Shown in pieces: positions 1 to 64,000 of a stretch of DNA of 64,000 bases. The DNA lies in the IMG/VR virus record IMGVR_UViG_3300045988_109352. The stretch is one strand, 5' to 3'. Source of the stretch: a virus. The position numbers were made by a program, and so were the translations under genes. Below the pieces are notes generated by a model. That model saw only the letters and a list, made by a program, of their open reading frames with translations. It was not told the DNA's origin and ran no database searches. The number at the start of each line of letters is the position of its first letter. Positions within the stretch are counted from its first letter, which is position 1.

Positions 1-235
1 CCTTTTTTTCAGTCACTTCAACTGCCAGTTCGCAGTCTTGAACGATACTAATATGTTCATTTTTAACCACTCTAAAACATATATCTATTCTGCTATGTGG
101 TAAACAATGTATATCATCACAATCTATGTTATTAAAGAAACAATCTGAACAACCATTACAGTGAGAAATATCTATTACTTCTAAGGTTACTCCATCATAC
201 TCAAATCTTTCACCTATTTTTTTTTCTTCAAACAT
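1..235 (-). CDS. hypothetical Cys-rich small protein (3' end runs off the left window edge)
   Basis: ATG at 235-233 (MFEEKKIGERFEYDGVTLEVIDISHCNGCSDCFF...), open to position 1. Similar small CxxC proteins at 16805..17014 and 18178..18396. Confidence 0.4.
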   Translation of the reverse strand, partial: MFEEKKIGERFEYDGVTLEVIDISHCNGCSDCFFNNIDCDDIHCLPHSRIDICFRVVKNEHISIVQDCELAVEVTEKK

Positions 236-365
236 ATCATTTAGTTTTTAGTTCTTCACTCAACAACAAAGTATCTATTTTGGAATAAAGTCCTTTGTCT
301 TTAAATTTACGTATTCTTTTAAAAAGATTACCAGTCAGACAGAATCGGTATGACTTACCTACAAT

Positions 366-373
366 ATTTGGTA
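366..373. repeat. 8-bp direct repeat ATTTGGTA, copy 1, flanking the mini element
   Basis: Identical octamer at 587-594. The two copies bracket 374-586 exactly. Confidence 0.85.
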
Positions 374-509
374 GGCGCTTATATTCAAGTTTACACTTGA
401 ACAACTTGACGTTTCATCGAGCCACTACTTCTTAGGGAGCTTGCGCCCCGGTCGTCCATAGTTGGGTTCTCACCGTCCAATCCCCGATGCGCCATCGGTT
501 GGGTTAATA
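374..509 (-). ncRNA. putative solo omegaRNA (reRNA) scaffold, no adjacent tnpB
   Basis: Near-identical copy of the tnpB-1 3' end. Minus-sense hairpins CCGATG-GCG-CATCGG, GGGGC-GCAA-GCTCC and CAAGT-GTAA-ACTTG. Co-oriented with the surrounding operon. Confidence 0.35.
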
Positions 510-586
510 CTATTTTTTAGGTGTAGCTTGGTTATCGCTACATTAGCATTTATAAAAAGCTAAGTGCCTCTTTGTATATAAGTGCC
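374..586 (-). mobile_element. miniature protein-less derivative of the TnpB-only element family (ends plus omegaRNA-like segment)
   Basis: 374-509 matches 1883-2018 (tnpB-1 3' end plus right end) with 5 mismatches in 136 nt. 510-586 resembles the left ends of the elements at 30616 and 3195. Termini GGCGCTTATATTCAA...CACTT and GGCACTTATATACAA...CACTT are inverted repeats (18/25). Flanked by an 8-bp direct repeat. Confidence 0.75.
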
Positions 587-594
587 ATTTGGTA
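587..594. repeat. 8-bp direct repeat ATTTGGTA, copy 2
   Basis: Identical to 366-373. Confidence 0.85.
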
Positions 595-781
595 TTTCTT
601 CACGTTTAACCCGATTATCTTCACACATTGAGGCAAGCATATCGACCTGCTGTCTGGTGGCTACACAAGTACCCGACTTGTTTTTATTTATGGTAGTAAC
701 TACAAATTCTTCCAATCCTACTTCCTTTGCAGCCGGGAGAAGTCTTTTTAGATACTTCCTACACATCTTTTGTAGCATAGG

Positions 782-982
782 CTATTTGTCTGCTGATTTA
801 TAATCCCAGCCATTTAGTTCATAGCATCGCTTACGGACAACTTCTCTGTCCCAATGCTCAAATATCTTAGTCCCTCCCATGCCGTCCTTTTCTCGCTCAT
901 ATAAAGCCCACTCTCTTCCTCTTGGCTCATAGTAATACTTCGGTTGACTATTTGCCAAGTCCTTGTATTCTTGCTCTTTCAT
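782..982 (-). CDS. hypothetical protein
   Basis: Packed minus-strand gene train; no motif recognised. Confidence 0.5.
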   Translation of the reverse strand: MKEQEYKDLANSQPKYYYEPRGREWALYEREKDGMGGTKIFEHWDREVVRKRCYELNGWDYKSADK

Positions 983-983
983 A

Positions 984-1532
984 TCAATAGTCTAATTTAG
1001 GCATTAGAAGGGCTTCGGATAGAGATAACTCTTTGTCGTAAAATGTAATCTTAATTCCTTTGCTATCATCTTTAGGGAAATGAAATCTTATGCCTCTCCT
1101 TGCATTCAAAGCATCGGCTATCAATTCAATGTTAAGTGGGTCAATAAGTACCTTTTCCGCAAATCCCGGTCTGAATTGACTTATAACTTTGTTATAATTG
1201 GGATATTTACTATCTATATTCGCGAACTTATACTTTATATCCCAATCGTCATATATAGCGTGGAAACCATCTTCTTCAATCTCAATGATAGTATGCTTGA
1301 TGATTTCCTTAAAGTTTTTTGCACTAATTAGTTTACCTTCCAGTAATTCCTTCTCTTCTTCGCTAAAGTTGCAAATCTCATTTAGGCAGGCTTTGATTAA
1401 TATCTTGCCGTTGCTGGCTATTGCATATCCATCTTTGAAATATATGCAATTCATTACTGGTCTAATAGGGTCATTTGCACAAGCTAAATGCAGCTTAATC
1501 CCTTTGTTGAAATTGTGTCTAATCTTCTTCAT
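984..1532 (-). CDS. sliding-clamp (DNA pol III beta)-like protein, short form
   Basis: DPIRPVMNCIYFKDGYAIASNGKILI resembles the clamp RP.L.GV...L..vATDGhRL. KYPNYNKVI resembles clamp FPDY..VIP. The C-terminal LLMPKL resembles clamp vvMPmRL. Only 182 aa. Confidence 0.4.
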   Translation of the reverse strand: MKKIRHNFNKGIKLHLACANDPIRPVMNCIYFKDGYAIASNGKILIKACLNEICNFSEEEKELLEGKLISAKNFKEIIKHTIIEIEEDGFHAIYDDWDIKYKFANIDSKYPNYNKVISQFRPGFAEKVLIDPLNIELIADALNARRGIRFHFPKDDSKGIKITFYDKELSLSEALLMPKLDY

Positions 1533-1858
1533 ATCATTTGGTCTTTTAGTATTATAGCATCCACTTTGGAGTAGACACCCTTGTCTTTGAATTTACGTAT
1601 TCTTTTAAAAATCTTTTGTTCGTTGCACTTCCGGTATGACAGACAAAGCAAGTTGGGAATTTCCTCCCTTTTTATTCTATCATCCCCACATAGAGAAGCC
1701 AGCATATTGACTTGTTCTACCGTGGCTGTGCATCGTCCATTTTCGTTTTCGGTAATAGTCCTTTCGACAAATTCATCAAGACCGATATCTCTCGCTTTCC
1801 GGTACAACTTTTTCAGATACTTTCTGCAAAGCTGCTGTAGTTTGTTATGGCAACTCAT
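1529..1858 (-). CDS. hypothetical protein (intact paralog of the split gene 237..778)
   Basis: ATG at 1858 (MSCHNKLQQLCRKYLKK...) aligns with the start of the paralog. The longer ORF reaching 1897 would begin inside the TnpB-1 right end. Confidence 0.6.
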   Translation of the reverse strand: MSCHNKLQQLCRKYLKKLYRKARDIGLDEFVERTITENENGRCTATVEQVNMLASLCGDDRIKREEIPNLLCLSYRKCNEQKIFKRIRKFKDKGVYSKVDAIILKDQMI

Positions 1859-1882
1859 AATAGTTTCTTTATAATATCTCCA

Positions 1883-2018
1883 GGCGTTTATATCCAAGCT
1901 TACACTTGAACAACTTGACGTTTCATCGAGCCGCTACTTCTTAGGGAGCTTGCGCCCCGGTCGTCCATAGTTGGGTTCTCACCGTCCAATCCCCGATACG
2001 CCATCGGTTGGGTTAATA
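1883..2018 (-). ncRNA. putative omegaRNA (reRNA) scaffold overlapping the tnpB-1 3' end
   Basis: Position expected from the known TnpB architecture. GC-rich hairpins in an AT-rich genome. The sequence is conserved in the protein-less copy at 374-509. Confidence 0.4.
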
Positions 2019-3120
2019 AATTCTGTGCTTGTAGTCCGAAGCGTTTGATGTTTCGGGCTGCAAGTAAATCTCTGTCATTTGTAGTTCCACACTTGGGACA
2101 AGTCCACTTGCGGTCGGAAAGTTTAAGCTCTCTATTTATATATCCGCACTCACACATCTTTGAAGACGGTTCAAAGCGACCTATGCGAATTAAAGTCTTT
2201 CCGTACCATTCACACTTGTATTCAAGCATGGAGAAGAAAGTAGCCCAACCAACAGAACCTATTGAACGTGCAAGCTTGTGATTTTTCATCATGCCGTCAA
2301 TGTTCAAGTCCTCTATGATTATCGCTTGGTTTTCGCGAACGAGCTTTGTACTTACTTTGTGTAAGAAGTCTGTCCGTTGGTTGGTTACTTTCTCGTATTG
2401 TCTTGCTAACTGCTTTCTAAGTCTTTCATGTCTGTTTCCTCCCTTCTTGGATTTACTGAAACGCTTTTGGATTATCTTCAATCGGTCAGTAGCTTTTTCA
2501 AGATATTTAGGGTTTTGAAATACGTCCCCATTTGAACATACTGCAAAGTCCTTTATTCCCACATCTATGCCGATTGTACCCTCATAAGTTATCGGTTCTT
2601 TAGATGGAAGTTCTTTCCCATCCTCTACCAATACACTGACATAGTATTTATCTGTCTTGGTTTTAGATACCGTGACAGACCTTACATCTCCTTCAAACTT
2701 TCTATTCTCAGATAGCTTCACCCATCCGATTTTAGGAAGTTTAATCCGGTTGTTATCCAAGTCTACTTCTACTGAGTTGATAGCCTTATATGCTGCTCTA
2801 CTTTTGTGTTTGGACTTGAATTTAGGAAAGCCTTTCTTCTCACGGAAGAATCTTGTAAACGCGCTGTCCAAGTTCCGGATAGACTGCTGCAAACACTCAT
2901 TGCTCACTTCTTTCAGCCACTCCATGCCTTTCTCCTTCTTCAAGTCGGTAAGCATCTTGCATAGGTCAACCGCATTTATTCGCTTTCCTTCGTTCTGATA
3001 GGCTTCTATTCGCTTTGCCAAAGCCCAATTATAGATAAAGCGTACACTTCCAAAGGACTTCTCAAAGAATATCCTCTGCTCCTTAGTAGGCTTCAATCTA
3101 TATTTATAGGCTTTCAACAT
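1900..3120 (-). CDS. tnpB: RNA-guided endonuclease TnpB (IS605 OrfB type)
   Basis: MLKAYKYRLKPTKEQ N-terminus. RuvC motifs IGIDVG, IIIEDLN and NDRDLLAARNI. Zn ribbon CECG...CPKCG. Confidence 0.9.
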   Translation of the reverse strand: MLKAYKYRLKPTKEQRIFFEKSFGSVRFIYNWALAKRIEAYQNEGKRINAVDLCKMLTDLKKEKGMEWLKEVSNECLQQSIRNLDSAFTRFFREKKGFPKFKSKHKSRAAYKAINSVEVDLDNNRIKLPKIGWVKLSENRKFEGDVRSVTVSKTKTDKYYVSVLVEDGKELPSKEPITYEGTIGIDVGIKDFAVCSNGDVFQNPKYLEKATDRLKIIQKRFSKSKKGGNRHERLRKQLARQYEKVTNQRTDFLHKVSTKLVRENQAIIIEDLNIDGMMKNHKLARSIGSVGWATFFSMLEYKCEWYGKTLIRIGRFEPSSKMCECGYINRELKLSDRKWTCPKCGTTNDRDLLAARNIKRFGLQAQNLLTQPMAYRGLDGENPTMDDRGASSLRSSGSMKRQVVQV

Positions 3121-3141
3121 ATATGCGTCTTTAGTTCAGTA

Positions 3142-3173
3142 CAAAGATAAGATATTATAAATAAAAAAGCAAA
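3142..3173 (-). promoter_or_regulatory. Bacteroidota-type promoter for tnpB-1
   Basis: Minus strand TTTG (3173-3170), 20 nt, then TATCTTTG (3149-3142), about 20 nt upstream of the ATG. Confidence 0.5.
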
Positions 3174-3182
3174 CGTTTTACT

Positions 3183-3632
3183 TTATTTAAGTGTTCTAAT
3201 AAACTGTTGAACACCTAAGAATAGGATAACGAGAATGACTGCTATGTTAGTGTAGCAGATAGTCAGAAACGCGGAGTTCGATGTGAATATTGTATCTAAA
3301 TACTCACGTTGTATTAATACTGCAAATATGTAAAGTACGCCTAATAAGTATTTCCAACAGAAATGTAATGAAATAGCTAATAATAAAAGTAGTATCGCAG
3401 CTATTAAAGTAATCTTAACGTATAAAGTTATAGAGAACGATATTGGAGTAAATAAATAAGCATATCCGTCCATCCCCTCAAAGAAGTCATTATTGTAATA
3501 TGCTATTAACTTTTCTGAATAGTCAATCAAAAGCAATAGACATAATACATAAACAACATATTTAGTAAGCACAATAAGTAGCTTTCTAAATAATGGAGAT
3601 AATGACCATATGTATTTATTTAGAGTATTCAT
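3183..3632 (-). CDS. multi-pass membrane protein
   Basis: Four or so hydrophobic spans. The last codons and the stop lie inside the T1 left end. Confidence 0.6.
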   Translation of the reverse strand: MNTLNKYIWSLSPLFRKLLIVLTKYVVYVLCLLLLIDYSEKLIAYYNNDFFEGMDGYAYLFTPISFSITLYVKITLIAAILLLLLAISLHFCWKYLLGVLYIFAVLIQREYLDTIFTSNSAFLTICYTNIAVILVILFLGVQQFIRTLK

Positions 3633-3838
3633 TTCTTAACTTCAACTTTGATTGTATCGGCTTTAACCGTATCTTTCTTAGTAGTCTTAATCCTAAACCT
3701 AATATCACCTACATTAGTATCATGGTATCTTGGATGAGGATGAAGTTTTGGGTCTACTACTATCGGCATCTTTCTCTTCGTAGTGCCAGACGGAATACTA
3801 TCGTTCTTCGTCTTCACATTCACTTTTATCTTCACCAT
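3629..3838 (-). CDS. hypothetical protein
   Basis: Packed minus-strand train; basic. Confidence 0.4.
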   Translation of the reverse strand: MVKIKVNVKTKNDSIPSGTTKRKMPIVVDPKLHPHPRYHDTNVGDIRFRIKTTKKDTVKADTIKVEVKK

Positions 3839-3983
3839 CTTCTACTTTTATTAAGTGACCTTTTTTATTTCCATAGGCAAAGTGACGGGCTTCGACTTTA
3901 TTCTTAGCTATCATATAATAGACAGCCGAAGTAGTCTTGCCAATTCTCCTTGCGTATTCTTTTACGCTTATCCACTTTTCCAT
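3798..3983 (-). CDS. small HTH DNA-binding protein (excisionase/AlpA-like)
   Basis: WISVKEYARRIGKTTSAVYYMIAKNKV helix-turn-helix pattern. Confidence 0.5.
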   Translation of the reverse strand: MEKWISVKEYARRIGKTTSAVYYMIAKNKVEARHFAYGNKKGHLIKVEDGEDKSECEDEER

Positions 3984-3991
3984 AATGGTTC

Positions 3992-4495
3992 TTATTTTTG
4001 TCCCGTACTACCATATCCGTTAGCACCTCTGTCGGTATCAGAAAGCTCTTCCACTTCCTCCCATTCGATTGGTAAGGTAATACCTATCTTAGCTTGGACT
4101 ATTCTTTCTCCTACCTTATACTTTGGCATAGTAGGCATAACATGATAAAATACTGTTGACATCTCACCACGGTAAAGTTCATCAATAGTTCCCTCACAGT
4201 TGGATAAGACCATACCAGTTTGCCATACGCTGCTTCTTGGGCGACAATCAAGTGACAAATGAAAAGGACACTTGGATAAATCTATAGATGTATTCATCCC
4301 AATGTCTATAGTAGAACCTTTCAATATAGTTTCCCAATCTCTTTCCATTTCTATCGCAATGCCTAATCCATACTTATAAACGTTAGGTGCAATTTCCTCG
4401 CATGAAGTAGCGTATAAGTCCCAGCAAAAGTCAGATGGGTATTTCTTGAAAGGTGAAGGAACTGATTTATCCAACTTCTTAAATTTTATTTTCAT
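3992..4495 (-). CDS. dut: dUTP diphosphatase
   Basis: Motifs DLYA, GTIDELYRGE and C-terminal RGANGYGSTG. ATG at 4495 sits downstream of the promoter boxes. Confidence 0.75.
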   Translation of the reverse strand: MKIKFKKLDKSVPSPFKKYPSDFCWDLYATSCEEIAPNVYKYGLGIAIEMERDWETILKGSTIDIGMNTSIDLSKCPFHLSLDCRPRSSVWQTGMVLSNCEGTIDELYRGEMSTVFYHVMPTMPKYKVGERIVQAKIGITLPIEWEEVEELSDTDRGANGYGSTGQK

Positions 4496-4521
4496 TGTAA
4501 AATTGGTTTTGATTACAGTGA

Positions 4522-4553
4522 CAAAAGTAGCTGAAATTTTGGAAAGTTCCAAA
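4522..4553 (-). promoter_or_regulatory. Bacteroidota-type promoter upstream of dut
   Basis: Minus strand TTTG (4553-4550), 20 nt, then TACTTTTG (4529-4522). The -33 box lies in the palindrome TTTTGGAAAGTTCCAAAA (4537-4554). Confidence 0.5.
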
Positions 4554-4641
4554 AAATAAGGGTCAGAATTGTGTTAAAAGAAAGAGAGAAAGCACAATTG
4601 TTACTCTCTCCCTTTCGACTTAAAATAAACGAGATTATAAA

Positions 4642-5070
4642 CTACAAGTTCACAATATCCACATAGTTAGATTCAACAACTTGTTCAATTCTCCAATCAG
4701 CCATTGAAGCGGACATAGCTTCTTTGACAGTGTTTGTTGCCTCTTCTGTTGTATCAGCTTCAACAATCAACATGCAAGGTGTCTTCTTCTCGTCGCCCTC
4801 GTCGTTTAGAGTAATGTAGTTGAGCTTCACTTTAAAGAGCTTTTTGTCCTCCTTGTCCTTATCTCCCAAAAATTCTTGGAAGTTTGTTCGTCCAACTGCA
4901 AGAACTGAAAACTCTTCTGCTTGGTAGATAGACAGTTCTTCATTCATCAGCTTTTCGCATTCCGTGCAACTCATAGCGTTTACAAGATACTTTTCTGTTA
5001 CTCTCTTTTGCTTGCCTCTTTCGTTGATTTTAACGTAAGAAACTTTTGCTTCCATTAATTGTACTAACAT
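4642..5070 (-). CDS. hypothetical protein (possibly DUF4494-like)
   Basis: 142 aa. My recollection of the family pattern KV.Y.K..E.G..K.VTE.YLV.A is uncertain. Confidence 0.5.
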   Translation of the reverse strand: MLVQLMEAKVSYVKINERGKQKRVTEKYLVNAMSCTECEKLMNEELSIYQAEEFSVLAVGRTNFQEFLGDKDKEDKKLFKVKLNYITLNDEGDEKKTPCMLIVEADTTEEATNTVKEAMSASMADWRIEQVVESNYVDIVNL

Positions 5071-5089
5071 GATTAATTCTTTTAATTGA

Positions 5090-5332
5090 TTAAAAACTAA
5101 AGTTATTTATTCCTACCCACCCGACTACTCTGAATCGGCAGATAGTGCTTATTATTTTGCTACTATATTCCGGTGAATACATGAACCAATTACCTAATAG
5201 ATATTCCCCGTGAAAAATCATATTATTTTCGCAGAGGAATAGAACTTCTTCGCCTTCTTTCGGTAAATACTGCTCTATTTTCGTAAATTCGATTTTATTT
5301 TCCATAACTAACTTGGATAAAAGGTATAACAA
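5090..5332 (-). CDS. hypothetical protein
   Basis: Packed train; weak resemblance to 10773..11090. Confidence 0.4.
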   Translation of the reverse strand: MLYLLSKLVMENKIEFTKIEQYLPKEGEEVLFLCENNMIFHGEYLLGNWFMYSPEYSSKIISTICRFRVVGWVGINNFSF

Positions 5333-5781
5333 TTCTGAAAGTTCAGTTTTACCAAATCCATGCTTTTCTCCTTATACCAATTTGGAACATAATTACAGAT
5401 AGCAAACTCCTTTTCTTTCTTTTCATATATATTTTCTAAGAATTGCTTGGTAGTCATTCTGTAGAAATCACAGTTAGGTGCTTTAAATACTTCTTTACCA
5501 TCTATTTCTTCTGGATTGACAGCAATAAATCTTGCATGGTCTTGAAATAAATAGCATTGTGGATTATAGGCACAACCAAAATCATAGACAGTATATTCTT
5601 TAGGTATGATTTTTGATAGATAGTAATATGTTTCCATAAAGCCTATAAAATCTGTTCCTATAGCACAATACTCCTGCTTGAAAACTCTATCTTTTTCTTC
5701 CTTTGGGATAAGAGATAGTACATAGTTTGTAATTTCTTGTTCGTTCATATCAAAAAGGTAATTCCTGCAATTCGCTACCAA
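5308..5781 (-). CDS. hypothetical protein
   Basis: 157-aa ORF overlapping both neighbours. Confidence 0.55.
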   Translation of the reverse strand: MVANCRNYLFDMNEQEITNYVLSLIPKEEKDRVFKQEYCAIGTDFIGFMETYYYLSKIIPKEYTVYDFGCAYNPQCYLFQDHARFIAVNPEEIDGKEVFKAPNCDFYRMTTKQFLENIYEKKEKEFAICNYVPNWYKEKSMDLVKLNFQNCYTFYPS

Positions 5782-7852
5782 ACGGTAATTGATTGTTCAT
5801 ATTGTCATATATGTCTTGTAAATCGGTAACATCAGCTGTGGGTATCGTTTCAAATGTCAACTGTGAAGGTTGTTCCTGCCATCCATAGACGATGTTCTCC
5901 GATATTTCGTTCTTTAGTCTGCGGGATTCGACTTCGTAGTACATCCCTACCAATAAGTCTATCACTCCCATGCTTCGGTTCTTGCAAACTTCAATTACAG
6001 AGTTATACTTTAGATATGGGAGAACTTTGTCCTTACCGAAAAACTCCCCTGCCCTCTGCTCAAAGTCTTTCCCTATTCGATGTATGATGAATACAGAATC
6101 AGCCAAGTTAGTTAAATCTGCTGTGCCGGATATGCTTTCTTTTCGTAGAAATATACCTTCTTTTCTTGGATGGCATACTAACAGCACATGCACATTCTTA
6201 GCTTTAGCATATTCTTTTAAGTCATTGATGAACTTAGTTTGCTGGGTATATTTATCACCTTCATAGTTGTCAATCTGCAATGCCATCAAGTTATCAAGAA
6301 CAATAAGCTGTACACCTTCTTTGTCTACAAGCTCTTTTACATCAGCAAACAGTTGTTGCCATTTACTTCCATAATTATTGTTATAAAGGAATAGTTTGCC
6401 TTCTAACCAATTACTTATCTGATTGGAAATATTTTTAGGAGCATAGTAGTAGTTTTCAAAGCCCTCCCTTTTGCATACATAATTTTTACCAGCAGCGATT
6501 TGATTTATCCAGCTTTGAAATCTAAAGTCTTGCAATTCTCCCGACCATATTCCTACTTTATATCCTCTTTGTATAGCATTCAGAGCAACACAATCTATCC
6601 AACTACTTTTTCCCGCACCAGAGCCGCCAGACAATACAGTTACATCTCCAAGCAACAGTCCGATGATTTTTTTGTCAAGTTCTTTATATCCCGTAGGAAT
6701 AGCTACAAACTTACTCATATCCACATACTGTACATCAGTCATAGCCAGCCATTTCTTTCCCTTAGCGGAATCCTCCTTCTTTGGCACAAAAGGTTCTTTC
6801 TTTTGGGAAGAGTAGTATTGCATCTTATGCTCGTGCCTTTGGTATTCCTTGTGGTCGTAAGCATCCGGCTCAAACTTCAACCGAAAGTCCTTCCACGTAT
6901 ATTGAGAACAACTTGAATGCAGGCACTTAAAGCCAAGTCCTCCATTAGACATTTCAAAGATTGCTGAATCCGGAGCACGGTGTGAACTATTGAATGGGCA
7001 TTCGTCAAGTATGTACTTTGTAAACGATGATGTCCTTACAATGTTTCTTACTGAGATGTGGTGTTTATTCAGAAATGCTTCTAAGTCAAACTTCTCATTG
7101 CTGTAGTAGTTACTCTTGCTCGGTTGTTCCGGCTTCGGGAGCATAGCAGCAACTTTGGCAAAGTATTCGTTTGGAGTTATTTTAACTTCATCTGGTATTC
7201 TTAGTATCTTACTTTCCCTTTGAGGACGTTTCTTGGTATTACTTCCCTTTCTACTAAATGTTCCGTAAAGTTTACAAATGCGGCTTGAATTGAACGTACT
7301 ACAATCAATCTCCACATTCGGATTAGAGAATAGCATATCAAGAACTTGCAGGAACTCTTTACAGATTGTAGTATTCTCATTGCTATTCTTCATGGCTATT
7401 TTGTACAACAGATGGAAACCATTACCACTATCACATACTACTGGTTTTTCAAAGCCTTCATCCCGTAGGAACTTAAATACATTGTTGACTACTTCTTTCG
7501 CCATCTCCTTCTCTTCATCAGTTGAGTTTGTGTCTGATGGCTTCTTTGTGTCTATGTCTATCAATATCCAATCTCTTCCAACAATGTCATTATCAGAAGT
7601 TGTTGACTTAGGTTTGGTAACAATCCTATCATGCTGCTCTCTGTCATAACATGCTGGATTGATAGCGTTCAATGTGAAGTAGATGTTACAGTTATCGTAC
7701 TTCCTAATTTCGTTGAGCAGGGTATCAACATCAGTAAAGTAGCCGGAATAGGTTCTTTTATAAGCATTGTCTACTATACGAACTTCAACCAACTCTTCAC
7801 CCGATTTGAAGGTATCATACCATTGTCTAATAGTTATCTCATTCATTTTCAT
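5750..7852 (-). CDS. DNA primase (AEP/prim-pol type) fused to a P-loop replicative helicase
   Basis: N-terminal IYFTLN, DIDTKKP and SGNGFHLLY (AEP motifs). Cys/His cluster CPFNSSH...CLHSSC. Walker A GGSGAGKSS and Walker B LIVLDNL. Confidence 0.75.
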   Translation of the reverse strand: MKMNEITIRQWYDTFKSGEELVEVRIVDNAYKRTYSGYFTDVDTLLNEIRKYDNCNIYFTLNAINPACYDREQHDRIVTKPKSTTSDNDIVGRDWILIDIDTKKPSDTNSTDEEKEMAKEVVNNVFKFLRDEGFEKPVVCDSGNGFHLLYKIAMKNSNENTTICKEFLQVLDMLFSNPNVEIDCSTFNSSRICKLYGTFSRKGSNTKKRPQRESKILRIPDEVKITPNEYFAKVAAMLPKPEQPSKSNYYSNEKFDLEAFLNKHHISVRNIVRTSSFTKYILDECPFNSSHRAPDSAIFEMSNGGLGFKCLHSSCSQYTWKDFRLKFEPDAYDHKEYQRHEHKMQYYSSQKKEPFVPKKEDSAKGKKWLAMTDVQYVDMSKFVAIPTGYKELDKKIIGLLLGDVTVLSGGSGAGKSSWIDCVALNAIQRGYKVGIWSGELQDFRFQSWINQIAAGKNYVCKREGFENYYYAPKNISNQISNWLEGKLFLYNNNYGSKWQQLFADVKELVDKEGVQLIVLDNLMALQIDNYEGDKYTQQTKFINDLKEYAKAKNVHVLLVCHPRKEGIFLRKESISGTADLTNLADSVFIIHRIGKDFEQRAGEFFGKDKVLPYLKYNSVIEVCKNRSMGVIDLLVGMYYEVESRRLKNEISENIVYGWQEQPSQLTFETIPTADVTDLQDIYDNMNNQLPFGSELQELPF

Positions 7853-8183
7853 AACTGTTATAAGCTGTTTCTGATATTTCTTGCCAAGAACGAATGATTA
7901 CATCATTTGCTTTTAATTGTTCCTTAATGACATCAGCAGCTTTATATGGGTTAAAATCTTGATTAGATTTCATATTCACTGTAGCAATATTATATTTTTC
8001 ATTTTCTTTCTTTTGATGAGCAAAAATTACATAGTAATACTTCATCGCATTACGCTCATTGAATAGGTCCACAATGGTATCAATGGCTTCACTTAATAAT
8101 GCAGGCGTAATCATTTCGCCTTCTCCTCCTTTTCGCCATATGTTGTGCTCATAGAGGATTTTTATAGCTTTTTTTTCTGTCAT
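7839..8183 (-). CDS. hypothetical protein
   Basis: Packed train; no motif. Confidence 0.5.
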   Translation of the reverse strand: MTEKKAIKILYEHNIWRKGGEGEMITPALLSEAIDTIVDLFNERNAMKYYYVIFAHQKKENEKYNIATVNMKSNQDFNPYKAADVIKEQLKANDVIIRSWQEISETAYNSYENE

Positions 8184-8392
8184 AGTAATTCCTCCCTTAA
8201 TTTATCTAATAGTTCTTGTGCGCAGGCTTTTGCATAATCAATACTATCAGGAGCAATATCGCTTGCTACGAATGTTTTTATCGTAATCCATCCGCACCAC
8301 CAAGTATTCATTTGTACATCAAAGATGTTCTTATAAATGCCATAGTTTTCAATTCTATATTTTCTCATGCTGTTATTGTTTAAAGTGTTCAA
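8180..8392 (-). CDS. hypothetical protein
   Basis: Packed train; no motif. Confidence 0.45.
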   Translation of the reverse strand: MNTLNNNSMRKYRIENYGIYKNIFDVQMNTWWCGWITIKTFVASDIAPDSIDYAKACAQELLDKLREELL

Positions 8393-8813
8393 TCAGTTCG
8401 TCCACGGAGGCTTTATGCCACTTATCAAATAGTATTTCCGGTTTGTCTTGGTAGTGCATTCCTACTTTCAGATATTGGCATAAGAACCAATCTTCCCCAT
8501 CCGTGAACCATTGGCTATCGTCTGTATCATATCTCAATGCAGCAATGGCAAGAAACAAGAACTCATTAGCTCCACAATCGACCCTTCCTTTCTTGGTGAC
8601 AGTATCTACATTATATATCACCCCATATAAATTCCCATAGAATGTAATGATTGCTCTTCCTTCTTCAATACTTTTATGACTTCCCTTGCCATCATAATTA
8701 TGTGCATCTAAAGTTGTATCACCAGAATTAAGTAGTTTATATCTCAACTCTTCCAGCTTCTTTCTAAGCTCTGGCGTATTCTTTCGTATAAAGCACGGTG
8801 TTGTAAATCCCAT
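8373..8813 (-). CDS. hypothetical protein
   Basis: Packed train; no motif. Confidence 0.55.
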   Translation of the reverse strand: MGFTTPCFIRKNTPELRKKLEELRYKLLNSGDTTLDAHNYDGKGSHKSIEEGRAIITFYGNLYGVIYNVDTVTKKGRVDCGANEFLFLAIAALRYDTDDSQWFTDGEDWFLCQYLKVGMHYQDKPEILFDKWHKASVDELIEHFKQ

Positions 8814-8815
8814 AG

Positions 8816-9136
8816 TTATTCTCCTTTCAGTTTCTTTATTAGTGCGTCAGCAAGTTCTACAGACCATGATACTACATCTGGATATAGTATGCCGCACTCA
8901 GTTATACCCTTTTTATGCTGTAGTTTAACAAACTCTGTAGAATAATCTTTCGCCAGTTCGTAGCGTCGCTTTTCCCAATCAATGGCTGAATTTCCAAGAT
9001 TTAAAAAATCAAGTTCACACTCTCTGAAAACCTTATTATCACATACATATAGGTTATCTCCGTTATATAGCGCATTGATATTTATTCTCGGAATTACATC
9101 TATTAAAACTCCGGTTTCTTTTATTCTTGCTTTCAT
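8816..9136 (-). CDS. hypothetical protein with shared C-terminal domain (W-E-x-RRYELA ... ADALIKKLKGE)
   Basis: C-terminal domain is paralogous to 15909..16118 and 20739..21041. Confidence 0.55.
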   Translation of the reverse strand: MKARIKETGVLIDVIPRININALYNGDNLYVCDNKVFRECELDFLNLGNSAIDWEKRRYELAKDYSTEFVKLQHKKGITECGILYPDVVSWSVELADALIKKLKGE

Positions 9137-9333
9137 ACCTTATTGTATTTTTCGTCACATTCTTCACAATGTAGTTTATAGGCGTATGCCAATGCTTTTA
9201 GGGTAATGGGTTCAATGGTGAAATCGTACTGATTATCTCCATATACGATAGATACAGCTAAATCCCTATCTACAAAATTAATGTATGCTATTGCATCATT
9301 ATCTCCTCTTATTTGAATCGTTTGGGTTTCCAT
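9133..9333 (-). CDS. hypothetical protein
   Basis: Packed train. Confidence 0.45.
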   Translation of the reverse strand: METQTIQIRGDNDAIAYINFVDRDLAVSIVYGDNQYDFTIEPITLKALAYAYKLHCEECDEKYNKV

Positions 9334-9334
9334 A

Positions 9335-9523
9335 TCAATATTTCTTTTTAAGTTTTAGAGATAACATTACTCTATTCCATAAAACAAAATAGCTATCCCA
9401 ATAATCCCCAAAGTTGAAATAGTACCAACTCATTTGTATATACCATATTGGCAAATAGACAATGAATATAGCGAGCCATAAAGGGATTAATAGCAATCGA
9501 AGTATTAGTCTTATTTTACTCAT
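9335..9523 (-). CDS. small membrane protein
   Basis: Hydrophobic N-terminal span LILRLLLIPLWLAIFIVYL. Confidence 0.4.
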   Translation of the reverse strand: MSKIRLILRLLLIPLWLAIFIVYLPIWYIQMSWYYFNFGDYWDSYFVLWNRVMLSLKLKKKY

Positions 9524-9526
9524 ATA

Positions 9527-9745
9527 TCAATTAGTTTTAGAAGTTACACCTAAACATAACACTTTGCATGATACTCCAATATCATCAAATTCTAAAGTAA
9601 GATATTCAGTGTCGTAAGGATAAGGGTATCTACATCCCTTCAATTCTTCGTCAGACAGTTCGCGCCTAACTCGCATTTCGATTTCGTAATCATCGGAAAT
9701 ATTTTCAATAATTTTTCTAAGTTGTCCTACATTTTTTATTTCCAT
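9527..9745 (-). CDS. hypothetical protein
   Basis: Packed train. Confidence 0.45.
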   Translation of the reverse strand: MEIKNVGQLRKIIENISDDYEIEMRVRRELSDEELKGCRYPYPYDTEYLTLEFDDIGVSCKVLCLGVTSKTN

Positions 9746-9763
9746 ATCAATCTCCTTTCTCTT

Positions 9764-10171
9764 TCATTCGTCATTTTCTATAACAAGCCAATCATCTACT
9801 GCCATGAGTTCTGGGTCTTCTCCAAACCTAATAATATCATCTTTATCTGCCATATAACCCAAAGGGCATGTTGAAGCAAGGCATTTTCCTTGGAATTTAA
9901 TTCCAAAAGCTTCACGATTCTTATTCAAAATAAATCTTCCCTTTTTCAAAAACTTCTTGGCAAGCCTACGGTTACATTTTATGTTTCTTTTAGTAAGTCT
10001 TATTGCCACAATTCTATAAGCTTTATACCAGTCAATTATATCTCCATTATAAATATATTCTCCATCGTCACAATCCTTATGATTGCATCCATACCCACCA
10101 TTTACTGATGTATCAGATGTAAAAAAGCCGCAACGTGAACATAGATTATCAATGTGAATTAGTTCTTCCAT
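9764..10171 (-). CDS. hypothetical Cys-rich protein
   Basis: 135 aa with several Cys pairs. Confidence 0.5.
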   Translation of the reverse strand: MEELIHIDNLCSRCGFFTSDTSVNGGYGCNHKDCDDGEYIYNGDIIDWYKAYRIVAIRLTKRNIKCNRRLAKKFLKKGRFILNKNREAFGIKFQGKCLASTCPLGYMADKDDIIRFGEDPELMAVDDWLVIENDE

Positions 10172-10178
10172 AAAATTT

Positions 10179-10748
10179 CTATTTTAATCGTTGTAACACA
10201 TCTTTGTTCGCTTCGAGGATTTCGTCAAAGGTGGGATATTCCTCTTTACCAACATAGTAAAATGTTAGACATCTACTAACCATAGGAGAGTGTCTTTTTA
10301 ACGCATTAAAAATAGATGTAGAGGGAATATTCATTTTAACTGAAGCTTCTTTGATTGAATTAAAGATATAAGCTGTTTCTCCGTATATACAACAAACAGT
10401 CCTTCTATAACTATCAGTTGCGTGCCCATAAGAATTATTGTAAGACCTTGTACACCATTCCAAGTTGTGAACGCTATTATTTAAAGGGTTCTCGCCTTTA
10501 TGGTTTACCATTTCTAAGTTTAACGGATTTGGTATAAATGCTTTTGCAACAAGTCTATGAACAAACATAAGTTTCGATTTCCCATCTACGCTAATTGCCA
10601 CTTGTACATATCCATGAGAATCAATAGAACCTTTCATTACTCTTGGGTATGCCCGTTTGCCACATCTGCTAAAAAGACTTCTAACACGCCCGAAGTTACT
10701 AACTTGATACCCAAATACTCCTTCTACATCTTTCCATATCTCTTTCAT
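10179..10748 (-). CDS. HNH homing endonuclease with NUMOD4 domain
   Basis: WKDVEGVFGYQVSNFGRVRS (NUMOD4), HRLVAKAFIPNP, and NHKGENPLNNSVHNLEW (HNH). Confidence 0.75.
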   Translation of the reverse strand: MKEIWKDVEGVFGYQVSNFGRVRSLFSRCGKRAYPRVMKGSIDSHGYVQVAISVDGKSKLMFVHRLVAKAFIPNPLNLEMVNHKGENPLNNSVHNLEWCTRSYNNSYGHATDSYRRTVCCIYGETAYIFNSIKEASVKMNIPSTSIFNALKRHSPMVSRCLTFYYVGKEEYPTFDEILEANKDVLQRLK

Positions 10749-10772
10749 AGCTACTCTTTTGATGATTTGTAA

Positions 10773-11090
10773 TTATTGTCGAAATAGGGTGATATGACAC
10801 CAATGGGTTGGTTTACCATTGTGACATTTCCATTTCCCATTTATAACAAAAGCCACCTCATAAAGACTTTTACCTTCATACTCAGACCTAACTAAAACAC
10901 TTGTTAATTCTTCCGGCAACTGTTCCTTAACGCTTATCCACGGTGATTGCTTTGCCTGCCATTCGGCACCAGCCTCGAAAGCATTTCTCATATCAATCTC
11001 ATCGTAGGGATAATCAAGCCCAGCTTTGATATTTACAATGCGGCATTCTTCTGCAAATGCTTTGGCTGCTTCTTCTACTGTCTGTTTCAT
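10773..11090 (-). CDS. DUF551-like protein
   Basis: WISVKEQLPEE...VLVR...THWCHI pattern. Confidence 0.5.
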   Translation of the reverse strand: MKQTVEEAAKAFAEECRIVNIKAGLDYPYDEIDMRNAFEAGAEWQAKQSPWISVKEQLPEELTSVLVRSEYEGKSLYEVAFVINGKWKCHNGKPTHWCHITLFRQ

Positions 11091-11101
11091 ATTATTTTAG
11101 T

Positions 11102-11230
11102 TTAATTGGTTGTATAAACTCCTTCTTCACAATTTTCTATACGTGATTGACATTCAGATATTACTTCCTTTAAAATGTCTGCACATTCTTCATTTGAGTA
11201 ATCTTGTAGCAATTCATCAATATACTGCAT
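11102..11230 (-). CDS. small hypothetical protein (42 aa)
   Basis: Hand-translated MQYIDELLQDYSNEECADILKEV...; fills a gap in the minus train. Confidence 0.3.
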   Translation of the reverse strand: MQYIDELLQDYSNEECADILKEVISECQSRIENCEEGVYTTN

Positions 11231-11234
11231 TATA

Positions 11235-11369
11235 TCATTTCCTTCCATACGCTTTCTTTGCCATCTGGTTGATTAACTTTATTGTTTCATCACTTAATTT
11301 ACCATTGATTGTTGTAATATGTTCAATGGATTTATGAAACTTACCTTTCTTTTTATCCTTCTGTTTCAT
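11235..11369 (-). CDS. small basic hypothetical protein (44 aa)
   Basis: Hand-translated MKQKDKKKGKFHKSIEH...; ATGA overlap with the upstream stop. Confidence 0.3.
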   Translation of the reverse strand: MKQKDKKKGKFHKSIEHITTINGKLSDETIKLINQMAKKAYGRK

Positions 11370-11704
11370 AACTTATTCGGATTTGTTTTACAATAATGTT
11401 GATTCTCTTTCAGTTTTAAAATATTGTTCAAATGTTCGTCTGAAAGCAGATGCTTATTACTAAAATTACCCAACATTATACGAGGTTCAATATTTTCATC
11501 TCTCATAAATTTCTGTATTTCGTATATATGAAAAAGTAAACCCTCACAATCTACTGCGTAATATTCAACGTCTTCGTCATTGTTGGCAGATACTTCATAA
11601 CCAATCCATCCACCATCACCCATATAAGTATTTATCTTAATATTACGGCAAAAGCCATAACTGATAAGTAATAGCCTTAGTACATCTTTCCCACTCATAC
11701 GCAT
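11366..11704 (-). CDS. hypothetical protein
   Basis: Packed train. Confidence 0.5.
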   Translation of the reverse strand: MRMSGKDVLRLLLISYGFCRNIKINTYMGDGGWIGYEVSANNDEDVEYYAVDCEGLLFHIYEIQKFMRDENIEPRIMLGNFSNKHLLSDEHLNNILKLKENQHYCKTNPNKL

Positions 11705-11865
11705 TTCGATTTATCAATTTGTCCTATACGCTGTCTTTCAAATCCCTCTATCTGAGCGTCAATAAGGTTATTCAGCCATTCATCAGCATACTTTCTGTAC
11801 TTGGCATGATTGCATTTATAAAATTCCAATCTAAGCCATTCAATAGTTATGTTCTTTTGTTCCAT
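11695..11865 (-). CDS. small hypothetical protein (56 aa)
   Basis: Hand-translated MEQKNITIEWLRLEFYKCNHAKYRKY...; preferred over the antisense ORF 11719..12030. Confidence 0.3.
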   Translation of the reverse strand: MEQKNITIEWLRLEFYKCNHAKYRKYADEWLNNLIDAQIEGFERQRIGQIDKSKCV

Positions 11866-11867
11866 AA

Positions 11868-12065
11868 TCATCTGGTTATAGTGGTTCTTTTATTAAATAA
11901 AGCCATAAGTATCAATGCAAAGGCGACTTTCAATAACCGCTTTTTACCAACAATTACAATATTGTCTTTAGTTATTCCGCTATCAGTCGTTATGCTGTAC
12001 CATTTCCTATATGGTGGTAAGCACCTATAAATATGAATTTTAGAAAATATATATTTCATAATCAT
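11868..12065 (-). CDS. hypothetical protein
   Basis: Abuts its neighbours on the minus strand. Confidence 0.3.
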   Translation of the reverse strand: MIMKYIFSKIHIYRCLPPYRKWYSITTDSGITKDNIVIVGKKRLLKVAFALILMALFNKRTTITR

Positions 12066-12334
12066 TAAATAAATGGTTCATCACTAAGATTAATTACTCC
12101 CTTGTCTGTAAACTCGTAGCCAATATATGTAGCAAAACTTCCATTTAAAACATACCAGTCTGTTTGGTTATCATCATCACTGTGTGCGAAAAGTAGGTCA
12201 TTTGTTACATTTTTATCTCTCTTTAAGCCCACGAAATAGTTGTTATTGTAGAAACTAATTTCGGGGATATGCTTGAATGTGCTTGTATCTATACCATCGT
12301 AGATACCGTATTTCTTTTTAAATTTCTCGTCCAT
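12065..12334 (-). CDS. hypothetical protein
   Basis: Packed train. Confidence 0.45.
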   Translation of the reverse strand: MDEKFKKKYGIYDGIDTSTFKHIPEISFYNNNYFVGLKRDKNVTNDLLFAHSDDDNQTDWYVLNGSFATYIGYEFTDKGVINLSDEPFI

Positions 12335-12336
12335 AA

Positions 12337-12639
12337 TTATTCAATTCTATAAGTTTCTAACATACATTGTTCACATTGATGAAAAAAATCATTTTCTTTC
12401 AACTTTAAAGCAATTTCATAAGCTATATCATATGCCAGTTCGTCTAAATCCTTGTCCAAGTAATATGTCTCGTCTTGCAGGCAGGCAAAATCTTCATCTT
12501 GTTCAATTTGTTTTTTGAAGTAATCAAATCCCACTTTTTCATCTTCAAAGAAATCAGTCCATATCCAACTATCTTTGCTAATGTTGTCAAATTGACGTTT
12601 GAGGGATTGATATGCTAATTTTAAAAGTTCTTCATTCAT
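12337..12639 (-). CDS. hypothetical acidic protein
   Basis: Packed train. Confidence 0.5.
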   Translation of the reverse strand: MNEELLKLAYQSLKRQFDNISKDSWIWTDFFEDEKVGFDYFKKQIEQDEDFACLQDETYYLDKDLDELAYDIAYEIALKLKENDFFHQCEQCMLETYRIE

Positions 12640-12651
12640 AGTTATTCCCTC

Positions 12652-13386
12652 TTATTTAAATAAATCAAGTTGCGTGTGATTCTGTTCCTTACCGATTATG
12701 AAATCACATATAAAGTTCCTCGCATAGTCAGGTGATATAAGAGAACGTTCTTCCGAGCATATACCAGCTCTCTTACCTTGCTTGCTCTTCTGAACTATTT
12801 TAGTCTCTTTTGGCTTCTGATAACTGCGCCCGTTTGTAGGTTTGCAATTAAAGAACCAATATGCGGTAGGCTTTTTGAAGTAGTCACCTCGTAGCTGCCT
12901 GTTGTTGTCAATAATGGTAGGTTTTATATAGAAATTTTGAGTAAATAAAAGGAAGTTAGGTCGTGTTGATGGATTCTCCAATATGATTCTTAATCCCATT
13001 CTTTCACACACAAAGAACATCTTATACAATACTGTATAAAAGTAGTTTCTAATATCTATCATTTGAAGTATGATTTGATGTTTCTCTGATAATGGCGTTT
13101 TTTTTATGTTTAAACTGTCGTTAGAGAAATACATCATCTTTTGGTTCTCAAAATAAATGCAAGGGAAGAATGCCATAATCAAATCATCCTTTGTTATATT
13201 GTCGAATACGCTTTCCTCTCTATCATATGCTTTTTCAATCTCTACAAACAAGTCTATCTGATAGTCAGTCTTTCCGAATGAATTTTGTATATCATAATCG
13301 AAAGATTCATATCCAAGTTTTCTAAACTCGTCACGGAATGTTGCGCTTTGTTCAAAAAAGCAATGTACTTTCCCTTTTATTTCCAT
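12652..13386 (-). CDS. divergent C5-cytosine DNA methyltransferase-like protein
   Basis: FFPCIYF (PC motif IV-like), IILENP (ENV motif VI-like) and RSLISPDYARNFICDF (motif X-like). Motif I reads FFEQSATF and lacks FxGxG. Confidence 0.4.
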   Translation of the reverse strand: MEIKGKVHCFFEQSATFRDEFRKLGYESFDYDIQNSFGKTDYQIDLFVEIEKAYDREESVFDNITKDDLIMAFFPCIYFENQKMMYFSNDSLNIKKTPLSEKHQIILQMIDIRNYFYTVLYKMFFVCERMGLRIILENPSTRPNFLLFTQNFYIKPTIIDNNRQLRGDYFKKPTAYWFFNCKPTNGRSYQKPKETKIVQKSKQGKRAGICSEERSLISPDYARNFICDFIIGKEQNHTQLDLFK

Positions 13387-13464
13387 ATCATTTATCTTTT
13401 ATATTTACCTCTATTGATATTTTATCAACTATTTCTTTCTTAAGAATATCTCTACATATAGGTG

Positions 13465-13665
13465 CTATAAACCATAACCTCCATGTGTTTTACGGTTCTT
13501 GTTTCTCTTCCTGCGTTTCGCAATCTGCTTGTTTGTGCACCTATCATCTTTTGGGCGATATTTTCTCATTTTGGGTGCATCACACGGTTCTAAAGGAGAA
13601 ATATCACTATATGGATTATAAATTTCATAATAGGTATTATCGTTCCAAGAAATTTCGTCCTGCAT
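13465..13665 (-). CDS. hypothetical basic protein
   Basis: Packed train. Confidence 0.35.
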   Translation of the reverse strand: MQDEISWNDNTYYEIYNPYSDISPLEPCDAPKMRKYRPKDDRCTNKQIAKRRKRNKNRKTHGGYGL

Positions 13666-13668
13666 ATT

Positions 13669-14001
13669 TTACCCCTCTTTCTTTTTAAGACTTATATCAA
13701 TTGACAACCTATCGGCAATTTCTTCCTTAATTATCTCCCTGCACAAATTCCTTATCATAGAGTAATCACCATGTCTTTGTATCTCGTTGGAAACCATACA
13801 ACGAACCCACCTCTCTATATCAACGTCGTTTCCGTAGGTATTATGAAAGATACGTTTGACTTCTTCTTTCACGATTGGAATCATAATTTCCTTTATATCC
13901 TCTTTAGTCAACTTTAATTCGTTGTGGATATAATTCTTTACTTCTCTGTATCTATATTTACTCATTTTACCAATCTCCTCCATCATTTGATATGCCGTCA
14001 A
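13669..14001 (-). CDS. hypothetical protein
   Basis: Packed train. Confidence 0.5.
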   Translation of the reverse strand: MTAYQMMEEIGKMSKYRYREVKNYIHNELKLTKEDIKEIMIPIVKEEVKRIFHNTYGNDVDIERWVRCMVSNEIQRHGDYSMIRNLCREIIKEEIADRLSIDISLKKKEG

Positions 14002-14230
14002 TAATAGTTACACTATTTTCAATATTACTACCTCCATATTGTGTAAATTCCGGTGTGGGATTATCTTCTATATCTCCGTGCATCATTACATGTAGCGTTC
14101 CACTTGCACTATAAAGCCATAACCGCTTTCCATCCTTTTTCCATTTCTTTGCAAGACGTTTCAAACTGTCAATAAGCTTACATTCTTCCGGTGTGCATTC
14201 TATTCCGGCTTCTGTTTGATATTTACCCAT
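13967..14230 (-). CDS. hypothetical protein
   Basis: Packed train. Confidence 0.45.
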   Translation of the reverse strand: MGKYQTEAGIECTPEECKLIDSLKRLAKKWKKDGKRLWLYSASGTLHVMMHGDIEDNPTPEFTQYGGSNIENSVTIIDGISNDGGDW

Positions 14231-14235
14231 AACGC

Positions 14236-14430
14236 TTAAACCTCCACTTTTGTATAATTACTAAAGTTACAATAAAGATATTCACTTGAAAGCCATCCTC
14301 CTAAATGGCTTTTATCATTGACATATTTACAATAGGTTTCCCATTTGTCCTTATATACAATTTCATACATTACGTCTTTATACATGAACAAATCCCCTTC
14401 TTGTAAATTTGAAATCTTAATTGTTTTCAT
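14236..14430 (-). CDS. hypothetical protein
   Basis: Packed train. Confidence 0.4.
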   Translation of the reverse strand: MKTIKISNLQEGDLFMYKDVMYEIVYKDKWETYCKYVNDKSHLGGWLSSEYLYCNFSNYTKVEV

Positions 14431-14732
14431 ATTAACCCAATCCTCTTTAATCTTTTTCTAAAATTCTTTTCATTCAAAGCTTGTTCGTAATAGCAATCCG
14501 GCTCAATAACTGTTTTAGAAGTGGTTACTGGTTTCATATTCAACCCTACAGATACTTCCTTAACAATTTCAGCCCTCTTTATTTCTTTCGTTTTTTGATT
14601 GAAAGAAAATAATGTATGACCCGGAACACATCTAACTTTATTCTTTAGTTTATATTCCGCTTTCTGTTTCTGTAGATATTCTATCTGTTCCTTAGATAGA
14701 TTATCCTTCAATATAATAGGAGCTATATCCAT
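14427..14732 (-). CDS. hypothetical protein
   Basis: Packed train. Confidence 0.5.
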   Translation of the reverse strand: MDIAPIILKDNLSKEQIEYLQKQKAEYKLKNKVRCVPGHTLFSFNQKTKEIKRAEIVKEVSVGLNMKPVTTSKTVIEPDCYYEQALNEKNFRKRLKRIGLI

Positions 14733-14747
14733 ATCTCTACTTTTATG

Positions 14748-15008
14748 TTAAATGCAATTTTTCATATAGGTGTTCTTCTCAATCATACCGTTTTCCAATT
14801 CTTCTACCAAATCAAAAAATATTGTGGCAGGACAAACATGCGCTTCTATCATTACACATATTCCATCACCGGGATAATATTCACACGAAACATCATTGTT
14901 CCAATCTATATGCTTTTGTGCTTCTTTGGCTACATTATCACAAGCAATCATATACTCTATATATTTATTAGATGCTTTTCTGATTTTATCAAATATATTA
15001 CCCTTCAT
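14748..15008 (-). CDS. hypothetical protein
   Basis: Co-oriented with the train; preferred over the antisense ORF 14745..15092. Confidence 0.45.
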   Translation of the reverse strand: MKGNIFDKIRKASNKYIEYMIACDNVAKEAQKHIDWNNDVSCEYYPGDGICVMIEAHVCPATIFFDLVEELENGMIEKNTYMKNCI

Positions 15009-15030
15009 TTTCTGCTTCCTCTATTTATCG

Positions 15031-15252
15031 TTAAAATATTTTTGGTTCTTCATCGTATGGAGATTTTACTTCAATTTCAGTTGTTACTGTAACCTTATCC
15101 ATGTTGTACCCGTTTGAACCAATTAGAAACTCACCGTTTTCTATAAATTCCACCCTTGTAATATGAGATTTATAGCCTCCGGTGGATATCTTTACATCTC
15201 TATCTAAATCTGGTGCAGTAAGCAATAAATGCGCTAAATCTCGTATTGTCAT
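15031..15252 (-). CDS. hypothetical protein
   Basis: Packed train. Confidence 0.45.
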   Translation of the reverse strand: MTIRDLAHLLLTAPDLDRDVKISTGGYKSHITRVEFIENGEFLIGSNGYNMDKVTVTTEIEVKSPYDEEPKIF

Positions 15253-15671
15253 TTCTCACCTCCTTTCAAATATCCATTTTCTACACACCAACATAGCATT
15301 TGGTAGGCAGCTTTGATAAAGCTATCATCTGATGTTGTAGTAAACCAACTTCCGTCACCTTCATTATTCAGGTAATCTACTACCCACAACTCGTCATAAT
15401 AATATAGGTTAAGATAATATGTTCCTTCATTCAGATTAGGTTGGATGCTGCGTGGAAGCATTTCGATAATATCCTGCAATGTAAATGTTGGAATAATTTC
15501 CCAAAATGTAGAATCTCGCTTTTGATTAATTACATCTTCATAAATTTCAAGTTCCCATTCTTCATCTATGTTTTCTCGAAAACAACACAAGCACATACTT
15601 GCGTTGCTTGTATCCAATCCAAGTCCTTGCAAATGTTTCATTTGCTCTATGCTTAATACTTGTTCCTTCAT
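15249..15671 (-). CDS. hypothetical protein (paralog of 16099..16539)
   Basis: MKEQVLSIEQMKHLQGLGLDTSNAS compared with MKTEQVLSIEQMKLLQELGLDTSDAS. Confidence 0.55.
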   Translation of the reverse strand: MKEQVLSIEQMKHLQGLGLDTSNASMCLCCFRENIDEEWELEIYEDVINQKRDSTFWEIIPTFTLQDIIEMLPRSIQPNLNEGTYYLNLYYYDELWVVDYLNNEGDGSWFTTTSDDSFIKAAYQMLCWCVENGYLKGGEK

Positions 15672-15672
15672 A

Positions 15673-15786
15673 TCAAAAAGTCATTTTTTCAAGTTTTTCA
15701 ATCTGTTTGCGTAAAGATGCAATCTCTCTTTCTATTTCCTCTATTCCGCGAGAAATAGCATACTTAGTAATATATACTTTTGCCAT
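15673..15786 (-). CDS. small coiled-coil protein (37 aa)
   Basis: Hand-translated MAKVYITKYAISRGIEEIEREIASLRKQIEKLEKMTF. Confidence 0.3.
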   Translation of the reverse strand: MAKVYITKYAISRGIEEIEREIASLRKQIEKLEKMTF

Positions 15787-15905
15787 TATTTACCCTCCTT
15801 AATTCTTTGATATTCTTCTTTGGGAGAAAATGGTTCTCCGTTCTTCTCGGCTTTCAATGCCTCAAATCCAACCCTTACCAATTTAATAACTTCTCCTCTT
15901 GACAT
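15786..15905 (-). CDS. small hypothetical protein (39 aa)
   Basis: Hand-translated MSRGEVIKLVRVGFEALKAEKNGEPF... Confidence 0.3.
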   Translation of the reverse strand: MSRGEVIKLVRVGFEALKAEKNGEPFSPKEEYQRIKEGK

Positions 15906-15908
15906 TAT

Positions 15909-16118
15909 TCAATCTCCTTTCAGTTCATTAATTAAAGCATCAGCACAAGCAATAGCAAATCGGGCAATGCCTTTAGGTACTGTATGTTTCTCTCCCTTCT
16001 TGTAATCCGCTTCCGAACAAGCGTAGCGAACTTCTTCCTCGTCGCTTAATATTCCCTGCATTGCAGCTTTAGCCAGTTCATAACGCCTCTGTTCCCAGTC
16101 AATTTTCTTTTCTTCCAT
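15909..16118 (-). CDS. hypothetical protein, RRYELA...ADALINELKGD domain only
   Basis: ATG at 16118 (MEEKKIDWEQRRYELAK...). Paralogous to the C-termini of 8816..9136 and 20739..21041. Confidence 0.5.
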   Translation of the reverse strand: MEEKKIDWEQRRYELAKAAMQGILSDEEEVRYACSEADYKKGEKHTVPKGIARFAIACADALINELKGD

Positions 16119-16539
16119 CTTTAACCTCCTTATTAGTTTTAACAAACCCCTTTTGAATGCACCAACGTAACATATAATAGGCTGCATCTATCAACCTCGG
16201 CATTTTTTCTAAATGAACGGTTCCATTATTCGTTACGTCTACATATTTGAGCCACCACAAACCCACTTTCTTAAATATGTACAAATCATATACCTGTACT
16301 GATTCTGGCAGCTTATCGAGAATGTCCTGCAAGGTATAAGCAGGTAGTGTTTCATATGACACAAAACCGCAAGTTTGAAACTCTTTCTGCAAACTCATAA
16401 ACCACTTACCTTTTGATTTATCATATATACGACTTCCATGCGACACTCTTGCCCAATATATACTTGCATCGCTCGTATCCAATCCAAGCTCCTGCAAGAG
16501 CTTCATTTGTTCTATTGATAATACTTGTTCTGTTTTCAT
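16099..16539 (-). CDS. hypothetical protein (paralog of 15249..15671)
   Basis: ATG at 16539 gives a paralog-length product. Confidence 0.55.
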   Translation of the reverse strand: MKTEQVLSIEQMKLLQELGLDTSDASIYWARVSHGSRIYDKSKGKWFMSLQKEFQTCGFVSYETLPAYTLQDILDKLPESVQVYDLYIFKKVGLWWLKYVDVTNNGTVHLEKMPRLIDAAYYMLRWCIQKGFVKTNKEVKDGRKEN

Positions 16540-16682
16540 AATTCGTAAGATAAAATTACAACCGTTAATGCAATGAAAATGATTGCTACTATCAAGGCGA
16601 TAGATAGACATCCCTTTTCGTATTCTTCATCTTCCGATGGTGTGTTTTCGTTATACCAATCTAATGGATGTTTTAATTTCAT
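16536..16682 (-). CDS. small tail-anchored membrane protein (48 aa)
   Basis: Hand-translated MKLKHPLDWYNENTPSEDEEYEKGCLSIALIVAIIFIALTVVILSYEL. A frameshifted paralog lies at 20586..20721. Confidence 0.35.
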   Translation of the reverse strand: MKLKHPLDWYNENTPSEDEEYEKGCLSIALIVAIIFIALTVVILSYEL

Positions 16683-16801
16683 TTTTCACTCCTTTCTTTC
16701 TCCTTTTTAGCTTTATCACAAGCCAACTTCTTCATTACATACGGACAATCGCAATTCCCGTATCTTTCATTATACCAACAGCAATAATTACACTGGTGCA
16801 T
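16679..16801 (-). CDS. small Cys-rich protein (40 aa)
   Basis: Hand-translated MHQCNYCCWYNERYGNCDCPYVMKKLACDK... Confidence 0.3.
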   Translation of the reverse strand: MHQCNYCCWYNERYGNCDCPYVMKKLACDKAKKEKERSEK

Positions 16802-16804
16802 TAT

Positions 16805-17014
16805 TTATTCCTCCTTATCTATCTTAATATCCGTTACTTTGCCACGATTGACGAAATGTTCATATTTACCTGCACCAAACATATCACAAATAAAATAGTC
16901 GCTACTATAGCATTCATTCCGTAACGAACATTTCGAGCAATCATTACGTTTTGTTTCTACTAATTCATGCAGCACTCCATATATTATTATTCCGTTCTTT
17001 ATTTCCATAATCAA
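16805..17014 (-). CDS. hypothetical small CxxC protein
   Basis: Packed train. Confidence 0.4.
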   Translation of the reverse strand: MIMEIKNGIIIYGVLHELVETKRNDCSKCSLRNECYSSDYFICDMFGAGKYEHFVNRGKVTDIKIDKEE

Positions 17015-17265
17015 TATTCTAATATTTCACAATCACTTACCTTCACTTTGATAAACTTTTTGGTTTCCTTATCTACTATCAAAAATTTATCTTCCCTAAA
17101 AAAGCCTCCATCTATATACCCTACCACCTTTCCAGTACCTTTATAGGTAAACTCTTCTACAGTAGGAAGAGGCATACTTGGATAAAACATATCACGCTCT
17201 TCGCAACGAATATCGTAATCTGTCGAATTGAATATTTTATAACTAACTTCCATAATCAAATACAA
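17011..17265 (-). CDS. hypothetical protein
   Basis: Packed train. Confidence 0.45.
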   Translation of the reverse strand: MYLIMEVSYKIFNSTDYDIRCEERDMFYPSMPLPTVEEFTYKGTGKVVGYIDGGFFREDKFLIVDKETKKFIKVKVSDCEILEY

Positions 17266-17453
17266 TTAGGGCATTCAGCCGATTTATTACCTTTACTATC
17301 TGTATATATATAAACATTTTCTCCTTTTGAAGAAGTTCTGTCAACCATGCAGCCGCACTTCGTACACTTTCTATGCGCATTGTTGGGGTTGTTTATCCAT
17401 CTATGCCCTTTTCTGTTTTCTGCGCCTAACTTTGTTCCTCTATTAAATCCCAT
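17256..17453 (-). CDS. small zinc-ribbon protein
   Basis: CTKCGC...CPNC. Confidence 0.4.
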   Translation of the reverse strand: MGFNRGTKLGAENRKGHRWINNPNNAHRKCTKCGCMVDRTSSKGENVYIYTDSKGNKSAECPNCI

Positions 17454-17967
17454 AATCACACCCTTTCCCGTAAACATTTACGAACTCGCTGACATCCATA
17501 TAGTCTATGCCAAAATTCTCGGCAGTTTTCTTGTCACTGTCCGAAAACTGCCCTTCAAGTCCGCTTGCATCACCAATCATCAGACAATCTTTTTCACTTA
17601 AACCAGCATTCCATGATTTATAGTTGTCAAAAAGTTTTTCAAGCATTCCGGTATTCGGCTTTCTCATAGGATTACTTCTGTTATTGCTTTCACAATACCT
17701 AAAACGTGTATCAATACCGCAATAATCCATTATACTGTCATTCACGTACTTGCATTTTACATAAATGGATAATTGCGACACCAACCCTTTTTCTACCCCT
17801 CCTTGATTTGTCACAATAAAGATTACTTTAGGATTCAAATTCTTTATTGCATCCAGGATATCAAATTTAAACTTCATATCCCATATACCCTTCGGGAACG
17901 TCTCACCGCTTACTGTCTCAATCAGCGTTCCGTCCATATCACAAAATAAAACCTTGTACTTTTTCAT
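17443..17967 (-). CDS. HAD-superfamily phosphatase (GmhB / polynucleotide 3'-phosphatase-like)
   Basis: DMDGTL (DxDxT), IVTNQGG and GDASG motifs. Confidence 0.65.
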   Translation of the reverse strand: MKKYKVLFCDMDGTLIETVSGETFPKGIWDMKFKFDILDAIKNLNPKVIFIVTNQGGVEKGLVSQLSIYVKCKYVNDSIMDYCGIDTRFRYCESNNRSNPMRKPNTGMLEKLFDNYKSWNAGLSEKDCLMIGDASGLEGQFSDSDKKTAENFGIDYMDVSEFVNVYGKGCDYGI

Positions 17968-18176
17968 TTCTTGTCCCTTTCTTTGTTTAAATTTTTATCT
18001 TCATATCGAACAATTTTATTTTTCTTGCAAAATCTGATTGAATACCTTACCGCCTTCCGTATGTCCTCATACTCCTTTATACTGTACACGTTGTATGTAC
18101 GGAGCTTTTTCATAATCTCCTCTTCCATGAAAGGAAGTATCTCTTTCTCAAACATTCTTCCACTCTTTACTTCCAT
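17964..18176 (-). CDS. hypothetical protein
   Basis: Packed train. Confidence 0.4.
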   Translation of the reverse strand: MEVKSGRMFEKEILPFMEEEIMKKLRTYNVYSIKEYEDIRKAVRYSIRFCKKNKIVRYEDKNLNKERDKK

Positions 18177-18177
18177 A

Positions 18178-18396
18178 TCATTCTACTAATTCAAAATGAA
18201 CATTGATATTGTCTAATCTCTCATTTTCAGAACAAAATCCAAAGTTTTCTTGTTTCCATACTAAGGCTTCATAACCTTTATTGCAAATCGGTCTAAAATA
18301 GCAACCGTCACACGAAACTTTTTCATCATGTACAACTCTGACTTGATTATATCCAACTTGAATAATATCTCCAATTTTTAACTCCCTACGCTTCAT
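18178..18396 (-). CDS. hypothetical small CxxC protein
   Basis: Packed train. Confidence 0.4.
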   Translation of the reverse strand: MKRRELKIGDIIQVGYNQVRVVHDEKVSCDGCYFRPICNKGYEALVWKQENFGFCSENERLDNINVHFELVE

Positions 18397-18419
18397 AATA
18401 CTCTTTATTTAATGTTATA

Positions 18420-19241
18420 TCATTTGTATTTTTCGATTTTCTCGTCCAACTCCTGCAATCTCTTAGCTATATAGGAAGAATTGGAATTTTCGCTCCTATA
18501 AGGGCTTTTATCCGATAAGAAAAAATCTTTCTGTTTGTCGGATAAAGAATAAAATCCGTCCCAGCTATGGCAGATGGCTTCGTTAACAATGGCATTGGCA
18601 AGAATTGAATTGCCATCAGAATACTTTTCTAACTTGGAATACATCATCTTTGCACCTCGTTCCGTCTTGTACTGCTTCTTGATTTCGTCCTTGTAGTCAA
18701 GCCAAATGTTCCAAGAATCTTTCAGTTCCTCACTGACATAGGACAAGTCGGCACGGACATCAAATTTAACCTTATTACTCTTTTTAGAACATTTTTTAAC
18801 GCCATCATTATATTCTAATAAGGGATTGACATTGGCATGCTCTGCATTGTCTTCCGCTTTCTTAGATAATATGATAATATTATCTTCTTTAATTGTATTA
18901 TTACTTGTATTAAGTATGTTGTCGTAAAGTGCAAGGCAGGGTTGCTCTAAAGTGCAAGGCTGAATTGTTTTTAACTGCAAGGCTGATTTGACATACCTTC
19001 TTCTGCCATCAAATGCTGTTTTAATGACATATCCTTTTTTAATCAATGATGAAAGGATTTTATTTGCTGTTGTTTCACTAACATTCAAAAGATTGGCAAT
19101 ATATTCATTGTTAATAAAACAGTCTTTATCCTTGGTAGTAAAGCTGTCTATCTCCAACAACAATATACGTTCATTCCAAGAAAGATTTTTATCTTCCCAA
19201 ATTTCAATTGGAATCCAAATTCCTTTAGTTTGTCTTTCCAT
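18420..19241 (-). CDS. replication-organizer / DnaD-like HTH protein
   Basis: N-terminal winged-helix pattern NNEYIANLLNVSETTANKILSSLIKKGYV. Preceded by a long structured leader. Confidence 0.45.
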   Translation of the reverse strand: MERQTKGIWIPIEIWEDKNLSWNERILLLEIDSFTTKDKDCFINNEYIANLLNVSETTANKILSSLIKKGYVIKTAFDGRRRYVKSALQLKTIQPCTLEQPCLALYDNILNTSNNTIKEDNIIILSKKAEDNAEHANVNPLLEYNDGVKKCSKKSNKVKFDVRADLSYVSEELKDSWNIWLDYKDEIKKQYKTERGAKMMYSKLEKYSDGNSILANAIVNEAICHSWDGFYSLSDKQKDFFLSDKSPYRSENSNSSYIAKRLQELDEKIEKYK

Positions 19242-19278
19242 AACTTCAATGTTTAATGATATACCTTCTAAATGAAAT

Positions 19279-19345
19279 GGTGGCGAAGTCCGAAGGTATG
19301 GGAAAGAGACTTGTCAACTGGTAGCTACTCCAGCCTATCGCCACC
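19279..19345 (-). other. three-way-junction structure in the leader of 18420..19241
   Basis: Closing stem GGTGGCGA/TCGCCACC (19279-86 / 19338-45) encloses hairpins AAGTC...GACTT and CTGG...CCAG. Confidence 0.3.
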
Positions 19346-19361
19346 ACAAATATAAGAATGT

Positions 19362-19406
19362 TTTTCAATAAATACAAAAAGCACCGAGAAAACTCCCAGT
19401 GCTTTT
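19362..19406 (-). terminator. intrinsic terminator (minus strand)
   Basis: Stem AAAAGCAC/GTGCTTTT (19377-84 / 19399-406), followed on the minus strand by TTTTTGTATTTATT. Confidence 0.55.
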
Positions 19407-19532
19407 AGATTTGCTATACACTGGCAGGCTGCACGATTGCAGGTAGAATGTGCCAATGTAAGCTATATGTTGAATTGCTATTGAATCCTAAATATCGTTT
19501 ATCACCGAGCATTCTACCTCCCGATTGCAATG

Positions 19533-19564
19533 CAAAGAACGCTGTTATTTTTGAAAGTTCCAAA
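19533..19564 (-). promoter_or_regulatory. promoter-like boxes sharing the -33 palindrome seen at the dut promoter
   Basis: Minus strand TTTG (19564-61), 20 nt, then GTTCTTTG (19540-33; the TA of TAnnTTTG is missing). Palindrome TTTTGAAAGTTCCAAAA at 19548-19565. Confidence 0.3.
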
Positions 19565-19589
19565 AAACAAGTCAAACTATTAACAATTA

Positions 19590-20015
19590 TTAATCATCTA
19601 TCTCAAATAGGTTCTTCTTTATCTGCCAATACTCTTTGACTTCCGGCACGCTGATAACTCCCTTGTTGCTATTAATGTCGTACACTTGAAAGTACAGAAT
19701 TGTCTTCTTGCTTTTGTTGGCATATACTTGCACGAAAAGTCCAGTAAACAACTCAAACTCACCTTGCATGAATTGTTCCGCTTTGAATGTGCCTTGTATC
19801 TTATGTCCGTCTTGGATTATAGTACAAGTCATATCCCGGTTGAACTTCATTCTAACCAAGTTTGGCGGTGTACTTACATTGTCGTTGTGGTCTTGTACAT
19901 ACTGTACAGTCCATGTACCATACAAATAGTTAAGCTGGCTCTTCCAATCTGTTTGCGCCTGCATACTTGCCATCAGTGAAAGCAAGCCAATCAATGTCAT
20001 TACTAACTTCTTCAT
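19590..20015 (-). CDS. secreted protein with signal peptide (lipocalin-like size)
   Basis: ATG at 20015. MKKLVMTLIGLLSLMASMQAQ signal sequence. Confidence 0.55.
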   Translation of the reverse strand: MKKLVMTLIGLLSLMASMQAQTDWKSQLNYLYGTWTVQYVQDHNDNVSTPPNLVRMKFNRDMTCTIIQDGHKIQGTFKAEQFMQGEFELFTGLFVQVYANKSKKTILYFQVYDINSNKGVISVPEVKEYWQIKKNLFEIDD

Positions 20016-20272
20016 TGTTTTATCAGTTTTTCGATTATTGTTCTTAGTTCCTTCTCCCAATCCTTGTTCCCGTGCATAGGATAACTTAGCTGATGCCAAT
20101 TATGGTAGTCAAATAGCTTCATCCGGCATGGGTAGTAATCAAACAGCTTCTTCTCATTGTGGAATACTCTGATATGCTTTCCCTCATACTCTCCGATATT
20201 ACTCGATTTAAGTTTATAGGCTGCCAAAATTTCGTTGAACTTCTCCATTGGAGTAAATATACTCTTCGCCAT
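20012..20272 (-). CDS. hypothetical protein
   Basis: ATGA overlap with the downstream gene. Confidence 0.45.
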   Translation of the reverse strand: MAKSIFTPMEKFNEILAAYKLKSSNIGEYEGKHIRVFHNEKKLFDYYPCRMKLFDYHNWHQLSYPMHGNKDWEKELRTIIEKLIKQ

Positions 20273-20275
20273 AAT

Positions 20276-20578
20276 TCAGTCCTCCTTTTCGGGAGTATAA
20301 CCTCCCATGAGTCTATAGTTAGGTATCAGCTTGTCGATGCTCTTAATCTCAAATCGTGTATAAGTCACACAATTCGGATATATCTTACAAAGTCCGTTGA
20401 TTATATACTTGTCATTGAAGTACATTTCAAGCTTCATGTGTACCTCGGATGCGGAATATTGCCTTTTGTCAATAAAGAATATCCCGTCTATTTCACTTGA
20501 AAATCCTCTGTTTGTAACTCTGAACAAGTCGCGAAGTTCTTGTATCACGTCTTGTATGCTAATCGGTTGTTTTTCCAT
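20276..20578 (-). CDS. hypothetical protein
   Basis: The track start at 20584 is TTG; the first ATG is at 20578. Confidence 0.5.
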   Translation of the reverse strand: MEKQPISIQDVIQELRDLFRVTNRGFSSEIDGIFFIDKRQYSASEVHMKLEMYFNDKYIINGLCKIYPNCVTYTRFEIKSIDKLIPNYRLMGGYTPEKED

Positions 20579-20585
20579 TTTCAAA

Positions 20586-20721
20586 TCAAATATTTATTAT
20601 TGCTACTGTTAATGCTATGAAGATTATTGCTATTATTGCAGCACTTGTCAAGCATCCTTTTTCGTATTCATCCTCATTTTGAGGAGTATTTTCATTATAC
20701 CAATCCAATATATGTTTCATA
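20586..20721 (-). pseudogene. frameshifted paralog of the 48-aa membrane protein 16536..16682
   Basis: Reads MKHILDW, then GGG where the paralog has GG, giving a stop. The shifted frame continues YNENTPQNEDEYEKGCLTSAAIIAIIFIALTVAIINI*. Confidence 0.3.
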
Positions 20722-20738
20722 CCTCAACTTTTACATAG

Positions 20739-21041
20739 CTATTCTCCTTTCAGCTTTTTAACCAATACATCAGCCATACTTACGCTCATGTCAGCTATGG
20801 CTATTATTGATTTGTTCTCATATTGTGGATTATTTAAAAGTGTTTGCATTGTTGCTATTGCAGCATTTATCCTAACCTCTTCCCAATCCCGTTCTTTTGC
20901 TTCTTCCTTCACTTCATCAAGAAGAATAAGTTCACCACCTAAGAAGGACTGACTGCCATCCTCTGTTACGTAAATGTTGGTATATTCCTCAGCCTTTATT
21001 ACGTCAATTGTTTCTTTGGTTGCTATTAATATTGCTTTCAT
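20739..21041 (-). CDS. hypothetical protein with C-terminal ...ADVLVKKLKGE domain
   Basis: Paralogous C-terminus. Confidence 0.5.
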   Translation of the reverse strand: MKAILIATKETIDVIKAEEYTNIYVTEDGSQSFLGGELILLDEVKEEAKERDWEEVRINAAIATMQTLLNNPQYENKSIIAIADMSVSMADVLVKKLKGE

Positions 21042-21058
21042 CTCTTTATAGTTTTAGT

Positions 21059-21643
21059 TTACAATTCACTGCCTGCTATTACTGTTTCATTTGACAAGTC
21101 AGCCCGTTCTATTACTGATACAATTTTAGAATCTCTATAGGAACGAAAATGACTTTTTACTACACGATACCTTAATTTGACCCTATCCCCAACTTTTGGT
21201 GCAGTTGTCATATTGAAAGCACCGCTTATCATTTCAAAACCATGCCATTTATTCAGATACGAAAAATTTTCATTTGCCGCCAGTTCTTCGGAATCTATTT
21301 TAAATTTCCAATAGGCAAACCTATTATATCGCTTCATAACCTCAACTACAGTACCTTCCCAATAATAATATTTCGGCTTTTCTCTAATCGCTTTCATACG
21401 CGCGATATTTACCCTTCTTTTTAGTTCAGCTTTAAGTTGTTCATTGGAGTAGTCGGAAAGCCCTAATTCGTCTTGCATGGAATGGATTACAACGTCTACT
21501 ATAGCATCCTTCCTATTGGCAAATACAGAAAGTAGTTTTTCCCTTACTTCTTCTTTACTCTCAAAGACAATTTCGTCTATTTGCATCTTTACATTAAAGA
21601 CGTTACCCTTTTGTGTTATTAGGGCAATTTGAAGTATTCTCAT
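21059..21643 (-). CDS. hypothetical protein
   Basis: 194-aa ORF. Confidence 0.55.
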   Translation of the reverse strand: MRILQIALITQKGNVFNVKMQIDEIVFESKEEVREKLLSVFANRKDAIVDVVIHSMQDELGLSDYSNEQLKAELKRRVNIARMKAIREKPKYYYWEGTVVEVMKRYNRFAYWKFKIDSEELAANENFSYLNKWHGFEMISGAFNMTTAPKVGDRVKLRYRVVKSHFRSYRDSKIVSVIERADLSNETVIAGSEL

Positions 21644-21654
21644 ATTATTTTAGT

Positions 21655-22470
21655 TTATAGGTTATTATATTCTTTGTATTTAGAAATTGAATTGAACGTA
21701 GCTTGTACGCGGCTACTAATATACTGATAAAAATTAGCATTCGTAAAGTCAATGCCGATAAACAATTTGTTGTTGTTTCTATTGGCTTCCTGCATGAGTT
21801 CCTTTATTTCCGCTTTGTGACACTGGGTGAGAACAAAACTTGTACGGTATTTAGTCCAATTCAAAAAGAACAGTTCTTCATCTGTAGAATTTTCATTCAG
21901 CATAGGTATTACTTTTCGTAGTATTCTACAAAAACAAGCGAACTCAGCACTTTCTACTACTTTTCTGTTTCGCGTTCTTGCACTTGCTCTACTTGCTTGC
22001 TTCTTACTTTCTTCGTCAATTCGATAATTGCTATTAGCTGTGCCGGATAATATGCCGCGTGCCTTGTTTGCTGCTAACGCATCTTTTGTACGTTTGCTAA
22101 TTAGTTCGCGTTCGTATTGTGCAACGGATGCAAAGATACCTAATACCATAGTATTTACTACTGGAAGGTCACAAAAATATATATCTATGCCCGTATTTAC
22201 TACATGAAAAACAAACTCAGCATCTCTTGAAAGCCTATCCAATTTAGCCACTACAAGGGTGCAACTATTAGCTTTGCAATACTCTATAGCTTTCCACAAC
22301 TCCACACGGGAACAGTCTTTTCCCGAAGCCACATCTACAAACTTACCACAAATAATTCCACCTTTGCTATTAATATAGTCTATACAAGTCTTTTCTTGGG
22401 CTGACAACCCTAAACCGCTATCACCTTGTTTATTCGTTGATACACGAAGGTAGTAAACATATTTATCCAT
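21655..22470 (-). CDS. small serine recombinase (resolvase/invertase family)
   Basis: YLRVSTNKQ catalytic Ser region, VVAKLDRLSRD and QYERELISKRTKDAL. The C-terminal ~110 aa have no HTH I can recognise. Confidence 0.8.
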   Translation of the reverse strand: MDKYVYYLRVSTNKQGDSGLGLSAQEKTCIDYINSKGGIICGKFVDVASGKDCSRVELWKAIEYCKANSCTLVVAKLDRLSRDAEFVFHVVNTGIDIYFCDLPVVNTMVLGIFASVAQYERELISKRTKDALAANKARGILSGTANSNYRIDEESKKQASRASARTRNRKVVESAEFACFCRILRKVIPMLNENSTDEELFFLNWTKYRTSFVLTQCHKAEIKELMQEANRNNNKLFIGIDFTNANFYQYISSRVQATFNSISKYKEYNNL

Positions 22471-22477
22471 CTTATTA

Positions 22478-22624
22478 CTAACTGATTATTATTATTACAG
22501 ACAAAGCTATTCCGGCTATAAGCCAACTGATAACATCACTACTATATTTGAAGTTAGGACGTAGTATGATGGCAAATAAAGCCACAATATCCCACACCAA
22601 TAGTAGAAGCATGAACTTTCCCAT
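22478..22624 (-). CDS. small two-span membrane protein (48 aa)
   Basis: Hand-translated MGKFMLLLLVWDIVALFAIIL...WLIAGIALSVIIIIS. Confidence 0.3.
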   Translation of the reverse strand: MGKFMLLLLVWDIVALFAIILRPNFKYSSDVISWLIAGIALSVIIIIS

Positions 22625-22714
22625 TATCTGCCTAATTTAATGAGTTCTCCAGACAACAAACAGCCAATAAATCCGATAATTATTATTAATGCCATAGTTT
22701 TTAATATTTAGAAG

Positions 22715-23176
22715 TTATACAAATTGTTTTTCTATGTAAACACACCCTATTCCCTTGCTCTTGTTAAACTGGCTGTTTTTAAGGTCAATATTAGGCTTTA
22801 TAAAGTCTTTTATGTTATCCACTAAAGAAATATATTTAGATGCGTTCGCCTCTATTGCAAGGGCTTTATACATTTCTTCGCACATAGCCATATACTTTTT
22901 AAATTCTCCTTTGTTGAAGCGGACAACTATTTTTCCGTGTGTTTCAATAAATTTGTTGTGCCCTACATAAAACTTTCTTTCATCATTGCAATGCACCAAT
23001 TTATCACCTACGTATAGATACGTTCTTTGTCCCATGCTGTACTTACTATCTACTGATATGCTATTAAAGTAAACCGCTTGTTTCTTTGGAATGCCTACAG
23101 ACACAATGTTTTCCAGTAGTTCCATGTTTGCTTTTGCCTTCTCAAAGTCTTCTTCAAAATTTTTATAAGTTTTCAT
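22715..23176 (-). CDS. hypothetical protein
   Basis: 153-aa ORF. Confidence 0.55.
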   Translation of the reverse strand: MKTYKNFEEDFEKAKANMELLENIVSVGIPKKQAVYFNSISVDSKYSMGQRTYLYVGDKLVHCNDERKFYVGHNKFIETHGKIVVRFNKGEFKKYMAMCEEMYKALAIEANASKYISLVDNIKDFIKPNIDLKNSQFNKSKGIGCVYIEKQFV

Positions 23177-23190
23177 ACACTACTTTATTG

Positions 23191-23225
23191 TTATATTATA
23201 TATATTATATATATTATATATATTA
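23191..23225. repeat. 9-bp tandem repeat TTATATATA (3 full units plus partial units)
   Basis: TT dinucleotides recur at 23196, 23205, 23214 and 23223. Lies just upstream of 22715..23176. Confidence 0.6.
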
Positions 23226-23247
23226 CCAAAACAGTTATAACTTTTTG

Positions 23248-23448
23248 TTATAATGGAAGCTTATGCTCTGATAATATATACGGGTGCTTTAAATTAGTAA
23301 TACCATGATACAATATTTCGCGCTTTGTTTCTGCCTTATAAATAAACAGATTTCCGTTTCTCATTGCCTTCATTGTATCATTGATATTCAACCCTTGCAG
23401 GCTTATAAACTCTTTTAGTTCGGGCTTAAATTTCGTTATTAACTTCAT
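23248..23448 (-). CDS. hypothetical protein
   Basis: Packed train. Confidence 0.4.
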   Translation of the reverse strand: MKLITKFKPELKEFISLQGLNINDTMKAMRNGNLFIYKAETKREILYHGITNLKHPYILSEHKLPL

Positions 23449-23452
23449 GCTA

Positions 23453-23662
23453 TTACCTAAAAACGTAGTTACACAAATTAGATAACCAACACATTAACTG
23501 AATAGCCATCATAAAAATGAACATTCCACACAAAGCGGCTGTAGCTATTACAATTCGTTGCCATATAATGCGATAATCACGCTTTAATATTTTACCGCTA
23601 ACAAAGCGTCCGTTATAAAAATCTGTTATACTCATAGTTCTATTATTATTATTTGAATTCAA
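23453..23662 (-). CDS. small membrane protein
   Basis: Hydrophobic span IVIATAALCGMFIFMMAIQLMCWL. Confidence 0.4.
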   Translation of the reverse strand: MNSNNNNRTMSITDFYNGRFVSGKILKRDYRIIWQRIVIATAALCGMFIFMMAIQLMCWLSNLCNYVFR

Positions 23663-24536
23663 ATTTAATTCCTTCCGGCAATAGAGAATAGTCTATATTT
23701 TTAAGCATGTTATTATATTCTTCTTCTGTTACTTTGTCGTGATATCTATAATAATTGAAAACTACATTATTATCTTCAACAGAGTAAAGATAATTATCTG
23801 ATAATAAGCCAGCCCCTAATATAGCTAATTTTACATCTTTTTCTTTTGTTGCTTTGTTTGTTCTTTTTTCAAAGGTTTTAATCACTTCGTTTTTTCTTTT
23901 CTCTATTTTGGCGATTCTTTCAGCTTCTTTACGTTCTTGTATCGCACTTTCCGTATAATATCCAGATAATATTTTCCCCTCCATTTCTTCGCGTTCTTCA
24001 TCGCTTAAAACAAATCTATGGCGTTCTTCGCTTTCCTTATATGGATTAATCCAAACATCACCCGTTAATTCTTCCAGTACTTGTATAGCTTTCTTGCTTT
24101 CTGCTTGCCATCTTTCCACAATACCAAGTGCAAACAATTGATATTTAAAATATTGTTTGTTGTCACATTTTGACAAAATTTCCATTTCTTCATCAGTTAC
24201 GCGCAAATATTCCTTTGCTTGCTTTTTATCTTTTTGTAAAAAGTAATATCCATTTTCAACTGGATATAATGGTGTACCACGCCAATCGCATAGATGAAGG
24301 TCTACAAACATTTTCAACTTTGGAGAAGCTTTTAATATTTCCTCATGGATGCAACCGTGCCCAATATCGTAAAAACGTCCGTTTCCTTTCTTTTGCTGGA
24401 GTATGCCCGTTATACTCCATGAACACGTACCGTTCTTACATTCATCATGCAATTTAATGGTTGTTATTACTTTATAGGTGATACCTTTTTCACGGAAAGA
24501 TTTTACTACTGTATATTTTAATGTATTCGTTTCCAT
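23649..24536 (-). CDS. hypothetical protein
   Basis: 295-aa ORF. Confidence 0.55.
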   Translation of the reverse strand: METNTLKYTVVKSFREKGITYKVITTIKLHDECKNGTCSWSITGILQQKKGNGRFYDIGHGCIHEEILKASPKLKMFVDLHLCDWRGTPLYPVENGYYFLQKDKKQAKEYLRVTDEEMEILSKCDNKQYFKYQLFALGIVERWQAESKKAIQVLEELTGDVWINPYKESEERHRFVLSDEEREEMEGKILSGYYTESAIQERKEAERIAKIEKRKNEVIKTFEKRTNKATKEKDVKLAILGAGLLSDNYLYSVEDNNVVFNYYRYHDKVTEEEYNNMLKNIDYSLLPEGIKFEFK

Positions 24537-24537
24537 A

Positions 24538-24819
24538 TTATTGTATTTTAATGTTTAAAATTGTGTTACGGTCTGTTTTTACTCTTTTGTTATTTCCCCA
24601 AAAGTTAAAAGCTAATTTATGAAGCATATTGTAAGTTAAATAATTAGTTCCTACTGTAATAGGTTTAGCACAACACGAATATGTGTGCCCACTATTGATA
24701 TATTGCTTTACAACTTCCTTCATGCTTATAAATTCCTTTTCTGAACAAATAACATTTATAGTTTGACTATATGTATTTGTATAATTATATTTTCTTAAAT
24801 AGTTTACTTTCGTTTTCAT
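24538..24819 (-). CDS. hypothetical protein
   Basis: Packed train. Confidence 0.45.
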   Translation of the reverse strand: MKTKVNYLRKYNYTNTYSQTINVICSEKEFISMKEVVKQYINSGHTYSCCAKPITVGTNYLTYNMLHKLAFNFWGNNKRVKTDRNTILNIKIQ

Positions 24820-24919
24820 ATCATTTTGCCATTTTAGTTATACACTGAAAAAATACACTTTATTTTGATATGCCCTACAAATAAGTAGAGCACATCTATT
24901 AATCCGTTTTCGTGTCATA

Positions 24920-25324
24920 TTATCCAATTATTTGAATGCCTTCACTATTTACATAATACTCCATACCACATAAAGAATATATGGGAATATAATAATCGCG
25001 TAATATATTACCGTTATTATAGAAGCCTACAAACTGAAAGCGTTCACCCTTGTAATTATCAAGTATATTCATTTCCCGATAACCGAACGGATTGTTTTTT
25101 CGTTCCTTTCCCGTGGGTGTCTTATACAAGTTCATGAGCCACTTATACCCCTTCGCGCTTTGTTCCTCTGTTACTTCTATTTCGATATCACAACCGGGAT
25201 AAAAGTTTGCAGCTTCATTATCACCATTATTCGCACGCTTTTTCAAAAGTAATACTTCGCGTTCTGTTATTACTCCATTTGACAATACGTTCTCTATTAT
25301 CTGACTTGTTTCTAACTTTTTCAT
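24920..25324 (-). CDS. hypothetical protein
   Basis: 134-aa ORF. Confidence 0.5.
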   Translation of the reverse strand: MKKLETSQIIENVLSNGVITEREVLLLKKRANNGDNEAANFYPGCDIEIEVTEEQSAKGYKWLMNLYKTPTGKERKNNPFGYREMNILDNYKGERFQFVGFYNNGNILRDYYIPIYSLCGMEYYVNSEGIQIIG

Positions 25325-25485
25325 ATCATTTTAATTTTTAATTATTTACTTTTAAGTTCTACTATTTCGGTTAACTTTTCATTCGTATTTAGGTAGCATC
25401 TAATTTCTTCAACAAATTATATTATTTATTTGTTATGCTTACTATAAATATAGTAATTAAAAAAGTGATTAAAATTATCATAGCT

Positions 25486-25695
25486 TTACTTTATTTCTGA
25501 TGGATATAAGAAGGTTAAACACTCATACATATTTCCTTTTCTCATTTCTCCATCATTATTGAAAACCTCCCAAACATCCGGTACATCTAAATTAGGAAAG
25601 CGCATTATCTTTCCCTGTTCGGTTGTTATCACTTCCGCTTGCAGTAATTCTTCTTTGAAAATTTCATCTAATTGCTTATTGATATCTAAAATCAT
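25486..25695 (-). CDS. hypothetical protein
   Basis: Packed train. Confidence 0.4.
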   Translation of the reverse strand: MILDINKQLDEIFKEELLQAEVITTEQGKIMRFPNLDVPDVWEVFNNDGEMRKGNMYECLTFLYPSEIK

Positions 25696-25715
25696 ATCTT
25701 TGTCCTCCCGTGACT

Positions 25716-25931
25716 TTAATATTTAACAGTTCTACCATAACTAACTTTTCCGTTCTTATTTACTCTGATAGCGGTTAAAGAATGCACTTCGCCATCTTTC
25801 CAGCCAACTATACAAGTGCCTGTTAGTTCCTTAATACATTCCTTTGGCGTATAAGCCAACCATATATGTTTCTTTGCTTCTTGCAACGTTAAAAACATTT
25901 CGTTGCATCCATCTATAGTATAAGTTCCCAT
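25716..25931 (-). CDS. hypothetical protein
   Basis: Preferred over the overlapping ORF 25831..26025. Confidence 0.45.
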   Translation of the reverse strand: MGTYTIDGCNEMFLTLQEAKKHIWLAYTPKECIKELTGTCIVGWKDGEVHSLTAIRVNKNGKVSYGRTVKY

Positions 25932-25934
25932 AGT

Positions 25935-26303
25935 TTACTCCTCCGTTTCGTTTTCTATTTCTATTTCGTCCAATACCCCCGAAATTGCCTGCCCAAGAAG
26001 ATAACAACGTATTGTAACGTCGCAAGCCTCTGCACCTTTTTCAAGGTAGGATAAATCACAGCCAAATTCAGTTAGTGCTTCTGTTAACAATTCAAAGTTG
26101 TGGCAAAGATTTTCTTCTGCTTGCCACGCTGAAAATGTGTATGAGCCAGAAGCGTTTCCCGTTACGCTATCATTTACAAACAACGTATCGTTCAATTCTT
26201 GCTCCACTTCTTCTCGGTTGCTGCTTGTTACTACGATTTTATTTTCTTCAATGTAGTTTCTAACGTCTTCTTTCACGTTCTCCAGGTAATCGTAAGTTTT
26301 CAT
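25935..26303 (-). CDS. strongly acidic early protein
   Basis: Asp/Glu-rich throughout, ending EIEIENETEE. Third gene of the leftward operon. Confidence 0.55.
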   Translation of the reverse strand: MKTYDYLENVKEDVRNYIEENKIVVTSSNREEVEQELNDTLFVNDSVTGNASGSYTFSAWQAEENLCHNFELLTEALTEFGCDLSYLEKGAEACDVTIRCYLLGQAISGVLDEIEIENETEE

Positions 26304-26316
26304 ATCATTGCATTTT

Positions 26317-26655
26317 TTAATTATTAATATTTAATCCGTTAAACACTGATTTATATTTTGTTTCAATACAAGCTGTATGCCCTTGATAAGAGCCGTTTGC
26401 ACTTATCTCGATATAACAATACTGCAAACCGTCGCTCTTATCTGTGAATTCCTTATATTCCAGTTCATAAGGCGGCAAACCTTTTTTAATACGTTTGTTA
26501 TTGTGTTTATCTAACCATTTCCGGGCGTTCATTGCAGACTGCCAGCATGTAAGTTGCCTTTCATATTCCCAATAGTTTTCATTTGAAAAATAGATAGTTT
26601 TGTTTAACAGCTTATTTACACATGTCAAACCTACTATATACTCCTTGTTATCCAT
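26317..26655 (-). CDS. hypothetical protein
   Basis: 112-aa ORF. Confidence 0.5.
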   Translation of the reverse strand: MDNKEYIVGLTCVNKLLNKTIYFSNENYWEYERQLTCWQSAMNARKWLDKHNNKRIKKGLPPYELEYKEFTDKSDGLQYCYIEISANGSYQGHTACIETKYKSVFNGLNINN

Positions 26656-26779
26656 CTCTCCTTTGATTATTGCAAGTGCGTCCGCAATCTGAACAACTGT
26701 AGGCTATTCCGTTTTCAACTCCCTGCATACACATGCTGATAAGCTTGTATTCTTGTTTTGGTAAATTCCCTTGTTTCAT
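26648..26779 (-). CDS. small Cys-containing protein (43 aa), first gene of the leftward operon
   Basis: Hand-translated MKQGNLPKQEYKLISMCMQGVENGIAYSCSDCGRTCNNQRRDG. Its stop overlaps the next start (ATGGATAA). Confidence 0.3.
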   Translation of the reverse strand: MKQGNLPKQEYKLISMCMQGVENGIAYSCSDCGRTCNNQRRDG

Positions 26780-27330
26780 AACTCTATTTTTTAAGTGATT
26801 GATTTTCAATTTTCTGTACTCTGCATTTCCACGGGCTTGTAACCGTCTTAGGCTGCATTACAGATGAAGTACGGGAAAATCAGATGGCTATCAGATAACA
26901 GCTATATATTATAGCCATATATCCATAGGCTTATATCCTATTTCCCGTTCCTTCTTCATATCATTATCTTAGATATAGTTAAGTAGTGTATAGGTAACGA
27001 CTTCCTAAATACTTGCTGCAATTACGTTTATTGCACTTGCTTAATACCATATCAATATCTCACAGCGTCTACCCTCGCATGTAATGTTATCCAGTGTAAC
27101 TATTCATGCGTCAACGCTTATTCAGTATGTAAGTCTTTCAAATATCGCTTTGTCTTCGTTGAACTCCTTTGTTCCCTTTCGACATTACAAAGATACAGCT
27201 TTATTTTGATATATATGTTAATTGAACGTTAAAAATATATCAAACTATCGTATTTTAACTCTCATTTACAAATAAAGTGTGTAATTACATAAATATTTAC
27301 ACAAAACAAGCGATAATAAAGGAAAACAAC

Positions 27331-27370
27331 GCCAAAAAAAACAAGTAGTTACTAAAACAAAAAAACTACT
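27331..27370 (-). terminator. intrinsic terminator (minus strand) with no upstream ORF
   Basis: Stem AGTAGTT/AACTACT (27344-50 / 27364-70), followed on the minus strand by TGTTTTTTTTGG. Confidence 0.45.
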
Positions 27371-27616
27371 GTTCCAGTTCCTATCCTTTCCGACTTCATG
27401 CAAACACGTACAGACACACACATAATATATTATATATATTAATTATATATATATAGTGCTTCGCACACTGGCAGCGTTAATAACCATTCGTTTAAAAACA
27501 AGTTTTTAAACATTATTCTAAAGTATATCAATTAATAATATCTATATTAATATTATATATATAATATAATTATAATAATATATTATTTAGTTTATATATA
27601 TATATAATTATATCTA

Positions 27617-27700
27617 TGTTATATTGTATATTATTGTTTTTATGTGTTATATTGATTTATATAATTATATCTGATTTGTGTTATATTGAATTATATAAAG
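27617..27700. repeat. iteron-like direct repeats in the AT-rich core
   Basis: TGTTATATTG at 27617, 27645 and 27679. Extended units GTGTTATATTGA(T/A)TTATATAA at 27644 and 27678 match 21/22. Confidence 0.5.
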
Positions 27701-28149
27701 CCTAATTATTTAAATAATCACGCATGAGCACACACGCACATGCACGTAAAGCAAAAACATCATGCAATATTCTTTGCAAACGGATGTTTGGTTTAAATAT
27801 TCAGCCCGTTTAAGCCTTCGTAATTGTTTGAGGCATGCAACACTTCATCCGTGCTTCGTTCGTTCTTCAGTCCCCCTACAAACAAGCAATAAGGGCAAAT
27901 AATCCCTCATAGGGGTATGGGGGGGGGTAAACCGTAGCCGGAAACGGTGGGGTACACATAGCCTAACTCCGAAAAAAATAAAAAAAATAAATTTAGTCCG
28001 TGGCTAAACAATTGATTATCATCCGCTATGTAAATTGCCGTATTGGGGATAAATGTTGTAAGTGTCTGATATTCAGCCGTTGTCGTGATTCCGACTTCGG
28101 GAAGTATTGTCCGTGGGTGTAGTGTATTTGCCTACTGATGATTTTAATT

Positions 28150-28170
28150 CCCCCGAAATCGGGGGTTTTA
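28150..28170 (+). terminator. intrinsic terminator (plus strand) inside the ORF-free hub
   Basis: CCCCCG-AAAT-CGGGGG followed by TTTTA. The opposite strand lacks a T tract. Confidence 0.45.
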
Positions 28171-28303
28171 GAAACCTTGTATGTTGGTTTGGCTGGTAGT
28201 ATGCTTGATTTGTATTTATGCAACGTTTATTTGCGTATTTTACCCACGAACCTAAGTATTTTATCATCTTACCCAAATAAAATTAAAATTTTCGCTTCTA
28301 TAA

Positions 28304-28334
28304 TTTGGATTTTAGAATTTAGTTAGTACATTTG
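28304..28334 (+). promoter_or_regulatory. Bacteroidota-type promoter of the rightward operon
   Basis: TTTG (28304-07), 19 nt, then TACATTTG (28327-34). AAAGGAG lies before the ATG at 28384. Confidence 0.55.
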
Positions 28335-28383
28335 CGGTGTTGTTTAACTAAAAACTTGAATGATATGAAAGGAGATTTTATTT

Positions 28384-29193
28384 ATGAAGCGTAGTGAGCA
28401 TTTCAACGTTGCTGCTGGCAAGTGGTTGAATGGTTATCCCTTGTCGGTTAATGGGCATAAGTACGTTATATCTGGCGTTGATTCGGATAATAGCCTTGTC
28501 TTGCATTGTTTAGATGCTAAGGATATTGTTTGTGAATATTCGGATTTGATGATAGGCTCTTCCCACATCTTTGTGAACCATTGCGACCATGTGATTTGTG
28601 AGGCGAGGCGGGTGTTTGTTGACGAGCAATCCCATCATGAGCTTTATGTTGTGAACAAAGGTGACGAATGGCGTTCTTATTGGGTTGAAGATTCCTATGT
28701 CATAGGTGCTAATTGCTGTACTATTCGTTCTATTTCAGACTTTCTCCGCGAGAAGAATAAGTTTTTCTGTGGTGACATTGTGGTTAAGTACGATTGCGGT
28801 GTTCCCACTTACTACTTTGTGGATGCTTTTACAGATGTTTCGGGTGTTTTCACGGTTGTGTTCAGCTACTTGGACGGTGATGGTAAAATTGCTTATTGCT
28901 ATTCCGACAAGGGAATGTATCGTGTTCTTGAGGATGTTGCGTTTGAGCATTGGGCTTCTCGTGGATTCAAGTACGACGAGGAGAACAATACGTTGTGTCC
29001 CATCTCTTATGAGTTAACTGATAATTCCTATGTTTTTTACTGTAGTGACGAGCCAGTTTCGGTTCTTGCTAACTGGAAGATAGGTACTTATGGCTTTGCT
29101 AAGGATAAATTTCCCTTCATTGTACCTTTCCACAAGTTTAATCCCGACAATATTGGTGAAAGTTTGCAGCACAATGTTGTAAAACAGCAATAA
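28384..29193 (+). CDS. hypothetical protein
   Basis: 269-aa ORF, first gene after the promoter. Confidence 0.6.
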   Translation: MKRSEHFNVAAGKWLNGYPLSVNGHKYVISGVDSDNSLVLHCLDAKDIVCEYSDLMIGSSHIFVNHCDHVICEARRVFVDEQSHHELYVVNKGDEWRSYWVEDSYVIGANCCTIRSISDFLREKNKFFCGDIVVKYDCGVPTYYFVDAFTDVSGVFTVVFSYLDGDGKIAYCYSDKGMYRVLEDVAFEHWASRGFKYDEENNTLCPISYELTDNSYVFYCSDEPVSVLANWKIGTYGFAKDKFPFIVPFHKFNPDNIGESLQHNVVKQQ

Positions 29194-29257
29194 AAGTTTA
29201 CATTTTAGAGAAATTTTTCCTATATTTGCATTGAGATAATATTAAAATCGTTAACAA

Positions 29258-29746
29258 ATGACATATTTATATCTGTTATCTTTATTAACACTTGTTGCAT
29301 ACATTGGTTATGCTTTGAAGGTATGCGAACTGCCTGCATCGCTTTCAGATACCTACTACATTTTGAAGGAGAAGAGCCGTCCTTCTTGGCTGTTTCAGCT
29401 TGCTATGGTTGTCTGTCCTATGCTTCTTGTTCCCGTATGGCTTGAATTGTCTTCTGACAGTGTTCAGTTTCTTTCTTTCTTGGCTTGTGGCGGTCTGATG
29501 TTTGTCGGTACAGCGCCTTTGTTCAAGGAGGAGTTTCAGAGGAAGGTTCACTTCGGTGGGACTATAGTAGCTGGATTGGGCACTACCTTGTGGCTGTTGT
29601 TCTCTGGTATGTGGTATATCCCTTCCGCTTTCTTCTTTGTGTCGGGCATTGTCATGCTGTTCAAGAAAAAGTGGCTGTTCTGGCTGGAAATGGCGTTGTT
29701 TGCGAGTGCTTATACTGGATTGTTAGTTAAAATGATGTTTGGATGA
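29258..29746 (+). CDS. multi-pass membrane protein
   Basis: Five or so hydrophobic spans. Confidence 0.6.
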   Translation: MTYLYLLSLLTLVAYIGYALKVCELPASLSDTYYILKEKSRPSWLFQLAMVVCPMLLVPVWLELSSDSVQFLSFLACGGLMFVGTAPLFKEEFQRKVHFGGTIVAGLGTTLWLLFSGMWYIPSAFFFVSGIVMLFKKKWLFWLEMALFASAYTGLLVKMMFG

Positions 29747-30018
29747 TGGAAAGAAAACTGTTTGATGGATGGGGTCTGTTTATAACCAAAGACTTGTCCT
29801 ATGTAGGCTTTTTCACGGATGATAGAGTTTGCTTGATAGATATAGAGGCTGATGGAATACAAATCATTGAGAAATCCGATTTCAAGGAGGACTATTTACT
29901 TTCCCCTACCGAGGAGGATATGGTTAAGTTCCGTGCTACTTTAGAAAAAGCTGGAAGTGGGTTTAGAGATAAGATTTTGGAAATAATGAAAAAAAATAGT
30001 TATGAATTTGAGTTTTAA
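29743..30018 (+). CDS. hypothetical protein
   Basis: Overlapping start and stop. Confidence 0.5.
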   Translation: MMERKLFDGWGLFITKDLSYVGFFTDDRVCLIDIEADGIQIIEKSDFKEDYLLSPTEEDMVKFRATLEKAGSGFRDKILEIMKKNSYEFEF

Positions 30019-30247
30019 ACAAGCTATAGACCTTCACCAGTGCCTTCGCTACATTGAAGCTTGCCAAAAGGCTATATACGGTAACGACAATACGAGTGAC
30101 AACATAGAGGTCGGGGACGTATCTGTGACGTTTCACTTTGACGATGGCGAAATCTTTTTGGATAGCTTGATTGTTTCCGGTTCGGAGTGCAAGAAGGGGC
30201 GCATTGATGTTGAAGACTATTTAGTTGAAGACTATTTAAGAGAATGA
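30002..30247 (+). CDS. hypothetical protein
   Basis: Packed plus train. Confidence 0.45.
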   Translation: MNLSFKQAIDLHQCLRYIEACQKAIYGNDNTSDNIEVGDVSVTFHFDDGEIFLDSLIVSGSECKKGRIDVEDYLVEDYLRE

Positions 30248-30248
30248 G

Positions 30249-30614
30249 ATGGAGTTATATTTAGAACCTATTTACCGTGACCGGAATTGCAAGGGGCAGT
30301 TCAACAAGGGTCACAGATTGAGATTTGGAGGGCGACCTTGTTCCGAGGAAACTAAGAAGAAGCTGTCGGAGATTATGAAAAAGAGGATAGCTGACGGTTC
30401 TACCAAGATGCCTCATTTTCAGAAGGCTGTAATAGTCATTAAGGACGGTCGGATTGTGGGTCACTACCCTTCCGCTACGGAGATGGCTCGCAGGCTGGGA
30501 ATTACCAAGTCGATTATTATCCGTGTTTGCTTGGGTATTCGGAAAAGCTATCGTGGATGCAATCTTTTTTACGAGTGTGATTCAGATAAATGGATGAAAC
30601 TAATTAAAGAATGA
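30249..30614 (+). CDS. homing-endonuclease-type DNA-binding protein without a nuclease domain (NUMOD3 plus NUMOD1-like HTH)
   Basis: GHRLRFGGRPCSEETKKKLSE (NUMOD3-like) and SATEMARRLGITKSIIIRVCLG (NUMOD1/IENR1-like). No GIY-YIG or HNH motif. Confidence 0.5.
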   Translation: MELYLEPIYRDRNCKGQFNKGHRLRFGGRPCSEETKKKLSEIMKKRIADGSTKMPHFQKAVIVIKDGRIVGHYPSATEMARRLGITKSIIIRVCLGIRKSYRGCNLFYECDSDKWMKLIKE

Positions 30615-30615
30615 G
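30608..30615. repeat. 8-bp direct repeat AGAATGAG, copy 1, flanking T2
   Basis: Identical octamer at 31937-31944. Confidence 0.85.
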
Positions 30616-31936
30616 GGTAACTATATAGCACTTTGCACTAAAAATTATATAAATAAATAGGAAATTTAAAATATTCTATTTATATTTGCGACATGTATTT
30701 AACGGAGCAACATATAATAACAGTTAATGACAAGAGGTACAAGGATTTAGACCGGATTTGTTTCTTATCCAAGAACTTGTATAATGCGGCTTTATATATC
30801 ATAAAGCAGGAGTTTCTTGTTTCCGGGAAATGGATAAGGTCTACAGAACTTAACAAAAAGATGGTTGCAGAAAACAACGTTGATTTTAGGGCTATGAGTG
30901 GTTCTTCTTCCCAGCAAATTTTAATGGCTTTGGATAAGAATTTGAAATCCTATTTTTCTGCCATTAAAGCATGGAAAAGGGATAACAAGAAATTTACTGG
31001 ATGCCCTAAATTCCCGAAATACAAGCATAAAACAAAAGGAAGAAATATATTTACTTATTCTTATGTACAATTTAAACATAGAGGGGAGTACATTTATTTC
31101 CCGAAGAAAGAAGGTCTGCAACCGTTGAAAACAAGATGCAAGGAAGGAACAGTTAAGCAAATAAGGTTTGTACCGAAAGCAGATTGTTATGTAATAGAAC
31201 TGGTATATGAATCAGAAGTAAAGGAAAAGCTACCGGATAACAATAAGTATATGTCTATTGATTTGGGAGTTAACAACCTTGCTTCTATTGTAACTAATAC
31301 GAGTAACAAGGCTGTTTTGGTAGACGGAAAGAAATTGAAGTCCATCAACCAGTATTACAATAAGAAAAAGGCTAAAGTTCAATCACAATTAAAGAAAACA
31401 AATGGAAAGGAAAATTCGAGACGGTTAATGAACCTTACAAGAAAAAGAAACAATAAGGTCAAGGATTATTTGCATAAGGCAAGCAAGGAAATTGTAAGCA
31501 TGTGTTTGAAAGACAATATAACTACATTGATAGTAGGACATAATGACGGATGGAAACAGGAAGTGGATATGGGTAAAAGAAACAATCAGAACTTTGTTTC
31601 AATTCCGTTTGAAACGTTCATATCAATGTTAAGGTACAAATCTGAAAGACAAGGACTAAGATTTGTTGAAATAAACGAATCTCACACGTCAAAATGCAGT
31701 TCTTTAGATTTAGAAGAAGTAAAACATCATGATAGTTATATTGGAAAGAGAGTAAAAAGAGGTCTTTTCAGAACAAAGAACGGGATTTTACTCAATGCAG
31801 ATATAAACGGAGCCTACAACATCATGAGAAAAGTAAAGGGGGATGCAGCAATGCCACCCTATAGAGGGTTTGGGTATAACCCAGTTAAGAAATTTATTAA
31901 CAAATAGATACAAGTGTAAACTTGTATATAATTACC
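30616..31936 (+). mobile_element. TnpB-only element T2 with imperfect terminal inverted repeats and an 8-bp flanking duplication
   Basis: GGTAACTATATAGCACTTTGCACT (30616-39) against the reverse complement of 31913-36, GGTAATTATATACAAGTTTACACT, matches 19/24. Deleting it restores a compact stop/start junction. Confidence 0.8.
30693..31907 (+). CDS. tnpB: TnpB-family RNA-guided endonuclease, variant subtype
   Basis: IDLGVNN (RuvC-I), YLHKASKEIV, INESHTSK and NADINGAYNIMRKV (RuvC-III). The canonical IxEDLN position reads LIVGHNDG, and there are no CxxC Zn-ribbon pairs. Confidence 0.8.
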   Translation: MYLTEQHIITVNDKRYKDLDRICFLSKNLYNAALYIIKQEFLVSGKWIRSTELNKKMVAENNVDFRAMSGSSSQQILMALDKNLKSYFSAIKAWKRDNKKFTGCPKFPKYKHKTKGRNIFTYSYVQFKHRGEYIYFPKKEGLQPLKTRCKEGTVKQIRFVPKADCYVIELVYESEVKEKLPDNNKYMSIDLGVNNLASIVTNTSNKAVLVDGKKLKSINQYYNKKKAKVQSQLKKTNGKENSRRLMNLTRKRNNKVKDYLHKASKEIVSMCLKDNITTLIVGHNDGWKQEVDMGKRNNQNFVSIPFETFISMLRYKSERQGLRFVEINESHTSKCSSLDLEEVKHHDSYIGKRVKRGLFRTKNGILLNADINGAYNIMRKVKGDAAMPPYRGFGYNPVKKFINK

Positions 31937-31944
31937 AGAATGAG
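31937..31944. repeat. 8-bp direct repeat AGAATGAG, copy 2
   Basis: Identical to 30608-30615. Confidence 0.85.
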
Positions 31945-31947
31945 ATT

Positions 31948-32331
31948 ATGAACATGTTCAATACAAACTCTACTACCGTCATGCAGTCCAAGTTGTTGCT
32001 TGGCTTGGGTATTGACCCTCGGACGGCAGATTTGACCTTGCACGACGAGGAACGCGACATACCTCTTTGGAGTATGATGCGTCTGATAGACATGATTCCC
32101 GGCTTTATTGTGGATGATGATGGTTATACATACTCATTTACCATAAGTAAGGGGACATACGTGTATAATCTGTCCTATACCCGTAAGACCAAGCATGGGG
32201 AGAAGACTTTAATCTCCTTTCACAATCCGGTAGACAGCTTTGGCGAAACGGTCATTCTGATTATCAAATGGCTGTTTGATATGAAGCTGTTTCCGACCAA
32301 ATACATGGCGAAATACGTTAAAAAGAAATGA
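31948..32331 (+). CDS. hypothetical protein
   Basis: First ATG outside the T2 right end (MNMFNTNSTT...). Confidence 0.5.
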   Translation: MNMFNTNSTTVMQSKLLLGLGIDPRTADLTLHDEERDIPLWSMMRLIDMIPGFIVDDDGYTYSFTISKGTYVYNLSYTRKTKHGEKTLISFHNPVDSFGETVILIIKWLFDMKLFPTKYMAKYVKKK

Positions 32332-32534
32332 GGTTGACTATTTACTGGACTAAGGAGGCTATGCACAAGCCTTCCGATGGTTCACCAAGAATGTATGACC
32401 GTATTGTCAAACGCTTCGGATTCTCTGATTATATCAGCATCAATGGTGAAACACCCGTTGATGTTAAGGAGATTGACCTTCCGGATTTGAAGGTTGCCGA
32501 GGAGCGTGGCTACATACAGATAAGAAACAAGTGA
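32328..32534 (+). CDS. hypothetical protein
   Basis: Packed plus train. Confidence 0.45.
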   Translation: MRLTIYWTKEAMHKPSDGSPRMYDRIVKRFGFSDYISINGETPVDVKEIDLPDLKVAEERGYIQIRNK

Positions 32535-32535
32535 T

Positions 32536-33168
32536 ATGAATGAATATGAAGATACACATGTAGTTGTTTCCGAACGGGAAGCACTAATATCCACTGTCAG
32601 CTATAATATTATGGCTACTAACGACCTTGCTTGTGCTACAGTGATATTTGCACTGTTTAGGTTAAGGAAAAGTCCCTTTTACCGCTTTCGTGTAAAGCAG
32701 TTGGCGAATAAGGTTGAGCTTGAAAGAAGAAAGTATGAAAAGGTAATAAATACCCTCATGGCTGATTCCTCTGCTAAGTTTGCCGATTCCAATGATATTT
32801 TCATGGACGCTATTCAAGATGAAGTTGATGCTCTGTTTAATTCTATTAAAGGTGAGTATGACAAGTCTTGTGTCGAGGATTCAGAGCTTTTCAGTTGGCT
32901 GGAAATGGCAAGGACTATGTGTGATTATAGTTGTTGCCAGTTGAAGTACCGCAGGCAGGAGATGATTGCCAAATACCCTTCGTTCAAGAGGCTTAAATTT
33001 GCCCATTTAGACTTGAATAGGATGTCACAGCTAATGAATGAGCTTATGAAGGCTTTAGTTCCCGATGTGGATTTGAATACTGATGCGTGCAACAAGGCTA
33101 TTCGGGAATTAGGAAAAAAGCTGATTGACCCGGATATTATTGCTAAGGCATTGTTAAGACAAGAATAA
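32536..33168 (+). CDS. hypothetical protein
   Basis: 210-aa ORF. Confidence 0.55.
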   Translation: MNEYEDTHVVVSEREALISTVSYNIMATNDLACATVIFALFRLRKSPFYRFRVKQLANKVELERRKYEKVINTLMADSSAKFADSNDIFMDAIQDEVDALFNSIKGEYDKSCVEDSELFSWLEMARTMCDYSCCQLKYRRQEMIAKYPSFKRLKFAHLDLNRMSQLMNELMKALVPDVDLNTDACNKAIRELGKKLIDPDIIAKALLRQE

Positions 33169-33210
33169 CTAACCATTATAACTAAAAGTTATAGTATAAA
33201 AAATGTAAAA

Positions 33211-33456
33211 ATGAAAGAAGTAACTAAATTGGTTCTACACCATGATTTGGAGGATTTGGTAAAATTTCAGACCTCAGAGATAAAGTCTATGTTTGAGATG
33301 TACTCACAAGCAGTTAAGGATGGATGTGAAGAAGACTTTGACTGTGCCATATCTATAAAGAAGGATATTCTGATATGTTTGAGTATGCTTAATGAAATAT
33401 CTATGAGTGAAGATGATTTAGAAAAGAAGTTTGAAACTGACATAAATTTGAATTAA
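33211..33456 (+). CDS. hypothetical acidic protein
   Basis: Packed plus train. Confidence 0.45.
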   Translation: MKEVTKLVLHHDLEDLVKFQTSEIKSMFEMYSQAVKDGCEEDFDCAISIKKDILICLSMLNEISMSEDDLEKKFETDINLN

Positions 33457-33457
33457 A

Positions 33458-34363
33458 ATGGATAATCTTTTTGCAGATGAAATAGAACAAACTGCAATAC
33501 TTCGCATTCAGAAATTCGCTAAAATAGCCGAAACATTAGGATTTGAAGTTAGATTGGGATTTTCGGGAGGCAAGGACAGTCAAGTCGTTTATGACTTATG
33601 TCTTCGTTCCGGAATAAATTTTAGAGCATTCTTTAATCACGCATTGGAAAGCTCCACTACTTTAAAATTTATTAGAGAAAAATATCCCGATGTGATTTGG
33701 CGAAGAAACCATAAGTTTGGTTTTATTGAAAATATATGGAGAAATCATGGTGGACTTTTGCCGACTGTTCAAATGGCTTATTGTTGCAATGATTATAAGC
33801 ATAATCCTAAATATGTAGATGAATGTAGTATTGTAGGTGTTAGAAAAGCTGAAAGTGCTTCAAGGTCTAAAAGGACAACTTTTGAAGCTAAGAATAAGAC
33901 TTTTCTTAAAAAGAATAAGGCATTAGTGGATGATTATTTTGAGGAGCATTGTCAATCAACGGGTACGGCTGGTATTATTCAGTTAAAGCCTATTATAGAT
34001 TGGAGTGACAATGATGTTTGGTCGTACATAAACAAACATAACTTGCCAGTTAATCCCGAATATTTGAATGGGTCTAAAAGAGTTGGTTGTATTGTTTGTC
34101 CTAAAGCCAACTTAAATTCCAATGCTCAGTATTTGATAGAGCATCCCAGCTTGATTGATGCTTTTATAAAAGCAAGAGAAAAAGGCTCATTAGATATTGA
34201 CTGGATAATAACATCAGATAATAAGGATTATTCAGATGATAAATGTTATTATATTTGTAGATGGTTAAACCATTCCTTTTCACCATTTACAAAGAGGCAA
34301 GAAAAATGGTATGAGTTAATTAAACAATCGTATTTAAAATATAAAGAAAATGGACGTAAATAG
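33458..34363 (+). CDS. PAPS reductase-family PP-loop protein
   Basis: GFSGGKDSQVVYDL PP-loop motif. Cys-containing C-terminal part. Confidence 0.7.
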   Translation: MDNLFADEIEQTAILRIQKFAKIAETLGFEVRLGFSGGKDSQVVYDLCLRSGINFRAFFNHALESSTTLKFIREKYPDVIWRRNHKFGFIENIWRNHGGLLPTVQMAYCCNDYKHNPKYVDECSIVGVRKAESASRSKRTTFEAKNKTFLKKNKALVDDYFEEHCQSTGTAGIIQLKPIIDWSDNDVWSYINKHNLPVNPEYLNGSKRVGCIVCPKANLNSNAQYLIEHPSLIDAFIKAREKGSLDIDWIITSDNKDYSDDKCYYICRWLNHSFSPFTKRQEKWYELIKQSYLKYKENGRK

Positions 34364-34799
34364 AATTGAAGTAGAGGGAAATCTTACTAAAGACCCGGAA
34401 TTGAAGACAAGTAAGAACGGTCAAAGTTTTGCATTTATTACAGTATGCGCAAGCTATCCTAAAGGCAAAGCTCCTAATGTGGAATGGATTCCAGAGTTTT
34501 TCGATGTTACATTGTTTGGTGCGGATGCTGAGGAGATATGCCAATATGCTAAGAAAGGTAGTCGTATTTGGGTATCGGGTATGATGCGTTCTACTATAAA
34601 CCAAGATACAAAGGTGAAATATTGGAGTATCATTGCCAACAATGCTCATGTTTTGATAAAACGTGGAAAGAAGGAAGCTTCTACTACTGGGCAGCAGCCA
34701 GCCCCAGCCGTACAGCAGCAGATTAAGCAAGCTCAACAAGTAGCAGCACAAGCCTTTAATCAGCCTTCCCCAAATGACCCAGATGGATTACCCTTTTAA
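34350..34799 (+). CDS. ssb: single-stranded DNA-binding protein
   Basis: [23 protein letters not shown]-fold start, a Q/P-rich linker and an acidic tail PDGLPF. Confidence 0.85.
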
Positions 34800-34801
34800 T
34801 T

Positions 34802-35332
34802 ATGGAAGAAAAAGAAAAGAAATGCTTTAAATGCAATAAAATAAAGCCACTATCCGATTTTTATAAGCATTCTCAAATGGCTGACGGTCATTTAAATAAA
34901 TGTAAGGAGTGTACAAAAAAAGATTCTATTAGACGATACAATGTAAAATCTATAGATGATGAATGGGTAGAAAAGGAAAGGCTTAGAGGAAGAGAGAAAT
35001 ATAAAAGACTTAATTATAAAGGTAAATATATTAAGTTTTATCATAAAAATGTAACTTATCGAAATATTAATCGTAGATTAAAGAATTTAGGATATGATAT
35101 GAAAGATAAGGAAGCCCATCATTGGAATTATAATTTAATGAAGTCTGTTTTTATTTTATCAAGAAAAGCTCATAAGTTATTACATAAATATATATATGTA
35201 AATTCTAATGATTTATTTTGCTATACTAATGAAGGAGTTAAAATTGAAACATTAGAACAAGCCACTGATATATTTACTAAAATATTATTAGAACATAACT
35301 GTAATGATAAAATTGAACATATATTATTATGA
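34802..35332 (+). CDS. HNH-type homing endonuclease-like protein
   Basis: [16 protein letters not shown]...GHLNKCKEC zinc motif and EAHHWNYN. Inserted between ssb and the recombination genes. Confidence 0.5.
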
Positions 35333-35643
35333 GGGAGTTGGAATTAAAATTTAACGGTAAGGGCAGTATGAAGCCTTTCCGTTTCCAGCAGATTAACAAA
35401 GGTAACAATGCGTACATTTACATGGTTGAGATTATTGAGAATCCGAGTGTACGATGGTATGAGGTATTCAGACGTAGGGAATGTAGCGACACTGATGTAG
35501 TTCTTAACGGTCAGACAGTTCATTACGAGGCAAGAGTTCTATATCCCACAGCTAACGATTTTGGTGTCAGTGCTTTTTGTTGTCAGACACTTAGCAGGGC
35601 ATTGGAACATTTTAACCGATGGGAGAATGGAAGAGAAGATTGA
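35329..35643 (+). CDS. hypothetical protein
   Basis: Packed plus train. Confidence 0.5.
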
Positions 35644-35863
35644 TAGAGTTTTGGCTTTGCTGGAAGAGAACAATGAAATTCTTAAAGAAATCAAGTCTAA
35701 GATTGAGATGTCTGAATCGGAGGAGTGCGTGACTAAGCGTACACTTCACGATTTCATCAACAATGTTGTTGCAGACCTCTTTGCGGATATGCTGTTGCAG
35801 CCTAAAGGCAGAGGTCACGTAAGTAGGGAAGATATTATGCAATTTATTAACAAAATGAAGTGA
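35627..35863 (+). CDS. hypothetical protein
   Basis: ATG at 35627 ([15 protein letters not shown]...). Confidence 0.4.
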   Translation: MEEKIDRVLALLEENNEILKEIKSKIEMSESEECVTKRTLHDFINNVVADLFADMLLQPKGRGHVSREDIMQFINKMK

Positions 35864-35864
35864 T

Positions 35865-36848
35865 ATGGAGAACAATTATGATTACAAGGACGAGATTATA
35901 TCGTCCAGAGTTGGAGCATTAGGTGGCTCAGATGGAAAAGTACTTGCCGCCATAGCCAATAACGGTTGTGTTCAAAGAGGGCAAGTAGAGCGTCTTGCCA
36001 TTGCCAAAGGTCTGTATGAAAGACCAAACATTACTAATCTTGCCATGCAGTACGGTGATTTCATAGAAAATATGATTTATGACAGCTTGGTGCAAGTAGA
36101 TGAGCGTTGGGAGAGCAATAAATGCTTTAGAAGTCAGAAATACGGGCGTGAAGGACTTGGTTTGCTCGTGCATATTGATTTCTCTCTTTTTGACGAGAGT
36201 AGGGATAAGCCATTGCTCTTATGGGTCGAATGTAAGGCTACTACTACTGACATCGAGCAGACTTATAAAGATTATAAGGAACAACTTTATGTTGAGTATG
36301 TGCTTGGTAAGGAATTGGCAGAGCAGTTAGGTGCTGATTTTAAACTTGAACTTTGTCATTATGATGCTTCTGTCATGTTTGAGGACGAATCGCAGCTACA
36401 GTTTGCTTTTGACCCCGATAAGATAAGCAGAAAGAAGGTGATATTCAAGAAGCCAGTATTTGATATTGCTTCTGGAATGGATATTGCCGCCCAGTACGTG
36501 TCCGAAATGACTGAATACAAACGTGAGGAAATAGATTGGGATTATTTGCCTGCCGAGGTTCAAGAACAGATGAAGCAAGTAAACAACATTCTTGTTTCAA
36601 TAAAGGAGAAGCAAGACAGCATAGAAGAGTTTAAATCCCGTTTCTATGATTTCTTGTGCAAGAATGAAATTAAGAGTGTAAAGACCCCCTATTTTACTAT
36701 TAGTAGAGTAGATGAAGCCATATCTATGCAATTCGATAAGGTAAAGTTTGCGTCTGAGCATCCCGAACTGGTTGCTGAATACCAGAAGGAAGTCAAGAAG
36801 AAAGGTTATGTACTGATTAAGACTAAGGAGGTGAAGGATGAAAAGTAA
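35865..36848 (+). CDS. YqaJ/lambda-Exo-like recombination exonuclease
   Basis: RVGALGGSDGKVLAAI N-terminal motif and PD-(D/E)xK-like HIDFSL...LLLWVECKAT. Lies upstream of recT. Confidence 0.65.
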   Translation: MENNYDYKDEIISSRVGALGGSDGKVLAAIANNGCVQRGQVERLAIAKGLYERPNITNLAMQYGDFIENMIYDSLVQVDERWESNKCFRSQKYGREGLGLLVHIDFSLFDESRDKPLLLWVECKATTTDIEQTYKDYKEQLYVEYVLGKELAEQLGADFKLELCHYDASVMFEDESQLQFAFDPDKISRKKVIFKKPVFDIASGMDIAAQYVSEMTEYKREEIDWDYLPAEVQEQMKQVNNILVSIKEKQDSIEEFKSRFYDFLCKNEIKSVKTPYFTISRVDEAISMQFDKVKFASEHPELVAEYQKEVKKKGYVLIKTKEVKDEK

Positions 36849-37260
36849 GATTATAAAGGCTGTGGGGAAAGAGATAGTTTCTCTCCTCTTTATCATATTG
36901 TCTATAATTGGTGTGCTTTGCATAGGACATTTTCTTTACTCCATCAGTAATATGTTAGTATGGATAGTCTTAGGTATTCTTTTTTTAGGTTATATTGGCA
37001 GTGTAGTATATTCATGTATTGATGCTCCTGCCGTTTCCTATTGGTACATTGTCTATTATCATAGTAGAGGTCAAGCTTCTTTATTTCTACCTAAAGAAGA
37101 TGATTTTTTCAATGTGGAGTATTACCGTAATCTTATAGAGAAGGAAGCTGGGTATAGGGTTATGATTTTAGATTGGAAAGAATTTACAGAAGAACAATAT
37201 CAATTAATTTTAAAAGAATATGAGCGAGAACAAAGTAACGGGATTGCAAAGGCTGAATAG
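36838..37260 (+). CDS. membrane protein (three spans plus a soluble tail)
   Basis: Hydrophobic N-terminal half. Sits between the exonuclease and recT. Confidence 0.5.
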   Translation: MKSKIIKAVGKEIVSLLFIILSIIGVLCIGHFLYSISNMLVWIVLGILFLGYIGSVVYSCIDAPAVSYWYIVYYHSRGQASLFLPKEDDFFNVEYYRNLIEKEAGYRVMILDWKEFTEEQYQLILKEYEREQSNGIAKAE

Positions 37261-38068
37261 CTACATATCCCACAATGCAACCCAAGAGTATTTGAAAAAG
37301 GTATTGAGTGATAAAAAGGATGCTTTTGTAAGCAACTTGGTATCTTTAGTAGCTAACAATGCAAAATTGCAGGAATGTGAGCCAGCAACGCTTATGTATG
37401 GTGCTATTCGTGCTACTGCATCCGATTTGCCGCTTGACCCTGCTTTTGGTTGTGCTTATCTGATACCTTATAAGAACAATAAATTAGGTATTACAGAAGC
37501 GCAATTCCAGATTGGGTATAGAGCTTATGGGCAGTTGGCATTACGGAGTGGACTGTTTAAGTGTATTAATGATACAGACGTAAGGGAAGGCGAGCTTGTA
37601 AATCGTAACCGATTGACGGGTCAAATAGATTTTAATTTTGAACAAGACGATAAAAGGCGTTCTGAACTTCCCATTATCGGTTATGTATCTTACTTCCAGC
37701 TTTTGAACGGATTTGAGAGCACATTATATATGTCAGTAGAGGAACTGAAAGCTCACGGTCTGCGCTATTCGCAGACATATAGAAGTCAGTATGCTAATGT
37801 GCGTGATAGTTCAAAATGGGTAACTGATTTCCATGAAATGTGCCGGAAGACTGTAATTAAGTTGCACTTATCTCGAAAAGCTCCATTGTCAGTCGAAATG
37901 CAGAATGCCATACGGGACGACCAAGCTGTATTCCGTAGTGCAGATACTCCGGAATATGTAGATACCACTGGTGACGAGCCTTTGATTGACAAGGATAAAG
38001 CTTCAAAGGTAGCAGCAATGTTTGATGATGCTAAAATAGTTGATGAAAACGTTGGTAGCAAGAAGTAA
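37220..38068 (+). CDS. recT: RecT-family single-strand annealing protein
   Basis: LVSLVANNAKLQECEPATLMYGAIRATASDLPLDP, AYLIPYKN and FQIGYRAYGQLALRSG. Confidence 0.8.
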   Translation: MSENKVTGLQRLNSYISHNATQEYLKKVLSDKKDAFVSNLVSLVANNAKLQECEPATLMYGAIRATASDLPLDPAFGCAYLIPYKNNKLGITEAQFQIGYRAYGQLALRSGLFKCINDTDVREGELVNRNRLTGQIDFNFEQDDKRRSELPIIGYVSYFQLLNGFESTLYMSVEELKAHGLRYSQTYRSQYANVRDSSKWVTDFHEMCRKTVIKLHLSRKAPLSVEMQNAIRDDQAVFRSADTPEYVDTTGDEPLIDKDKASKVAAMFDDAKIVDENVGSKK

Positions 38069-38132
38069 TATGCTTATATTTGCACAGTAATACGTGACGT
38101 GCGTGTTGCGACCAACTTCATATCATTTGGGG

Positions 38133-38165
38133 AAGCCTCGGTTAATCCGAGGCTTTTTCTTTTGA
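38133..38165 (+). terminator. intrinsic terminator after recT
   Basis: AGCCTCGG-TTAAT-CCGAGGCT followed by TTTTCTTTTG. Confidence 0.65.
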
Positions 38166-38212
38166 AGTTAAAAAAAAGTTTGTATCTTTGTGGAAATTTA
38201 AAATCTAATGAT

Positions 38213-38701
38213 ATGAGCAAGATTTACGTTGGTTTGGATAATGGCGTTTCCGGCAGCATCGGTATTGTCGGAGATGATATTGAATCCGTTTTTGTCAAGA
38301 CACCCGTCAAAAAAGTACAAGATTATACAAAGGCAAAGAAAGAAGTGTCCCGGTTGGATTACAGCAAATTTATGGAACTGTTTTCCAAATACAACAAGAA
38401 TGACATTACGCTTCTGATGGAGCGTCCTCTTGTAAATCCAAGCCGCTTTGCATCTACTGCATCAGCGTTACGTTGCCATGAGGCAGAACTTATTATGATT
38501 GAAGTAATGGGTATTCGCCACATGTTTGTAGATTCTAAGGAATGGCAAAAAGAACTTCTTCCAAAGGGCTGTAGTGGGGAAGAGCTTAAAAAAGCTTCTT
38601 TAGATATAGGGAACCGCTTGTTTCCACAGTTTGATAATATTAAACACCCAGATAGAGATGGCATTCTAATTGCAGAATATGCCCGACGCAACCACTTTTA
38701 G
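38213..38701 (+). CDS. RuvC-fold Holliday junction resolvase-like protein
   Basis: IYVGLDNGVSGS, LLMERP and DRDGILIAEYA acidic motifs. Confidence 0.6.
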   Translation: MSKIYVGLDNGVSGSIGIVGDDIESVFVKTPVKKVQDYTKAKKEVSRLDYSKFMELFSKYNKNDITLLMERPLVNPSRFASTASALRCHEAELIMIEVMGIRHMFVDSKEWQKELLPKGCSGEELKKASLDIGNRLFPQFDNIKHPDRDGILIAEYARRNHF

Positions 38702-38732
38702 TTTTTTTACTTCATAAATTAGTTATTCGTGT

Positions 38733-38770
38733 AAGCCGTAGTGTTCCAATACATTACGGCTTTTTATTTG
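38733..38770 (+). terminator. intrinsic terminator
   Basis: AAGCCGTA ... TACGGCTT followed by TTTTATTTG. Confidence 0.6.
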
Positions 38771-38840
38771 GACTTCGTAAAGTTCATTCGGTTCTCCGCG
38801 TGAATAGGGCTTACTTTGCACAAACCAAAACAATACTTGT

Positions 38841-38993
38841 ATGGGAAAACCGAAGAAAGAAACAGTTAGGAAATTGAGGGGTCTTATGATATTAGACCAA
38901 ATGGAAGATTATACTCCTTTACATAAGCTACACAATCTTTCCAACGAATTGATAGAAACAGTTTCAAAAACTAAAAAGAAGAAGTCCTTATGA
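38841..38993 (+). CDS. small hypothetical protein (50 aa)
   Basis: Hand-translated MGKPKKETVRKLRGLMILDQ...; ATGA overlap with the next gene. Confidence 0.3.
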   Translation: MGKPKKETVRKLRGLMILDQMEDYTPLHKLHNLSNELIETVSKTKKKKSL

Positions 38994-39289
38994 GAATTAT
39001 CAATCTTTATCAAGAAACACTCGGCATTGTAAGTGATTGTTGCAAGGTCAGCAAAGAAAAAATCATATCCTCAAAGAAGGAGGAATGTGTGAATGCTCGT
39101 TATATTCTTGTCAGCATCTTGGGAGAATGGTACACAGACAATGAGATAGCCGAGCTTACTGGCTTATCTCGTCCTTGTACAAATAAGATTAGGAACAAGT
39201 TCAAATCTCGTCTTAAACGTTACAATGTCAACTGCCAGTATCAAGAAGCTAAAGAAAGAGCGTTTACGGTGTTCCGAAATGGCGATTAG
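38990..39289 (+). CDS. DnaA C-terminal-domain-like HTH protein
   Basis: CVNARYILVSILGEWYTDNEIAELTGLSRPCTNKIRNKF. Confidence 0.4.
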   Translation: MRIINLYQETLGIVSDCCKVSKEKIISSKKEECVNARYILVSILGEWYTDNEIAELTGLSRPCTNKIRNKFKSRLKRYNVNCQYQEAKERAFTVFRNGD

Positions 39290-39387
39290 TTCCGAACTTG
39301 ATACAAACTATTCTTTTAGTAACAAACTTCACCGTTAATTTGTCAAGCCCTAATATTGGGGCAATTAACAATTAAAAGTAAAGATAT

Positions 39388-40296
39388 ATGGAATCAAAAA
39401 CAGTTGTGTACACCCCCGAAGCTGGTGGTGGTAACAGTGGAATGATGGCTATGCTTGCCCCTCTGTTGCAGCAGAAAGGTATTGACCCTAACTTGTTGGT
39501 TGCTATGAACGGTAAGAATGGCAATAACGGTTTTGGTGGAGATGGTTCATGGTTTATGTGGATAATCTTCTTGTTCTTCTTGTTCCCGTTGTTCGGACGT
39601 AACGGATGGGGTGGCAATGATGGCGGCTGTGGCGGTGGTGCTGGTGCTCCCGGATTGGCTGGTCTTATCAACAACGATAATGGTCGTGAGTTACTTATGA
39701 GCGCAATTCAAGGCAACGGTCAAGCTATCAACAATCTGGCTACTAACTTGAACTGTTCAGTAGGTCAGATTCAGCAAGCTATCAACGGTGTAAGTGCTAA
39801 AGTTGCAGAAGTTGGCTGTCAAGTAGGTATGTCCTCACAACAGATTATCAACTCAATCCAAGCTGGTAACTGTCAGATAGCTAACCAAATGGCACAGTGC
39901 TGCTGCGATGTGAAGGGAGCAATCCAACAGCAGGGTTACGAAAACCGCATTGCTACAATCAACCAGACAGATGATTTGAAGTCTAATGCTAATACTCAGT
40001 TCAATATTCTGGGTGCTAAGATTGACGCTCAAACTCAGATTATCAATGATAAGTTCTGTCAGCTTGAAATGCGCGAAATGCAGAATAAGATTGATACATT
40101 ACGTGCTGAGAAATCGGCATTGGAGCTTAGTGCATCACAGCAAGCACAAACAGCTAATATCGTAAATCAGCTTCGCACTCCTGCGCCCATTCCAGCTTAT
40201 TGTGTGCCGAACCCTAACTGTTGCTATGGCTATCCGTTTGTGAACGCCTATGCTACTGGTTATGCGGCAGGCGAAGGCTGTGGCTGCGGTTGCTAA
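39388..40296 (+). CDS. Gly/Gln/Cys-rich membrane-anchored protein of unknown function
   Basis: One hydrophobic span WFMWIIFLFFLFPLF flanked by G/N-rich tracts. Q/N-rich helical region with a QCCCD cluster. C-terminus EGCGCGC. Confidence 0.6.
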   Translation: MESKTVVYTPEAGGGNSGMMAMLAPLLQQKGIDPNLLVAMNGKNGNNGFGGDGSWFMWIIFLFFLFPLFGRNGWGGNDGGCGGGAGAPGLAGLINNDNGRELLMSAIQGNGQAINNLATNLNCSVGQIQQAINGVSAKVAEVGCQVGMSSQQIINSIQAGNCQIANQMAQCCCDVKGAIQQQGYENRIATINQTDDLKSNANTQFNILGAKIDAQTQIINDKFCQLEMREMQNKIDTLRAEKSALELSASQQAQTANIVNQLRTPAPIPAYCVPNPNCCYGYPFVNAYATGYAAGEGCGCGC

Positions 40297-40351
40297 TAAT
40301 CCATAGGGGGCTTTGTGTCCCCTATAATATTAACTCTTAAAATAAAGGAAT

Positions 40352-40894
40352 ATGACTACCTATTTTAACAATGGTGTTTCCGTAGCGAGAAGGGTAATTG
40401 TACCCAAAATAGACGTTGCAGGCATTCCCGTAATTGAAACTTCGGGATATGTAGAAACTACAGATGAAGCTACTCCTACAGTAGATTATGGAATTAACCC
40501 ATGTATCTGGCGTGCCCTTCCAAACCGTACAGTAGTTCTTTGGAAAGTTCGTCACCCGGTTAGTACAGCAGGAGCTACATTACCCGTTAATGTAGTTGTT
40601 CCGATGGCAAACCGAAACAGTACAGTAGTTTCAGAGAATAGCAATGTGGGAACGACTAAAATTCCAGTTATTGACAATAAGTCTACGCAAGTTCAAGGTC
40701 ACGATGTAACTGTTCCACAAGGTACAGCCGCACCAGCACCACAAGTTCAAGCAGGATATACTACCGAACATTGGGTCTATATTGACAAATGCTGTGGAAT
40801 ATTCAGACTTATGGGAGTAACCGCAATCAACAGTCCGGCAGAAGCGGCAGTACCTAATCAGTCTGCATCTGCTTCATCCGCAAAGAGTAAGTAA
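40352..40894 (+). CDS. hypothetical protein
   Basis: 180 aa with an A/S/P-rich tail. Confidence 0.55.
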   Translation: MTTYFNNGVSVARRVIVPKIDVAGIPVIETSGYVETTDEATPTVDYGINPCIWRALPNRTVVLWKVRHPVSTAGATLPVNVVVPMANRNSTVVSENSNVGTTKIPVIDNKSTQVQGHDVTVPQGTAAPAPQVQAGYTTEHWVYIDKCCGIFRLMGVTAINSPAEAAVPNQSASASSAKSK

Positions 40895-40912
40895 CAATTA
40901 AAAGTTTAGACT

Positions 40913-41446
40913 ATGTTTGGTTCATTAAAGCAAGGGAATATTTGCTATATTCTTATCAAAGGTGAGAAACCAATATTGAAGATAGGAACGGTTGAATCCG
41001 TATCTAATCCTATGCCTAAATATCCTACCTATAATCCTTCTGTGCCTTTTGGAGCACAGCAGGAAACAGTTATAGATGCGAAGATAAAGGCTGGTGAAGA
41101 GGTTATGGAATTTCAGAAACTTCCTACAAATGTGGAGGTATTTACCTATTCTAATGCTATTGTGTCGGACAAGAAGGAAGCAATTCTTTCAGAGGTTGAG
41201 AATATGATTCAGACCAGCCGTCAGATAGTGGAAAGCAGAGATTACCATCAATCTGTAATAGAAAGCTGCGATGATATATTGAAACAACTCAATCCTCAGT
41301 TTGCCAAAGAGAAACAGCAGGAAGAGAAAATCGGTTCTTTAGAATCAGAAGTTAAATCTTTAAAAGGTGATTTGAATGACATCAAGTCCCTGCTTCAAGA
41401 ACTGAATAGTTCTAACAGAAACAGTAAAACAACATCTAAAACGTAA
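40913..41446 (+). CDS. hypothetical coiled-coil protein
   Basis: C-terminal heptad-like region. Confidence 0.55.
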   Translation: MFGSLKQGNICYILIKGEKPILKIGTVESVSNPMPKYPTYNPSVPFGAQQETVIDAKIKAGEEVMEFQKLPTNVEVFTYSNAIVSDKKEAILSEVENMIQTSRQIVESRDYHQSVIESCDDILKQLNPQFAKEKQQEEKIGSLESEVKSLKGDLNDIKSLLQELNSSNRNSKTTSKT

Positions 41447-41451
41447 ATAGT

Positions 41452-41685
41452 ATGGGAATGATAGAAATTTCTCAAAGAGGTCGTGGTGGTGTCAAAGATG
41501 CCTACGATAACTTCAAAGAGAGCATGAAGTGCTTGAAGGAAGACTTTGAAACCCTTTTGGACGAAATGGAAGAAATGGGTGAACGTCGTGAAGATTACGG
41601 ACGCGAGTACGATAGAGACTACGACCGTGATTATGACCGGGAAGACCGTATGAGCGAGCGTAGAGGTCGCCGTCGCCGTCGTTGA
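41452..41685 (+). CDS. highly charged small protein with DRDY repeats and a poly-Arg tail
   Basis: REYDRDYDRDYDREDRMSERRGRRRRR. Confidence 0.5.
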   Translation: MGMIEISQRGRGGVKDAYDNFKESMKCLKEDFETLLDEMEEMGERREDYGREYDRDYDRDYDREDRMSERRGRRRRR

Positions 41686-41696
41686 TAATGTAGTAG

Positions 41697-41726
41697 AGGG
41701 GAGGAGATTATTCTCCCCTTTTGTTT
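41697..41726 (+). terminator. intrinsic terminator
   Basis: AGGGGAG-GAGATTATT-CTCCCCT followed by TTTGTTT. Confidence 0.65.
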
Positions 41727-41747
41727 AACTAATAAATATTCAGTAAA

Positions 41748-42155
41748 ATGGGAAATACTTCATTTGATGTATATGACAATATACCAGAAGAAATGCGGAC
41801 GTATCTTCAAAACTATGGCTTTAATTTCAGTGAAAAAATGTGTGATTGGGCAGTTTCAATGATGAAGACTAAAGAGGGTAAGATAACTCCTATTACTAAA
41901 GACCAAGTTACAGCCATGCTTAAAAAGTATAACATTACTCTTGAAAAGGATAATGGCTATAATAGTGTGTATGTTGCGAATATGGCAAAAGCTCATTATT
42001 TGGGCAAAAGCATTCCCAACGAACAATACCATGCAACATTCATTCGCGATTATATTGACGACCCGGATTACCCTACAACGGAGAAAGCTTTCCGTCATTT
42101 CTTCGCAGACATGATGGGCATGGGAAAAGTAATTAATTGGAAGGATATGCTCTAA
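41748..42155 (+). CDS. hypothetical protein
   Basis: 135-aa ORF. Confidence 0.5.
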   Translation: MGNTSFDVYDNIPEEMRTYLQNYGFNFSEKMCDWAVSMMKTKEGKITPITKDQVTAMLKKYNITLEKDNGYNSVYVANMAKAHYLGKSIPNEQYHATFIRDYIDDPDYPTTEKAFRHFFADMMGMGKVINWKDML

Positions 42156-42166
42156 ATATTCCTTTT

Positions 42167-42631
42167 ATGAAACGACAAGAGCTTTATATCGAAAAATATG
42201 ATTGGCATATATTGCTGTTCTTGGACTACAGTTGTGATTATTTGGATGAAGTCTTGGATGCAATGGATAAGTTGAAATGTGGCAGTAAAAGTTATGATAT
42301 TGCTTATGACAACTTGTCCTCTTGCAGCATAAATACTGGGCTTACATTCAGTGACTACATCAGTAGGACATCTGTCATTGTAATTAGTATAACCAACTCT
42401 GAAAAAGAGTTTCTTAAATCATATCACCATGAATTGGGACATTGTGCCGTTCATATCTGCCAATTCTACGGTATTCCATTAGAAGGGGAAGAAGTACAGT
42501 ATTTAGGTCAAGATTTGGTAGATAGGACATGGGACATAGCTAAGATTTTCTTATGTGATTGTGACTGTTGTAAAAATAAAAGAAATGAAAAGAAAAGAGA
42601 TTTTGAAGGCAATGAAAGCCATGAAAAGTGA
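42167..42631 (+). CDS. putative HExxH metallopeptidase (ImmA/IrrE-like)
   Basis: YHHELGHCAVH. Confidence 0.4.
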   Translation: MKRQELYIEKYDWHILLFLDYSCDYLDEVLDAMDKLKCGSKSYDIAYDNLSSCSINTGLTFSDYISRTSVIVISITNSEKEFLKSYHHELGHCAVHICQFYGIPLEGEEVQYLGQDLVDRTWDIAKIFLCDCDCCKNKRNEKKRDFEGNESHEK

Positions 42632-42770
42632 GAAACCGATTAATTCCATGTATAGAATGATACCTAAGTCACGCATGGACGAGTTTAAACGCTTCGCAGC
42701 TATCTTTGGATTTACTGAGGAGAATATAGAGAATATCTTGTCGAAGGAAAAAGAAATGGTGGGCAAGTAA
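42585..42770 (+). CDS. hypothetical protein
   Basis: ATG at 42585; overlaps the previous gene. Confidence 0.35.
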   Translation: MKRKEILKAMKAMKSEKPINSMYRMIPKSRMDEFKRFAAIFGFTEENIENILSKEKEMVGK

Positions 42771-42795
42771 CCCACCACAACTTTGCATTTGAGAG

Positions 42796-43194
42796 CTAAG
42801 TAGGCTTCTTCAAGCTTACCATACTTTTAACTATCATCCATTTATCTCGGTAAAAGCTGTTGGATGATATAAGTTCCTGCATGTTTGATATTCCTTGGTA
42901 TATACTACTTGTAACAAATATAGCATCATCAATAGATACTTCTTGTGCTATTGTTTCATAGTCTTTTTTACAGACTTCTCTTAATACATACCAATAGAAC
43001 CATCTTGCATAAACTATATCTTTACTTCTGTCTTTAGAAAGCATATCAGCCCTATCTACACCGAATAGGCTGGCGACAAAATATGACAATGAAATTTCCC
43101 AATTCATATCATATTTCCTAAGAATGTCACACACTTCTTTGAGTGTCTTGTCTTTCATATTGATAAAATCGTTTTTAAGTTTTTGGCAATTCAT
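42796..43194 (-). CDS. DnaA C-terminal-domain-like HTH protein
   Basis: SKDRSKDIVYARWFYWYVLREVCKKDYETIAQEV. Confidence 0.4.
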   Translation of the reverse strand: MNCQKLKNDFINMKDKTLKEVCDILRKYDMNWEISLSYFVASLFGVDRADMLSKDRSKDIVYARWFYWYVLREVCKKDYETIAQEVSIDDAIFVTSSIYQGISNMQELISSNSFYRDKWMIVKSMVSLKKPT

Positions 43195-43612
43195 GGTTTT
43201 TCTCTTTCATTATTTGGTTAATTCTCTTTATCAAGGGTTGTTCAGTAGTTCTGCTTACAATCATACATAAGGATTTCATCTCTTTTGTTTCCCAGCTTGC
43301 AAGTAGTTCAAACCGAAAGGATGCAAGGTAAAAATATCCCTTATATGAAACGTTTGGAAAAGGTTTTCCCGTATAAAAAGCATTGCATTCTATAAATGGT
43401 CGAGGTTTAATGTCATTAAATGTACAAGTCTTTTCATCAAACACCTTCTCTATGGCTCTTTGCACACAGATAAATGGTTTTCCCTTATCATCTTTCCAAA
43501 AAGTAGCATTTACATCAAAGTGAATACCTTCTACATTCAGCCAGCCAGCTAATCCTTTCGTAGTATTCTTGACATAACCTTTATTTCTCTGATTTCTCCA
43601 CTCCATAGCCAT
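43175..43612 (-). CDS. hypothetical protein
   Basis: 145-aa ORF. Confidence 0.5.
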   Translation of the reverse strand: MAMEWRNQRNKGYVKNTTKGLAGWLNVEGIHFDVNATFWKDDKGKPFICVQRAIEKVFDEKTCTFNDIKPRPFIECNAFYTGKPFPNVSYKGYFYLASFRFELLASWETKEMKSLCMIVSRTTEQPLIKRINQIMKEKNHELPKT

Positions 43613-44321
43613 ACAAACTAAAATCTAACCTTGCAGGGTCAGAAGGAAATATTTTTTTTGCAAATTCAGTCACTTTTATGCAAGTCTTTCTTGATTCATC
43701 TACTTTAGGAATAATCCCAAATTCGACTGCCGACTGCAAAGAATGTGTATCACAAGGAACAAGAAGTCGAGAAGGTGATAGAGTTTTCCATAATCCAATA
43801 TCAACTACACTATCCTTCCTTATCATCCATCTAAGCATCATATTTACTCTTTTATTTGCACAATTACTGTTTGGACTGGGTATCATTGTTTCACCATGCA
43901 ATAAATGGCACAGTCCTTGGCAATAGTATGTGCATTTCTGAGAATAAGTAACACGTCCAAGAGCGTCTTCAAGATTAGGGTACTTCATATAAATGGAATG
44001 AAGTTTATCACAAAGGGAAGCAAAGCAATGCCAAGAAGTCATACGGTATAAGCTCGTATAATTATCCTTGTATTTATTCCATTCCACGCCATATATATAC
44101 TGAAAAGGCTTATTCCCCATTATCTCTGTAAGAATATAGTCTATTTTTGGAATGAATACCGAGCGCCTGCCATAAGCAAGCCAAGCTGCTATGACTGCCG
44201 CTACTTCGATGTCTTTTCTATCCTTAAATCTTCGTGGAAATTGTATAGGGTCAGACTTGATAAAACTCTCTACCTCATACTTTTCTGCAAGGTCAATGTA
44301 ATCTCTAAACTTCATATTCAT
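43581..44321 (-). CDS. DUF2400 / TIGR02757-like protein
   Basis: SDPIQFPRRFKDRKDIEVAAVIAAWLAYGRR and VPCDTH patterns, as I recall for that family. Confidence 0.45.
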   Translation of the reverse strand: MNMKFRDYIDLAEKYEVESFIKSDPIQFPRRFKDRKDIEVAAVIAAWLAYGRRSVFIPKIDYILTEIMGNKPFQYIYGVEWNKYKDNYTSLYRMTSWHCFASLCDKLHSIYMKYPNLEDALGRVTYSQKCTYYCQGLCHLLHGETMIPSPNSNCANKRVNMMLRWMIRKDSVVDIGLWKTLSPSRLLVPCDTHSLQSAVEFGIIPKVDESRKTCIKVTEFAKKIFPSDPARLDFSLYGYGVEKSEK

Positions 44322-44347
44322 ATCAATTTGTTATGTGCAAAAGTGAA

Positions 44348-45553
44348 CTACCCACGAACTAAAGATTCGTGGGCTTCCGACTTCACAGAGGAATGCCCTT
44401 TCAAAAGATTAGGTCTTCTATCCTCTCCATCGGTGTAATCGGCAGTCCCTGCCGATATATTATTTAATCCTAATTTTAGGATATTGATAGCAGCATTTAC
44501 ATCTCTATTATGATGTGTACCGCAAGATGGGCAACCCCATTCTCTTACTTTCAAGTCTTTTATTTCGCTATTACGATAGCCACAAACATTACAAAGCTGA
44601 GAGGATGGAAAAAACCTATCAATCTTAACTACATTTCTACCATTCCAATTAGCCTTATATGTTAGCATAGTGACGAATGTCCCCCAACTTGCATCAGTAA
44701 TTGATTTAGCAAGTTTATGGTTTCGTACCATACCTTTTACATTAAGGTCTTCAATACAAATGGTATCGTAGTTAGAGATTAGAGAATGAGAACACTTATG
44801 CAAGTAGTCCATACGGCAAGCAGAAATCTTCTCGTGAAGTTTGGCGACTTTGAGCCTTTGGTTTTCGTACTCATTACTGCCTTTCTTTTTTCTTGAGAGG
44901 TGTTTCTGTGCTACTGCAAGTTTCTTCTCATATCTCTTTGTGTATCTATTATTCTTGAATACTTCACCATCAGATGTTATCAGTAGGTCTTTCAAACCTA
45001 AATCTACACCAACTGCTTTATTAGCAGGTGCAAGTTCTTGATACTCCTCTATTGTGAATACTGATACAAAATACTTTCCTGTTGGAGTTTTAGTTAGACT
45101 AACTTTGCCCATCTTACCTTTGATTTCTCTATGCAGACGGATAGTTATACCACTCTTGAATTTAGGTAGCCACAACTTACTATCTTCAATAGTTGCAAAT
45201 TGGGGTACGGTAAATGTATTCTTACCTTTCTTTGAGTGATAGTTAGGGAACTTCGCTCTCTTTTGGAAGAAATTAGTGTATGCAGTTTCAAGATTACGCA
45301 AAGCAAATTGAAGTGTTTGAGAGTTTACTTCTTTAAGCCAAGCGGTTTCTTCTTTTTTCTTTAATTCAGTTAAAGCCTTTGCCTGAGCATAGTAGTTATC
45401 ACTCTCTCCTTCCTCTTTATATTGCTCTTGCCTTTGATTAAGGAAATAGTTATAGACAAAGCGAGTACAGCCGAAGTGCTTCGCCAACAATTCCATTTGG
45501 GAAGCATTTGGATATATCCTAAATCTGTATGTTCTATTTATCGTCTTAATCAT
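44348..45553 (-). CDS. tnpB: RNA-guided endonuclease TnpB
   Basis: ATG at 45553 ([16 protein letters not shown]...). Motifs [22 protein letters not shown]...CPSCG and [10 protein letters not shown]. Confidence 0.9.
44351..44373. repeat. subterminal hairpin, right end of the IS
   Basis: CCCACGAA-CTAAAGA-TTCGTGGG. Same loop and stem ends as the hairpin at 46047. Confidence 0.75.
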
Positions 45554-45595
45554 AGTGCAAATATACATATAAGTATTTACAAAAACAAGAAATGT

Positions 45596-45627
45596 TTTGT
45601 AAAAGTGAAATATTTTCGTTAATTTTG
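45596..45627 (+). promoter_or_regulatory. Bacteroidota-type promoter for tnpA
   Basis: TTTG (45596-99), 20 nt, then TAATTTTG (45620-27). ATG at 45632. Confidence 0.55.
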
Positions 45628-45631
45628 TAGT

Positions 45632-46036
45632 ATGAGGAGTGATTATGAGCATAGTAACCGACACAAATATTACTTGAAGTGTCATTTGATATTCTGTATT
45701 AAGTACAGAAAGAAGTTGCTCGTAGGCAAATTCAATGATACTATCAAATGTATTTTAAAGGGTATCGCAGAAAAGTCTGATTTTGATATTGAAATAATGG
45801 AGTCAGACAAAGACCACATCCATTTTCTCATCAACTATCCACCGAACATATCAGTAACATCTATTGTTAGAAAACTCAAGCAAGAGAGTACGATATTCGC
45901 TTGGAAACTATTTGAGAGTAAGTTGAGAAAAGAGTTTTGGGTTGAACGCACATTATGGAGTGATGGATATTTCTGTTGCTCAATAGGAGAAGCAAGTCCA
46001 GAAACAATTAGGAAATATATTGAACAACAAGGTTAG
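45632..46036 (+). CDS. tnpA: IS200/IS605-family Y1 (HUH) transposase TnpA
   Basis: [10 protein letters not shown] (HUH), [14 protein letters not shown] and [26 protein letters not shown] (catalytic Tyr region). Confidence 0.9.
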
Positions 46037-46046
46037 TGCCTTACAT

Positions 46047-46069
46047 CCCATAGGCTAAAGACCTATGGG
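46047..46069. repeat. subterminal hairpin, left end of the IS
   Basis: CCCATAGG-CTAAAGA-CCTATGGG. Confidence 0.75.
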
Positions 46070-46271
46070 TTTTCGGCACTTAAATATAAATGGATATAGT
46101 CAATGGGTAAGTAACTGTTTTAAAGATTATTATGTAATACAATACGAACGTTTAATACCCGTATTATGGCGAGGTATTCAGCAAGTAGATAATGAGGTAG
46201 CTACCCTCAAAAAGAAGATAGCTACCTTAGAAAAAGAACTTAGTTCTGTAAAGAGGCAACTAAGCCTTTAA
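46065..46271 (+). pseudogene. orphan C-terminal fragment resembling a tail-fiber intramolecular chaperone (peptidase S74) tail
   Basis: YYVIQYERLIPVLWRGIQQVDNEVATLKKKIATLEKEL resembles S74 domain ends (..Y..LIPLLI.AIQEL plus a coiled coil). The annotated start lies in the IS hairpin. No upstream part is present. Confidence 0.4.
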
Positions 46272-49200
46272 GCCTATTAATCTCTGATTTAGCATGTTCC
46301 AATTCCTTTCTCATTCGTTCTTGCTCTGATTCAACAAGACGGATAGAAAGGATATTGGCTTGCACAGAACCAATGATTGTTGCGATAAGGTCGGGAGATA
46401 AATAATTCAAGCTACCATATCCATATTCATCCTTTTCGTGACAGAAATTTGTGATACCAGCTTTCACCGCATTTTGATATACAAGTCCGGTATGACGTTT
46501 ATTGTCTATCCTATCTTGGTATAAATCCAATGCTTTTTTGTTATAATTATAGTCATAAACTCTGCCAAGTTTTAGTAGTCTTTCTCGGTAATCTATAAGC
46601 CCATCGTAATTCTCTTTTAATCTAAAGTCAGAAGTAGCTTTAGCGGTGATTGCAGCCGTAGCAGTAATACTTCCAGTAAAAGCCCATGTGATACCATCAT
46701 ATTGCATAACATACGATTTATTTGTAGCACTTGTCGGATTAGCAGTACCTCTCCACCAATACCAAGACCCGTTTGAATGACAGCCAAGTCCCATTGTATA
46801 ATTACCTCCAACGATTTCAATACTATCATCGCTCGTATTTGAGAACCTTGCTCCTACATTAAAAGAATTAGCACCACTTCCAGTTATTCCCGTACTATTT
46901 ATCCAACCATGCAGGGTGCAATCTCCAAATTCCATATTTGCCCAAGATGAACCGCTTCCTGCCCGCCAATGCCATTTTTTAGGAACAGACCTACCGCCAT
47001 AACTTGCACCTCTATAATTAACATGAAAATCAGTGCCTCCAGCTATAATAATCTCATTTCCACCGCTTGAAAGTTCCAAATAAGAACCATTTTGGGTTAT
47101 AGTAGATGGATTCATATAAAGACCAGAATCAGCATAGACCCAAGATTGAATATACGCATCTATAAATCTATTGTTAAATGAACCTATTCTGTAATTATTA
47201 TTGCTTAACGGAAAGATATTACCAGAATACATTCCACCATTAAAAGTTGCAGCCCCTCCAAAAGTACTTGTAGAACTTATGTCGAGATTATAACTATAAA
47301 CACACTTCCATCTTAAATCAGTAGTTCCCGAAGTTATTGAATTACTAAGATGGGGCTTTATATTTTGATAATATGTATCTTCAATAAAAGATACATATGT
47401 AATTCCTCCTTGTGTTAGTGTTGTACTAAGACTACTATTAATCTCAGAGTTATTAATAACTTCTGCATTATTTCCATTTGCCTTAGTTTTATATTTTATA
47501 CGGTATGGCAAAGTGATAGTTGATAATCCTCCTGCAATAGTTGAACGAATAACCCCTCTAAAATAATAACTATCCATTCTATTATCCCGATATGGGATTT
47601 CAATACAATAATACCAAATGTCATTATACTTACATTTTTTTAATACATATTGATTAGATAAAAAAGAGCTTATTGATTTTATATTCCAAAGAGTAGTATT
47701 ATAAATAGTCGAAATCTTCACATCAACCCAAAAGCATTGATTACCTCCATTTGTATATCCAGATATAGTACCATCTATAGTATTAAGACCGCCTAAATTA
47801 GTTGTAGCAGGAATAGGTAACAACAGCAATACTTCATAGCTATAACTTCCTACACCACCCCAAACTCTATGTTGAAAATGTTCATCTCCACATAGAAGCG
47901 AAAACTCTCCATTTAATCCAATTATATTTTTATTTACTACTAATTCGGTTGATATAGTAGATGTATTGTTGTCCCATTTTTGCCACGGATTTGAATAAAG
48001 TCCAGCATAAGCATAAGAAATAGATTGTCCAGAACCATAAAAACCAAATTTTACTGGGGTAGAAGTCTTATTTATATTAGCACCAAATCCTCTCTCCCAT
48101 CCTCCGGTTATAGAGCTACTAATATCTATATAAAATTCTCCCCATTGAGAAGATATACGTGCAGTTGTTTGCCCAGTACCTACGACTAAGTTTCCCGTCA
48201 TAGTATCACCAGCCTTTTTGACGTAGGTAGAATTTAGGATGCTACTGTAGTTCTCTGAATCAATGAGTTGTTTCCACGAACCAAAACTATATATATTATA
48301 GTCTTTATTGCGGTAATAAATATGTCCTTCTTTACCAGAAGAAAAATAAAGTTGAGGTTGCCAATGACTTGAAAGAGTACTACATATTTCCATGATATTA
48401 CCATAAGTCGTAGGCATCGTACTCCCTAAGCTATAAATATCAAAGAAGTTGACCCTACTACTTCCTGCTCTATTCGTATTATTTATATTATCTGCACTCG
48501 TATTTGCGACTTTGACACTTCCAGAAGCATAATTAGTGCTATTATTTGAATGTAGGATAGTCCAAGTATTATAGGTTAAGAAGTTATTCCCTATAATAAA
48601 ACTATATTTCCCAGCAGCATCATTCCAAACTTCTGTGCTTCCCAATGGATTTAAGAATATACGTTGTACAGTATTTTGATACCCAATTTCGGCAATTCTT
48701 GTATCTGATGCGGTATTATTCCAAATGATACCTCTTCTATAATTAGAAGTATCTGTTGCCATTCTAATAGAAAATTCAGCCGGATTTTTCAACTGTAATC
48801 TGCCAGTCATTTCATCGCCTGCCTTCTTCACATATACGCTGGATAAAGCGTTTATGTCTTTTTGAAGGGCATATGGGCTTCCATTTACACTTCGTACACT
48901 AATACTATCCCCTTTGCTTGCAATTGAACTGTTTACTTCTGAATTTACAACTGTACCAGTATTGGAAGTATAGTAATGCACTTTACTGAAATTAATGTTT
49001 AATTCTGAACCCATAAAGTACATACTAACAGCTTGTGTATTTGTATGTCTTAAAGCCCACCATTTTTCACCATTATATGTACAAGTTACTAAAGACCAAT
49101 CACTTCCTATTCCTGCTGTATCAAAATTGCCATAAAACTCATAATCAGAAGTAGACCATCTTGAAAAAAACAAGTCAATTTCTGCATATTGATAACGGGC

Positions 49201-52200
49201 AAGACCATTACTTTCGGTATATAATTTACCATTGATTCTATGTAACATATTTATTTGCGCATCTCTCCATAATAAAATAACAACCCATTGGAAATCCGAT
49301 TTATAACCTAAATATGTTATTTTAGATGGATTCAAATTTCCTGCGTGCCATATTTTATACCAAGTTCTGAAAGAACTTGCACCAACACCTCTAAAGTAAA
49401 AATCATCAGAATTATAGGCTGCTCTTAATTGGAATAACCTATTTGCCGCAGAACCAATGTTTAATACAGTATCATTAGCACCAGTAGTTCCATATGCAGT
49501 ACCATTTGCCTCCCATACAGATGTCTTAGATGCTGTAAATGTAGATACAGTATCTATCGCAGTAGAGGTTATTTGAGCATATCTCTCTAAATGGTTGGCG
49601 GTAGTAGCAATATTGCCTTTAGTTAATGTCAGTACTCGCGTACTATTGTCATAAGTAGCGTTGGTAAGGACATTTCCCGTTCCAGTAATAGTAGTGGAAG
49701 GGTAGTTTGGGAGCGTAATATACTTGCTTGTGTCTGGCGCATAAGTTTGGCTGTTAACTTTGATACCAGCAATGCCAGTACCTCCACCACCATTCTTTTC
49801 AAGTTCAGTAATTCTACTTGCCAACTTGTTGATAGTGTATGCATTGAAAGTATCTGATAATGTTGAATCAGCGAATGTGCCACCTAAACTTGAATATCCA
49901 TAAACGGTTTGGATAAGCCCACCGCCTCCTCCACCTCCACTACCAGAACTGATACCTTTTGCAGATACAGCACCGCTTGCGTAGAAGTTAACAGCCGAGC
50001 CATCTTCTTTGTAGACTTTAATAGCATTATTGGCACTATCCACTCCAATGCGATACCCAGTTGTTCCTATTTCGATGTAGTCGGAAACTGTCAATTTCTG
50101 CATTGGATATTGTGGTATCATGTAGCTAATAGTCTTCGGAGTTCCAGAACGATATACAATCTGGAATAGAGAAACATAGTCGCCAAGCTGATTTTCTTTG
50201 ATGATGAATGATTGTGGGTCAGCATGGAAAACACCATCAGTCCCCCACCATACAGCACCACTTGCAAGGTAGCCAGAGCCATCCATACGAATGATAGCCT
50301 TTGCTACATCTGATGGCATGTTTGCTTCTGTATAATCTGCTCTATCCTTCATAGAACCTCCATACCAAGAAGCAATACCTCCACCGACCTTAGTAGCATC
50401 ATAGACACCATTCATACCGGACATTACTTTAAATCCAGCTACCGGGTCAGTATATCCCAGCATGTTTAACGCATTCTGAATAACGCCACCTTCGATTGTG
50501 GTACTCTCTTTCCACGCTTTCTTTAGATATTCATAACCAGCCAAATCTTTTTTAACGGTATCTACTGCTGCCTTAGCTGCGTCACTGATGGCATTCAAAG
50601 CTGCCGTTCTTTGATTGTAGTATGCAGATTGCTTTGAAGCGAAGTCAGAAGGTATAGTTATATTTTCGGGAGTAGAAGCAGATAATGTAACCAACACTGC
50701 ACGATAATTGCTATGAGCATTCAGATAACCCGTAGGGCTACCCAATGAATACAAAGTATATCCTGCTGTAATATTTGTCTTGTCAGCGTCTATACGAACT
50801 ATTTCATCTTTGATTGATTGCTTTTCAGTAGGAGATATAACCCCATCTTCTGCCCACTTATCCAATCTTTGTTTAGCTGCTTCCGCTTCTGCTTTAGCTG
50901 CATCTGCCGCCTTTTGAGCCTCTTCCGCAGCTTTCTTCGCATCTTCTGCGGAAGTGTTTATTTTGTCTTGGATAAAGTTGTTGGCTGCATTCAAATAAGC
51001 TATAAAATCTCCATATTTGGTATTGAAGGTGTCGTACCTACCATCTACCAAAGCGACTTCCGTTGAGGTAGCTACTCCGTCAGCTATGGCATCATCAATA
51101 GCAGTAATAAGCTCGGTAGTTGCCACATTAAATCCATCATAAGCGGTTTTTAGTTCTACCTTAGCAGTACCGGACAATAAAGGATTAGCATAAACCTTAG
51201 AATAAGATTCCGCTACGCTCTTCTGTATTGATTTGATTGAGTTCAAATATTTCTCAATTGCGGCAGCTTCTTGTCTGTCAACAATACCGTCTTTAAAGGC
51301 TTCGTCTGTGAAGTCTTTCATATTGGTTACAGTCTGCTTTGCGTCATTGGCTTCTTTCTTAGCTTCTTCTGCTGCCTTTTGCGCTTTAGCTGCTTCAAGA
51401 TAAGCCTTTGAAGTGTCATTGTCTGCAATCTGCGTCCATCCCCATGTATCTCCCGTCTTTACCCATCTCCATGATTTTCCTGCATCGGGAGTAGTTTCAT
51501 CATCGACATATTCTTGGATATTGGTAAATACATCACCTTCATGCCGTTTTTTCAAAGCTTCTGTGTTCCAATCAACTGCTGGCTGATTAGTAAGAGTTGG
51601 TGTATATTCTCCGTACCAAGTTTCCTTTACTCCATCTATCTGGTCTTGAAAGCTGTTGAATGTTTCCTCAACGTCTTTGCCGGATTTAGTTACAAGTTTA
51701 CCTTTTATCTCAACACCAGTTACCGTATCAAACTTCATATAGCTGCTCTTATCTCTTGCTCCGATATAAGAGTTGCCATAGACGTTCATATAAGCGAGAT
51801 TTGTGGTCTTATCAACACCATAGGACACATACTCTTTGTTGAGGTATGAATAGCTGTTTATGCCAGCATATAAAGTCATACTTGGCGAGAAAGTGTCAAC
51901 TGCACTAAAGATAATTGCATTCTGTCTTGTCTTGTCCTCTACATGAGTAACACCATTTGCATCAACAAAGGTCTTATTACCTAATTGGCAAATGGTATCT
52001 CCTACTCGTGGTGCATCACTGGCTGCATCAGCATCAGTTTTTGAGATGTCAATGTAATTAGTTCCTACGTTTACGACTAAACGCCAGAAGTAATGATTTG
52101 ACACATTCTCATAAACTCCCTCCTTAATATTGAAGTCTTGTGCTAAAGCCATATCCCCAGCGCGGAAACGATTATCTAACGCTTCTGTACCATCATCTTG

Positions 52201-54366
52201 ATAGAAGTAACATCTCCAATAGTCCCAAACATTCTCGCCAGTCTTGTTACCTTCTTCGTCAAGTATATCATTTCTATCTTCTATCTTGATACATTCGATT
52301 GCACCACCGGGAGTAATCATTTGGCGACCTCCGATAACTCCGGTCTTGATAATCTCCAAAGCATAGAACATGGCTTTCATTCTTACTGTCAGATAATCAA
52401 GCTCTGCATGTGATTTTCCGTCTGTATCTGCATAGAATATACCGCCCGTACTTCCGGTCACATAGCTACCGACTTTCAATCCACGCAAGAAAGTTATCAT
52501 TCCTTGTGCGGTATCATCTTTAACTCTGCTGAGTTTTTTGTTCAGTTCGCCTACAATGTCAAGTCCATAAATAGCTTGTAACTGTGCTACTTGGCTTCCT
52601 AACTTGCTAAGTCCATCAGCTATCTGTCCTATCTGATTCAGTACAATAGACACTTCGTCCGTTAAGGTAATATTATAAGTAGGAAGGGGATTTGTACCAT
52701 ATTGGATTGACATTTCCTTTACGGATAATTCCATAGCGTCCTCATTGTCTTTATACAAGAATCTGACAATCGTATTAGGCTTAATCTGCGCAAGAATTGC
52801 TTGGTTTGTTTCCAAGAAGTGTTCGTCGAAGCTCAAAGGATAGTCATACAAAGGCATATTATTTTCAAGCATATATCTTTTCATGGCAACGTCCAAACGT
52901 TCTTGTGCCTTGTCTATATATGCTTGTGGCATTTCAATGTGCAATATGACAAACTTGTCGCCAGTTTTAACTTGCTGGAACTTGCTTGGCATTATCGTAC
53001 CAAATGTATCTAAGTCCTTTGTCAGTTTAATAGTAATAGCTTGGTCTGTACTGTCTGGATATTTAGCATAGTCCCTCTGTTCTCCATTTGGTTTGAATAC
53101 AATGTTTCCAGCTTCATCAGTTACATAGAAGTTCTTTTTTACATCTTCCCAATCTACTGCTACCTCGTAGTTAGCTCCTAATGTGTCACCGGACTTCATG
53201 GAGAAGGTCATTCCACTTGTAACTGCTGCTTGTGCATATAAGTCAAAGCCAAGAGGATAAAGCGTCACATCAAAATACGACTGTCTAACCTCTCCCGTTT
53301 CGGGGTCAATATAATCATCCCAGCCACCTTCCGGTACTATTACTTCTTTGAACAAGTCAATAGCTTGTCCCTTGTATGTCATACCTTTAATAGTAGGTTG
53401 TATGCTGGAAAATTCTTGGATATGGAATACTGGTGCAAGAGGATTGATAGGAGTAGGATAGCTGCTATCTGCGTCATAGTAGTCAATAAGAGGGTCTTTA
53501 GAACCAAACAAGACTTTATTTCTAACAGCCTCTACATATACTGATGGCATTAACGTGTCACGAGTATATGGGTGCTCAATGCGATTTCCGTCTGCATCTG
53601 TAATTATAGGATAGCCATACGGAATATTAATGTTGCTACCATATCCAGCAATACGAGTAATGACCTTATTATTCTTTGGTGTGCAATCATTGTTTTTCAG
53701 TCCTACACCTTGTCCGAATTTGAATATGTATGGCTTGTTTTCATTGTCAAGTATTTCCTTAGATGGCTTGCCAAACCAAATAGTATATCCATCAACTACA
53801 AATGGAACTTTCCATGTTTCGTATGCAGTCTTGCAAACGTCTGAAATAAATTGATTACTGAATGATAACACATCACTCATTGTCCCATCATCTACAAATG
53901 TTGGCTGTAACTTGCAAGTCCATTTAGTTCCGACAAGACATGAGTTGATTTTTTGAACGAACATGCTTAATGTACCAATCCACGAGAAAGTCCGTTTTTC
54001 GCTGCGATAACTTTCCTCACTGCTACTAATAGCAATGTCAGTAAAGGGAATGTTGTACAATTCAATCATTTCATGGTAGAAAGTACAACTATATTTAGTC
54101 ATTCCCTTTGCCTCGCTGTTTTCCGAAGTCATTCCTTTTCTAACAACTACGGGAGGATTTTTAAGAATGTACTTTATTCCTTTATACTCTACATATTCTT
54201 GCAGAGTAAACGAAAGTGAATTGTCTTTATAATAAAACTCTCCTTCTATCTTGTCATTTAACGACATAACAATAGTTGAGAAAGTGTGTTTTCTCAAACT
54301 GATGTCGTGGAAGGGAGTGCCATCTTCATTGTATATATTCAGTATAGGGTTTACTTCGTTCGCCAT
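46240..54366 (-). CDS. giant tail fiber / tail-associated protein (2708 aa) with a C-terminal S74 chaperone domain
   Basis: The N-terminus resembles phage minor structural / Tal proteins. Further features: A/E/K-rich coiled coils, poly-Gly linkers, two YVKKAGD(E/T)MTG(R/N)L fiber-repeat restarts, and SDFRLKEN near the C-terminus. Confidence 0.8.
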   Translation of the reverse strand: MANEVNPILNIYNEDGTPFHDISLRKHTFSTIVMSLNDKIEGEFYYKDNSLSFTLQEYVEYKGIKYILKNPPVVVRKGMTSENSEAKGMTKYSCTFYHEMIELYNIPFTDIAISSSEESYRSEKRTFSWIGTLSMFVQKINSCLVGTKWTCKLQPTFVDDGTMSDVLSFSNQFISDVCKTAYETWKVPFVVDGYTIWFGKPSKEILDNENKPYIFKFGQGVGLKNNDCTPKNNKVITRIAGYGSNINIPYGYPIITDADGNRIEHPYTRDTLMPSVYVEAVRNKVLFGSKDPLIDYYDADSSYPTPINPLAPVFHIQEFSSIQPTIKGMTYKGQAIDLFKEVIVPEGGWDDYIDPETGEVRQSYFDVTLYPLGFDLYAQAAVTSGMTFSMKSGDTLGANYEVAVDWEDVKKNFYVTDEAGNIVFKPNGEQRDYAKYPDSTDQAITIKLTKDLDTFGTIMPSKFQQVKTGDKFVILHIEMPQAYIDKAQERLDVAMKRYMLENNMPLYDYPLSFDEHFLETNQAILAQIKPNTIVRFLYKDNEDAMELSVKEMSIQYGTNPLPTYNITLTDEVSIVLNQIGQIADGLSKLGSQVAQLQAIYGLDIVGELNKKLSRVKDDTAQGMITFLRGLKVGSYVTGSTGGIFYADTDGKSHAELDYLTVRMKAMFYALEIIKTGVIGGRQMITPGGAIECIKIEDRNDILDEEGNKTGENVWDYWRCYFYQDDGTEALDNRFRAGDMALAQDFNIKEGVYENVSNHYFWRLVVNVGTNYIDISKTDADAASDAPRVGDTICQLGNKTFVDANGVTHVEDKTRQNAIIFSAVDTFSPSMTLYAGINSYSYLNKEYVSYGVDKTTNLAYMNVYGNSYIGARDKSSYMKFDTVTGVEIKGKLVTKSGKDVEETFNSFQDQIDGVKETWYGEYTPTLTNQPAVDWNTEALKKRHEGDVFTNIQEYVDDETTPDAGKSWRWVKTGDTWGWTQIADNDTSKAYLEAAKAQKAAEEAKKEANDAKQTVTNMKDFTDEAFKDGIVDRQEAAAIEKYLNSIKSIQKSVAESYSKVYANPLLSGTAKVELKTAYDGFNVATTELITAIDDAIADGVATSTEVALVDGRYDTFNTKYGDFIAYLNAANNFIQDKINTSAEDAKKAAEEAQKAADAAKAEAEAAKQRLDKWAEDGVISPTEKQSIKDEIVRIDADKTNITAGYTLYSLGSPTGYLNAHSNYRAVLVTLSASTPENITIPSDFASKQSAYYNQRTAALNAISDAAKAAVDTVKKDLAGYEYLKKAWKESTTIEGGVIQNALNMLGYTDPVAGFKVMSGMNGVYDATKVGGGIASWYGGSMKDRADYTEANMPSDVAKAIIRMDGSGYLASGAVWWGTDGVFHADPQSFIIKENQLGDYVSLFQIVYRSGTPKTISYMIPQYPMQKLTVSDYIEIGTTGYRIGVDSANNAIKVYKEDGSAVNFYASGAVSAKGISSGSGGGGGGGLIQTVYGYSSLGGTFADSTLSDTFNAYTINKLASRITELEKNGGGGTGIAGIKVNSQTYAPDTSKYITLPNYPSTTITGTGNVLTNATYDNSTRVLTLTKGNIATTANHLERYAQITSTAIDTVSTFTASKTSVWEANGTAYGTTGANDTVLNIGSAANRLFQLRAAYNSDDFYFRGVGASSFRTWYKIWHAGNLNPSKITYLGYKSDFQWVVILLWRDAQINMLHRINGKLYTESNGLARYQYAEIDLFFSRWSTSDYEFYGNFDTAGIGSDWSLVTCTYNGEKWWALRHTNTQAVSMYFMGSELNINFSKVHYYTSNTGTVVNSEVNSSIASKGDSISVRSVNGSPYALQKDINALSSVYVKKAGDEMTGRLQLKNPAEFSIRMATDTSNYRRGIIWNNTASDTRIAEIGYQNTVQRIFLNPLGSTEVWNDAAGKYSFIIGNNFLTYNTWTILHSNNSTNYASGSVKVANTSADNINNTNRAGSSRVNFFDIYSLGSTMPTTYGNIMEICSTLSSHWQPQLYFSSGKEGHIYYRNKDYNIYSFGSWKQLIDSENYSSILNSTYVKKAGDTMTGNLVVGTGQTTARISSQWGEFYIDISSSITGGWERGFGANINKTSTPVKFGFYGSGQSISYAYAGLYSNPWQKWDNNTSTISTELVVNKNIIGLNGEFSLLCGDEHFQHRVWGGVGSYSYEVLLLLPIPATTNLGGLNTIDGTISGYTNGGNQCFWVDVKISTIYNTTLWNIKSISSFLSNQYVLKKCKYNDIWYYCIEIPYRDNRMDSYYFRGVIRSTIAGGLSTITLPYRIKYKTKANGNNAEVINNSEINSSLSTTLTQGGITYVSFIEDTYYQNIKPHLSNSITSGTTDLRWKCVYSYNLDISSTSTFGGAATFNGGMYSGNIFPLSNNNYRIGSFNNRFIDAYIQSWVYADSGLYMNPSTITQNGSYLELSSGGNEIIIAGGTDFHVNYRGASYGGRSVPKKWHWRAGSGSSWANMEFGDCTLHGWINSTGITGSGANSFNVGARFSNTSDDSIEIVGGNYTMGLGCHSNGSWYWWRGTANPTSATNKSYVMQYDGITWAFTGSITATAAITAKATSDFRLKENYDGLIDYRERLLKLGRVYDYNYNKKALDLYQDRIDNKRHTGLVYQNAVKAGITNFCHEKDEYGYGSLNYLSPDLIATIIGSVQANILSIRLVESEQERMRKELEHAKSEINRLKGLVASLQN

Positions 54367-54734
54367 TTTACGTAGTATTTAATTCCGATTATTCCTATGA
54401 TTGCTGCATTAATTAGTAAAAGCCACCAGCACCATGATGGAACATGCTTCTTAATGACTTCTTTCTCCTTAATGACTTCTTTCTCTTGATATATAGTATC
54501 ATTCTGTATGACTGTTCTGTCTATGTACTTGATTTTTTCAATATACTTAGTATTAAAAACAGTATCTCCTTTTTGAATAACAGAAAAATAGATACTATCT
54601 CTTGTGTGTACTGTTAAAGTGTCATGCCGTTCTTTGATAATCTCTTTTATTTCCGTATTTTTCTCCAAGTCCTTTGCAGTTCGGCATGAAAACAAAAGAG
54701 GCAAAAGGATTATTAGGAGAAGAGCCTTTTTCAT
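54351..54734 (-). CDS. unimolecular-spanin-like protein
   Basis: Lipoprotein signal LLPLLFSC at the N-terminus and a C-terminal membrane span WCWWLLLINAAIIGIIGI. Downstream of the endolysin. Confidence 0.4.
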   Translation of the reverse strand: MKKALLLIILLPLLFSCRTAKDLEKNTEIKEIIKERHDTLTVHTRDSIYFSVIQKGDTVFNTKYIEKIKYIDRTVIQNDTIYQEKEVIKEKEVIKKHVPSWCWWLLLINAAIIGIIGIKYYVKWRTK

Positions 54735-55171
54735 CCTTTGAAATAGGTTACTTTACCATTACTCCCATCAGTGCGGACATCCAAATGTACCCAAGTGACA
54801 TCTTGTTCCAATCGTACCGGATAAGGGAGAAGTATCTGATTTGCCTTAATCCAATTACGAACTTCCAAAGCGGTCATTCCCTTCACATCAAAGTCCAGCG
54901 CAGTTCCTTGTAGATGTGCAGACACATACACCTTTTCCAATCGTGTCTTTTCAGCTACTAATTGGCACACATTACAGCGCAGTCCTCTTTGTGTCAGACT
55001 TCCTCCCGAATGCCAAGTATTGACAGTTATAGGCTTGCCAAGCTTTTCTCGTATGACACACATTGTTTCAAGCAGCCGTGGGTCAAAAAACGTCCACGCC
55101 ATTTCTCCAAACTTGTTATATACATGCTTGCAAACAAGCTCTTTGATATTGAAATAGTTCTTTATATTCAT
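54731..55171 (-). CDS. peptidase M15-family endolysin
   Basis: WHSGGSLTQRGLR and SAHLQGTALDFD (H..G.A.D) motifs. Confidence 0.6.
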   Translation of the reverse strand: MNIKNYFNIKELVCKHVYNKFGEMAWTFFDPRLLETMCVIREKLGKPITVNTWHSGGSLTQRGLRCNVCQLVAEKTRLEKVYVSAHLQGTALDFDVKGMTALEVRNWIKANQILLPYPVRLEQDVTWVHLDVRTDGSNGKVTYFKG

Positions 55172-55173
55172 AA

Positions 55174-55566
55174 TCAGTCCTCCTTCTTTTCATTCTTTTC
55201 ACAGCCTCTACATTCTTCACATTCATGTGCCATATCAAACTTTGCTTGCTTTAACAGCACCGGACATTCTTCGCTTGGTACTTTGCAAATGTATGCTTGC
55301 CGTATAGAGATAACTTTTTCTTCATACTTCTTTTTCAGTTCTGAAAGGTCGTTTTCAATACGGGTTACTTCCTTGTTCACATACGTCTGTATGTTACTGT
55401 AGCTTTTCTCCATTATTGATATTGACTTTTCAAGGTTCGTAATCTCAACTGTCCGAGCCTCTGCCATCGCTTTCTTGCGAGAAGGTTTCATATTTACAAG
55501 TGAAACTATTCCACCTAAGAAACCTCCTCCTCCAAGTATTGATACTAAAATCTGCGTCCAATCCAT
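55174..55566 (-). CDS. holin-like membrane protein
   Basis: Single N-terminal span ILVSILGGGGFLGGIVSLV, a coiled coil and a Cys-rich tail. Upstream of the endolysin. Confidence 0.35.
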   Translation of the reverse strand: MDWTQILVSILGGGGFLGGIVSLVNMKPSRKKAMAEARTVEITNLEKSISIMEKSYSNIQTYVNKEVTRIENDLSELKKKYEEKVISIRQAYICKVPSEECPVLLKQAKFDMAHECEECRGCEKNEKKED

Positions 55567-55578
55567 GATATTATTATT

Positions 55579-57108
55579 TTAAACGTTGCTACTGTAAGTA
55601 GTTTTATTAGGAGTTTCGATAATCTCTGTATTGTTGTTCTTGCTTATCCGTTCAGCTTTTTCAGCTTGCTTGATAGCATCTTCTTCCTCTTGCTTCTTCT
55701 CTCTTTCTACTCGGTCAAGTTCATCCGGTGCAGAAGACGGAGATTCTTCAATCAATGTTTGTCGGGAAATCCATTTAGATTCCATAGCTAAGTTGGTAAT
55801 CTTAGTATTGTTGGTTTCCATGCTCCAAATATTCAGCTTGGCTTTAATCTTCAAATCTGTATAAGCATTAGTCTGGTCTTCTTCCAATCCTAACATCTCT
55901 TGGAAGAGATAGGTTATCTCATTGATAGAATCAGACCAATCAGCAACACTTTGAGTAGCCAACGCAATATCATTACGCATAGACAATGCAATACCGTTGC
56001 CACCGCTTCCAGTATTAGTGATATCCTTTGGAGTGATAAAGCTGACAGATGAAGCAATTGAAACTTGTTCCAGCAAATATTCCAGATAAGCAATCATACT
56101 TTCCGGCTCTGGGAACTCCAAAGTCTTTGCTTCTGTCTTGTAGCTTGAACCTTCGTCTGCCGGGAGATTGATAACCAATGTGCCGTTATCTCGCTTGAAA
56201 CTGTCTTCATTCATTTCCCCTTTTAAGACTAATCCCCAAGTACCAAACCGCTTTAATGTCACAGCATGTATATTTGTAAGCAATTCAATTATCTCAATTA
56301 TACTTTGAGAATATTCCCAAGCTACTTTGCCTCTATGGTAGACAAGAGGATTACGGCTAAACCCATGAAGAATCCTTTCAGTAACCCATCCATTATTGGT
56401 AGGTTCTCCTTCTTTGCTTCGTATTGAACGATAAAGGTACTTATCATCGAATGTATCAATGACTTCTGTCAAATCATCTATCTTATAAAATAAGGAGCGT
56501 GAAATTTCTTCTCCATATTCATTGTAGTTGGGTATGACAGAATATCCATCATCATAGGAATAGACTTTAACTGTTCCCTTTTTCTTTATAGGGTCAAATT
56601 TGAATAGTACGCCAGCATCGCCAACCTTCTTCTGCTTGGATATTAGTTCGTACTTGATTTGCTCCATATTCCTCATGTTCCATTCCAGCTTGAAGTTCTG
56701 AAACTTCTTACTGATGGTATCGTTCTTCTCTATATTACAGAGATTAAAAGAAATAGGATTAGCAGTAAGATGAAGCACATGTGCCGCATGAATATTCTTT
56801 TGCAAAGAAACTGTCAGCACAAGTTCATCTATGACTATATCAGTATCTCCAACTCTGACTGCAATCTTAGGAATTGAATTATTATACTTTATATTGTGTA
56901 GAGAAGGGTCGTACTCTCTCAGATAGAGGTCTTGTGAAACCTCTTGCAATGTCAAGTCGCTCAACTGGGCAGTTGATTTTTGGTTAAGTGTAACATCACC
57001 AATATAAGTTTTACACGACTGAAATTTTCCACCTCTTGTAAAAGGCTTCTTCAATAACAGCCGCGTTGGTTCTGACAAATACCAATCAATGTTTTTTCTC
57101 GTTATCAT
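55579..57108 (-). CDS. portal protein
   Basis: 509 aa, immediately downstream of the large terminase, with an acidic C-terminus. Confidence 0.6.
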   Translation of the reverse strand: MITRKNIDWYLSEPTRLLLKKPFTRGGKFQSCKTYIGDVTLNQKSTAQLSDLTLQEVSQDLYLREYDPSLHNIKYNNSIPKIAVRVGDTDIVIDELVLTVSLQKNIHAAHVLHLTANPISFNLCNIEKNDTISKKFQNFKLEWNMRNMEQIKYELISKQKKVGDAGVLFKFDPIKKKGTVKVYSYDDGYSVIPNYNEYGEEISRSLFYKIDDLTEVIDTFDDKYLYRSIRSKEGEPTNNGWVTERILHGFSRNPLVYHRGKVAWEYSQSIIEIIELLTNIHAVTLKRFGTWGLVLKGEMNEDSFKRDNGTLVINLPADEGSSYKTEAKTLEFPEPESMIAYLEYLLEQVSIASSVSFITPKDITNTGSGGNGIALSMRNDIALATQSVADWSDSINEITYLFQEMLGLEEDQTNAYTDLKIKAKLNIWSMETNNTKITNLAMESKWISRQTLIEESPSSAPDELDRVEREKKQEEEDAIKQAEKAERISKNNNTEIIETPNKTTYSSNV

Positions 57109-57110
57109 TT

Positions 57111-58865
57111 TTATATGCTGCTTAAAATTTTCAATATCTTATCTGAATTAGTAATCTTTCCTCTCTCCCTTGTTGGTTGTGCAGTACCATTTACTTGGTT
57201 CATTATATCTTCAAGAGATAATTTCCTTCTCAATTCTCCACCAGTAGCACCAGCCAATTCCCTATAACAGTCATAACACAATCCCCCACAAAGCATAATG
57301 ATATTGTCTGTAAGGTCGGGAGAAAAGCCTTTTATCAGAGCATGTTGTTCCTTCTTTCCTTCAAACTGTATTCTTCCCGAAGGCAAGCGTTTAAATTTGA
57401 ATATTCTACTCTCAAATTGCATTTGCTTTAAGACAGTAGTGGAGCCTTCACGCTTTAGCTTCTGATGTGTATATCTCATTTTAGCAAGCTGTCTGTCATA
57501 GGTTATCAATCCAGCCTTTATCATTTGGGTAGCAAGGTGTGCAGCTTCATCTTTAAACCTTTCATACAGTTTCTTTCCCTTAGCAGTTGCGGCAATCGCT
57601 CCGGAGAATGCGACACCTCCACCATTTGCTGGTACAAGATTGAAAATCTCTTTTAAGAAACCGTTACCTTGCACATCAATGATTAGCTCTTTATCAGTCA
57701 ATCCATGCTTAACCATAAACTGCTTAATCATCTTTACAGCTTCAAGATTAGAGTTTTTCATGGAATATTGCATATCGTCACAATGGAAACCTACCCAATG
57801 CTTCATTACAAAGTTATCCTCCCCAGTAGTTGCCATATCCACGGTAATACGTTCCTTCTTACACTTACATGGAGAAACATGAGTAAACATGTTGAGAATA
57901 TCATCCTCTGTCACTTCGGAAAGATTATCCTCCTCTTCTTCTTTTTCGTCTTGTATAGAGAAATTCCAATTAGGTTCATACATTGAATCTGCAAGCACAG
58001 ATGTTGCAGCCATAGCACGATACCCCTTGTTTGCTTTAAGCATGGCTTGGTTATCTCTTACATCAAAAGTAAAGAATACCATGCTCATAATAAAGTCCTC
58101 ATAAGACATATCCGGGTCAATCTGCAAAAGGTTATCTATAATGTCTTTGCATTTAGAATAAACCTCTTCCTTAGTATTTCCCCAATAGACTTCATCCAAG
58201 TTACCCTTTACAATGTGGAAGAACCGAACAACTCCATTCATTTCTTTAATGGGTTTTCCATCATCTCCAATCCATCCACCACCATTCTTGCCACAGCCAC
58301 ATAGCTTACGTATGAAGCATTCACGTTCCGGATTTTGAGCAAGATATATTTGAGCTTTACCCTTAGTGTTTGCACGCAGACGGGTTTGACAAGTAGAAAT
58401 AGTCCTCCATTCAAATTTATTGCATTCCTCAAAGATAGCCTTCTTGAATTGTAATCCTTTGAATATCTTATCTATTACAGTAGGACTTTCATTATTTAAC
58501 TGCTGGAATTTAATTTCAGAGCTATTGAAAAACTTCACACCCATATCATCTTGAACCTTAATGACTTCTCCAATAGGTTCTCTTGGTTGTATTCTGAAAC
58601 GTCTATCAATAAGCGGATATATTTCTTTAAGACCATCCACTACTTTACCAGCGTCAAAAAAGTCACCAACATTACGCATGAACCATACAGCTTTTGCCCC
58701 TTGGTTTTCATATAGATATGAAATTGGAGCATAACCTAATGTAAATGATTTTCCTCCACCACCACTACCAGTAAGCACAACATAGTCAGCATTGCTTCGG
58801 ATGGCTTCATATTGGCAACCCGGCAATGGACTAACAATTTTGTCTTTCTGTATTTTCTCGCTCAT
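57111..58865 (-). CDS. terL: terminase large subunit
   Basis: Walker A VLTGSGGGGKSF. Size and position next to the portal gene. Confidence 0.75.
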   Translation of the reverse strand: MSEKIQKDKIVSPLPGCQYEAIRSNADYVVLTGSGGGGKSFTLGYAPISYLYENQGAKAVWFMRNVGDFFDAGKVVDGLKEIYPLIDRRFRIQPREPIGEVIKVQDDMGVKFFNSSEIKFQQLNNESPTVIDKIFKGLQFKKAIFEECNKFEWRTISTCQTRLRANTKGKAQIYLAQNPERECFIRKLCGCGKNGGGWIGDDGKPIKEMNGVVRFFHIVKGNLDEVYWGNTKEEVYSKCKDIIDNLLQIDPDMSYEDFIMSMVFFTFDVRDNQAMLKANKGYRAMAATSVLADSMYEPNWNFSIQDEKEEEEDNLSEVTEDDILNMFTHVSPCKCKKERITVDMATTGEDNFVMKHWVGFHCDDMQYSMKNSNLEAVKMIKQFMVKHGLTDKELIIDVQGNGFLKEIFNLVPANGGGVAFSGAIAATAKGKKLYERFKDEAAHLATQMIKAGLITYDRQLAKMRYTHQKLKREGSTTVLKQMQFESRIFKFKRLPSGRIQFEGKKEQHALIKGFSPDLTDNIIMLCGGLCYDCYRELAGATGGELRRKLSLEDIMNQVNGTAQPTRERGKITNSDKILKILSSI

Positions 58866-59037
58866 AATGGTTCTTTATTTTTCTACAAAAATACGCAATC
58901 TAAGCTTCGATATATGCCACTTATCGAAAAACAAGCTACATACCTTAAAATAAATATGCTACTTTTTCGATAACCACAGTATGAGTAATGAAAAAGCTAT
59001 TTATTTTTGTTCAAAATAATAAAATCATTGACGAACA

Positions 59038-59682
59038 ATGGCACAAAAAAAAGAAGTTTTATCTAAAGTTAATCAGATTTGCGAAGAACGTAATTTTGAT
59101 TTGAGTGAAACATTCAGAGATAAGTTCTCTGAGAAATTTGCAGAAGCTTACAAGGATGCTCCGATTGAAGATGCTGGCTTAGTAGCCGCATTGAATATTT
59201 CAGTTGAAAGTAGCGGACATGCAAGAAAGAACGCATTCTCAGAAGCGACTAAGGGATTTGAAGCTAAGGAAGCTGAATATAAATCTCAGATTGAAGAATG
59301 GAAGAAAAAGGCTGAAAAAGGTAATGATGATGAAGAAGGCAATCAAGAGCCTCCGAAATTTGAGTTGCCTGCCGAGTACAAAGAGAAACTTGATAGGCTG
59401 GAAAAGTTTGAATTGCAAGAGAAAACGAAGTCTGTTCGCAATCAGATATACGATACAGCCAAGTCTAAGGTGAGGGAAGATTTACATGAATCTTTTCGTA
59501 ACTATCTTGGTAAGCAGAATATCGCAATTGATGCTGATGTTAATGCCGAGGCAGAAAGACTGCTGAAAGATTATCAAGATATATTCAGAAGCTCTATTGG
59601 TGATATTACACCATTATCTCCCGACGGAAAGAAAACAACGATGGAAGATTACCTTGCTGCCATAAAACCCGTCAAACTTTAA
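59038..59682 (+). CDS. scaffolding-like protein
   Basis: Charged, helical, E/K-rich. Upstream of the capsid genes. Confidence 0.45.
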   Translation: MAQKKEVLSKVNQICEERNFDLSETFRDKFSEKFAEAYKDAPIEDAGLVAALNISVESSGHARKNAFSEATKGFEAKEAEYKSQIEEWKKKAEKGNDDEEGNQEPPKFELPAEYKEKLDRLEKFELQEKTKSVRNQIYDTAKSKVREDLHESFRNYLGKQNIAIDADVNAEAERLLKDYQDIFRSSIGDITPLSPDGKKTTMEDYLAAIKPVKL

Positions 59683-59695
59683 ATAACAAAAGAAA

Positions 59696-60394
59696 ATGGC
59701 ACAATTTAATTTAGAAACCTTCTTTGCTTCCGCTAAACAATTTAGAGGTGGCAAGTTCGTATGGTGGAAGGACGCCAATCACGAGGAACGTTCTAACGTC
59801 CTCTATGGCTCTACCATTGCAAACCCGTATAAGGGTTTTGGCTATGCTTTTGCGGCTGACTTGTACGAATACAGATTGTGGAAACCGGGTTTCCTTCTGA
59901 AAACGTTTAAGGTGGCAAAGGCTACGACTGCTGGTACAGACACTACTTTACATGTAGATGGTTCTGGCTATTCTCACATTCCCGAAGTAGGCAATGTACT
60001 TATGAAAGCTCCCGATACAGTTGAAACTACGGGACAGTCTGGTAAGGTTACATCTGTTGAGTTCGATGAAGAGAATAAGCAGTTTATTCTTACTGTTGAC
60101 ACTGCAATCGGTGCTCTGACTACTGATGATATTTTGGTTGAAGCTGCTAATAGCAATGGTGACGTTGCAACTGCTGCTGCTGCCGACGCTACTGTGTTGG
60201 TTAAAAACCCGAATACCTTCATCGAAGCAGATACACAGTTCGCTCCGACTGATGGTCGCTGGGGAGTTACTGATGTTCAGCACAACATCAACACTGTTTA
60301 TGGAAAGCGTGCATTTGTTGACCGTATGCAACCGCTTCCGAAGTATGTATTGGCTAAGAACCGCAACTACATCGAAGGTGTATTTGAAATCTAA
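59696..60394 (+). CDS. capsid-associated (decoration-like) protein
   Basis: Called from its position between the scaffold and the major capsid gene. Confidence 0.35.
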   Translation: MAQFNLETFFASAKQFRGGKFVWWKDANHEERSNVLYGSTIANPYKGFGYAFAADLYEYRLWKPGFLLKTFKVAKATTAGTDTTLHVDGSGYSHIPEVGNVLMKAPDTVETTGQSGKVTSVEFDEENKQFILTVDTAIGALTTDDILVEAANSNGDVATAAAADATVLVKNPNTFIEADTQFAPTDGRWGVTDVQHNINTVYGKRAFVDRMQPLPKYVLAKNRNYIEGVFEI

Positions 60395-60411
60395 AGGAAA
60401 GGAGTAGAATT

Positions 60412-61659
60412 ATGGCAAACGCATATAAATATCAATTTAATCCCGACGAGTTAGTAAACCAACTCTATCAAAGAGGATTGGTAAACCCTGACGGTACGAG
60501 CGCATTTATTCAGACGCTCGTTGACGAGAAAATCGTCATGGATGCAAACCAGTTCTTTTGGCAGGAACACTTCACTGTTGATGGTGGTAAGTACCCTATT
60601 GACATGAGCCGCCCGAAGCTTGACCCTGCTTATACTATCTATAATGTTACTCGCCGCCCCGTTCCGATGGCTGATGCAATGACACCGTTGAGTGAAGTTG
60701 CTCAGATGGATAACGAAGGCTGGGAACAGAGAACTGGTACTATCCCTCAGTTCGGTAAAGGCTTGTTTGAAACTTCTCTTTCAAAAGAGGAATTGAAAGC
60801 ACGCTTGAATGAACTTGGTGAAGCTAATGCTACTTTGTTGGAAGGTTATGTACGTGGTGTTGCTGACTTGATTAAGACACACAACTACCGTCTTTCTAAC
60901 ATTGCCGCACAAGCTTTGTCTAAGGGAGGTCAGTACAGCAATGCTGATTCTCGTGGTATGTCCGGTGTCGTACATGAGTTCCCGAAGTATGTGCCTACTG
61001 AAAACTTTGTTAAGGCTGGTAAGGAAGTATGGACGAACGCAGAAGCTAACATTCCGGAACAAATGGCAAAGATTGAGAAAGATTTCCGTGACCGTACTGG
61101 ATTTACTGGTACAATGGAATGGGATTTGCCGTATGACATGGTTATCACTCACTTGCTGAACAACAAATACTTCAAGGAAGAAGTTAACCGTTGGATTCGC
61201 TTGTATGCGCCCGATAAGGTTATTGTTGTTACTAATGGTGCTTCTGGCATTGATACTAACATCATTTCTTGGGAGCAGCTTATTCAGTATTCTCGTTCTT
61301 CTGTATCTAAGATTTCTCCTATCCGCATTGTGAAAGAGGAACAAGTGGTACAAGACATCAAAACGATTAAGACTGTACAAGGATGGAAGGCTGGCGTAGC
61401 AGTTCTGCGTCCTATTGGCTTTGCTGGTCGTGTTGTTCACTCTGATGTTGCCGATGTTATCTTGTTGCAGCGTGAAGCAAACAAGACGATTGACTATTCA
61501 ATCGCTTCTGCACAGAATGACTTGTTTTATATTATCAACAAGGTAGTTCCTAACGGTATCTACAAGGCATATCATACTGATGCTATCGGTCGTTATATGC
61601 CAGTGTTGACCGAGTTTATGGAACACATTGTTGTTGATACTTTGACTGCTGATTCTTAA
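60412..61659 (+). CDS. major capsid protein
   Basis: 415 aa. Gene order scaffold, decoration, capsid. Strong RBS AAAGGAG. Confidence 0.6.
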   Translation: MANAYKYQFNPDELVNQLYQRGLVNPDGTSAFIQTLVDEKIVMDANQFFWQEHFTVDGGKYPIDMSRPKLDPAYTIYNVTRRPVPMADAMTPLSEVAQMDNEGWEQRTGTIPQFGKGLFETSLSKEELKARLNELGEANATLLEGYVRGVADLIKTHNYRLSNIAAQALSKGGQYSNADSRGMSGVVHEFPKYVPTENFVKAGKEVWTNAEANIPEQMAKIEKDFRDRTGFTGTMEWDLPYDMVITHLLNNKYFKEEVNRWIRLYAPDKVIVVTNGASGIDTNIISWEQLIQYSRSSVSKISPIRIVKEEQVVQDIKTIKTVQGWKAGVAVLRPIGFAGRVVHSDVADVILLQREANKTIDYSIASAQNDLFYIINKVVPNGIYKAYHTDAIGRYMPVLTEFMEHIVVDTLTADS

Positions 61660-61675
61660 ACTTGGAGGGTTATAT

Positions 61676-62047
61676 ATGACTATACTTGAATGGCTTTCTT
61701 CATCTTGTCGGTATTCGTTTGAGGAGAATACATTTATGAGAATTGCTCTTGACCGCGGCATCACAGATGTAAACGAGGATGCTATGACGTTGACCCAAGA
61801 GCAAAAGGATTTAATGACTGCCGATATAATATTTACCGCAGTGTTGTTAAGCCCTTCAAGTACAGCATCTCAATCTGCCTCTCATAATAACTTCCAGCGT
61901 ACAGTTGGGTCAGAGACGGACATCTATCAGAGTAATAAAATAAGTTATGCTTTGGGCATATATAAGAGATACAATGACCCTAATTACGAGGTTCTTATCT
62001 CTGCTCGTCCAAAGATTAAACTCTTGAAAATTATAGATGTGATATGA
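61676..62047 (+). CDS. head-tail connector candidate
   Basis: Position only. Confidence 0.3.
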   Translation: MTILEWLSSSCRYSFEENTFMRIALDRGITDVNEDAMTLTQEQKDLMTADIIFTAVLLSPSSTASQSASHNNFQRTVGSETDIYQSNKISYALGIYKRYNDPNYEVLISARPKIKLLKIIDVI

Positions 62048-62388
62048 TTTCATTCAGTGACATAGAAGAATTTCCTTTTTCGGGACGTATATACAGAATC
62101 ATCGAAAGTTCTATGGGCGACGATGAAGAAGATACCGTCTACGAAGGAGTAATGGACGTGAATCTTTCTGTTGCTGAATCCGGTTCGACCGCTCAAACAA
62201 GCGACTACGTTGTTTCTATTCCTTTGATAAAAGGAGAGGACGGGAAGTACATCAATCCAGTACGTAATGAGGATTGGATAGAATGTGATGTTATGGGAGA
62301 GCAAATTAAGATGCAAGTTGATAACAGCATACCTTCGATGTTAGGTGCTATAACTATATATGCAAATAGAAAAGGCGGATGGCGATAA
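62044..62388 (+). CDS. head-tail joining candidate
   Basis: Position only. Confidence 0.3.
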   Translation: MISFSDIEEFPFSGRIYRIIESSMGDDEEDTVYEGVMDVNLSVAESGSTAQTSDYVVSIPLIKGEDGKYINPVRNEDWIECDVMGEQIKMQVDNSIPSMLGAITIYANRKGGWR

Positions 62389-62873
62389 AAGTAAAAGTTG
62401 ATTTGAGTGGTTTGAAAAGGGTTCGGCAAGAACTGTTTGACAGACTTGCTGGCGAGCAAACCCAGCGACTAATAGCCTATGCACCCGAATTGTTGAAGAA
62501 AGCATATTCTGAAAGCGGATTTACCGACCAGACTTACAACTTGGCTGATAGTTATATTTGGGCTGTGTTCTATCAAGGCAATTTGAAGGGGAGTGGCTAC
62601 TTGTATCCGTATCAGATGGCAACTAAAAACTCAAAGTATCATGGCAAGCTGATAGATGGAAGAAAGCTTGCTGACGAGTTCTTGGCAAACTATACTCCTG
62701 CCACTTATATAGGATGGGATTTGGTGCTGGCAGCAACAGTGCCTTATGCTCCTATATTGGAAGGAGGAAATACTGGAAATCCAAGACGAAGGTTTGAGGT
62801 GTTATCAACCATATATGACGATATTAAGGAAGATTTTGCAGGGAAGGCAACTGTTAAAACAATAGGGATATGA
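62379..62873 (+). CDS. head-tail joining candidate
   Basis: Position only. Confidence 0.3.
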   Translation: MAIKVKVDLSGLKRVRQELFDRLAGEQTQRLIAYAPELLKKAYSESGFTDQTYNLADSYIWAVFYQGNLKGSGYLYPYQMATKNSKYHGKLIDGRKLADEFLANYTPATYIGWDLVLAATVPYAPILEGGNTGNPRRRFEVLSTIYDDIKEDFAGKATVKTIGI

Positions 62874-62986
62874 GCGTTCCGTTTCAAGAAAAAGTAATTG
62901 GTGAAAGATTATATCAAGTAATCAATAGAGGTGTAGTGGGGACACCATCAAGAATATATGAATATCCTTGTAAACAAATCACATGA
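62870..62986 (+). CDS. small hypothetical protein (38 aa)
   Basis: Hand-translated MSVPFQEKVIGERLYQVINRG...; ATGA overlaps at both ends. Confidence 0.3.
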   Translation: MSVPFQEKVIGERLYQVINRGVVGTPSRIYEYPCKQIT

Positions 62987-63414
62987 GCGTGATTGATGCA
63001 AGGCGAATGCCGATATACCAATATGTTTATTCTCTCTTCATAGATAAGGTTACAAAGTACATCTATCCGATGGAAATGCCTACCAAGTTGGAGGAGGAGA
63101 TAAATGCTGGCGGTTTCATGGTTATCCGTCTGGGAGAAATTAAGGATAAGAGCCAGTTCAACTTGAATGCTCTTGCGAGCGTTCGCGTGACAGTTGAGAT
63201 GTATATTCCTCCCAAGACAAGAGGTCGGCTTGATACCACCTTGCTGGAAAAGTATGAAACAAGTATATCCGACATTGTAAATGCAGAAGTTGAGAAAGCC
63301 GGAGAAAAATACGACATCTCAACTGACGGTATATTGTCAACTGATGATATATATAATGAGAGCGACAATCTGTTCTTCATGTATATTAAATCATTTATAA
63401 TCAACATAAAATAA
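62983..63414 (+). CDS. tail-completion candidate
   Basis: Position only. Confidence 0.3.
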   Translation: MSVIDARRMPIYQYVYSLFIDKVTKYIYPMEMPTKLEEEINAGGFMVIRLGEIKDKSQFNLNALASVRVTVEMYIPPKTRGRLDTTLLEKYETSISDIVNAEVEKAGEKYDISTDGILSTDDIYNESDNLFFMYIKSFIINIK

Positions 63415-63434
63415 CTATTAAAAAATTAGACGAG

Positions 63435-63941
63435 ATGGCTACACAAGATTTGTTGACTTACAAATGTAAGTCTTTAGGCTATGCGGATGTCGGGGCTGGT
63501 GCAGAAGCTTCTTATACTCCTCTTATGGGTGTATTGGAAGGTCTGCAAATTTCCCAAGAAGCTGCGAGTGAAAGTGCTATTAACGGTGAGTTCTATGATA
63601 CTCCGCTTGATAGCGTGGGTACACTTGGTTCTTACAAGATTGAATTTGACTTGGTTAAGTACAAACCGGAAGAGATTGCCGCTATGGAAGGCGGTAAGTT
63701 TACCTCTTCTACTGGCATGTACACAATGCCTTCTTCATTCACCAACGTTTACAAGCAGTTCAAGTTAGAGTTCTACAATGGTATTGACTACATTGTTATT
63801 TACAAAGGTAAGATTGCTACCAATTGGGACGGTACTGATTTGAAAACTGCTCCGTTGAAACTGCACATTGCTATCACTGCTTTGGTTGATAATGATGGCA
63901 AGACGGTCGAGATGAAGATGGCTGAACCTGGTGGAGGCTAA
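63435..63941 (+). CDS. major tail protein candidate
   Basis: 168 aa, after the connector genes, followed by a strong terminator. Confidence 0.45.
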   Translation: MATQDLLTYKCKSLGYADVGAGAEASYTPLMGVLEGLQISQEAASESAINGEFYDTPLDSVGTLGSYKIEFDLVKYKPEEIAAMEGGKFTSSTGMYTMPSSFTNVYKQFKLEFYNGIDYIVIYKGKIATNWDGTDLKTAPLKLHIAITALVDNDGKTVEMKMAEPGGG

Positions 63942-63964
63942 GACCCATTATAAATCAAGAGAAA

Positions 63965-63998
63965 GGGCAGTGGCTTGTTTGCTGCTGCCCTTTTTTCT
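63965..63998 (+). terminator. intrinsic terminator
   Basis: GGGCAG ... CTGCCC followed by TTTTTTCTTT. Confidence 0.65.
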
Positions 63999-64000
63999 TT

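What the first reader, a model, noticed from the sequence alone, without database searches (positions are those of the whole stretch)
366..594. 213-bp protein-less element carrying a near-identical copy of the TnpB-1 3' end (omegaRNA region) splits a phage gene
Seen in the sequence:
- The minus-strand gene 237..778 is colinear with its intact paralog 1529..1858, except for 213 bp (374-586).
- That insert is bracketed by a perfect 8-bp direct repeat: ATTTGGTA at 366-373 and 587-594 (TACCAAAT in gene orientation).
- Removing the insert plus one repeat copy restores an open frame of exactly the paralog's length (EEIPN-IVGKSYRFCLTGNLFKRIRKF against EEIPN-LLCLSYRKCNEQKIFKRIRKF).
- 374-509 (136 nt) matches 1883-2018 (the last ~120 nt of tnpB-1 plus its downstream end) with 5 mismatches.
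- 510-586 is non-coding and resembles the upstream ends of the two TnpB-only elements.
- In the minus sense the conserved part forms short GC-rich hairpins: CCGATG-GCG-CATCGG, GGGGC-GCAA-GCTCC with a GNRA loop, and CAAGT-GTAA-ACTTG at the tip. In the first hairpin, the one difference from copy 1 changes a G-C pair into a G-U pair.

Established: in IS200/IS605 elements the omegaRNA is encoded by the tnpB 3' end and right end, and its guide is the DNA immediately flanking the right end.

Inference:
- This is a non-autonomous derivative that kept only the ends and the guide-RNA module.
- It is co-oriented with the operon, so it should be transcribed.
- It could load TnpB-1 (about 1.5 kb away) in trans with a second guide, predicted as TACCAAATATTGTAGG.... 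That would be one nuclease serving two guides.
Basis: partly seen in the sequence, partly recalled or inferred. Interest (0 to 1): 0.85.

Follow-up and report, generated by a model that had tools for sequence, protein, structure and literature searches.

The report
Guide-RNA-only mini-transposon in a phage
A 213-bp protein-less mobile element that splits a Bacteroides phage gene carries only the guide-RNA module of a nearby TnpB nuclease; it belongs to a large family of such elements that appear to be moved by an IS1595-type cut-and-paste transposase, not by the usual TnpB partner.

Summary
Window 374-586 is a clean 213-bp insertion with an exact 8-bp duplication. The cultured relative Bacteroides phage C3_41T2LP carries the uninterrupted allele. 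The insert's 136-nt right part is 96% identical to the tnpB-1 3' end.

It has about 17-27-bp terminal inverted repeats and an 8-bp target duplication, and IS200/IS605 elements have neither. The left terminus is identical over 25 nt to that of an IS1595-family DDE transposon found in related phage contigs. That transposon also makes an 8-bp duplication. It is absent from this window.

Related phages hold at least 68 distinct mini copies against 5 full tnpB-1 copies, at 11 or more cleanly defined sites. Many of these sites are empty here.

Five helices of the RNA module are supported by covariation, with G·U-compatible changes on the tnpB-sense strand only.

Ten of 11 sites have AAA immediately 5' of the duplication, and all 11 are co-oriented with local genes. 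Transposase-bearing copies lack the AAA. This fits a TAM plus a guide that targets the empty allele.

Function in trans with TnpB-1 is inferred, not shown. C3_41T2LP keeps four minis but has no TnpB-1.

The parts
374..586 (-). Mini-element: 213 bp, no protein gene. On the minus strand it reads left end (586->510) then right end (509->374).
   Evidence: Clean insertion relative to C3_41T2LP. Same architecture at 11 other sites.
587..594 (-). Target-site duplication, left-end copy (TACCAAAT on the minus strand).
   Evidence: Exact 8-bp repeat. Single copy in the empty allele.
366..373 (-). Target-site duplication, right-end copy (TACCAAAT). These are also the first 8 nt of the predicted guide.
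570..586 (-). Left terminal inverted repeat, GGCACTTATATACAAAG. The similarity continues to about 27 nt.
   Evidence: The 17-nt terminus is identical to that of the IS1595-type transposon, and mini variants with GTGACACTT match it over 25 nt, in L027/L028/L052/L161.
374..390 (+). Right terminal inverted repeat, GGCGCTTATATTCAAGT read inward. It overlaps the last hairpin of the RNA module.
   Evidence: it differs from the 17-nt left repeat at 4 positions (13/17 identical).
374..509 (-). Copy of the tnpB-1 3' end and right end. This is the predicted omegaRNA scaffold.
   Evidence: 96% identical to 1883-2018. Five helices with covariation.
484..498 (-). Hairpin 1, CCGATGgcgCATCGG.
   Evidence: Alignment A3 columns 8-22. 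Two pairs show compensatory double changes.
436..449 (-). Hairpin 2, GGGGCgcaaGCTCC, with a GNRA loop.
   Evidence: A3 columns 57-70. Four of 5 pairs show double changes. The loop is GCAA, GAAA or GAGA in relatives.
382..403 (-). Terminal hairpin, TGTTCAAGTgtaaACTTGAATA. It sits immediately before the element end and the guide.
   Evidence: A3 columns 103-124. Four pairs show double changes and 92.8% of cells are paired.
354..373 (-). Predicted guide, TACCAAATATTGTAGGTAAG: the duplication copy plus the flank.
   Evidence: Inference from the TnpB/omegaRNA rule (PMC10055086), applied to the right-end boundary defined.
595..597 (-). AAA immediately 5' of the duplication. This is the candidate TAM of the empty allele.
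   Evidence: AAA at this position in 10 of 11 sites, P=2.6e-14. Absent from IS1595 transposase-bearing copies.
595..778 (-). N-terminal part of the interrupted phage gene (function unknown).
   Evidence: No Pfam or PHROG hit.
237..365 (-). C-terminal part of the interrupted gene.
1529..1858 (-). Intact paralog of the interrupted gene.
1900..3120 (-). tnpB-1, 406 aa. RuvC D/E/D motifs and the zinc finger are present by eye.
   Evidence: Pfam HTH_OrfB_IS605 + OrfB_IS605 + Cas12f1-like_TNB. NCBIfam IS200_TnpB 442 bits, above the cutoff of 425.
1883..2018 (-). tnpB-1 right end, the source copy of the RNA module. The tnpB stop codon lies in the loop of the terminal hairpin.
3142..3173 (-). Bacteroides-type promoter upstream of tnpB-1 (TTTG-N20-TATCTTTG). 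The left end of this copy is truncated and its terminal repeat is missing.
   Evidence: Compared with the intact left end in L047.

Best explanation
**What it is (shown).** Window 374-586 is a miniature inverted-repeat transposable element (MITE). Its ends are those of an IS1595-family DDE transposon that circulates in this group of Bacteroides phages. Its only cargo is the 136-nt structured RNA module taken from the 3' end of tnpB-1.
- It inserted into a phage gene and made an 8-bp target duplication.
- The same element family sits at many other sites in related phages. Those sites are polymorphic: some phages have them filled and others have them empty.
- The RNA fold is conserved.
- The element has no promoter of its own.
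- At all 11 mapped sites it points the same way as the local genes.

**How it most likely works (inferred).**
- Operon read-through transcribes the module together with the DNA just past the right end.
- TnpB-1, made 1.5 kb away or by a co-infecting phage, trims and binds this transcript as an omegaRNA. The guide is TACCAAATATTGTAGG....
- This ribonucleoprotein cannot cut the occupied allele, because only 8 nt match before the left end begins.
- It can cut the empty allele AAA-TACCAAATATTGTAGG of a co-infecting relative.
- Repair by the phage RecT/exonuclease system copies the element in. This is homing, or exclusion of the competitor.
- Because this transposon duplicates 8 bp, the TAM lies 8 bp upstream of the left end rather than abutting it.
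- New sites are created by the IS1595 transposase supplied in trans.
For: **Insertion**
- The empty allele is present with 0 mismatches in C3_41T2LP.

**Inverted repeats and duplications**
- The 17-nt terminal repeats differ at 4 positions.
- Eleven distinct sites have clean 8-bp duplications.
- The window and C3 hold empty alleles for most of these sites.

**Transposase partner**
- A 306-aa protein matches DDE_Tnp_IS1595 at 5e-43 and NF033547 at 7.5e-59.
- Its element starts GGCACTTATATACAAAGTGACACTT.
- The complete copy L161 3811-6925 has the 8-bp duplication AAAAGTTT.
- IS1595-family elements make 8-bp AT-rich repeats (PMC12561309).

**RNA module**
- 97.5% of cells are paired and 10 pairs show double changes. 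No shuffle out of 500 reached this, and slid controls gave 28-47%.
- Among 68 distinct minis, stem polymorphisms are G-C<->G.U or A-U<->G.U on the tnpB-sense strand. There are no C.A combinations at columns 106/121.
- Amino-acid changes accompany the compensatory changes, so RNA rather than peptide is under selection.

**Candidate TAM**
- AAA is present at 10 of 11 sites, P=2.6e-14.
- It is not mirrored at the other edge of the duplication.
- It occurs at 0/5 and 2/7 left flanks of transposase-bearing copies, Fisher P=0.0014 and 0.0006.
- A 68%-identical TnpB family shows the same pattern, GTTAAA|TATTAAAT.

**Expression**
- All 11 sites are co-oriented with local genes.
- The mini has no Bacteroides-type promoter, whereas tnpB-1 has one.

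**TnpB-1 and recombination genes**
- TnpB-1 is a full-length TnpB.
- RecT is present in the window. RecT and a YqaJ exonuclease are present in C3.

**Precedent**
- PATEs that encode omegaRNAs acted on in trans are described in PMC10055086.
- DDE-associated TnpBs with inverted repeats are described in PMC10691335.
Against: - There is no RNA, binding or cleavage data. Every functional step rests on analogy.
- C3_41T2LP is a complete genome with four minis. It has no TnpB-1 ortholog, no Y1 TnpA and no IS1595 transposase. The minis therefore persist without the nuclease in cis.
- The minis are young (>=90% identical). The number of independent substitutions within the family is small, and recombination between copies redistributes them.
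- A few copies carry A.G or C.U mismatches in hairpin 1.
- The AAA motif could be a target preference of the transposase that is seen only in the intergenic, co-oriented sites where minis survive. The comparison set of transposase-bearing copies is small (12 flanks).
- The tnpB-1 copy in the window has recombinant flanks, so its own TAM cannot be read.
- The 5' end of the omegaRNA is unknown. If the scaffold needs sequence upstream of window 509, the mini RNA would be incomplete.
- The RNA matches no Rfam family.
Confidence: 0.6

Rival explanations
1. Inert MITE. The element is an IS1595-type miniature transposon that happens to retain the tnpB-1 3' end, because the deletion that created it fell there. 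The RNA module has no present function, and the element is simply spreading or decaying junk that broke a dispensable, duplicated gene.
For: - C3_41T2LP keeps four copies without any TnpB-1.
- The copies are very similar to each other, so structure could be preserved by youth.
- Derivatives with parts deleted exist: solo right ends in L002/L009/L020, and a hairpin-1 deletion in L014.
- The mini has no promoter of its own.
Against: - Transposase binding normally needs only the terminal tens of bp, yet minis with different left-end architectures (the 213/220-bp type, the AGTAAAAAT|TAAC type and the solo right ends) all retain the module from ...TTAACCC to the end.
- Stem polymorphisms are strand-specifically wobble-compatible, with no C.A at the variable pair 106/121.
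- An orientation-specific AAA motif is present, and all 11 sites are co-oriented with transcription. A neutral DDE MITE predicts neither.
Confidence: 0.27
2. IS200/IS605 PATE. The element is a palindrome-associated derivative moved by a Y1 TnpA, for example the one encoded at window 45632-46036, by single-strand peel-and-paste transposition. This is the framework the first reader used.
For: - The window does encode a Y1 transposase next to a third tnpB.
- TnpB-1 scores as IS200_TnpB.
- PATEs with omegaRNAs are known (PMC10055086).
Against: - Exact 8-bp duplications occur at 11 sites, with terminal inverted repeats.
- No common 4-5-nt motif abuts the left end.
- The left- and right-end hairpins do not resemble each other, unlike the true IS605 in the same window (CCCATAGGtctttagCCTATGGG and CCCACGAAtctttagTTCGTGGG).
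- The ends equal those of an IS1595 transposon.
Confidence: 0.02
3. The AAA motif is the target preference of the IS1595 transposase, or a by-product of insertion into A-rich intergenic sense strands. It is not a TAM. The rest of the model (MITE plus RNA module) may still hold.
For: - IS1595-family elements prefer AT-rich targets (PMC12561309).
- Two of 7 type-II transposase copies also have AAA.
- Most sites are intergenic and A-rich.
Against: - DDE target preferences are normally symmetric about the duplication. Here nothing mirrors AAA at the other edge.
- None of 5 left flanks of the transposon with the identical terminus has AAA.
- The motif sits exactly where a TAM must be for a guide that starts at the right-end boundary.
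Confidence: 0.3
4. The 213 bp is an ancestral segment or an intron-like insert of the gene family, and it was lost in the paralog.
For: None beyond the colinearity of the two genes.
Against: - The orthologous gene in C3_41T2LP lacks it, with a single TACCAAAT.
- The same 213-220 bp occurs at unrelated sites.
- There is no group I/II intron or other Rfam match.
Confidence: 0.01

Closest known systems
PATEs of IS200/IS605 that encode omegaRNAs (Meers et al. 2023, PMC10055086)
   Same: - Both are protein-less derivatives that keep the transposon ends and an omegaRNA.
- In both, the RNA must be used in trans by a TnpB encoded elsewhere.
- In both, the guide is the DNA just outside the right end.
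   Different: - PATEs have subterminal hairpins, no inverted repeats and no target duplication. They insert 3' of a TAM that abuts the left end, and a Y1 TnpA moves them.
- Here the ends are inverted repeats and there is an 8-bp duplication.
- The likely mover is a DDE transposase.
- The candidate TAM lies 8 bp away from the left end.
- The host replicon is a virulent-type phage.
DDE-transposase-associated TnpBs, and solo TnpBs with the same inverted ends (Altae-Tran et al. 2023, PMC10691335)
   Same: - TnpB is bounded by inverted terminal repeats, with its 3' end close to a transposon end.
- Solo copies are presumed to be mobilised in trans.
   Different: - That paper names IS630 for one of six DDE branches and does not describe protein-less omegaRNA-only derivatives.
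- A full-text search found no paper that links IS1595 and TnpB functionally.
- Here the transposase family is IS1595, and guide-only copies outnumber nuclease copies about 14 to 1.
IS1595-family insertion sequences and their MITEs (Siguier 2009; ISApl4, PMC12561309)
   Same: - Terminal inverted repeats starting GG.
- 8-bp AT-rich target duplications.
- Variants that carry passenger genes.
   Different: - Known members are not reported to carry an RNA-guided nuclease or its guide RNA.
- Known members show no orientation-specific target motif.
Phage homing endonuclease genes (for example HNH or GIY-YIG free-standing endonucleases)
   Same: - The predicted biology is the same: cut the allele that lacks the element in a co-infecting relative, then spread by recombinational repair.
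- The occupied allele is immune because the insertion disrupts the site.
   Different: - Recognition here would be RNA-guided and modular, with many sites served by one protein.
- The element that spreads need not encode the nuclease.

Membership tests
IS200/IS605 PATE | No target-site duplication on insertion. | tested here: not met
   Exact 8-bp duplications at the window site and at 10 other sites. Empty alleles carry a single copy.
IS200/IS605 PATE | No terminal inverted repeats. Left and right ends carry similar subterminal hairpins in direct orientation. | tested here: not met
   Inverted repeats GGCACTTATATACAAAG and GGCGCTTATATTCAAGT. The left-end hairpin GTAGCgataaccaaGCTAC is unlike the right-end hairpins. 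The true IS605 in the same window shows the expected paired hairpins.
IS200/IS605 PATE | A conserved 4-5-nt target/TAM directly abutting the left end. | tested here: not met
   The bases abutting the left end vary (AAAT, ATGA, CAAA, TTAT ...). The conserved AAA lies 8 bp further out.
IS1595-family MITE | Termini match those of an element encoding an IS1595-family DDE transposase. | tested here: met
   The 17-nt left terminus (25 nt in mini variants carrying GTGACACTT) is identical to the left terminus of the transposon in L027/L028/L052/L161. That transposon's protein hits DDE_Tnp_IS1595 at 5e-43 and NF033547 at 7.5e-59.
IS1595-family MITE | 8-bp AT-rich target-site duplication. | tested here: met
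   The autonomous copy L161 has AAAAGTTT. The family property is described in PMC12561309.
IS1595-family MITE | Small, no transposase gene, multiple copies at polymorphic sites. | tested here: met
   Size 145-220 bp. 68 distinct copies. Filled and empty alleles across the window, C3_41T2LP and IMG/VR contigs.
IS1595-family MITE | Actually mobilised by that transposase. | not testable with these tools
   This needs a transposition assay. The window encodes no IS1595 transposase.
TnpB omegaRNA | Derived from the tnpB 3' end plus the transposon right end, on the tnpB-sense strand. | tested here: met
   96% identity to 1883-2018. G.U-compatible variation on the sense strand only.
TnpB omegaRNA | Conserved secondary structure supported by covariation. 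| tested here: met
   Five helices, 10 pairs with compensatory changes, 0 of 500 shuffles.
TnpB omegaRNA | Guide is the flank 3' of the right end, and the target is preceded by a TAM. | tested here: inconclusive
   The AAA motif lies exactly 5' of the would-be target in 10 of 11 empty alleles and is lacking in transposase-bearing copies. No cleavage data exist.
TnpB omegaRNA | The RNA is expressed, processed and bound by TnpB. | not testable with these tools
   No transcriptome is available. There is no own promoter, and all 11 sites are co-oriented with local genes.
TnpB omegaRNA | Match to a curated RNA family. | tested here: not met
   No Rfam hit at gathering threshold or at E<=5. This lowers nothing about mechanism; it only shows that this scaffold is not yet catalogued.

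The most novel reading that the evidence does not exclude
These Bacteroides phages run a distributed, RNA-guided gene drive.
- One TnpB nuclease is served by many guide-only MITEs that an IS1595 DDE transposase scatters through the genome.
- Each MITE reads its guide out of its own 8-bp target duplication plus the flank.
- It therefore targets, behind an AAA TAM placed 8 bp from the element, exactly the empty allele of co-infecting relatives.
- Only insertions that land behind a TAM and in the sense orientation are driven to high frequency. This explains the motif and the orientation bias.
- This would be a natural dispersed array with one nuclease and many guides. It would be a mechanistic bridge between solitary TnpB and CRISPR-type multi-guide systems, acting in phage-phage competition.
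Probability: 0.35. Interest if true: 0.8.

Novelty: new variant of a known kind. Interest (0 to 1): 0.68.

Why it matters
- TnpB biology has been worked out for IS200/IS605, where scarless excision makes the TAM abut the element. Here the same RNA-guided logic seems adapted to a transposon that duplicates its target, which shifts the TAM by the length of the duplication.
- The guide module has become separated from the nuclease and amplified about 14-fold.
- A cultured phage-host pair exists (C3_41T2LP on B. uniformis), with natural filled and empty alleles at many sites. This allows a direct test of whether TnpB guides act in trans and whether they drive homing between viruses.
- It also provides a compact, new omegaRNA scaffold and a candidate very short A-rich TAM.
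- The element copies also act as recombination hot spots that reshuffle phage genomes.

Tried and rejected
- **Rfam.** A search of the whole window at gathering threshold, and of 300-2100 at E<=5, found nothing relevant.
- **tRNA/tmRNA scan.** None found.
- **Sigma-70 promoter and terminator scan.** At chance level, and not suited to Bacteroides.
- **TnpB-1 relatives in 185k species genomes.** The best hits are only 48-58% identical (Methanosarcinales, Prevotellaceae MAGs). The nuclease lineage is therefore phage-specific, and no host copy was found. One Prevotellaceae locus (L107) does show a TnpB with inverted repeats and an 8-bp duplication.
- **Transposase inside TIR pairs up to 3.5 kb with matching duplications in the first 64 loci.** Only minis and tnpB-2 were found. 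The partner was found only by listing ORFs next to solitary terminal repeats.
- **Right terminus of the transposon in L028/L052.** Not found. Those copies are recombinant, and only L161 is complete.
- **Serine recombinase at 21655-22470 as the mover.** Rejected. Serine recombinases do not make 8-bp duplications, and this one lacks the IS607 architecture.
- **Staggered TnpB cleavage as the source of the duplication.** Rejected. Known TnpB cuts fall 15-21 bp from the TAM, not at 0 and 8 (own knowledge).
- **PHROG and Pfam searches for the interrupted gene and its paralog.** No hits.
- **Literature search for IS1595 plus TnpB.** No functional link has been described.
Full report

Yes. Window 373-509 aligns with 1882-2018 over 137 nt with five mismatches, and ATTTGGTA is present exactly at 366-373 and 587-594. 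The minus-strand gene is split into ORFs 560..778 and 237..404, and its paralog lies at 1529..1858.

The closest cultured relative is Bacteroides phage C3_41T2LP (OR296439.1, host B. uniformis). It is 97% identical over the region. It carries the orthologous gene intact. The 32-nt reconstructed junction AACGTGAAGAAATACCAAATATTGTAGGTAAG is present there with no mismatch and a single TACCAAAT.

**2. What kind of mobile element is it?**

On the minus strand the element reads GGCACTTATATACAAAG...CTTGAATATAAGCGCC. The two ends are inverted repeats: the 17-nt termini differ at 4 positions, and the similarity continues to about 27 nt.

A 30-nt core of the right part was found 22 times in IMG/VR viral contigs, and the terminal-repeat pattern was found 50 times. 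In these loci the same 145-220-bp element occurs at many places. Eleven distinct sites have clean 8-bp duplications. For most of them an exact or near-exact empty allele exists in the window or in C3_41T2LP. Examples are window 29972-30003, 59005-59039 and 63379-63410. C3_41T2LP itself carries a copy at a site that is empty in the window, just upstream of the gene that is interrupted here.

Inverted repeats plus a fixed 8-bp duplication are incompatible with IS200/IS605 (Y1 TnpA) and with IS607. They are the signature of a DDE transposase. The window also contains a canonical IS605: Y1 tnpA at 45632-46036 with tnpB-3 at 44372-45535. It has the expected paired left- and right-end hairpins, which the mini-element lacks.

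**3. Which transposase?**

I listed ORFs next to solitary terminal repeats in the related contigs. This gave a 306-aa protein that matches DDE_Tnp_IS1595 (5e-43), Zn_ribbon_IS1595 and NCBIfam IS1595 transposase (7.5e-59).

Its element begins GGCACTTATATACAAAGTGACACTT, so its terminus is the same as the mini-element's (17 nt for the window copy, 25 nt for the GTGACACTT variants). One complete copy, L161 3811-6925 (3115 bp), ends in the inverted repeat GGCAGTTATATACC and is flanked by the 8-bp duplication AAAAGTTT. It carries passenger ORFs but no tnpB. IS1595-family elements are known to make 8-bp AT-rich duplications (PMC12561309).

Neither the window nor the complete C3_41T2LP genome encodes this transposase, so mobilisation must occur in trans.

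Full-length tnpB-1 elements with an intact left repeat exist (L047). The tnpB-1 copy in the window has lost its terminal repeat but keeps a Bacteroides-type promoter, TTTG-N20-TATCTTTG. The second TnpB-only element of the window (30616-31936) has the same kind of inverted repeats and the 8-bp duplication AGAATGAG. Its exact empty site is present in C3_41T2LP. A Prevotellaceae genome also has a TnpB with such ends.

**4. Is the RNA module under selection?**

I aligned 17 right ends from TnpB families 66-100% identical to TnpB-1 and tested five helices. Of all cells, 97.5% form standard pairs, and ten pairs show changes on both sides. None of 500 shuffles reached the observed values, and sliding the partners dropped pairing to 28-47%. 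The GNRA loop of hairpin 2 is kept as GCAA, GAAA or GAGA.

Within the TnpB-1 family, 68 distinct mini copies and 5 full copies were compared. Variable stem positions are almost all G-C<->G.U or A-U<->G.U on the tnpB-sense strand. The A-U<->C-G switch in hairpin 1 is mostly concerted, and no C.A combination occurs at the variable pair 106/121. These changes alter the residual peptide (MAHRG / MAYRG / LAQRG). The constraint is therefore on RNA of the tnpB-sense strand, not on protein or on DNA hairpins.

Minis with different left-end architectures (213/220-bp type, AGTAAAAAT|TAAC type, solo right ends) all retain the module from ...TTAACCC to the end. The module matches no Rfam family.

**5. Target-site pattern.**

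In the eleven reconstructed empty sites, the three bases immediately 5' of the duplication, on the left-end side, are AAA in ten and TAA in one. The background frequency of AAA is 3.5%, giving P=2.6e-14. The first duplicated base is T in nine and C in two. Nothing mirrors this at the other edge. A TnpB family 68% identical to TnpB-1 shows the same pattern, GTTAAA|TATTAAAT.

The left flanks of transposase-bearing IS1595 copies behave differently. AAA is present in 0 of 5 for the transposon with the identical terminus, and in 2 of 7 for a 62%-identical relative. Fisher P is 0.0014 and 0.0006.

All eleven sites are oriented like the local genes (two-sided P about 0.001). The mini has no promoter motif of its own.

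This is what is expected if the guide is the DNA just beyond the right end (duplication plus flank) and AAA is the TAM of the empty allele. The filled allele matches the guide for only 8 nt before the left end begins. The pattern is not what a symmetric DDE target preference predicts, but that alternative is not excluded.

**6. Mechanism proposed.**

Shown:
- It is a MITE with IS1595-type ends.
- Its cargo is the tnpB-1 RNA module.
- The insertions are polymorphic.
- The fold is conserved.
- The target motif and the orientation are biased.

Inferred:
- Read-through transcription covers the module and the flank.
- TnpB processes and binds the RNA, as described for TnpB in PMC10278001 and PMC10055086.
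- TnpB cleaves empty alleles in co-infecting relatives.
- Repair by the phage RecT/exonuclease system copies the element in.

Element copies also recombine with each other. The same left flank occurs with different right flanks and vice versa. In L047 a tnpB-1 element spans from the C3 mini site to the window mini site, with the N-terminal part of the gene deleted.

**7. What weighs against a function in trans?**

- C3_41T2LP has four copies but no TnpB-1 ortholog. Its only TnpB is a 44%-identical TnpB-2 relative. The minis can therefore persist as relics, or as occupied and hence immune sites, or they depend on a nuclease from a co-infecting phage.
- The family is young, so within-family evidence rests on few substitutions.
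- No expression or cleavage data exist.

**8. Comparison with what is known.**

- The idea that protein-less IS derivatives encode omegaRNAs used in trans is already stated for IS200/IS605 PATEs (PMC10055086).
- TnpBs associated with DDE transposases and bounded by inverted repeats, including solo copies, have been catalogued (PMC10691335).
- New here are the IS1595 partnership (no paper links the two), the guide-only MITE form, its roughly 14-fold excess over the nuclease gene, its residence in phages, and the TAM displaced by the length of the target duplication.
- I therefore rate it a new variant of a known kind. It is of solid interest to the field because a cultured phage-host pair with natural filled and empty alleles makes it directly testable.

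Noticed in passing
window 30608-31944: The second TnpB-only element (tnpB-2, 30616-31936, + strand) has inverted repeats GGTAACTATATAGCAC / GGTAATTATATACAAG and an exact 8-bp duplication AGAATGAG. C3_41T2LP holds the exact empty site with 0 mismatches over 40 nt. It is the same IS1595-type architecture around a very different TnpB, 25% identical to TnpB-1.
   Followed up: yes
window 44327-46085: A canonical IS605 lies here: Y1 tnpA (45632-46036, +) divergent from a third tnpB (44372-45535, -). Its left- and right-end hairpins match each other (CCCATAGGtctttagCCTATGGG and CCCACGAAtctttagTTCGTGGG). It is absent from C3_41T2LP, which has a different gene plus a mini-element at that place.
   Followed up: partly
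window 46075-46085: An 11-nt remnant that looks like an IS1595-type terminus (GGCACTTAAAT on the + strand) directly abuts the left end of the IS605. The IS605 may have inserted next to, or replaced, an older inverted-repeat element.
   Followed up: no
window 59005-59039: This is an insertion hot spot. In related phages two independent mini-element insertions lie 3 bp apart (duplications TAATAAAA and TAAAATCA). The window has the empty sequence with 0 mismatches for both.
   Followed up: yes
L047 780-2240; L004, L013, L019; L145-L154: Element copies act as portable homology. Left and right flanks are found in many combinations. In L047 a full tnpB-1 element joins the C3 mini site to the window mini site, which deletes the N-terminal two thirds of the gene that is interrupted in the window.
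   Followed up: partly
OR296439.1 (L184/L185): 11100-11234, 29211-29429, 64476-64694, 70162-70363: The deposited annotation of the cultured phage C3_41T2LP shows no feature under the best mini-element match, 29211-29430. The CDS at 49924-51102, annotated 'endonuclease (Transposase)', is a TnpB-2 relative.
   Followed up: partly
L161 3811-6925: The autonomous IS1595-type transposon carries about 2 kb of passenger genes: ORFs of 127 and 164 aa on the opposite strand, and a 134-aa ORF with a lipoprotein-like N-terminus. Their functions were not examined.
   Followed up: no
L173 about 3770-3810; L168: In another phage lineage, the left end of a 62%-identical IS1595 transposase element lies 10 bp from the right end of a TnpB-type RNA module (...ACGTATATAATTACC). 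The IS1595-TnpB association therefore recurs outside the family studied here.
   Followed up: no
window 1900-1905 and 391-396: The tnpB-1 stop codon (TAA) sits in the GTAA loop of the terminal hairpin. The last 39 codons overlap the whole RNA module, beyond the end of the conserved TnpB domain model (residues 3-362). The mini retains a 34-codon ORF from this region that is probably meaningless.
   Followed up: partly
window 21655-22470: A small serine recombinase (271 aa, N-terminal resolvase domain, YLRVSTNKQ motif) is encoded here. It is annotated 'integrase' in C3_41T2LP. It does not have the IS607 architecture and no link to the elements was found.
   Followed up: partly

Follow-up and report, generated by a model that had tools for sequence, protein, structure and literature searches.

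The TnpB-omegaRNA pair of the IS200/IS605 (IS1341-type) elements, which homes by the 'peel-paste-cut-copy' route, is among the closest described systems; there the 3' end of tnpB overlaps the RNA scaffold, which extends to the end of the element, the right flank is the guide and a short motif beside the left end is the TAM. The viral stretch of 64,000 nucleotides analysed here, hereafter called the window, contains three elements, T1, T2 and a mini element, that recall this arrangement: the TnpB of T1 is of typical IS200/IS605 type, its presumed scaffold is placed in the same way, the right flank would be the guide and the motif beside the left end would be the TAM. Unlike IS200/IS605 elements, they have neither a Y1 TnpA nor subterminal-hairpin ends and carry instead inverted repeats and 8-bp duplications. 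The duplication lies between the candidate TAM and the left end and would form the first 8 nt of the target.

TnpBs within transposons with inverted terminal repeats have been described as the DDE-associated branches DDE-1 to DDE-6 (Altae-Tran et al. 2023, PNAS, PMC10691335). As in the elements found here, the main text of that paper places the tnpB 3' end less than 250 bp from the transposon end and reports solo TnpBs whose flanking ends are those of transposase-bearing copies, which points to mobilisation in trans. The DDE partners are given as IS630 in that text, where IS1595 is not named, and as ISL2, IS630 and IS1031 in a later review (PMC13565253), and they produce 2-3-bp duplications, whereas those found here are of 8 bp. 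A further difference is that transposase and tnpB were never seen in one element among those examined here, that a single end family serves two major TnpB clades and that minis with a presumed guide scaffold only exist. Fanzor, the eukaryotic TnpB homologues on diverse DDE transposons (PMC3627910), are likewise RNA-guided nucleases of TnpB type carried as cut-and-paste cargo between inverted repeats and duplications, but in eukaryotic and giant-virus elements, whereas ordinary bacterial-type TnpBs in tailed Bacteroides phages are concerned here.

The ends resemble those of the IS1595 family, the prokaryotic relatives of eukaryotic Merlin, of which an 8-bp duplication is the hallmark (PMC10045372): the terminal inverted repeats start with GG and the target duplication is AT-rich. 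Passenger genes are frequent in the family, and the autonomous copies found here carry, at the left end, a transposase of ~305 aa with a zinc ribbon and a DDE_Tnp_IS1595 domain. The ends of the ISfinder ISNwi1 subgroup, 'ggnnatTAT', are compatible with GGTAATTATAT. Unlike the family, the window elements have no transposase, their passenger is an RNA-guided nuclease with a presumed guide-RNA scaffold or the scaffold alone, and elements of their type were found in phage contigs only, with no more than chance-level matches to the T1-type repeat across 185,579 representative bacterial and archaeal genomes. The mini element, non-coding and present in many copies with inverted repeats, duplications and a transposase presumably acting in trans, is similar to MITEs; its interior is the conserved structured RNA block of T1 and not a random deletion remnant, and TnpB may therefore be its second helper.

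Terminal repeats and target-site duplications

The ends of T1, T2 and mini are ~26-bp imperfect terminal inverted repeats (GGYRMYTATATNC..N..RCACT, a type written GGnnnyTATATAC..(A/G)CACT), and insertion of elements of this end family gives an 8-bp target duplication. The first-pass annotation had reported three elements with common termini, and the ends it quoted are all in place; the shared tips are the outer parts of the repeats. It had overlooked that left and right ends are inverted copies and that 8-bp duplications exist, and while the left ends of mini and T2 are indeed intact, that of T1, which it had taken as intact, is decayed. The lengths that it gave for T1 and T2 (1313 and 1321 bp) were confirmed, and mini has 213 bp.

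The right-tip consensus CAAGTGTAARCTTGNATATAA matches three times in the window against 0 in 100 shuffles, a control that the same annotation had asked for, and the outer motif GGYRMYTATATW four times where 0.44 are expected, the matches coinciding with the four intact ends. Identity between ends is 16-22/26; random 26-mers of the window average 7/26 and only 0.03% of pairs reach 16/26. Hundreds of end copies are found in other phage contigs, and viral contigs contain 26 further copies with perfect 8/8 duplications, spread over about twelve different targets. The sites are polymorphic, filled or empty, among near-identical phages. Ends of this family enclose at least four subtypes of TnpB, minis with only the presumed omegaRNA, and a cargo other than TnpB. 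Many relatives have no matching duplications, as is the case for T1 of the window; recombination among copies blurs the pattern.

The features of the mini element are the following.

374..586, minus strand: mini element, 213 bp, boundaries exact from the empty site in C3_41T2LP
374..399, plus strand: right terminal inverted repeat GGCGCTTATATTCAAGTTTACACTTG, read inward (sequence, end comparison)
561..586, minus strand: left terminal inverted repeat GGCACTTATATACAAAGAGGCACTTA (end comparison)
366..373, no strand: right-end copy of the target-site duplication, ATTTGGTA on the plus strand; present once in the empty allele (L001 1375-1382)
587..594, no strand: left-end copy of the duplication, ATTTGGTA, preceded on the minus strand by AAA (candidate TAM)

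This non-autonomous, MITE-like element of IS1595 type consists of the left inverted repeat, a spacer of ~60 nt that contains a small hairpin, the 3' structured block of T1 and the right inverted repeat, and it interrupts a small ORF. Mini-like copies of 212-223 bp with perfect 8-bp duplications occur at at least nine other sites in viral contigs. In Bacteroides phage C3_41T2LP (95-97% identical) the site is empty, with one copy of the 8-mer; this phage has four T1-type minis and lacks the T1 tnpB, and one of its minis has a site that stands empty in the window.

For T2 the features are:

30616..31936, plus strand: T2 element, 1321 bp, boundaries exact from the empty site in C3_41T2LP
30608..30615, no strand: left target-site duplication AGAATGAG, preceded by TAA (candidate TAM) and holding the stop codon of the upstream gene
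31937..31944, no strand: right target-site duplication AGAATGAG; the presumed guide would open with these 8 nt, and the downstream gene regains its start here
30616..30641, plus strand: left terminal inverted repeat GGTAACTATATAGCACTTTGCACTAA, 21/26 against the transposase-proximal repeat of the autonomous IS1595 element L245
31911..31936, minus strand: right terminal inverted repeat GGTAATTATATACAAGTTTACACTTG, read inward, 22/26 against the right repeat of L245 and 22/26 against that of mini
30693..31907, plus strand: tnpB, 404 aa (Pfam OrfB_IS605, TNB)

In T2 a tnpB of the derived clade is enclosed by inverted repeats of IS1595 type, and the element lies between two phage genes, both of which it leaves intact. 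C3_41T2LP has this site empty too, with one copy of the 8-mer, and because both sites are empty there, the 8-bp direct repeats of mini and T2 are proven target-site duplications. T2-like elements, 96% identical, lie at other sites with other 8-bp duplications.

The features of T1 are as follows.

1883..3195, minus strand: T1 element, 1313 bp, typical-clade tnpB with the omegaRNA block; right repeat intact, left decayed
1883..1908, plus strand: right terminal inverted repeat GGCGTTTATATCCAAGCTTACACTTG, read inward, containing the tnpB stop codon
3181..3195, minus strand: decayed left repeat AACACTTAAATAAAG, where the relatives L081 and L122 carry AACACTTATATACAAAGAGATACTTAAATAAAG at the same site
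1900..3120, minus strand: tnpB, 406 aa (Pfam HTH_OrfB, OrfB_IS605, TNB)
1883..2017, minus strand: structured 3' block, ~135 nt, presumed omegaRNA scaffold (covariation), overlapping the last ~39 tnpB codons

No target duplication was found at T1 of the window. Compared with L081, L122 and L101, its left repeat has the terminal GG changed to AA and has lost 18 bp between two ACTTA repeats, and a flanking ORF (3183-3632) takes its last codons and stop from the remnant. L101 is an intact relative of 1331 bp with both repeats and the duplication TTATAATA. With its left repeat damaged, T1 of the window is probably no longer transposable, yet still encodes TnpB and a presumed omegaRNA.

TnpB proteins and the structured 3' block

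The T1 TnpB has the RuvC-II motif IIIEDLN, a zinc ribbon and the RuvC-III motif DRDLL, and it scores 442 bits against NCBIfam IS200_TnpB (cut-off 425) and 280 bits against ISDra2 TnpB structures. The T2 TnpB lacks the RuvC-II glutamate at the normal position (LIVGHNDG), where the PDB alignment has a gap; INESHTSK is present, RuvC-III reads NADIN, the protein contains no zinc ribbon cysteines, and guided_TnpB is its sole NCBIfam match. The two proteins are 25% identical and differ in the type of their RuvC motifs, which agrees with the strong divergence first noted, all quoted motifs being present, and answers in the negative the question whether they might be close relatives. Both genes are under strong purifying selection, with dN/dS of 0.05-0.13 for T1 and 0.06-0.08 for T2.

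The structured block of T1 reaches the very end of the element, and the presumed guide begins at 1882 and runs downward. The final 135 nt of mini and T1 are identical at 130/135 positions and have 56% GC against 36.5% for the window, while T2 shares only the terminal ~21 nt, just as the GC-rich block had been described from the sequence. The minis keep the repeats and this block and little else. In an alignment of 15 variants 98% of cells pair, with compensatory changes at four pairs. The score for covariation is 0.156, compared with 0.113 for shuffles (0/500); it comes from closely related sequences with a structure derived from the same alignment, and the support for an RNA structure is modest. 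The folding-energy z-score is 0.23, and the block has no Rfam match. We presume that the ~135-nt 3' block of T1 and mini is the omegaRNA scaffold.

IS1595 transposase as the probable mobilising partner

No IS1595 transposase is encoded in the window. Transposase-only elements, lacking tnpB, occur in other gut-phage contigs; they encode a DDE transposase of the IS1595 family, their repeats are nearly the same (25/26) and their 8-bp duplications are perfect. One of them (L152/L245) has 3071 bp, the duplication TATGAAAA, repeats matching those of a T2-like TnpB element at 25/26 and a 305-aa protein that scores 215.8 bits against the NCBIfam IS1595 transposase (cut-off 75) and 1e-48 against Pfam PF12762. 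Another (L127/L098) has 2840 bp, the duplication TATTGATA and a 306-aa transposase of IS1595 type by homology, assigned by tblastn at 51-52% identity to the L247 transposase, a relative of the profile-scored L245 protein. Its repeat matches the left repeat of minis at 25/26, and its transposase-proximal repeat that of the window mini at 23/26. L098 is a sibling phage, 95-96% identical over positions 1-1882 of the window, in which three minis are also present; one autonomous IS1595 element adjoins the T1 locus in a sibling phage. More distant IS1595 elements also have GGnnnyTATATAC ends and 8-bp duplications. Transposase-bearing copies with two clean ends are only a handful, and the larger group of IS1595 transposase cassettes shows one recognisable repeat.

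In the TnpB elements a promoter-proximal tnpB occupies the space between the repeats in place of the transposase. The suggestion of a common trans-acting machinery with exchangeable cargo is well supported by the IS1595 ends, the transposase-only relatives, the variety of cargos and the lack of an IS1595 transposase in the window. What moves T1, T2 and mini is probably an IS1595 transposase that sibling phages encode; a phage genome resident in the same cell or co-infecting it would provide the enzyme in trans, and this would bind the repeats and move the elements. As judged from the ends and cargos, this trans-mobilisation is strongly supported.

Candidate TAM and homing

The trinucleotide just 5' of the left duplication differs by TnpB type: it is AAA at 11 of 12 distinct T1 and mini sites (p ~1e-15), TAA at 6/7 T2 sites and TTA at 4/5 sites of a third subtype. 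None of the three occurs at the transposase-only elements (0/5; AAG, GCG, ATT, CTC and GAA), a comparison of five sites. Repeat and TnpB subtypes mostly coincide, and subtype-specific transposases with an asymmetric target preference might also produce the motif. The motif is position-sharp (A in 100/100/90% at -1/-2/-3, ~50% further out), and no mirror motif was found on the right side of the elements. It is possibly the TAM, in which case T1 and the minis would have AAA, T2 would have TAA and the third subtype TTA, and we propose that it is enriched because only insertions landing beside a TAM can home.

The 3' block would be transcribed across the right repeat into the flank, giving a guide made of the 8-bp duplication and the next ~8-12 nt, and an empty allele would present TAM, duplication and right flank as one uninterrupted target. 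TnpB could then cleave alleles that lack the element, whether in a sister genome or in a co-infecting one, and the phage Exo/RecT/SSB could copy the element in, the minis using the T1 TnpB in trans. Such TnpB-driven homing is plausible: tnpB is intact and under purifying selection, the motif that varies with TnpB type has the position required of a TAM, a sibling phage has empty alleles in which motif and target are intact, and RecT and SSB were confirmed in the window, with an exonuclease and a resolvase annotated in a sibling phage. Few alleles are filled in related contigs, 1 of 30 for T2 (29 empty) and 4 of 35 for mini (31 empty), which speaks against a strong or efficient drive.

Alternative explanations

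It is possible, if rather doubtful, that IS1595 moves the elements and TnpB is a selected passenger with a role other than homing (regulation, for instance, or cleavage of host DNA or of competing phages), the motif being a target preference of the transposase subtype. IS1595-family elements here routinely bear unrelated genes (methylase-like, lipoprotein-like, zinc-ribbon proteins), filled alleles are few, the transposase-only L127 shows GAA followed by T, near the T1 motif, and the large overlap of repeat and TnpB subtypes confounds the two explanations of the motif. Yet the motif is one-sided and sharp in position, a pattern not expected of a symmetric DDE complex, and lies exactly at the place required of a TAM if the right flank is the guide; the transposase-only L245 (ATT followed by T) misfits the T2 motif, T1-like TnpBs between T2-type repeats mostly have the T1-type AAA, and the minis retain precisely the RNA block, as expected if guide RNA is under selection. 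A more distant idea, that the shared tips are a common omegaRNA 3' stem used by both TnpBs and selected as RNA, draws on the small hairpin of the right tip (CAAG-TGTAAR-CTTG) directly before the presumed guide, kept only via G-U pairs in one subtype (CUGG..CUGG), and on a consensus fold in which an internal GG(U/C)G pairs with the four nucleotides that end the element. We hold it to be very improbable: the hairpin is absent from one subtype (CCATTTTACACTAA), the sequence recurs inverted at the left ends, outside the RNA, and at both ends of transposase-only elements, and exact 8-bp duplications mark the boundaries. The repeat may well be within the RNA, yet this leaves the repeat itself unexplained, and as sole explanation the stem, which the first-pass annotation had wished to see checked, is contradicted.

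The T1 TnpB passes the NCBI model for IS200/IS605 TnpB, and the window itself encodes a Y1 TnpA as well as a resolvase-type phage serine recombinase (21655-22470), so the elements might be taken for common IS200/IS605 or IS607 derivatives that depend on a TnpA. The third tnpB of the window, beyond the range that the first-pass annotation covered, belongs to a canonical insertion sequence of this kind, outside the end family:

about 44327..46085, no strand: IS200/IS605-type insertion sequence, boundaries by synteny with C3_41T2LP
45632-46036, plus strand: Y1 tnpA (Pfam Y1_Tnp, 1.6e-34), divergent from tnpB
44348-45685, minus strand: tnpB (Pfam TnpB domains), 38% identical to T1

Its right end is a hairpin, different from the ends of T1, T2 and mini, and no inverted repeat or duplication was found at it. 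The serine recombinase has an N-terminal catalytic domain, unlike the domain order of IS607 TnpA, and serine recombination gives no target duplication. Since T2 and mini possess both terminal inverted repeats and target duplications, and IS200/IS605 and IS607 have neither (PMC13565253, PMC6188088), these architectures are excluded for them, and a TnpA origin is in our estimate slightly less probable even than the RNA stem. The ends are AT-rich, with a TATATA core, but chance similarity is refuted by the shuffles, the random-pair scores and the copy number in other phages, and its probability is negligible.

Biological meaning

From comparison of sequences, we consider it quite likely that T1, T2 and mini are non-autonomous members of the IS1595 group in gut Bacteroides phages, moved in trans by the transposase, with TnpB homing as a plausible further means of spread. 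IS1595-type transposon ends would be an unusual travel route for TnpB.

Terminal repeats and target site duplications

Three elements of the window carry related termini:

374-586 (-), mini, 213 bp, a presumed omegaRNA block between repeats, no tnpB
1883-3195 (-), T1, 1313 bp, carrying tnpB
30616-31936 (+), T2, 1321 bp, carrying tnpB

The end sequences quoted for them in the first-pass annotation were all recovered in place, and their similarity is above chance, as the window contains the right-tip consensus three times while none of 100 dinucleotide-preserving shuffles contains it. Read inward, the left and right ends are GGCACTTATATACAAAGAGGCACTT and GGCGCTTATATTCAAGTTTACACTT in mini and GGTAACTATATAGCACTTTGCACT and GGTAATTATATACAAGTTTACACT in T2, each pair forming imperfect inverted copies. 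Identity is 18-19/26 inside an element and 16-22/26 across elements, the mean for random 26-mers being 7/26. The outer motif GGYRMYTATATW is present four times in the window against 0.44 expected, solely at the four intact ends. The observation of shared termini thus stands, with corrections; the left end of T1 is not intact. Two contigs with the same insertion point (L081 and L122) read AACACTTATATACAAAGAGATACTTAAATAAAG at this end, and in the window 18 bp between two ACTTA repeats are gone, the terminal GG is now AA and no 8-bp duplication is found. An intact T1 relative of 1331 bp in contig L101 has GGCAGTTATATACAAAGTAACACTT and the duplication TTATAATA.

Exact 8-bp direct repeats border mini and T2. 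Phage C3_41T2LP, which infects B. uniformis, aligns with the window in long blocks of 93-99% identity, and there both sites are empty with the 8-mer present once (...CAATATTTGGTATTTCTTC... for mini and ...TTAAAGAATGAGATTATGAAC... for T2), so that the repeats are target duplications. The converse case is also found, C3_41T2LP having minis at sites that are empty in the window, for example TTGATATG (window 44320-44327). Because the T2 duplication restores the upstream gene's stop codon as well as the start of the gene downstream, both neighbours are undamaged. Mini splits a small ORF (window 560-778 with 1-373, minus strand), which is intact in C3_41T2LP and encodes 106 aa; a paralogue of this ORF lies about 1 kb off, at window 1529-1897 (-).

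Four T1-type minis are present in C3_41T2LP (record positions ~11204, 29211-29429, ~64590 and ~70258) and, despite these, the T1 tnpB is absent from it. The same phage has at 49867-51118 a third TnpB subtype of 392 aa, annotated as 'endonuclease (Transposase)', within an element of the same end type (GACAATTATATAGG.. and ..AAATAAGTGCC); at this place the DNA of the window (19833-20300) is unrelated. In L001, one of the pieces of C3_41T2LP, an extra solo end-like 13-mer, CTATATAATTGCC, is placed directly beyond the left end of a mini (1781-1806) and may be the remnant of a second element.

A clean empty site for T1 was not found in C3_41T2LP, where homology stops at window 1843 and begins again at 3185, the intervening DNA being unrelated. 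Across sibling phages T1 has varying right flanks, and in contig L079 this flank is that of mini. T1 and the minis have about 135 bp in common in the same orientation, and the differing flanks suggest either adjacent deletions or recombination between T1 and minis. Compared with window 374-1882, contigs L034, L079 and L081/L122 form a nested series of flanks beside the T1 right end, with junctions at window ~990, ~1710, 1882 or the flank of mini at 373; the T1 copy of L079 lies between the flanks of two different mini sites.

Distribution of the end family

Exact-pattern scans of IMG/VR with two end types found at least 119 and at least 120 stretches, and among the matches listed nearly all are on phage contigs of 40-160 kb. 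At least 26 ends of the first scan could be paired with a second repeat and show perfect duplications (8/8), spread over about a dozen targets. Size classes among the matches listed are 212-223 bp (minis), 584 bp, 1317-1347 bp, which comprises several TnpB subtypes, and 2160-3735 bp. The 584-bp class has a non-TnpB cargo. Its copy in contig L068 (0-based 601-1185) has family repeats, a perfect duplication, TTAGTTAT, a 166-aa repeat-rich ORF (GNAxV repeats) that replaces tnpB, and a T1-like right end of which about 60 nt remain. Family copies can also be nested, as in contig L215 (0-based rc ~9583, with a 183-bp element), where the junction that sets the duplication and left end of one copy against the right end of another reads TATATAATCACC / CTAATTTA / GGTGAC... 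Candidates for T2-derived minis were rejected because they are isolated remnants of right ends joined to the end of a gene; such T2-type right ends, of about 130 nt, are placed at the end of a conserved phage gene in L074, L084, L087, L092 and L109.

In a set of 185,579 representative genomes of bacteria and archaea the T1-type repeat gave seven scattered single hits in unrelated taxa, and about eight are expected by chance as estimated from the information content of the pattern. As these figures agree, the end family looks phage-restricted and a host-borne partner was rejected.

IS1595 transposases in elements with the same ends

One element, found in contigs L152 and L245, is 3071 bp long, has family ends and the duplication TATGAAAA, and contains no tnpB. 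It encodes a protein of 305 aa that scores 215.8 bits with the NCBIfam IS1595 transposase model (cut-off 75) and 1e-48 with Pfam DDE_Tnp_IS1595. Its repeats match the left repeat of the T2-like TnpB element MT835500 at 25/26 positions and those of window T2 at 21-22/26. A second type, of 2840 bp and also without tnpB, is found in contigs L127 (duplication TATTGATA) and L098. Its 306-aa transposase is assigned to IS1595 by homology alone, through 51-52% identity (tblastn) to the transposase of contig L247, a relative of the profile-scored L245 protein. The transposase-proximal repeat, GGCACTTATATACAAAGTGACACTTG, matches the left repeat of 220-bp minis at 25/26 and that of the window mini at 23/26; taken together, the mini and T1 ends match this autonomous element at 20-25/26. 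L098 comes from a sibling phage with 95-96% identity across window 1-1882, in which the mini site is empty, the autonomous element lies ~137 bp past the point where the window has the right end of T1, and three minis are also present. Termini of the type GGnnnyTATATAC recur, together with 8-bp duplications and passenger genes, in more remote IS1595 elements (43% transposase identity). Target duplications of 8 bp are characteristic of IS1595 and Merlin (PMC10045372).

No IS1595 transposase was found in the window (best tblastn E-value 0.59), nor inside T1, T2 or mini, and a protein search of annotated phage records with the transposase gave no named relative. Mini, T1 and T2 are filed as putative non-autonomous IS1595 derivatives because the DDE_Tnp_IS1595 transposase sits in end-matched elements elsewhere. 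Mobilisation in trans with exchangeable cargo, as proposed on first reading, is supported as probable and can be assigned to IS1595 by the end-matched partners with 8-bp duplications. Between near-identical phages the elements show presence/absence polymorphism. Mini itself has the features of a MITE, since it is short and non-coding, has inverted repeats and duplications, exists in many copies and shares its ends with an autonomous partner.

The L127 contig (CANQHK010000122.1, 2992 bp) is nearly all autonomous IS1595 element and was binned in an 'uncultured Bacilli' MAG; the element is 98% identical to a copy in a Bacteroides-phage-like viral contig, and the taxonomic label is doubtful. A one-ended IS1595 cassette was also observed in viral contigs (L164, L175, L197, L198, L222, L228, L237, L241, L244, L146 and L185). 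Its transposase is 55% identical to that of L247 and it has a good right repeat, GGTAATTATATACTACTTTRCACTATC; a second repeat or a duplication was looked for in this large group and none was recognisable. The conserved left boundary, ..CATTAGATTTTAAAG, directly abuts a CAT, at which a gene on the other strand starts, in many different contexts, and two size classes exist (1164 or ~2030 bp from the ATG to the right end).

Other candidate mobilisers

The window encodes two candidate enzymes, one of them within a canonical TnpB transposon:

~44327-46085, canonical IS200/IS605-type element, Y1 tnpA and divergent tnpB, hairpin right end
45632-46036 (+), Y1 tnpA, Pfam 1.6e-34
44348-45685 (-), IS605 tnpB, 445-aa ORF with the likely start further in, near 45550; 38% identical to T1
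21655-22470 (-), serine recombinase, 271 aa, resolvase catalytic domain at the N terminus; 'integrase' in the annotation of C3_41T2LP

Elements of the IS200/IS605 family have subterminal hairpins and insert directly 3' of a short target motif, whereas T2 and mini of the window have inverted repeats and 8-bp duplications. Neither IS200/IS605 nor IS607 has inverted repeats or duplications (PMC13565253, PMC6188088). Membership of IS200/IS605 was rejected on these features and on the end-matched partners, which encode IS1595 transposases and not Y1; membership of IS607 was rejected on the same features and on the location of the serine recombinase outside the elements. The serine recombinase and the Y1 TnpA were likewise rejected as mobilisers, because neither chemistry makes 8-bp duplications. 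GG ends and 8-bp duplications are also known for IS6/IS26, ISL3 and IS1, which were dropped given that the end-matched elements encode IS1595 transposases.

The right end of the canonical element consists of the hairpin CCCACGAATCTTTAGTTCGTGGG followed by TAGTTCAC and has no GG..TATAT repeat. One phage therefore holds TnpB in two transposon architectures, and it is plausible that this element was the source of the captured TnpB modules. In place of the 44327-46085 stretch, C3_41T2LP has different DNA that contains a mini and part of a tail-fibre chaperone gene. The role of the serine recombinase is puzzling in a phage isolated as plaque-forming.

TnpB proteins

Both T1 and T2 proteins contain the Pfam domains OrfB_IS605 and TNB. 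Their identity is only 25%, in agreement with the strong difference first described. The T1 protein passes the NCBI IS200/IS605 TnpB model, matches the solved ISDra2 TnpB at 280 bits, and shows the RuvC-III signature DRDxN and canonical RuvC motifs in an alignment with the ISDra2 TnpB family. For the T2 protein a generic TnpB model is the sole NCBI match; it has NADxN and no zinc ribbon, and the RuvC-II glutamate is missing from its usual place, with a candidate relocated glutamate in INESHTSK. A relocated RuvC-II glutamate has been described for rearranged TnpB clades, and DRDxN and NADxN mark the 'typical' and the 'derived' clade, respectively (PMC10691335). By this motif scheme T1 and T2 would belong to different major TnpB clades. 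Every full-length tnpB copy is uninterrupted, and dN/dS is 0.05-0.13 for T1 and 0.06-0.08 for T2. The left ends contain TATCTTTG (T1) and TATATTTG (T2), putative promoter motifs that match the Bacteroides -7 box, TAnnTTTG.

The presumed omegaRNA

The last 135 nt of mini and T1 are identical at 130/135 positions and have 56% GC against 36.5% for the window; T2 has only the terminal ~21 nt in common with this block. In the consensus fold of 15 variants, which are closely related and from whose alignment the structure itself was derived, 98.3% of cells are paired. Compensatory changes occur in four pairs (for example, AU/CG/GC in one hairpin, GC to UA in two others), a number reached by 2/500 shuffles, and the covariation score of 0.156 exceeds that of shuffles (0.113; 0/500) and of slid controls (at or below 0.05). 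The alignment is of T1-type sequences alone; a T1-like subtype (58-60%) was left out because a joint alignment misplaced the middle of the RNA. Single-sequence folding of the T1 block was no better than shuffles (z = 0.23), and an Rfam scan of the whole window gave no match. Taken as a predicted structure, the block fits an omegaRNA scaffold running through the right repeat to the element tip.

A flank motif and possible homing

We compared the trinucleotide immediately 5' of the left duplication, in element orientation, at distinct sites. For T1 and the minis it is AAA at 11/12 sites (binomial p ~1e-15, AAA frequency 0.035), for T2-type elements TAA at six of seven (p ~2e-9; the seventh is CAA), and for a T2-like subtype of 40-44% identity TTA at 4/5 (p ~2e-6). 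The motif is sharp in position, with A at -1, -2 and -3 in 10/10, 10/10 and 9/10 and ~50% beyond, and no mirror motif was found past the right duplication. If the right flank supplies the guide, an empty allele consists of motif, duplication and right flank, which puts the motif exactly where a TAM, the motif beside the target needed by TnpB, would have to be.

A one-sided target preference of subtype-specific transposases may also produce such a pattern, as repeat type and TnpB type are largely confounded. Transposase-only elements bear on this with few sites (n = 5), their trinucleotides in the same position being AAG, GCG, ATT, CTC and GAA. T1-like TnpBs between T2-type repeats have mostly AAA, these copies being without duplications. 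We read the flank motif as a putative trace of selection favouring insertions able to spread by copying into empty alleles.

The ingredients of homing are at hand: intact TnpBs, presumed guides, and empty alleles with intact motif and target in the culturable C3_41T2LP. RecT and SSB are encoded in the window, and an exonuclease and a resolvase are annotated in that sibling phage. The SSB gene of the window is adjoined by a gene for a PAPS-reductase-domain protein (33458-34363, +), and a 700-aa ORF (5750-7852, -), labelled 'DNA directed DNA polymerase' in C3_41T2LP, has in Pfam a DnaB-like helicase C-terminal/AAA domain alone. From these genomic data, homing of the elements by TnpB is plausible. 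Of the related contigs, 29 have an empty T2 site and one a filled one; for the mini site the counts are 31 empty and four filled. Filled alleles are thus rare, and the T1 tnpB is missing from C3_41T2LP; either the insertions are recent or the drive is weak or conditional.

We are tempted to join these observations in a single reading, offered tentatively as a possibility rather than the probable account, namely a phage-restricted selfish system of three parts. IS1595 repeats would have captured TnpB-omegaRNA modules of at least two major TnpB clades, and these modules would have spawned MITEs with only the guide RNA. Transposition would need the transposase from one phage genome and super-Mendelian spread the TnpB from another, the minis being free-riding guide cassettes that each steer cleavage of their own empty site. 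The TnpB-type-specific flank motif would then be the population-genetic footprint of homing on otherwise unselective DDE insertions and, if this holds, a direct computational read-out of TAMs.

Significance

The success of TnpB is credited to its pairing with transposases that leave no scar (Y1 in IS605, serine in IS607), and prokaryotic links of TnpB to cut-and-paste DDE transposons are described as rare. TnpB within DDE transposons with inverted terminal repeats has been found in six branches (Altae-Tran et al. 2023, PMC10691335), and the same work reported solo TnpBs whose ends are those of transposase-bearing copies, with IS630 named as DDE partner; a later review lists ISL2, IS630 and IS1031 (PMC13565253). 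IS1595 is absent from the main text of PMC10691335, and no published TnpB-IS1595 link was found in the literature searched, though an earlier account may exist. What appears to be new here is the IS1595 partner with its 8-bp duplication, the apparent phage restriction and the use of one end family for TnpBs that by motif belong to two major clades, as well as the presumed omegaRNA-only MITEs and the TnpB-type-specific motif beside the duplication. A parallel to TnpB on IS1595 in these phages exists in eukaryotes, whose Fanzors are carried by DDE transposons and in which IS1595 has Merlin as its relative. As a warning for annotation, phage tnpB genes should not be taken by default as IS200/IS605 elements.

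The elements appear to be an active, copy-rich case of TnpB with a DDE transposon in virulent-type gut phages, in which one IS1595 end family appears to mobilise TnpBs of two deep clades together with predicted guide-only miniatures. If the flank motifs are TAMs, the host B. uniformis MB20-41 and C3_41T2LP with its empty sites, both in culture, would make a tractable model, offering compact TnpBs, simple A-rich TAMs and a predicted omegaRNA, and the insertion landscape would be direct evidence for RNA-guided homing in phage populations.

Follow-up and report, generated by a model that had tools for sequence, protein, structure and literature searches.

TnpB, the ancestor of Cas12, has had its biology worked out almost entirely on elements moved by Y1 (IS200/IS605) or serine (IS607) transposases, carriers whose excision is scarless and whose insertion produces no target duplication. 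The locus considered here raises the question of which kind of transposon brought a tnpB gene, enclosed by inverted repeats and an 8-bp direct repeat, into the genome of a Bacteroides phage. Within the window (the whole 64,000-nt stretch of the IMG/VR record IMGVR_UViG_3300045988_109352), positions 30616-31936 are regarded, with good confidence, as a transposon of the "cut/copy-and-paste" IS1595 family, an unusual carrier for TnpB, which is non-autonomous and carries nothing but tnpB with a presumed omegaRNA; it would be mobilized in trans and spread by homing. It is called non-autonomous since no transposase of this type is found in the element or, by tblastn, elsewhere in the window; the original prediction had likewise seen no transposase candidate there.

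The element is sharply delimited (Table 1). Two copies of AGAATGAG bracket 1321 bp, the arms of the terminal inverted repeats (TIRs) match in 19 of 24 positions, form the longest inverted repeat of the region and both read GGTAA at the tip, and the sole long ORF between them is tnpB. On all these points, i.e., the placement of the 8-mers, the degree of TIR complementarity and the TnpB gene as the only ORF inside, the original prediction is borne out. It had also proposed that removal of 30616-31944 would restore a compact phage junction (the stop of the ORF 30249..30614, 4 nt, and the start of 31948..32331), and that related phages might harbor such a site. The empty junction does exist in Bacteroides phage C3_41T2LP, where it reads ...ctaattaaAGAATGAGattatgaacatg..., with a single copy of AGAATGAG instead of two and with flanks 96% identical to those of the window. 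The insertion split the boundary of two phage genes at AAAGAATGAG|ATTATG, and AGAATGAG was duplicated in the process. C3_41T2LP is a cultured phage, grown on B. uniformis; its complete genome contains no IS1595-type transposase, and its second TnpB (49924-51102) was rejected as a further example for the lack of GGTAAY-type ends.

Table 1. Features of the tnpB-carrying element and its flanks, with coordinates of the window.
Feature	Position	Strand	Basis or remark
T-A-A motif, proposed TnpB TAM	30605..30607	+	-11..-9 relative to the element tip; adjoins the duplicated 8-mer on its 5' side
Left copy of the 8-bp target-site duplication, AGAATGAG	30608..30615	.	present once in the empty junction of C3_41T2LP
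Left terminal inverted repeat, GGTAACTATATAGCACTTTGCACT	30616..30639	+	homology to other copies begins exactly here
Subterminal palindrome of the left end, ATAAATAGGAAATTT a AAATATTCTATTTAT	30653..30683	+	conserved in L002 and L116
TATATTTG, candidate promoter element	30681..30688	+	4 nt before the tnpB ATG
tnpB, 404 aa, RuvC-II rearranged-type active site	30693..31907	+	profile matches, clade alignment
Presumed 3' part of the omegaRNA scaffold, reaching the transposon end	31817..31936	+	RNAalifold
Terminal hairpin, ATACAAGT-gtaa-ACTTGTAT	31908..31927	+	overlaps the right TIR in its inner half
Right terminal inverted repeat, reverse complement GGTAATTATATACAAGTTTACACT	31913..31936	-	homology to other copies stops exactly at 31936
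Right copy of the 8-bp target-site duplication, AGAATGAG	31937..31944	.	sequence
Predicted guide-encoding flank: right duplication and ~12 nt	31937..31956	+	same sequence immediately behind TAA in the empty C3_41T2LP site

Whether other copies are flanked by 8-bp duplications, a check suggested by the original prediction, was addressed with gut phage contigs, in which elements bounded by these termini occupy 67 distinct contexts of insertion. Perfect (8/8) duplications, differing in sequence from site to site, flank 29 of the contexts versus 0.07% in shifted controls, and one further context shows a 9-bp duplication. About half of the contexts have no matching right-hand repeat while sharing the left flank with other copies; these are taken as later rearrangements. 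Identity between copies at unrelated sites reaches 99.5%, indicating recent movement. The 8-mer itself is not rare: AGAATGAG occurs four times in the window, with 3.2 occurrences expected, and is found, e.g., at the neighboring gene junction at 30241, so it is the placement of the repeat that is significant, not its rarity. Such counts would suit the view that a gene was acquired horizontally and that the inverted repeats and the 8-bp repeat around it arose by chance. This view is vanishingly improbable, since homology to 80 other copies breaks off exactly at 30616 and 31936, in dozens of copies the breakpoints coincide with the tips of the TIRs, the duplications recur in independent contexts and a precise empty site is known; a chance origin of the 8-mer was rejected on the exact breakpoints and on the excess of duplications over the controls.

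A textbook carrier was considered as well, i.e., an IS200/IS605- or IS607-type (IS1341-like) element moved by a Y1 or serine TnpA, in which hairpins at the ends would serve as recognition sites and the 8-mer would reflect a resemblance of the target to the element end. Hairpins are indeed present inside both ends, a possibility raised by the original prediction, and the nearest cellular TnpB relatives (46% identity, in Thermoanaerobacter and Caldanaerobacter) adjoin IS607-family serine transposases. Yet neither a Y1 nor a serine TnpA adjoins the element in any of the ~140 phage loci, which all carry a solo tnpB. The flanking repeats are true duplications, as their sequence differs at each site and their length is constantly 8 bp, the empty site has one 8-mer copy, and the left end is separated from the conserved target motif by 8 bp instead of adjoining it. 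Moreover, the same TIRs bound IS1595 transposase genes, whereas both textbook families have neither TIRs nor target-site duplications (TSDs) (PMC6188088; PMC13565253). IS200/IS605 insertions also adjoin, on its 3' side, a constant target of 4-5 nt. With TIRs and 8-bp TSDs present and the motif 8 bp away from the end, such carriage was rejected as highly improbable.

As proposed for the phage element, IS200/IS605 homing (ISDra2, IS608, IS1341-type) involves a TAM to the left of the site, a guide derived from the right flank and cleavage of empty sites. In those elements, however, no duplication is made and the TAM directly adjoins the left end, whereas the TAM-like motif described here is 8 bp away and the carrier chemistry is of the DDE and not the Y1/HUH type. 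IS607 TnpB (serine TnpA) represents the closest cellular relative of the TnpB clade of the window, but IS607 elements have no TIRs and no TSD (PMC6188088), and the window element has no serine recombinase.

The carrier is indicated by siblings with the same TIRs. A full-length relative with a transposase gene between these inverted repeats had been named earlier as something to look for, and such relatives exist: L166 (3071 bp, TSD TTTTCATA) and L195 (3510 bp), both encoding a DDE transposase of the IS1595 family of ~305 aa (Pfam DDE_Tnp_IS1595, 1e-48; NCBIfam NF033547, 216 bits for L166 and 193 bits for L195) along with passenger genes. The left and right TIRs of the window element match the TIR of L166 in 22/24 and 21/24 positions, respectively, and the left end of another tnpB copy, L002, is identical to the right end of L166 over 25/26 nt; it is this TIR identity that suggests mobilization of the window element in trans. 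Homologs of the transposase (60-72% identity) reside in the chromosomes of Tannerella, Alistipes and Flavobacteriales. Transposase and tnpB were combined within one element in none of the 67 contexts, and in L063 a transposase gene lies 2.4 kb from the TnpB element, outside it. The same termini are used by three unrelated TnpB lineages and by deletion-derived MITEs.

Within the IS1595 family, the ends of the ISNwi1 group are said by Siguier et al. to read ggnnatTAT, with an 8-bp direct repeat, and the tips GGTAAT-TAT and GGTGAT-TAT presumably fit this consensus. Elements of the IS1595 family usually generate 8-bp TSDs, and the GG-tipped TIRs (~24 bp in the window element) and the duplications in AT-rich DNA correspond to this pattern (PMC8101967; PMC12561309). 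On the other hand, the copy in the window lacks a transposase and carries an RNA-guided nuclease as its passenger, the elements reside in phage genomes, and the TnpB-carrying insertions display a one-sided TAA motif outside the duplication.

Elements of the IS630 and IS5 groups make duplications of 2-3 bp. The DDE partners of TnpB have been summarized as ISL2, IS630 and IS1031 (PMC13565253), and rare cases of TnpB on DDE transposons with inverted ends, as well as trans-mobilized solo TnpBs, have been reported (PMC10691335). The original prediction of a carrier outside the textbook classes stands in that the carrier is of the DDE type, has TIRs and a TSD of fixed length and is distinct from IS200/IS605 and IS607; the idea is less novel than it supposed, given the known DDE cases. 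In the DDE-associated TnpBs of Altae-Tran et al. 2023 (PMC10691335), TnpB likewise lies between inverted ends, with its 3' end near the transposon end, and the ends of the solo TnpBs are nearly identical to those of transposase-bearing elements. In contrast to them, transposase and tnpB never share one element in the present set, the ends are common to at least three TnpB lineages, and the duplication is 8 bp long and variable. IS1595 is not mentioned as a TnpB partner in the main texts of PMC10691335 and PMC13565253, and no report of an IS1595-TnpB link, of the phage setting or of the TAM/duplication geometry was found in the papers searched.

A related problem is posed by Fanzor on DDE transposons (Tc1/mariner), where an RNA-guided nuclease also rides on a carrier with TIRs and TSDs and its targeting must accommodate the duplication (PMC3627910, PMC13565253). 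There, the duplication is of fixed sequence, its 5' copy being part of the TAM and its 3' copy part of the scaffold (PMC13565253, section 6.2). The duplication in the phage element is variable; it must, hence, lie in the guide and target, with the conserved motif outside. It has been argued that DDE carriers are rare because the OMEGA module gives a DDE element little and its target recognition is inflexible (PMC13565253); with >259 copies in IMG/VR, the locus is a natural and abundant counter-example to this argument.

The encoded protein matches the guided_TnpB profile (NCBIfam NF040570) with 196 bits at a cut-off of 100, and also Pfam OrfB_IS605 and Cas12f1-like TNB. An alignment of 21 sequences of its clade shows no variation at D190, E329 or D370. 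At the RuvC-II position, the canonical Glu has given way to Gly (G282-x-N284), the unvarying E329 being located in the strand that follows; a C4 zinc finger has been lost. These traits of the putative nuclease fit the "RuvC-II rearranged" clades, predicted to be active by modeling (PMC10691335). Compact TnpBs of this kind probably have a short A/T-rich TAM. Upstream of the gene, TATATTTG matches the Bacteroides -7 promoter consensus, TAnnTTTG, making it a promoter element predicted from sequence; its equivalent is kept in L002 and L116 (TAAATTTG/TATATTTG).

The TAM candidate comes from the target sites. Among 27 unique sites of TnpB family A, T, A and A occupy positions -11..-9 in 24, 25 and 25 cases, respectively, and the motif is not present at the mirrored right-side position of these sites. 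The one-sided TAA/TWA is associated with TnpB carriage in comparison both with the mirrored side (p = 1.6e-7) and with the ends of transposase-bearing elements (p = 1.7e-4). An explanation of TAA as the stop codon of an upstream gene was rejected, as it does not apply in the window and a stop codon is found at only 1/28 of the family sites. The motif is read here as the putative TAM of TnpB, with the guide beginning in the right-hand duplication.

The same motif might instead reflect an asymmetric target preference of the cognate transposase, TnpB being a passive or defensive cargo of the IS1595 carrier. The transposase does have an AT-rich preference of its own: the transposase-bearing ends are AT-rich with T at the first TSD base (-8) in 13/16, they show T-W-A at -11..-9 in 4/16 (a small sample of 16 ends, most of them without the motif, but above the ~5% background), ISApl4 of the IS1595 family favors AT-rich 8-mers as well (PMC12561309), and the motif is present in MITEs without tnpB. 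Hence, part of the motif could be determined by the transposase. As a full account, this explanation appears rather unlikely, though it is the weightiest of the rivals. Despite near-symmetric TIRs, the motif keeps strictly to one side with respect to tnpB, and it differs between TnpB families with similar TIRs, being TAAA in family A and TWAT in family B. The duplications of family A start with A, whereas the transposase prefers T (A in 23/27 vs. 3/16, p = 4e-5), and the GGTAAC-type transposase-bearing elements lack the motif (0/5). The MITEs which show it are those retaining an omegaRNA-like 3' region; of the MITEs with this region, 4/5 have the motif. The multi-copy chromosomal relatives P0154, P0193 and P0226 mostly fall into one shared context or reach past the flanks covered, and added few ends to the transposase-only set.

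In the extreme version of an IS1595-TnpB partnership, TnpB would also bias the choice of insertion site: bound at the TAM, it would position the IS1595 transpososome, and integration would occur at a fixed 8-bp offset, a minimal form of TAM-directed transposition. The exact one-sided spacing of motif and insertion in ~90% of the TnpB-carrying copies, sites of single occurrence included, and the change of the motif with the TnpB family would agree with it. Still, it is considered improbable: nothing suggests a physical link of TnpB and the transposase, which are never encoded in one element, the MITEs without tnpB show the motif too, and selection by homing would account for this spacing equally well, as a guide has to begin where the transposon ends.

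An omegaRNA is presumed to extend to the right end. RNAalifold predicts 29 pairs in its presumed 3' part, three of them with compensatory changes and many being G-U pairs; the covariation is modest and part of it falls in coding sequence, so the assignment is suggestive only. An analogous structure is predicted in family B, and a search of 30000-32600 at E<=1 returned no Rfam match. The terminal hairpin (alignment columns 93-112) shows the compensatory variants CAAG/CTTG, CCGG/CTGG and TCAG/CTGA. Past the end, the right flank of the window is identical to L001 2396-2423 over the first ~26 nt, the predicted guide is AGAATGAGATTATGAACATG, and the empty site of C3_41T2LP reads ttaaAGAATGAGattatg.

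Judging from these sequence features, the element would have been moved in trans by an IS1595-family transposase whose source was a co-resident phage element or the chromosome of the Bacteroidota host. The omegaRNA would be transcribed through the right end, so that the guide comprises the right duplication copy and the adjoining flank. In a genome without the insertion, the guide sequence would lie directly after T-A-A, acting as the TAM; empty sites of this kind, carried by co-infecting phages, would be cut by TnpB and would receive a copy of the element through recombination (non-restorative homing). A site already occupied would be protected, as the match stops there after 8 nt. More broadly, a hitherto undescribed partnership in gut phages is put forward tentatively, with a chance somewhat short of even: TnpB/omegaRNA modules of at least three lineages may have been taken up by IS1595 transposons on repeated occasions, the variable 8-bp duplication would form the first 8 nt of the guide/target with the TAM (TAA/TWA) just outside, and transposition would seed the sites through which TnpB drives spread among co-infecting phages. 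With a cultured relative carrying the empty site, both the accommodation of a variable duplication by guide and TAM and the super-Mendelian spread between phages are directly testable.

Homing fits the pattern at shared sites, where identical elements lie in diverged flanks: at 3/4 such sites, the elements are 99.9-100% identical, and the flanks 94.5-98%. IS1595 elements, MITEs and several TnpB lineages are seen as actively reshaping gut phage genomes. The copies L078-L082, considered as possible longer elements, turned out to be copies without the first 23 nt of the left TIR; the DNA upstream of them consists of ordinary phage genes, e.g., that of a C5 methyltransferase.

On re-reading the sequence, AGAATGAG was found on both sides of the element, its terminal inverted repeats (TIRs) proved to pair at 19 of 24 positions and the sole long ORF in between to be a TnpB (by profile matches), all as originally described; the TIRs are the longest inverted repeat of the region. 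The G+C content of the element is ~33% vs. ~42% in the flanks. The predicted empty junction also exists: in a megablast search of 29700-32900 against GenBank phages, Bacteroides phage C3_41T2LP (OR296439.1; host B. uniformis MB20-41) aligned at 96% identity in two pieces with ~1.33 kb skipped, and it reads ctaattaaAGAATGAGattatgaacatg, with AGAATGAG single. In nearly all phage copies, blastn homology to the element spans its bases 1 to 1321. By itself the 8-mer is not rare (4 occurrences in the window vs. 3.2 expected), and the statistical weight for the duplication comes from comparative data. Since it is also present at the preceding gene junction, it is a sequence that recurs at stop/start junctions of this phage.

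Features of the window element, its relatives and neighboring loci (window coordinates unless a locus or record is named; L numbers denote phage-contig loci)
Feature	Location	Size	Remarks
Window element	30616-31936	1321 bp	tnpB the only cargo
Flanking duplication	30608-30615; 31937-31944	8 bp	AGAATGAG
TIR arms	30616-30639; 31913-31936	24 nt	left arm GGTAACTATATAGCACTTTGCACT
tnpB	30693..31907	404 aa
Left-end palindrome	30653-30683	15+15 nt	closely followed by a promoter-like TAnnTTTG motif
Final predicted stem-loop	31908-31927
Additional AGAATGAG	30241-30248	8 bp	stop of 30002..30247, start of 30249..30614; read as gAGAATGAGatgg
Gene directly upstream of the insertion	30249-30614	121 aa
Second tnpB	1900-3120 (-)	406 aa	16-nt inverted repeat at 1864-1879 / 3150-3165
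Third tnpB	44348-45685 (-)	445 aa
Segment differing from C3_41T2LP	19833-20300	468 bp	vs. OR296439.1 49867-51118 (L268)
TIR-tip match	46795-46806 (-)		GGTAATTATACA, inside 2708-aa ORF 46240..54366
Transposase-bearing element	L166, 5708-8778	3071 bp	both tips GGTAACTATATACCAGTTTGCA; perfect duplication TTTTCATA
Transposase-bearing element	L195, 1973-5482	3510 bp	307-aa homolog of the L166 transposase
MITE	L187/L146	334-337 bp	same tips; duplication TAATGTTG
Family A elements (window's)		1317-1328 bp
Family B elements		1344-1349 bp	TnpB 41% identical to A
Family C elements		1331 bp	canonical IS200/IS605-type TnpB, only 22% identical to A
MITEs with the same ends		183-452 bp
Nested family C elements	L184, 1729-3059; L200, 2635-3965

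Other copies had been expected to be flanked by 8-bp duplications as well. For elements sharing these termini, 67 distinct flank contexts were compared: the flanking repeats matched at 8/8 positions in 29 and at 7/8 in 4, vs. 0.07% perfect matches in 1474 shifted-control comparisons; the repeat length was exactly 8 bp, with one case of 9 bp. The perfect repeats are of unrelated sequence at many sites, e.g., AATGATAG, AGGAAATG, ATATTTGA, AACAATTG, AATTATAA and AAGTTAAG, followed in the flank tables by AAACAGTT, AAAGTAAA, AAATAACA, ATAACAAG, AAAGAATT and others. Contexts lacking a repeat mostly have one flank in common with another copy, which argues for later rearrangement. Identity between elements at unrelated sites reaches 99.5% (L046 vs. 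L051), hence the movement was recent. Immobilised copies were encountered at L078-L082, where the left TIR lacks its first 23 nt, the left flank (a phage C5-methyltransferase region) is conserved and the right flanks vary. A solo TnpB at L112-L115 (P0101; 61% identical), on a phage-like contig of ~137 kb, has wholly different ends (inverted AAATGATTTTCCGCAAGAATACCCC, 24/25), again with an 8-nt flanking repeat, ATTTCTAA. Elements with other end types or transposases may share the architecture of TIRs plus 8 bp.

The carrier was revealed by a search of viral contigs with the TIR pattern GGTRAYTATATANNANTTTRCA, which yielded TIR pairs at spacings other than 1.3 kb. Full-length relatives holding a transposase between the same TIRs were found at L166 and L195. 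The 305-aa protein of L166, accompanied by small cargo ORFs, matches Pfam DDE_Tnp_IS1595 (1e-48) and NCBIfam transpos_IS1595 (216 bits, cut-off 75). The left and right TIRs of the window element match the L166 TIR at 22 and 21 of 24 positions, respectively, so each is nearer to it than to its own partner. The ends of the ISNwi1 group read ggnnatTAT, a pattern which we take GGTAATTAT and GGTGATTAT to fit. The suggestion of a DDE-type carrier other than the textbook TnpB carriers is supported, the same TIRs bounding IS1595 transposase genes. IS1595-family elements are "usually flanked by 8-bp TSDs" (PMC8101967), and ISApl4 makes AT-rich 8-bp repeats (PMC12561309). The assignment of the window element to the IS1595 family, as a non-autonomous element recently active in gut phages, can be considered firmly established.

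As anticipated for any candidate transposase, tblastn revealed no IS1595-type transposase in the window, so the element is non-autonomous; the complete C3_41T2LP genome likewise gave no tblastn match to this type. Transposase homologs (60-72% identity), annotated as IS1595 family transposases, occur in Tannerella, Alistipes ihumii and Flavobacteriales on contigs of up to 1.66 Mb, and at one phage locus (L063) the transposase gene lies 2.4 kb from a TnpB element. We infer mobilisation in trans, a well-motivated hypothesis, as are the omegaRNA, target-motif and homing readings considered below.

Elements of the IS200/IS605 and IS607 types possess neither TIRs nor target-site duplications (PMC6188088; PMC13565253), so the window element belongs to neither. 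TnpB on DDE transposons is rare but has precedents: TnpBs that are associated with a DDE transposase and lie between inverted terminal repeats have been described, along with solo TnpBs whose ends hardly differ from those of elements encoding a transposase (PMC10691335), the partners being ISL2, IS630 and IS1031 (PMC13565253). IS1595 is mentioned neither in the text of PMC13565253 nor in that of PMC10691335, and our literature search found no report of a TnpB–IS1595 link.

The same ends carry three TnpB lineages and MITEs, those of 323-452 bp being internal-deletion derivatives of family B which keep its last 88-318 nt. In the chimeric TnpB P0087 (L116-L118), the N-terminal half is family-A-like and the C-terminal half aligns nearly identically with family B, implying recombination between TnpB families with common transposon ends. 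At L184 and L200, a family C element is lodged in the terminal repeat of a second such element, its left flank ...actggtgtaaagttacatat indicating a nested insertion.

The window TnpB matches Pfam OrfB_IS605 (6e-26), Cas12f1-like TNB (6e-12) and NCBIfam guided_TnpB (196 bits). It has 259 relatives in IMG/VR viral contigs (the 80 fetched are 83-96% identical in amino acids), and its best match among 185,579 cellular species genomes is only 47% identical. Across 21 aligned A/B-clade sequences, D190 (DLGVNNL), E329 (xESxTSKCS) and D370 (NADIN) never vary, another residue has taken the place of the canonical RuvC-II Glu (LIVGHNDGWK), and there is no C4 zinc finger. Such clades, in which Gly stands in for Glu and an alternative Glu is supplied, have been described as "RuvC-II rearranged" and are predicted to be active (PMC10691335). 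The nearest cellular relatives (46%) adjoin IS607-family serine transposases (NF033518, 184 bits); hence this TnpB clade appears to have switched from an IS607-type to an IS1595-type carrier.

The two further TnpBs of the window are of the IS200/IS605 type (NF038281, 442 and 468 bits for the second and third genes), 58% and 38% identical to family C and only ~25% to the TnpB of the element. The inverted repeat bracketing the second gene does not belong to the GGTAAY type, and C3_41T2LP covers only 52% of the region of this gene. The two related phages also differ reciprocally: C3_41T2LP carries a 392-aa TnpB, 44% identical to the window's and lacking GGTAAY-type ends, between the ‘outer capsid’ and ‘head fiber’ genes, where the window has an unrelated segment.

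In families A and B, stacked stem-loops with many G-U pairs are predicted for the 120 nt at the right end, with compensatory changes in 3 (A) and 6 (B) pairs; the inner half of the right TIR contributes to the final stem-loop. Rfam gave no match. This structure is compatible with, but no proof of, an omegaRNA scaffold ending at the transposon end.

Flanks upstream of tnpB (LE side) carry a one-sided motif, and family A shows none at the mirrored right-side positions (left vs. right at -10 and -9, p = 1.6e-7; all tests Fisher).

Base counts in flanks read toward the element (-8 is the first base of the duplication)
Flanks	n	-11	-10	-9	-8
Family A, LE side	27	T 24	A 25	A 25	A 23
Family B, LE side	13	T 12	A 7 / T 5	A 13	T 11
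Transposase-bearing ends	16	T 5	A 9 / T 6	A 9 / T 7	T 13

The sole preference at transposase-bearing ends is for AT-rich sequence, -8 favoring T and -1 favoring A (11/16). T at -11 distinguishes them from family A (p = 1.7e-4) and family B (p = 1.8e-3), and A at -8 gave p = 4e-5. Family-B-derived MITEs, oriented by homology, have T-W-A-T on the same side in 4 of 5 cases. Room is left for a contribution of the transposase to the motif, the transposase-only sample being small and T-W-A occurring at 4 of its 16 ends. An origin of TAA as a stop-codon artefact was rejected: it ends an ORF of at least 60 codons at only 1 of 28 sites, and the upstream stop in the window is a TGA inside the duplication, not the TAA. 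The omegaRNA would read out of the right end, with the right duplication and flank (AGAATGAGATTATGAACATG...) as guide. In the empty site of C3_41T2LP, the guide-equivalent sequence directly follows TAA, and for this reason TAA/TWA is read as the putative target-adjacent motif (TAM) of TnpB. In Fanzors, the TAM includes a duplication of fixed sequence (PMC13565253); in window-type elements, by contrast, the duplication is variable and so would have to lie in the guide.

Identity was compared at four insertion sites common to several phage contigs. At three, it is 99.9-100% within the 1.3-kb element vs. 94.5-98% in the 1.5-kb flanks; the fourth (95.7% vs. ~94%) looks vertically inherited. These identities are consistent with a homing-like spread, in which the element was copied laterally into one and the same site of genomes that had diverged; by themselves, they do not show TnpB to be the agent.

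The gene directly upstream of the insertion has weak NUMOD-like/HTH matches (I-HmuI NUMOD-like, E = 0.003), and its C3_41T2LP counterpart is annotated ‘GIY-YIG nuclease superfamily’; it may be the remnant of a free-standing homing endonuclease beside the TnpB insertion site. The lone one-mismatch match to the TIR tip elsewhere in the window is probably due to chance (3 matches vs. 1.3 expected). The left-end palindrome is kept in the diverged copies L002 and L116 and could serve as an operator or as a terminator shielding tnpB from phage read-through.
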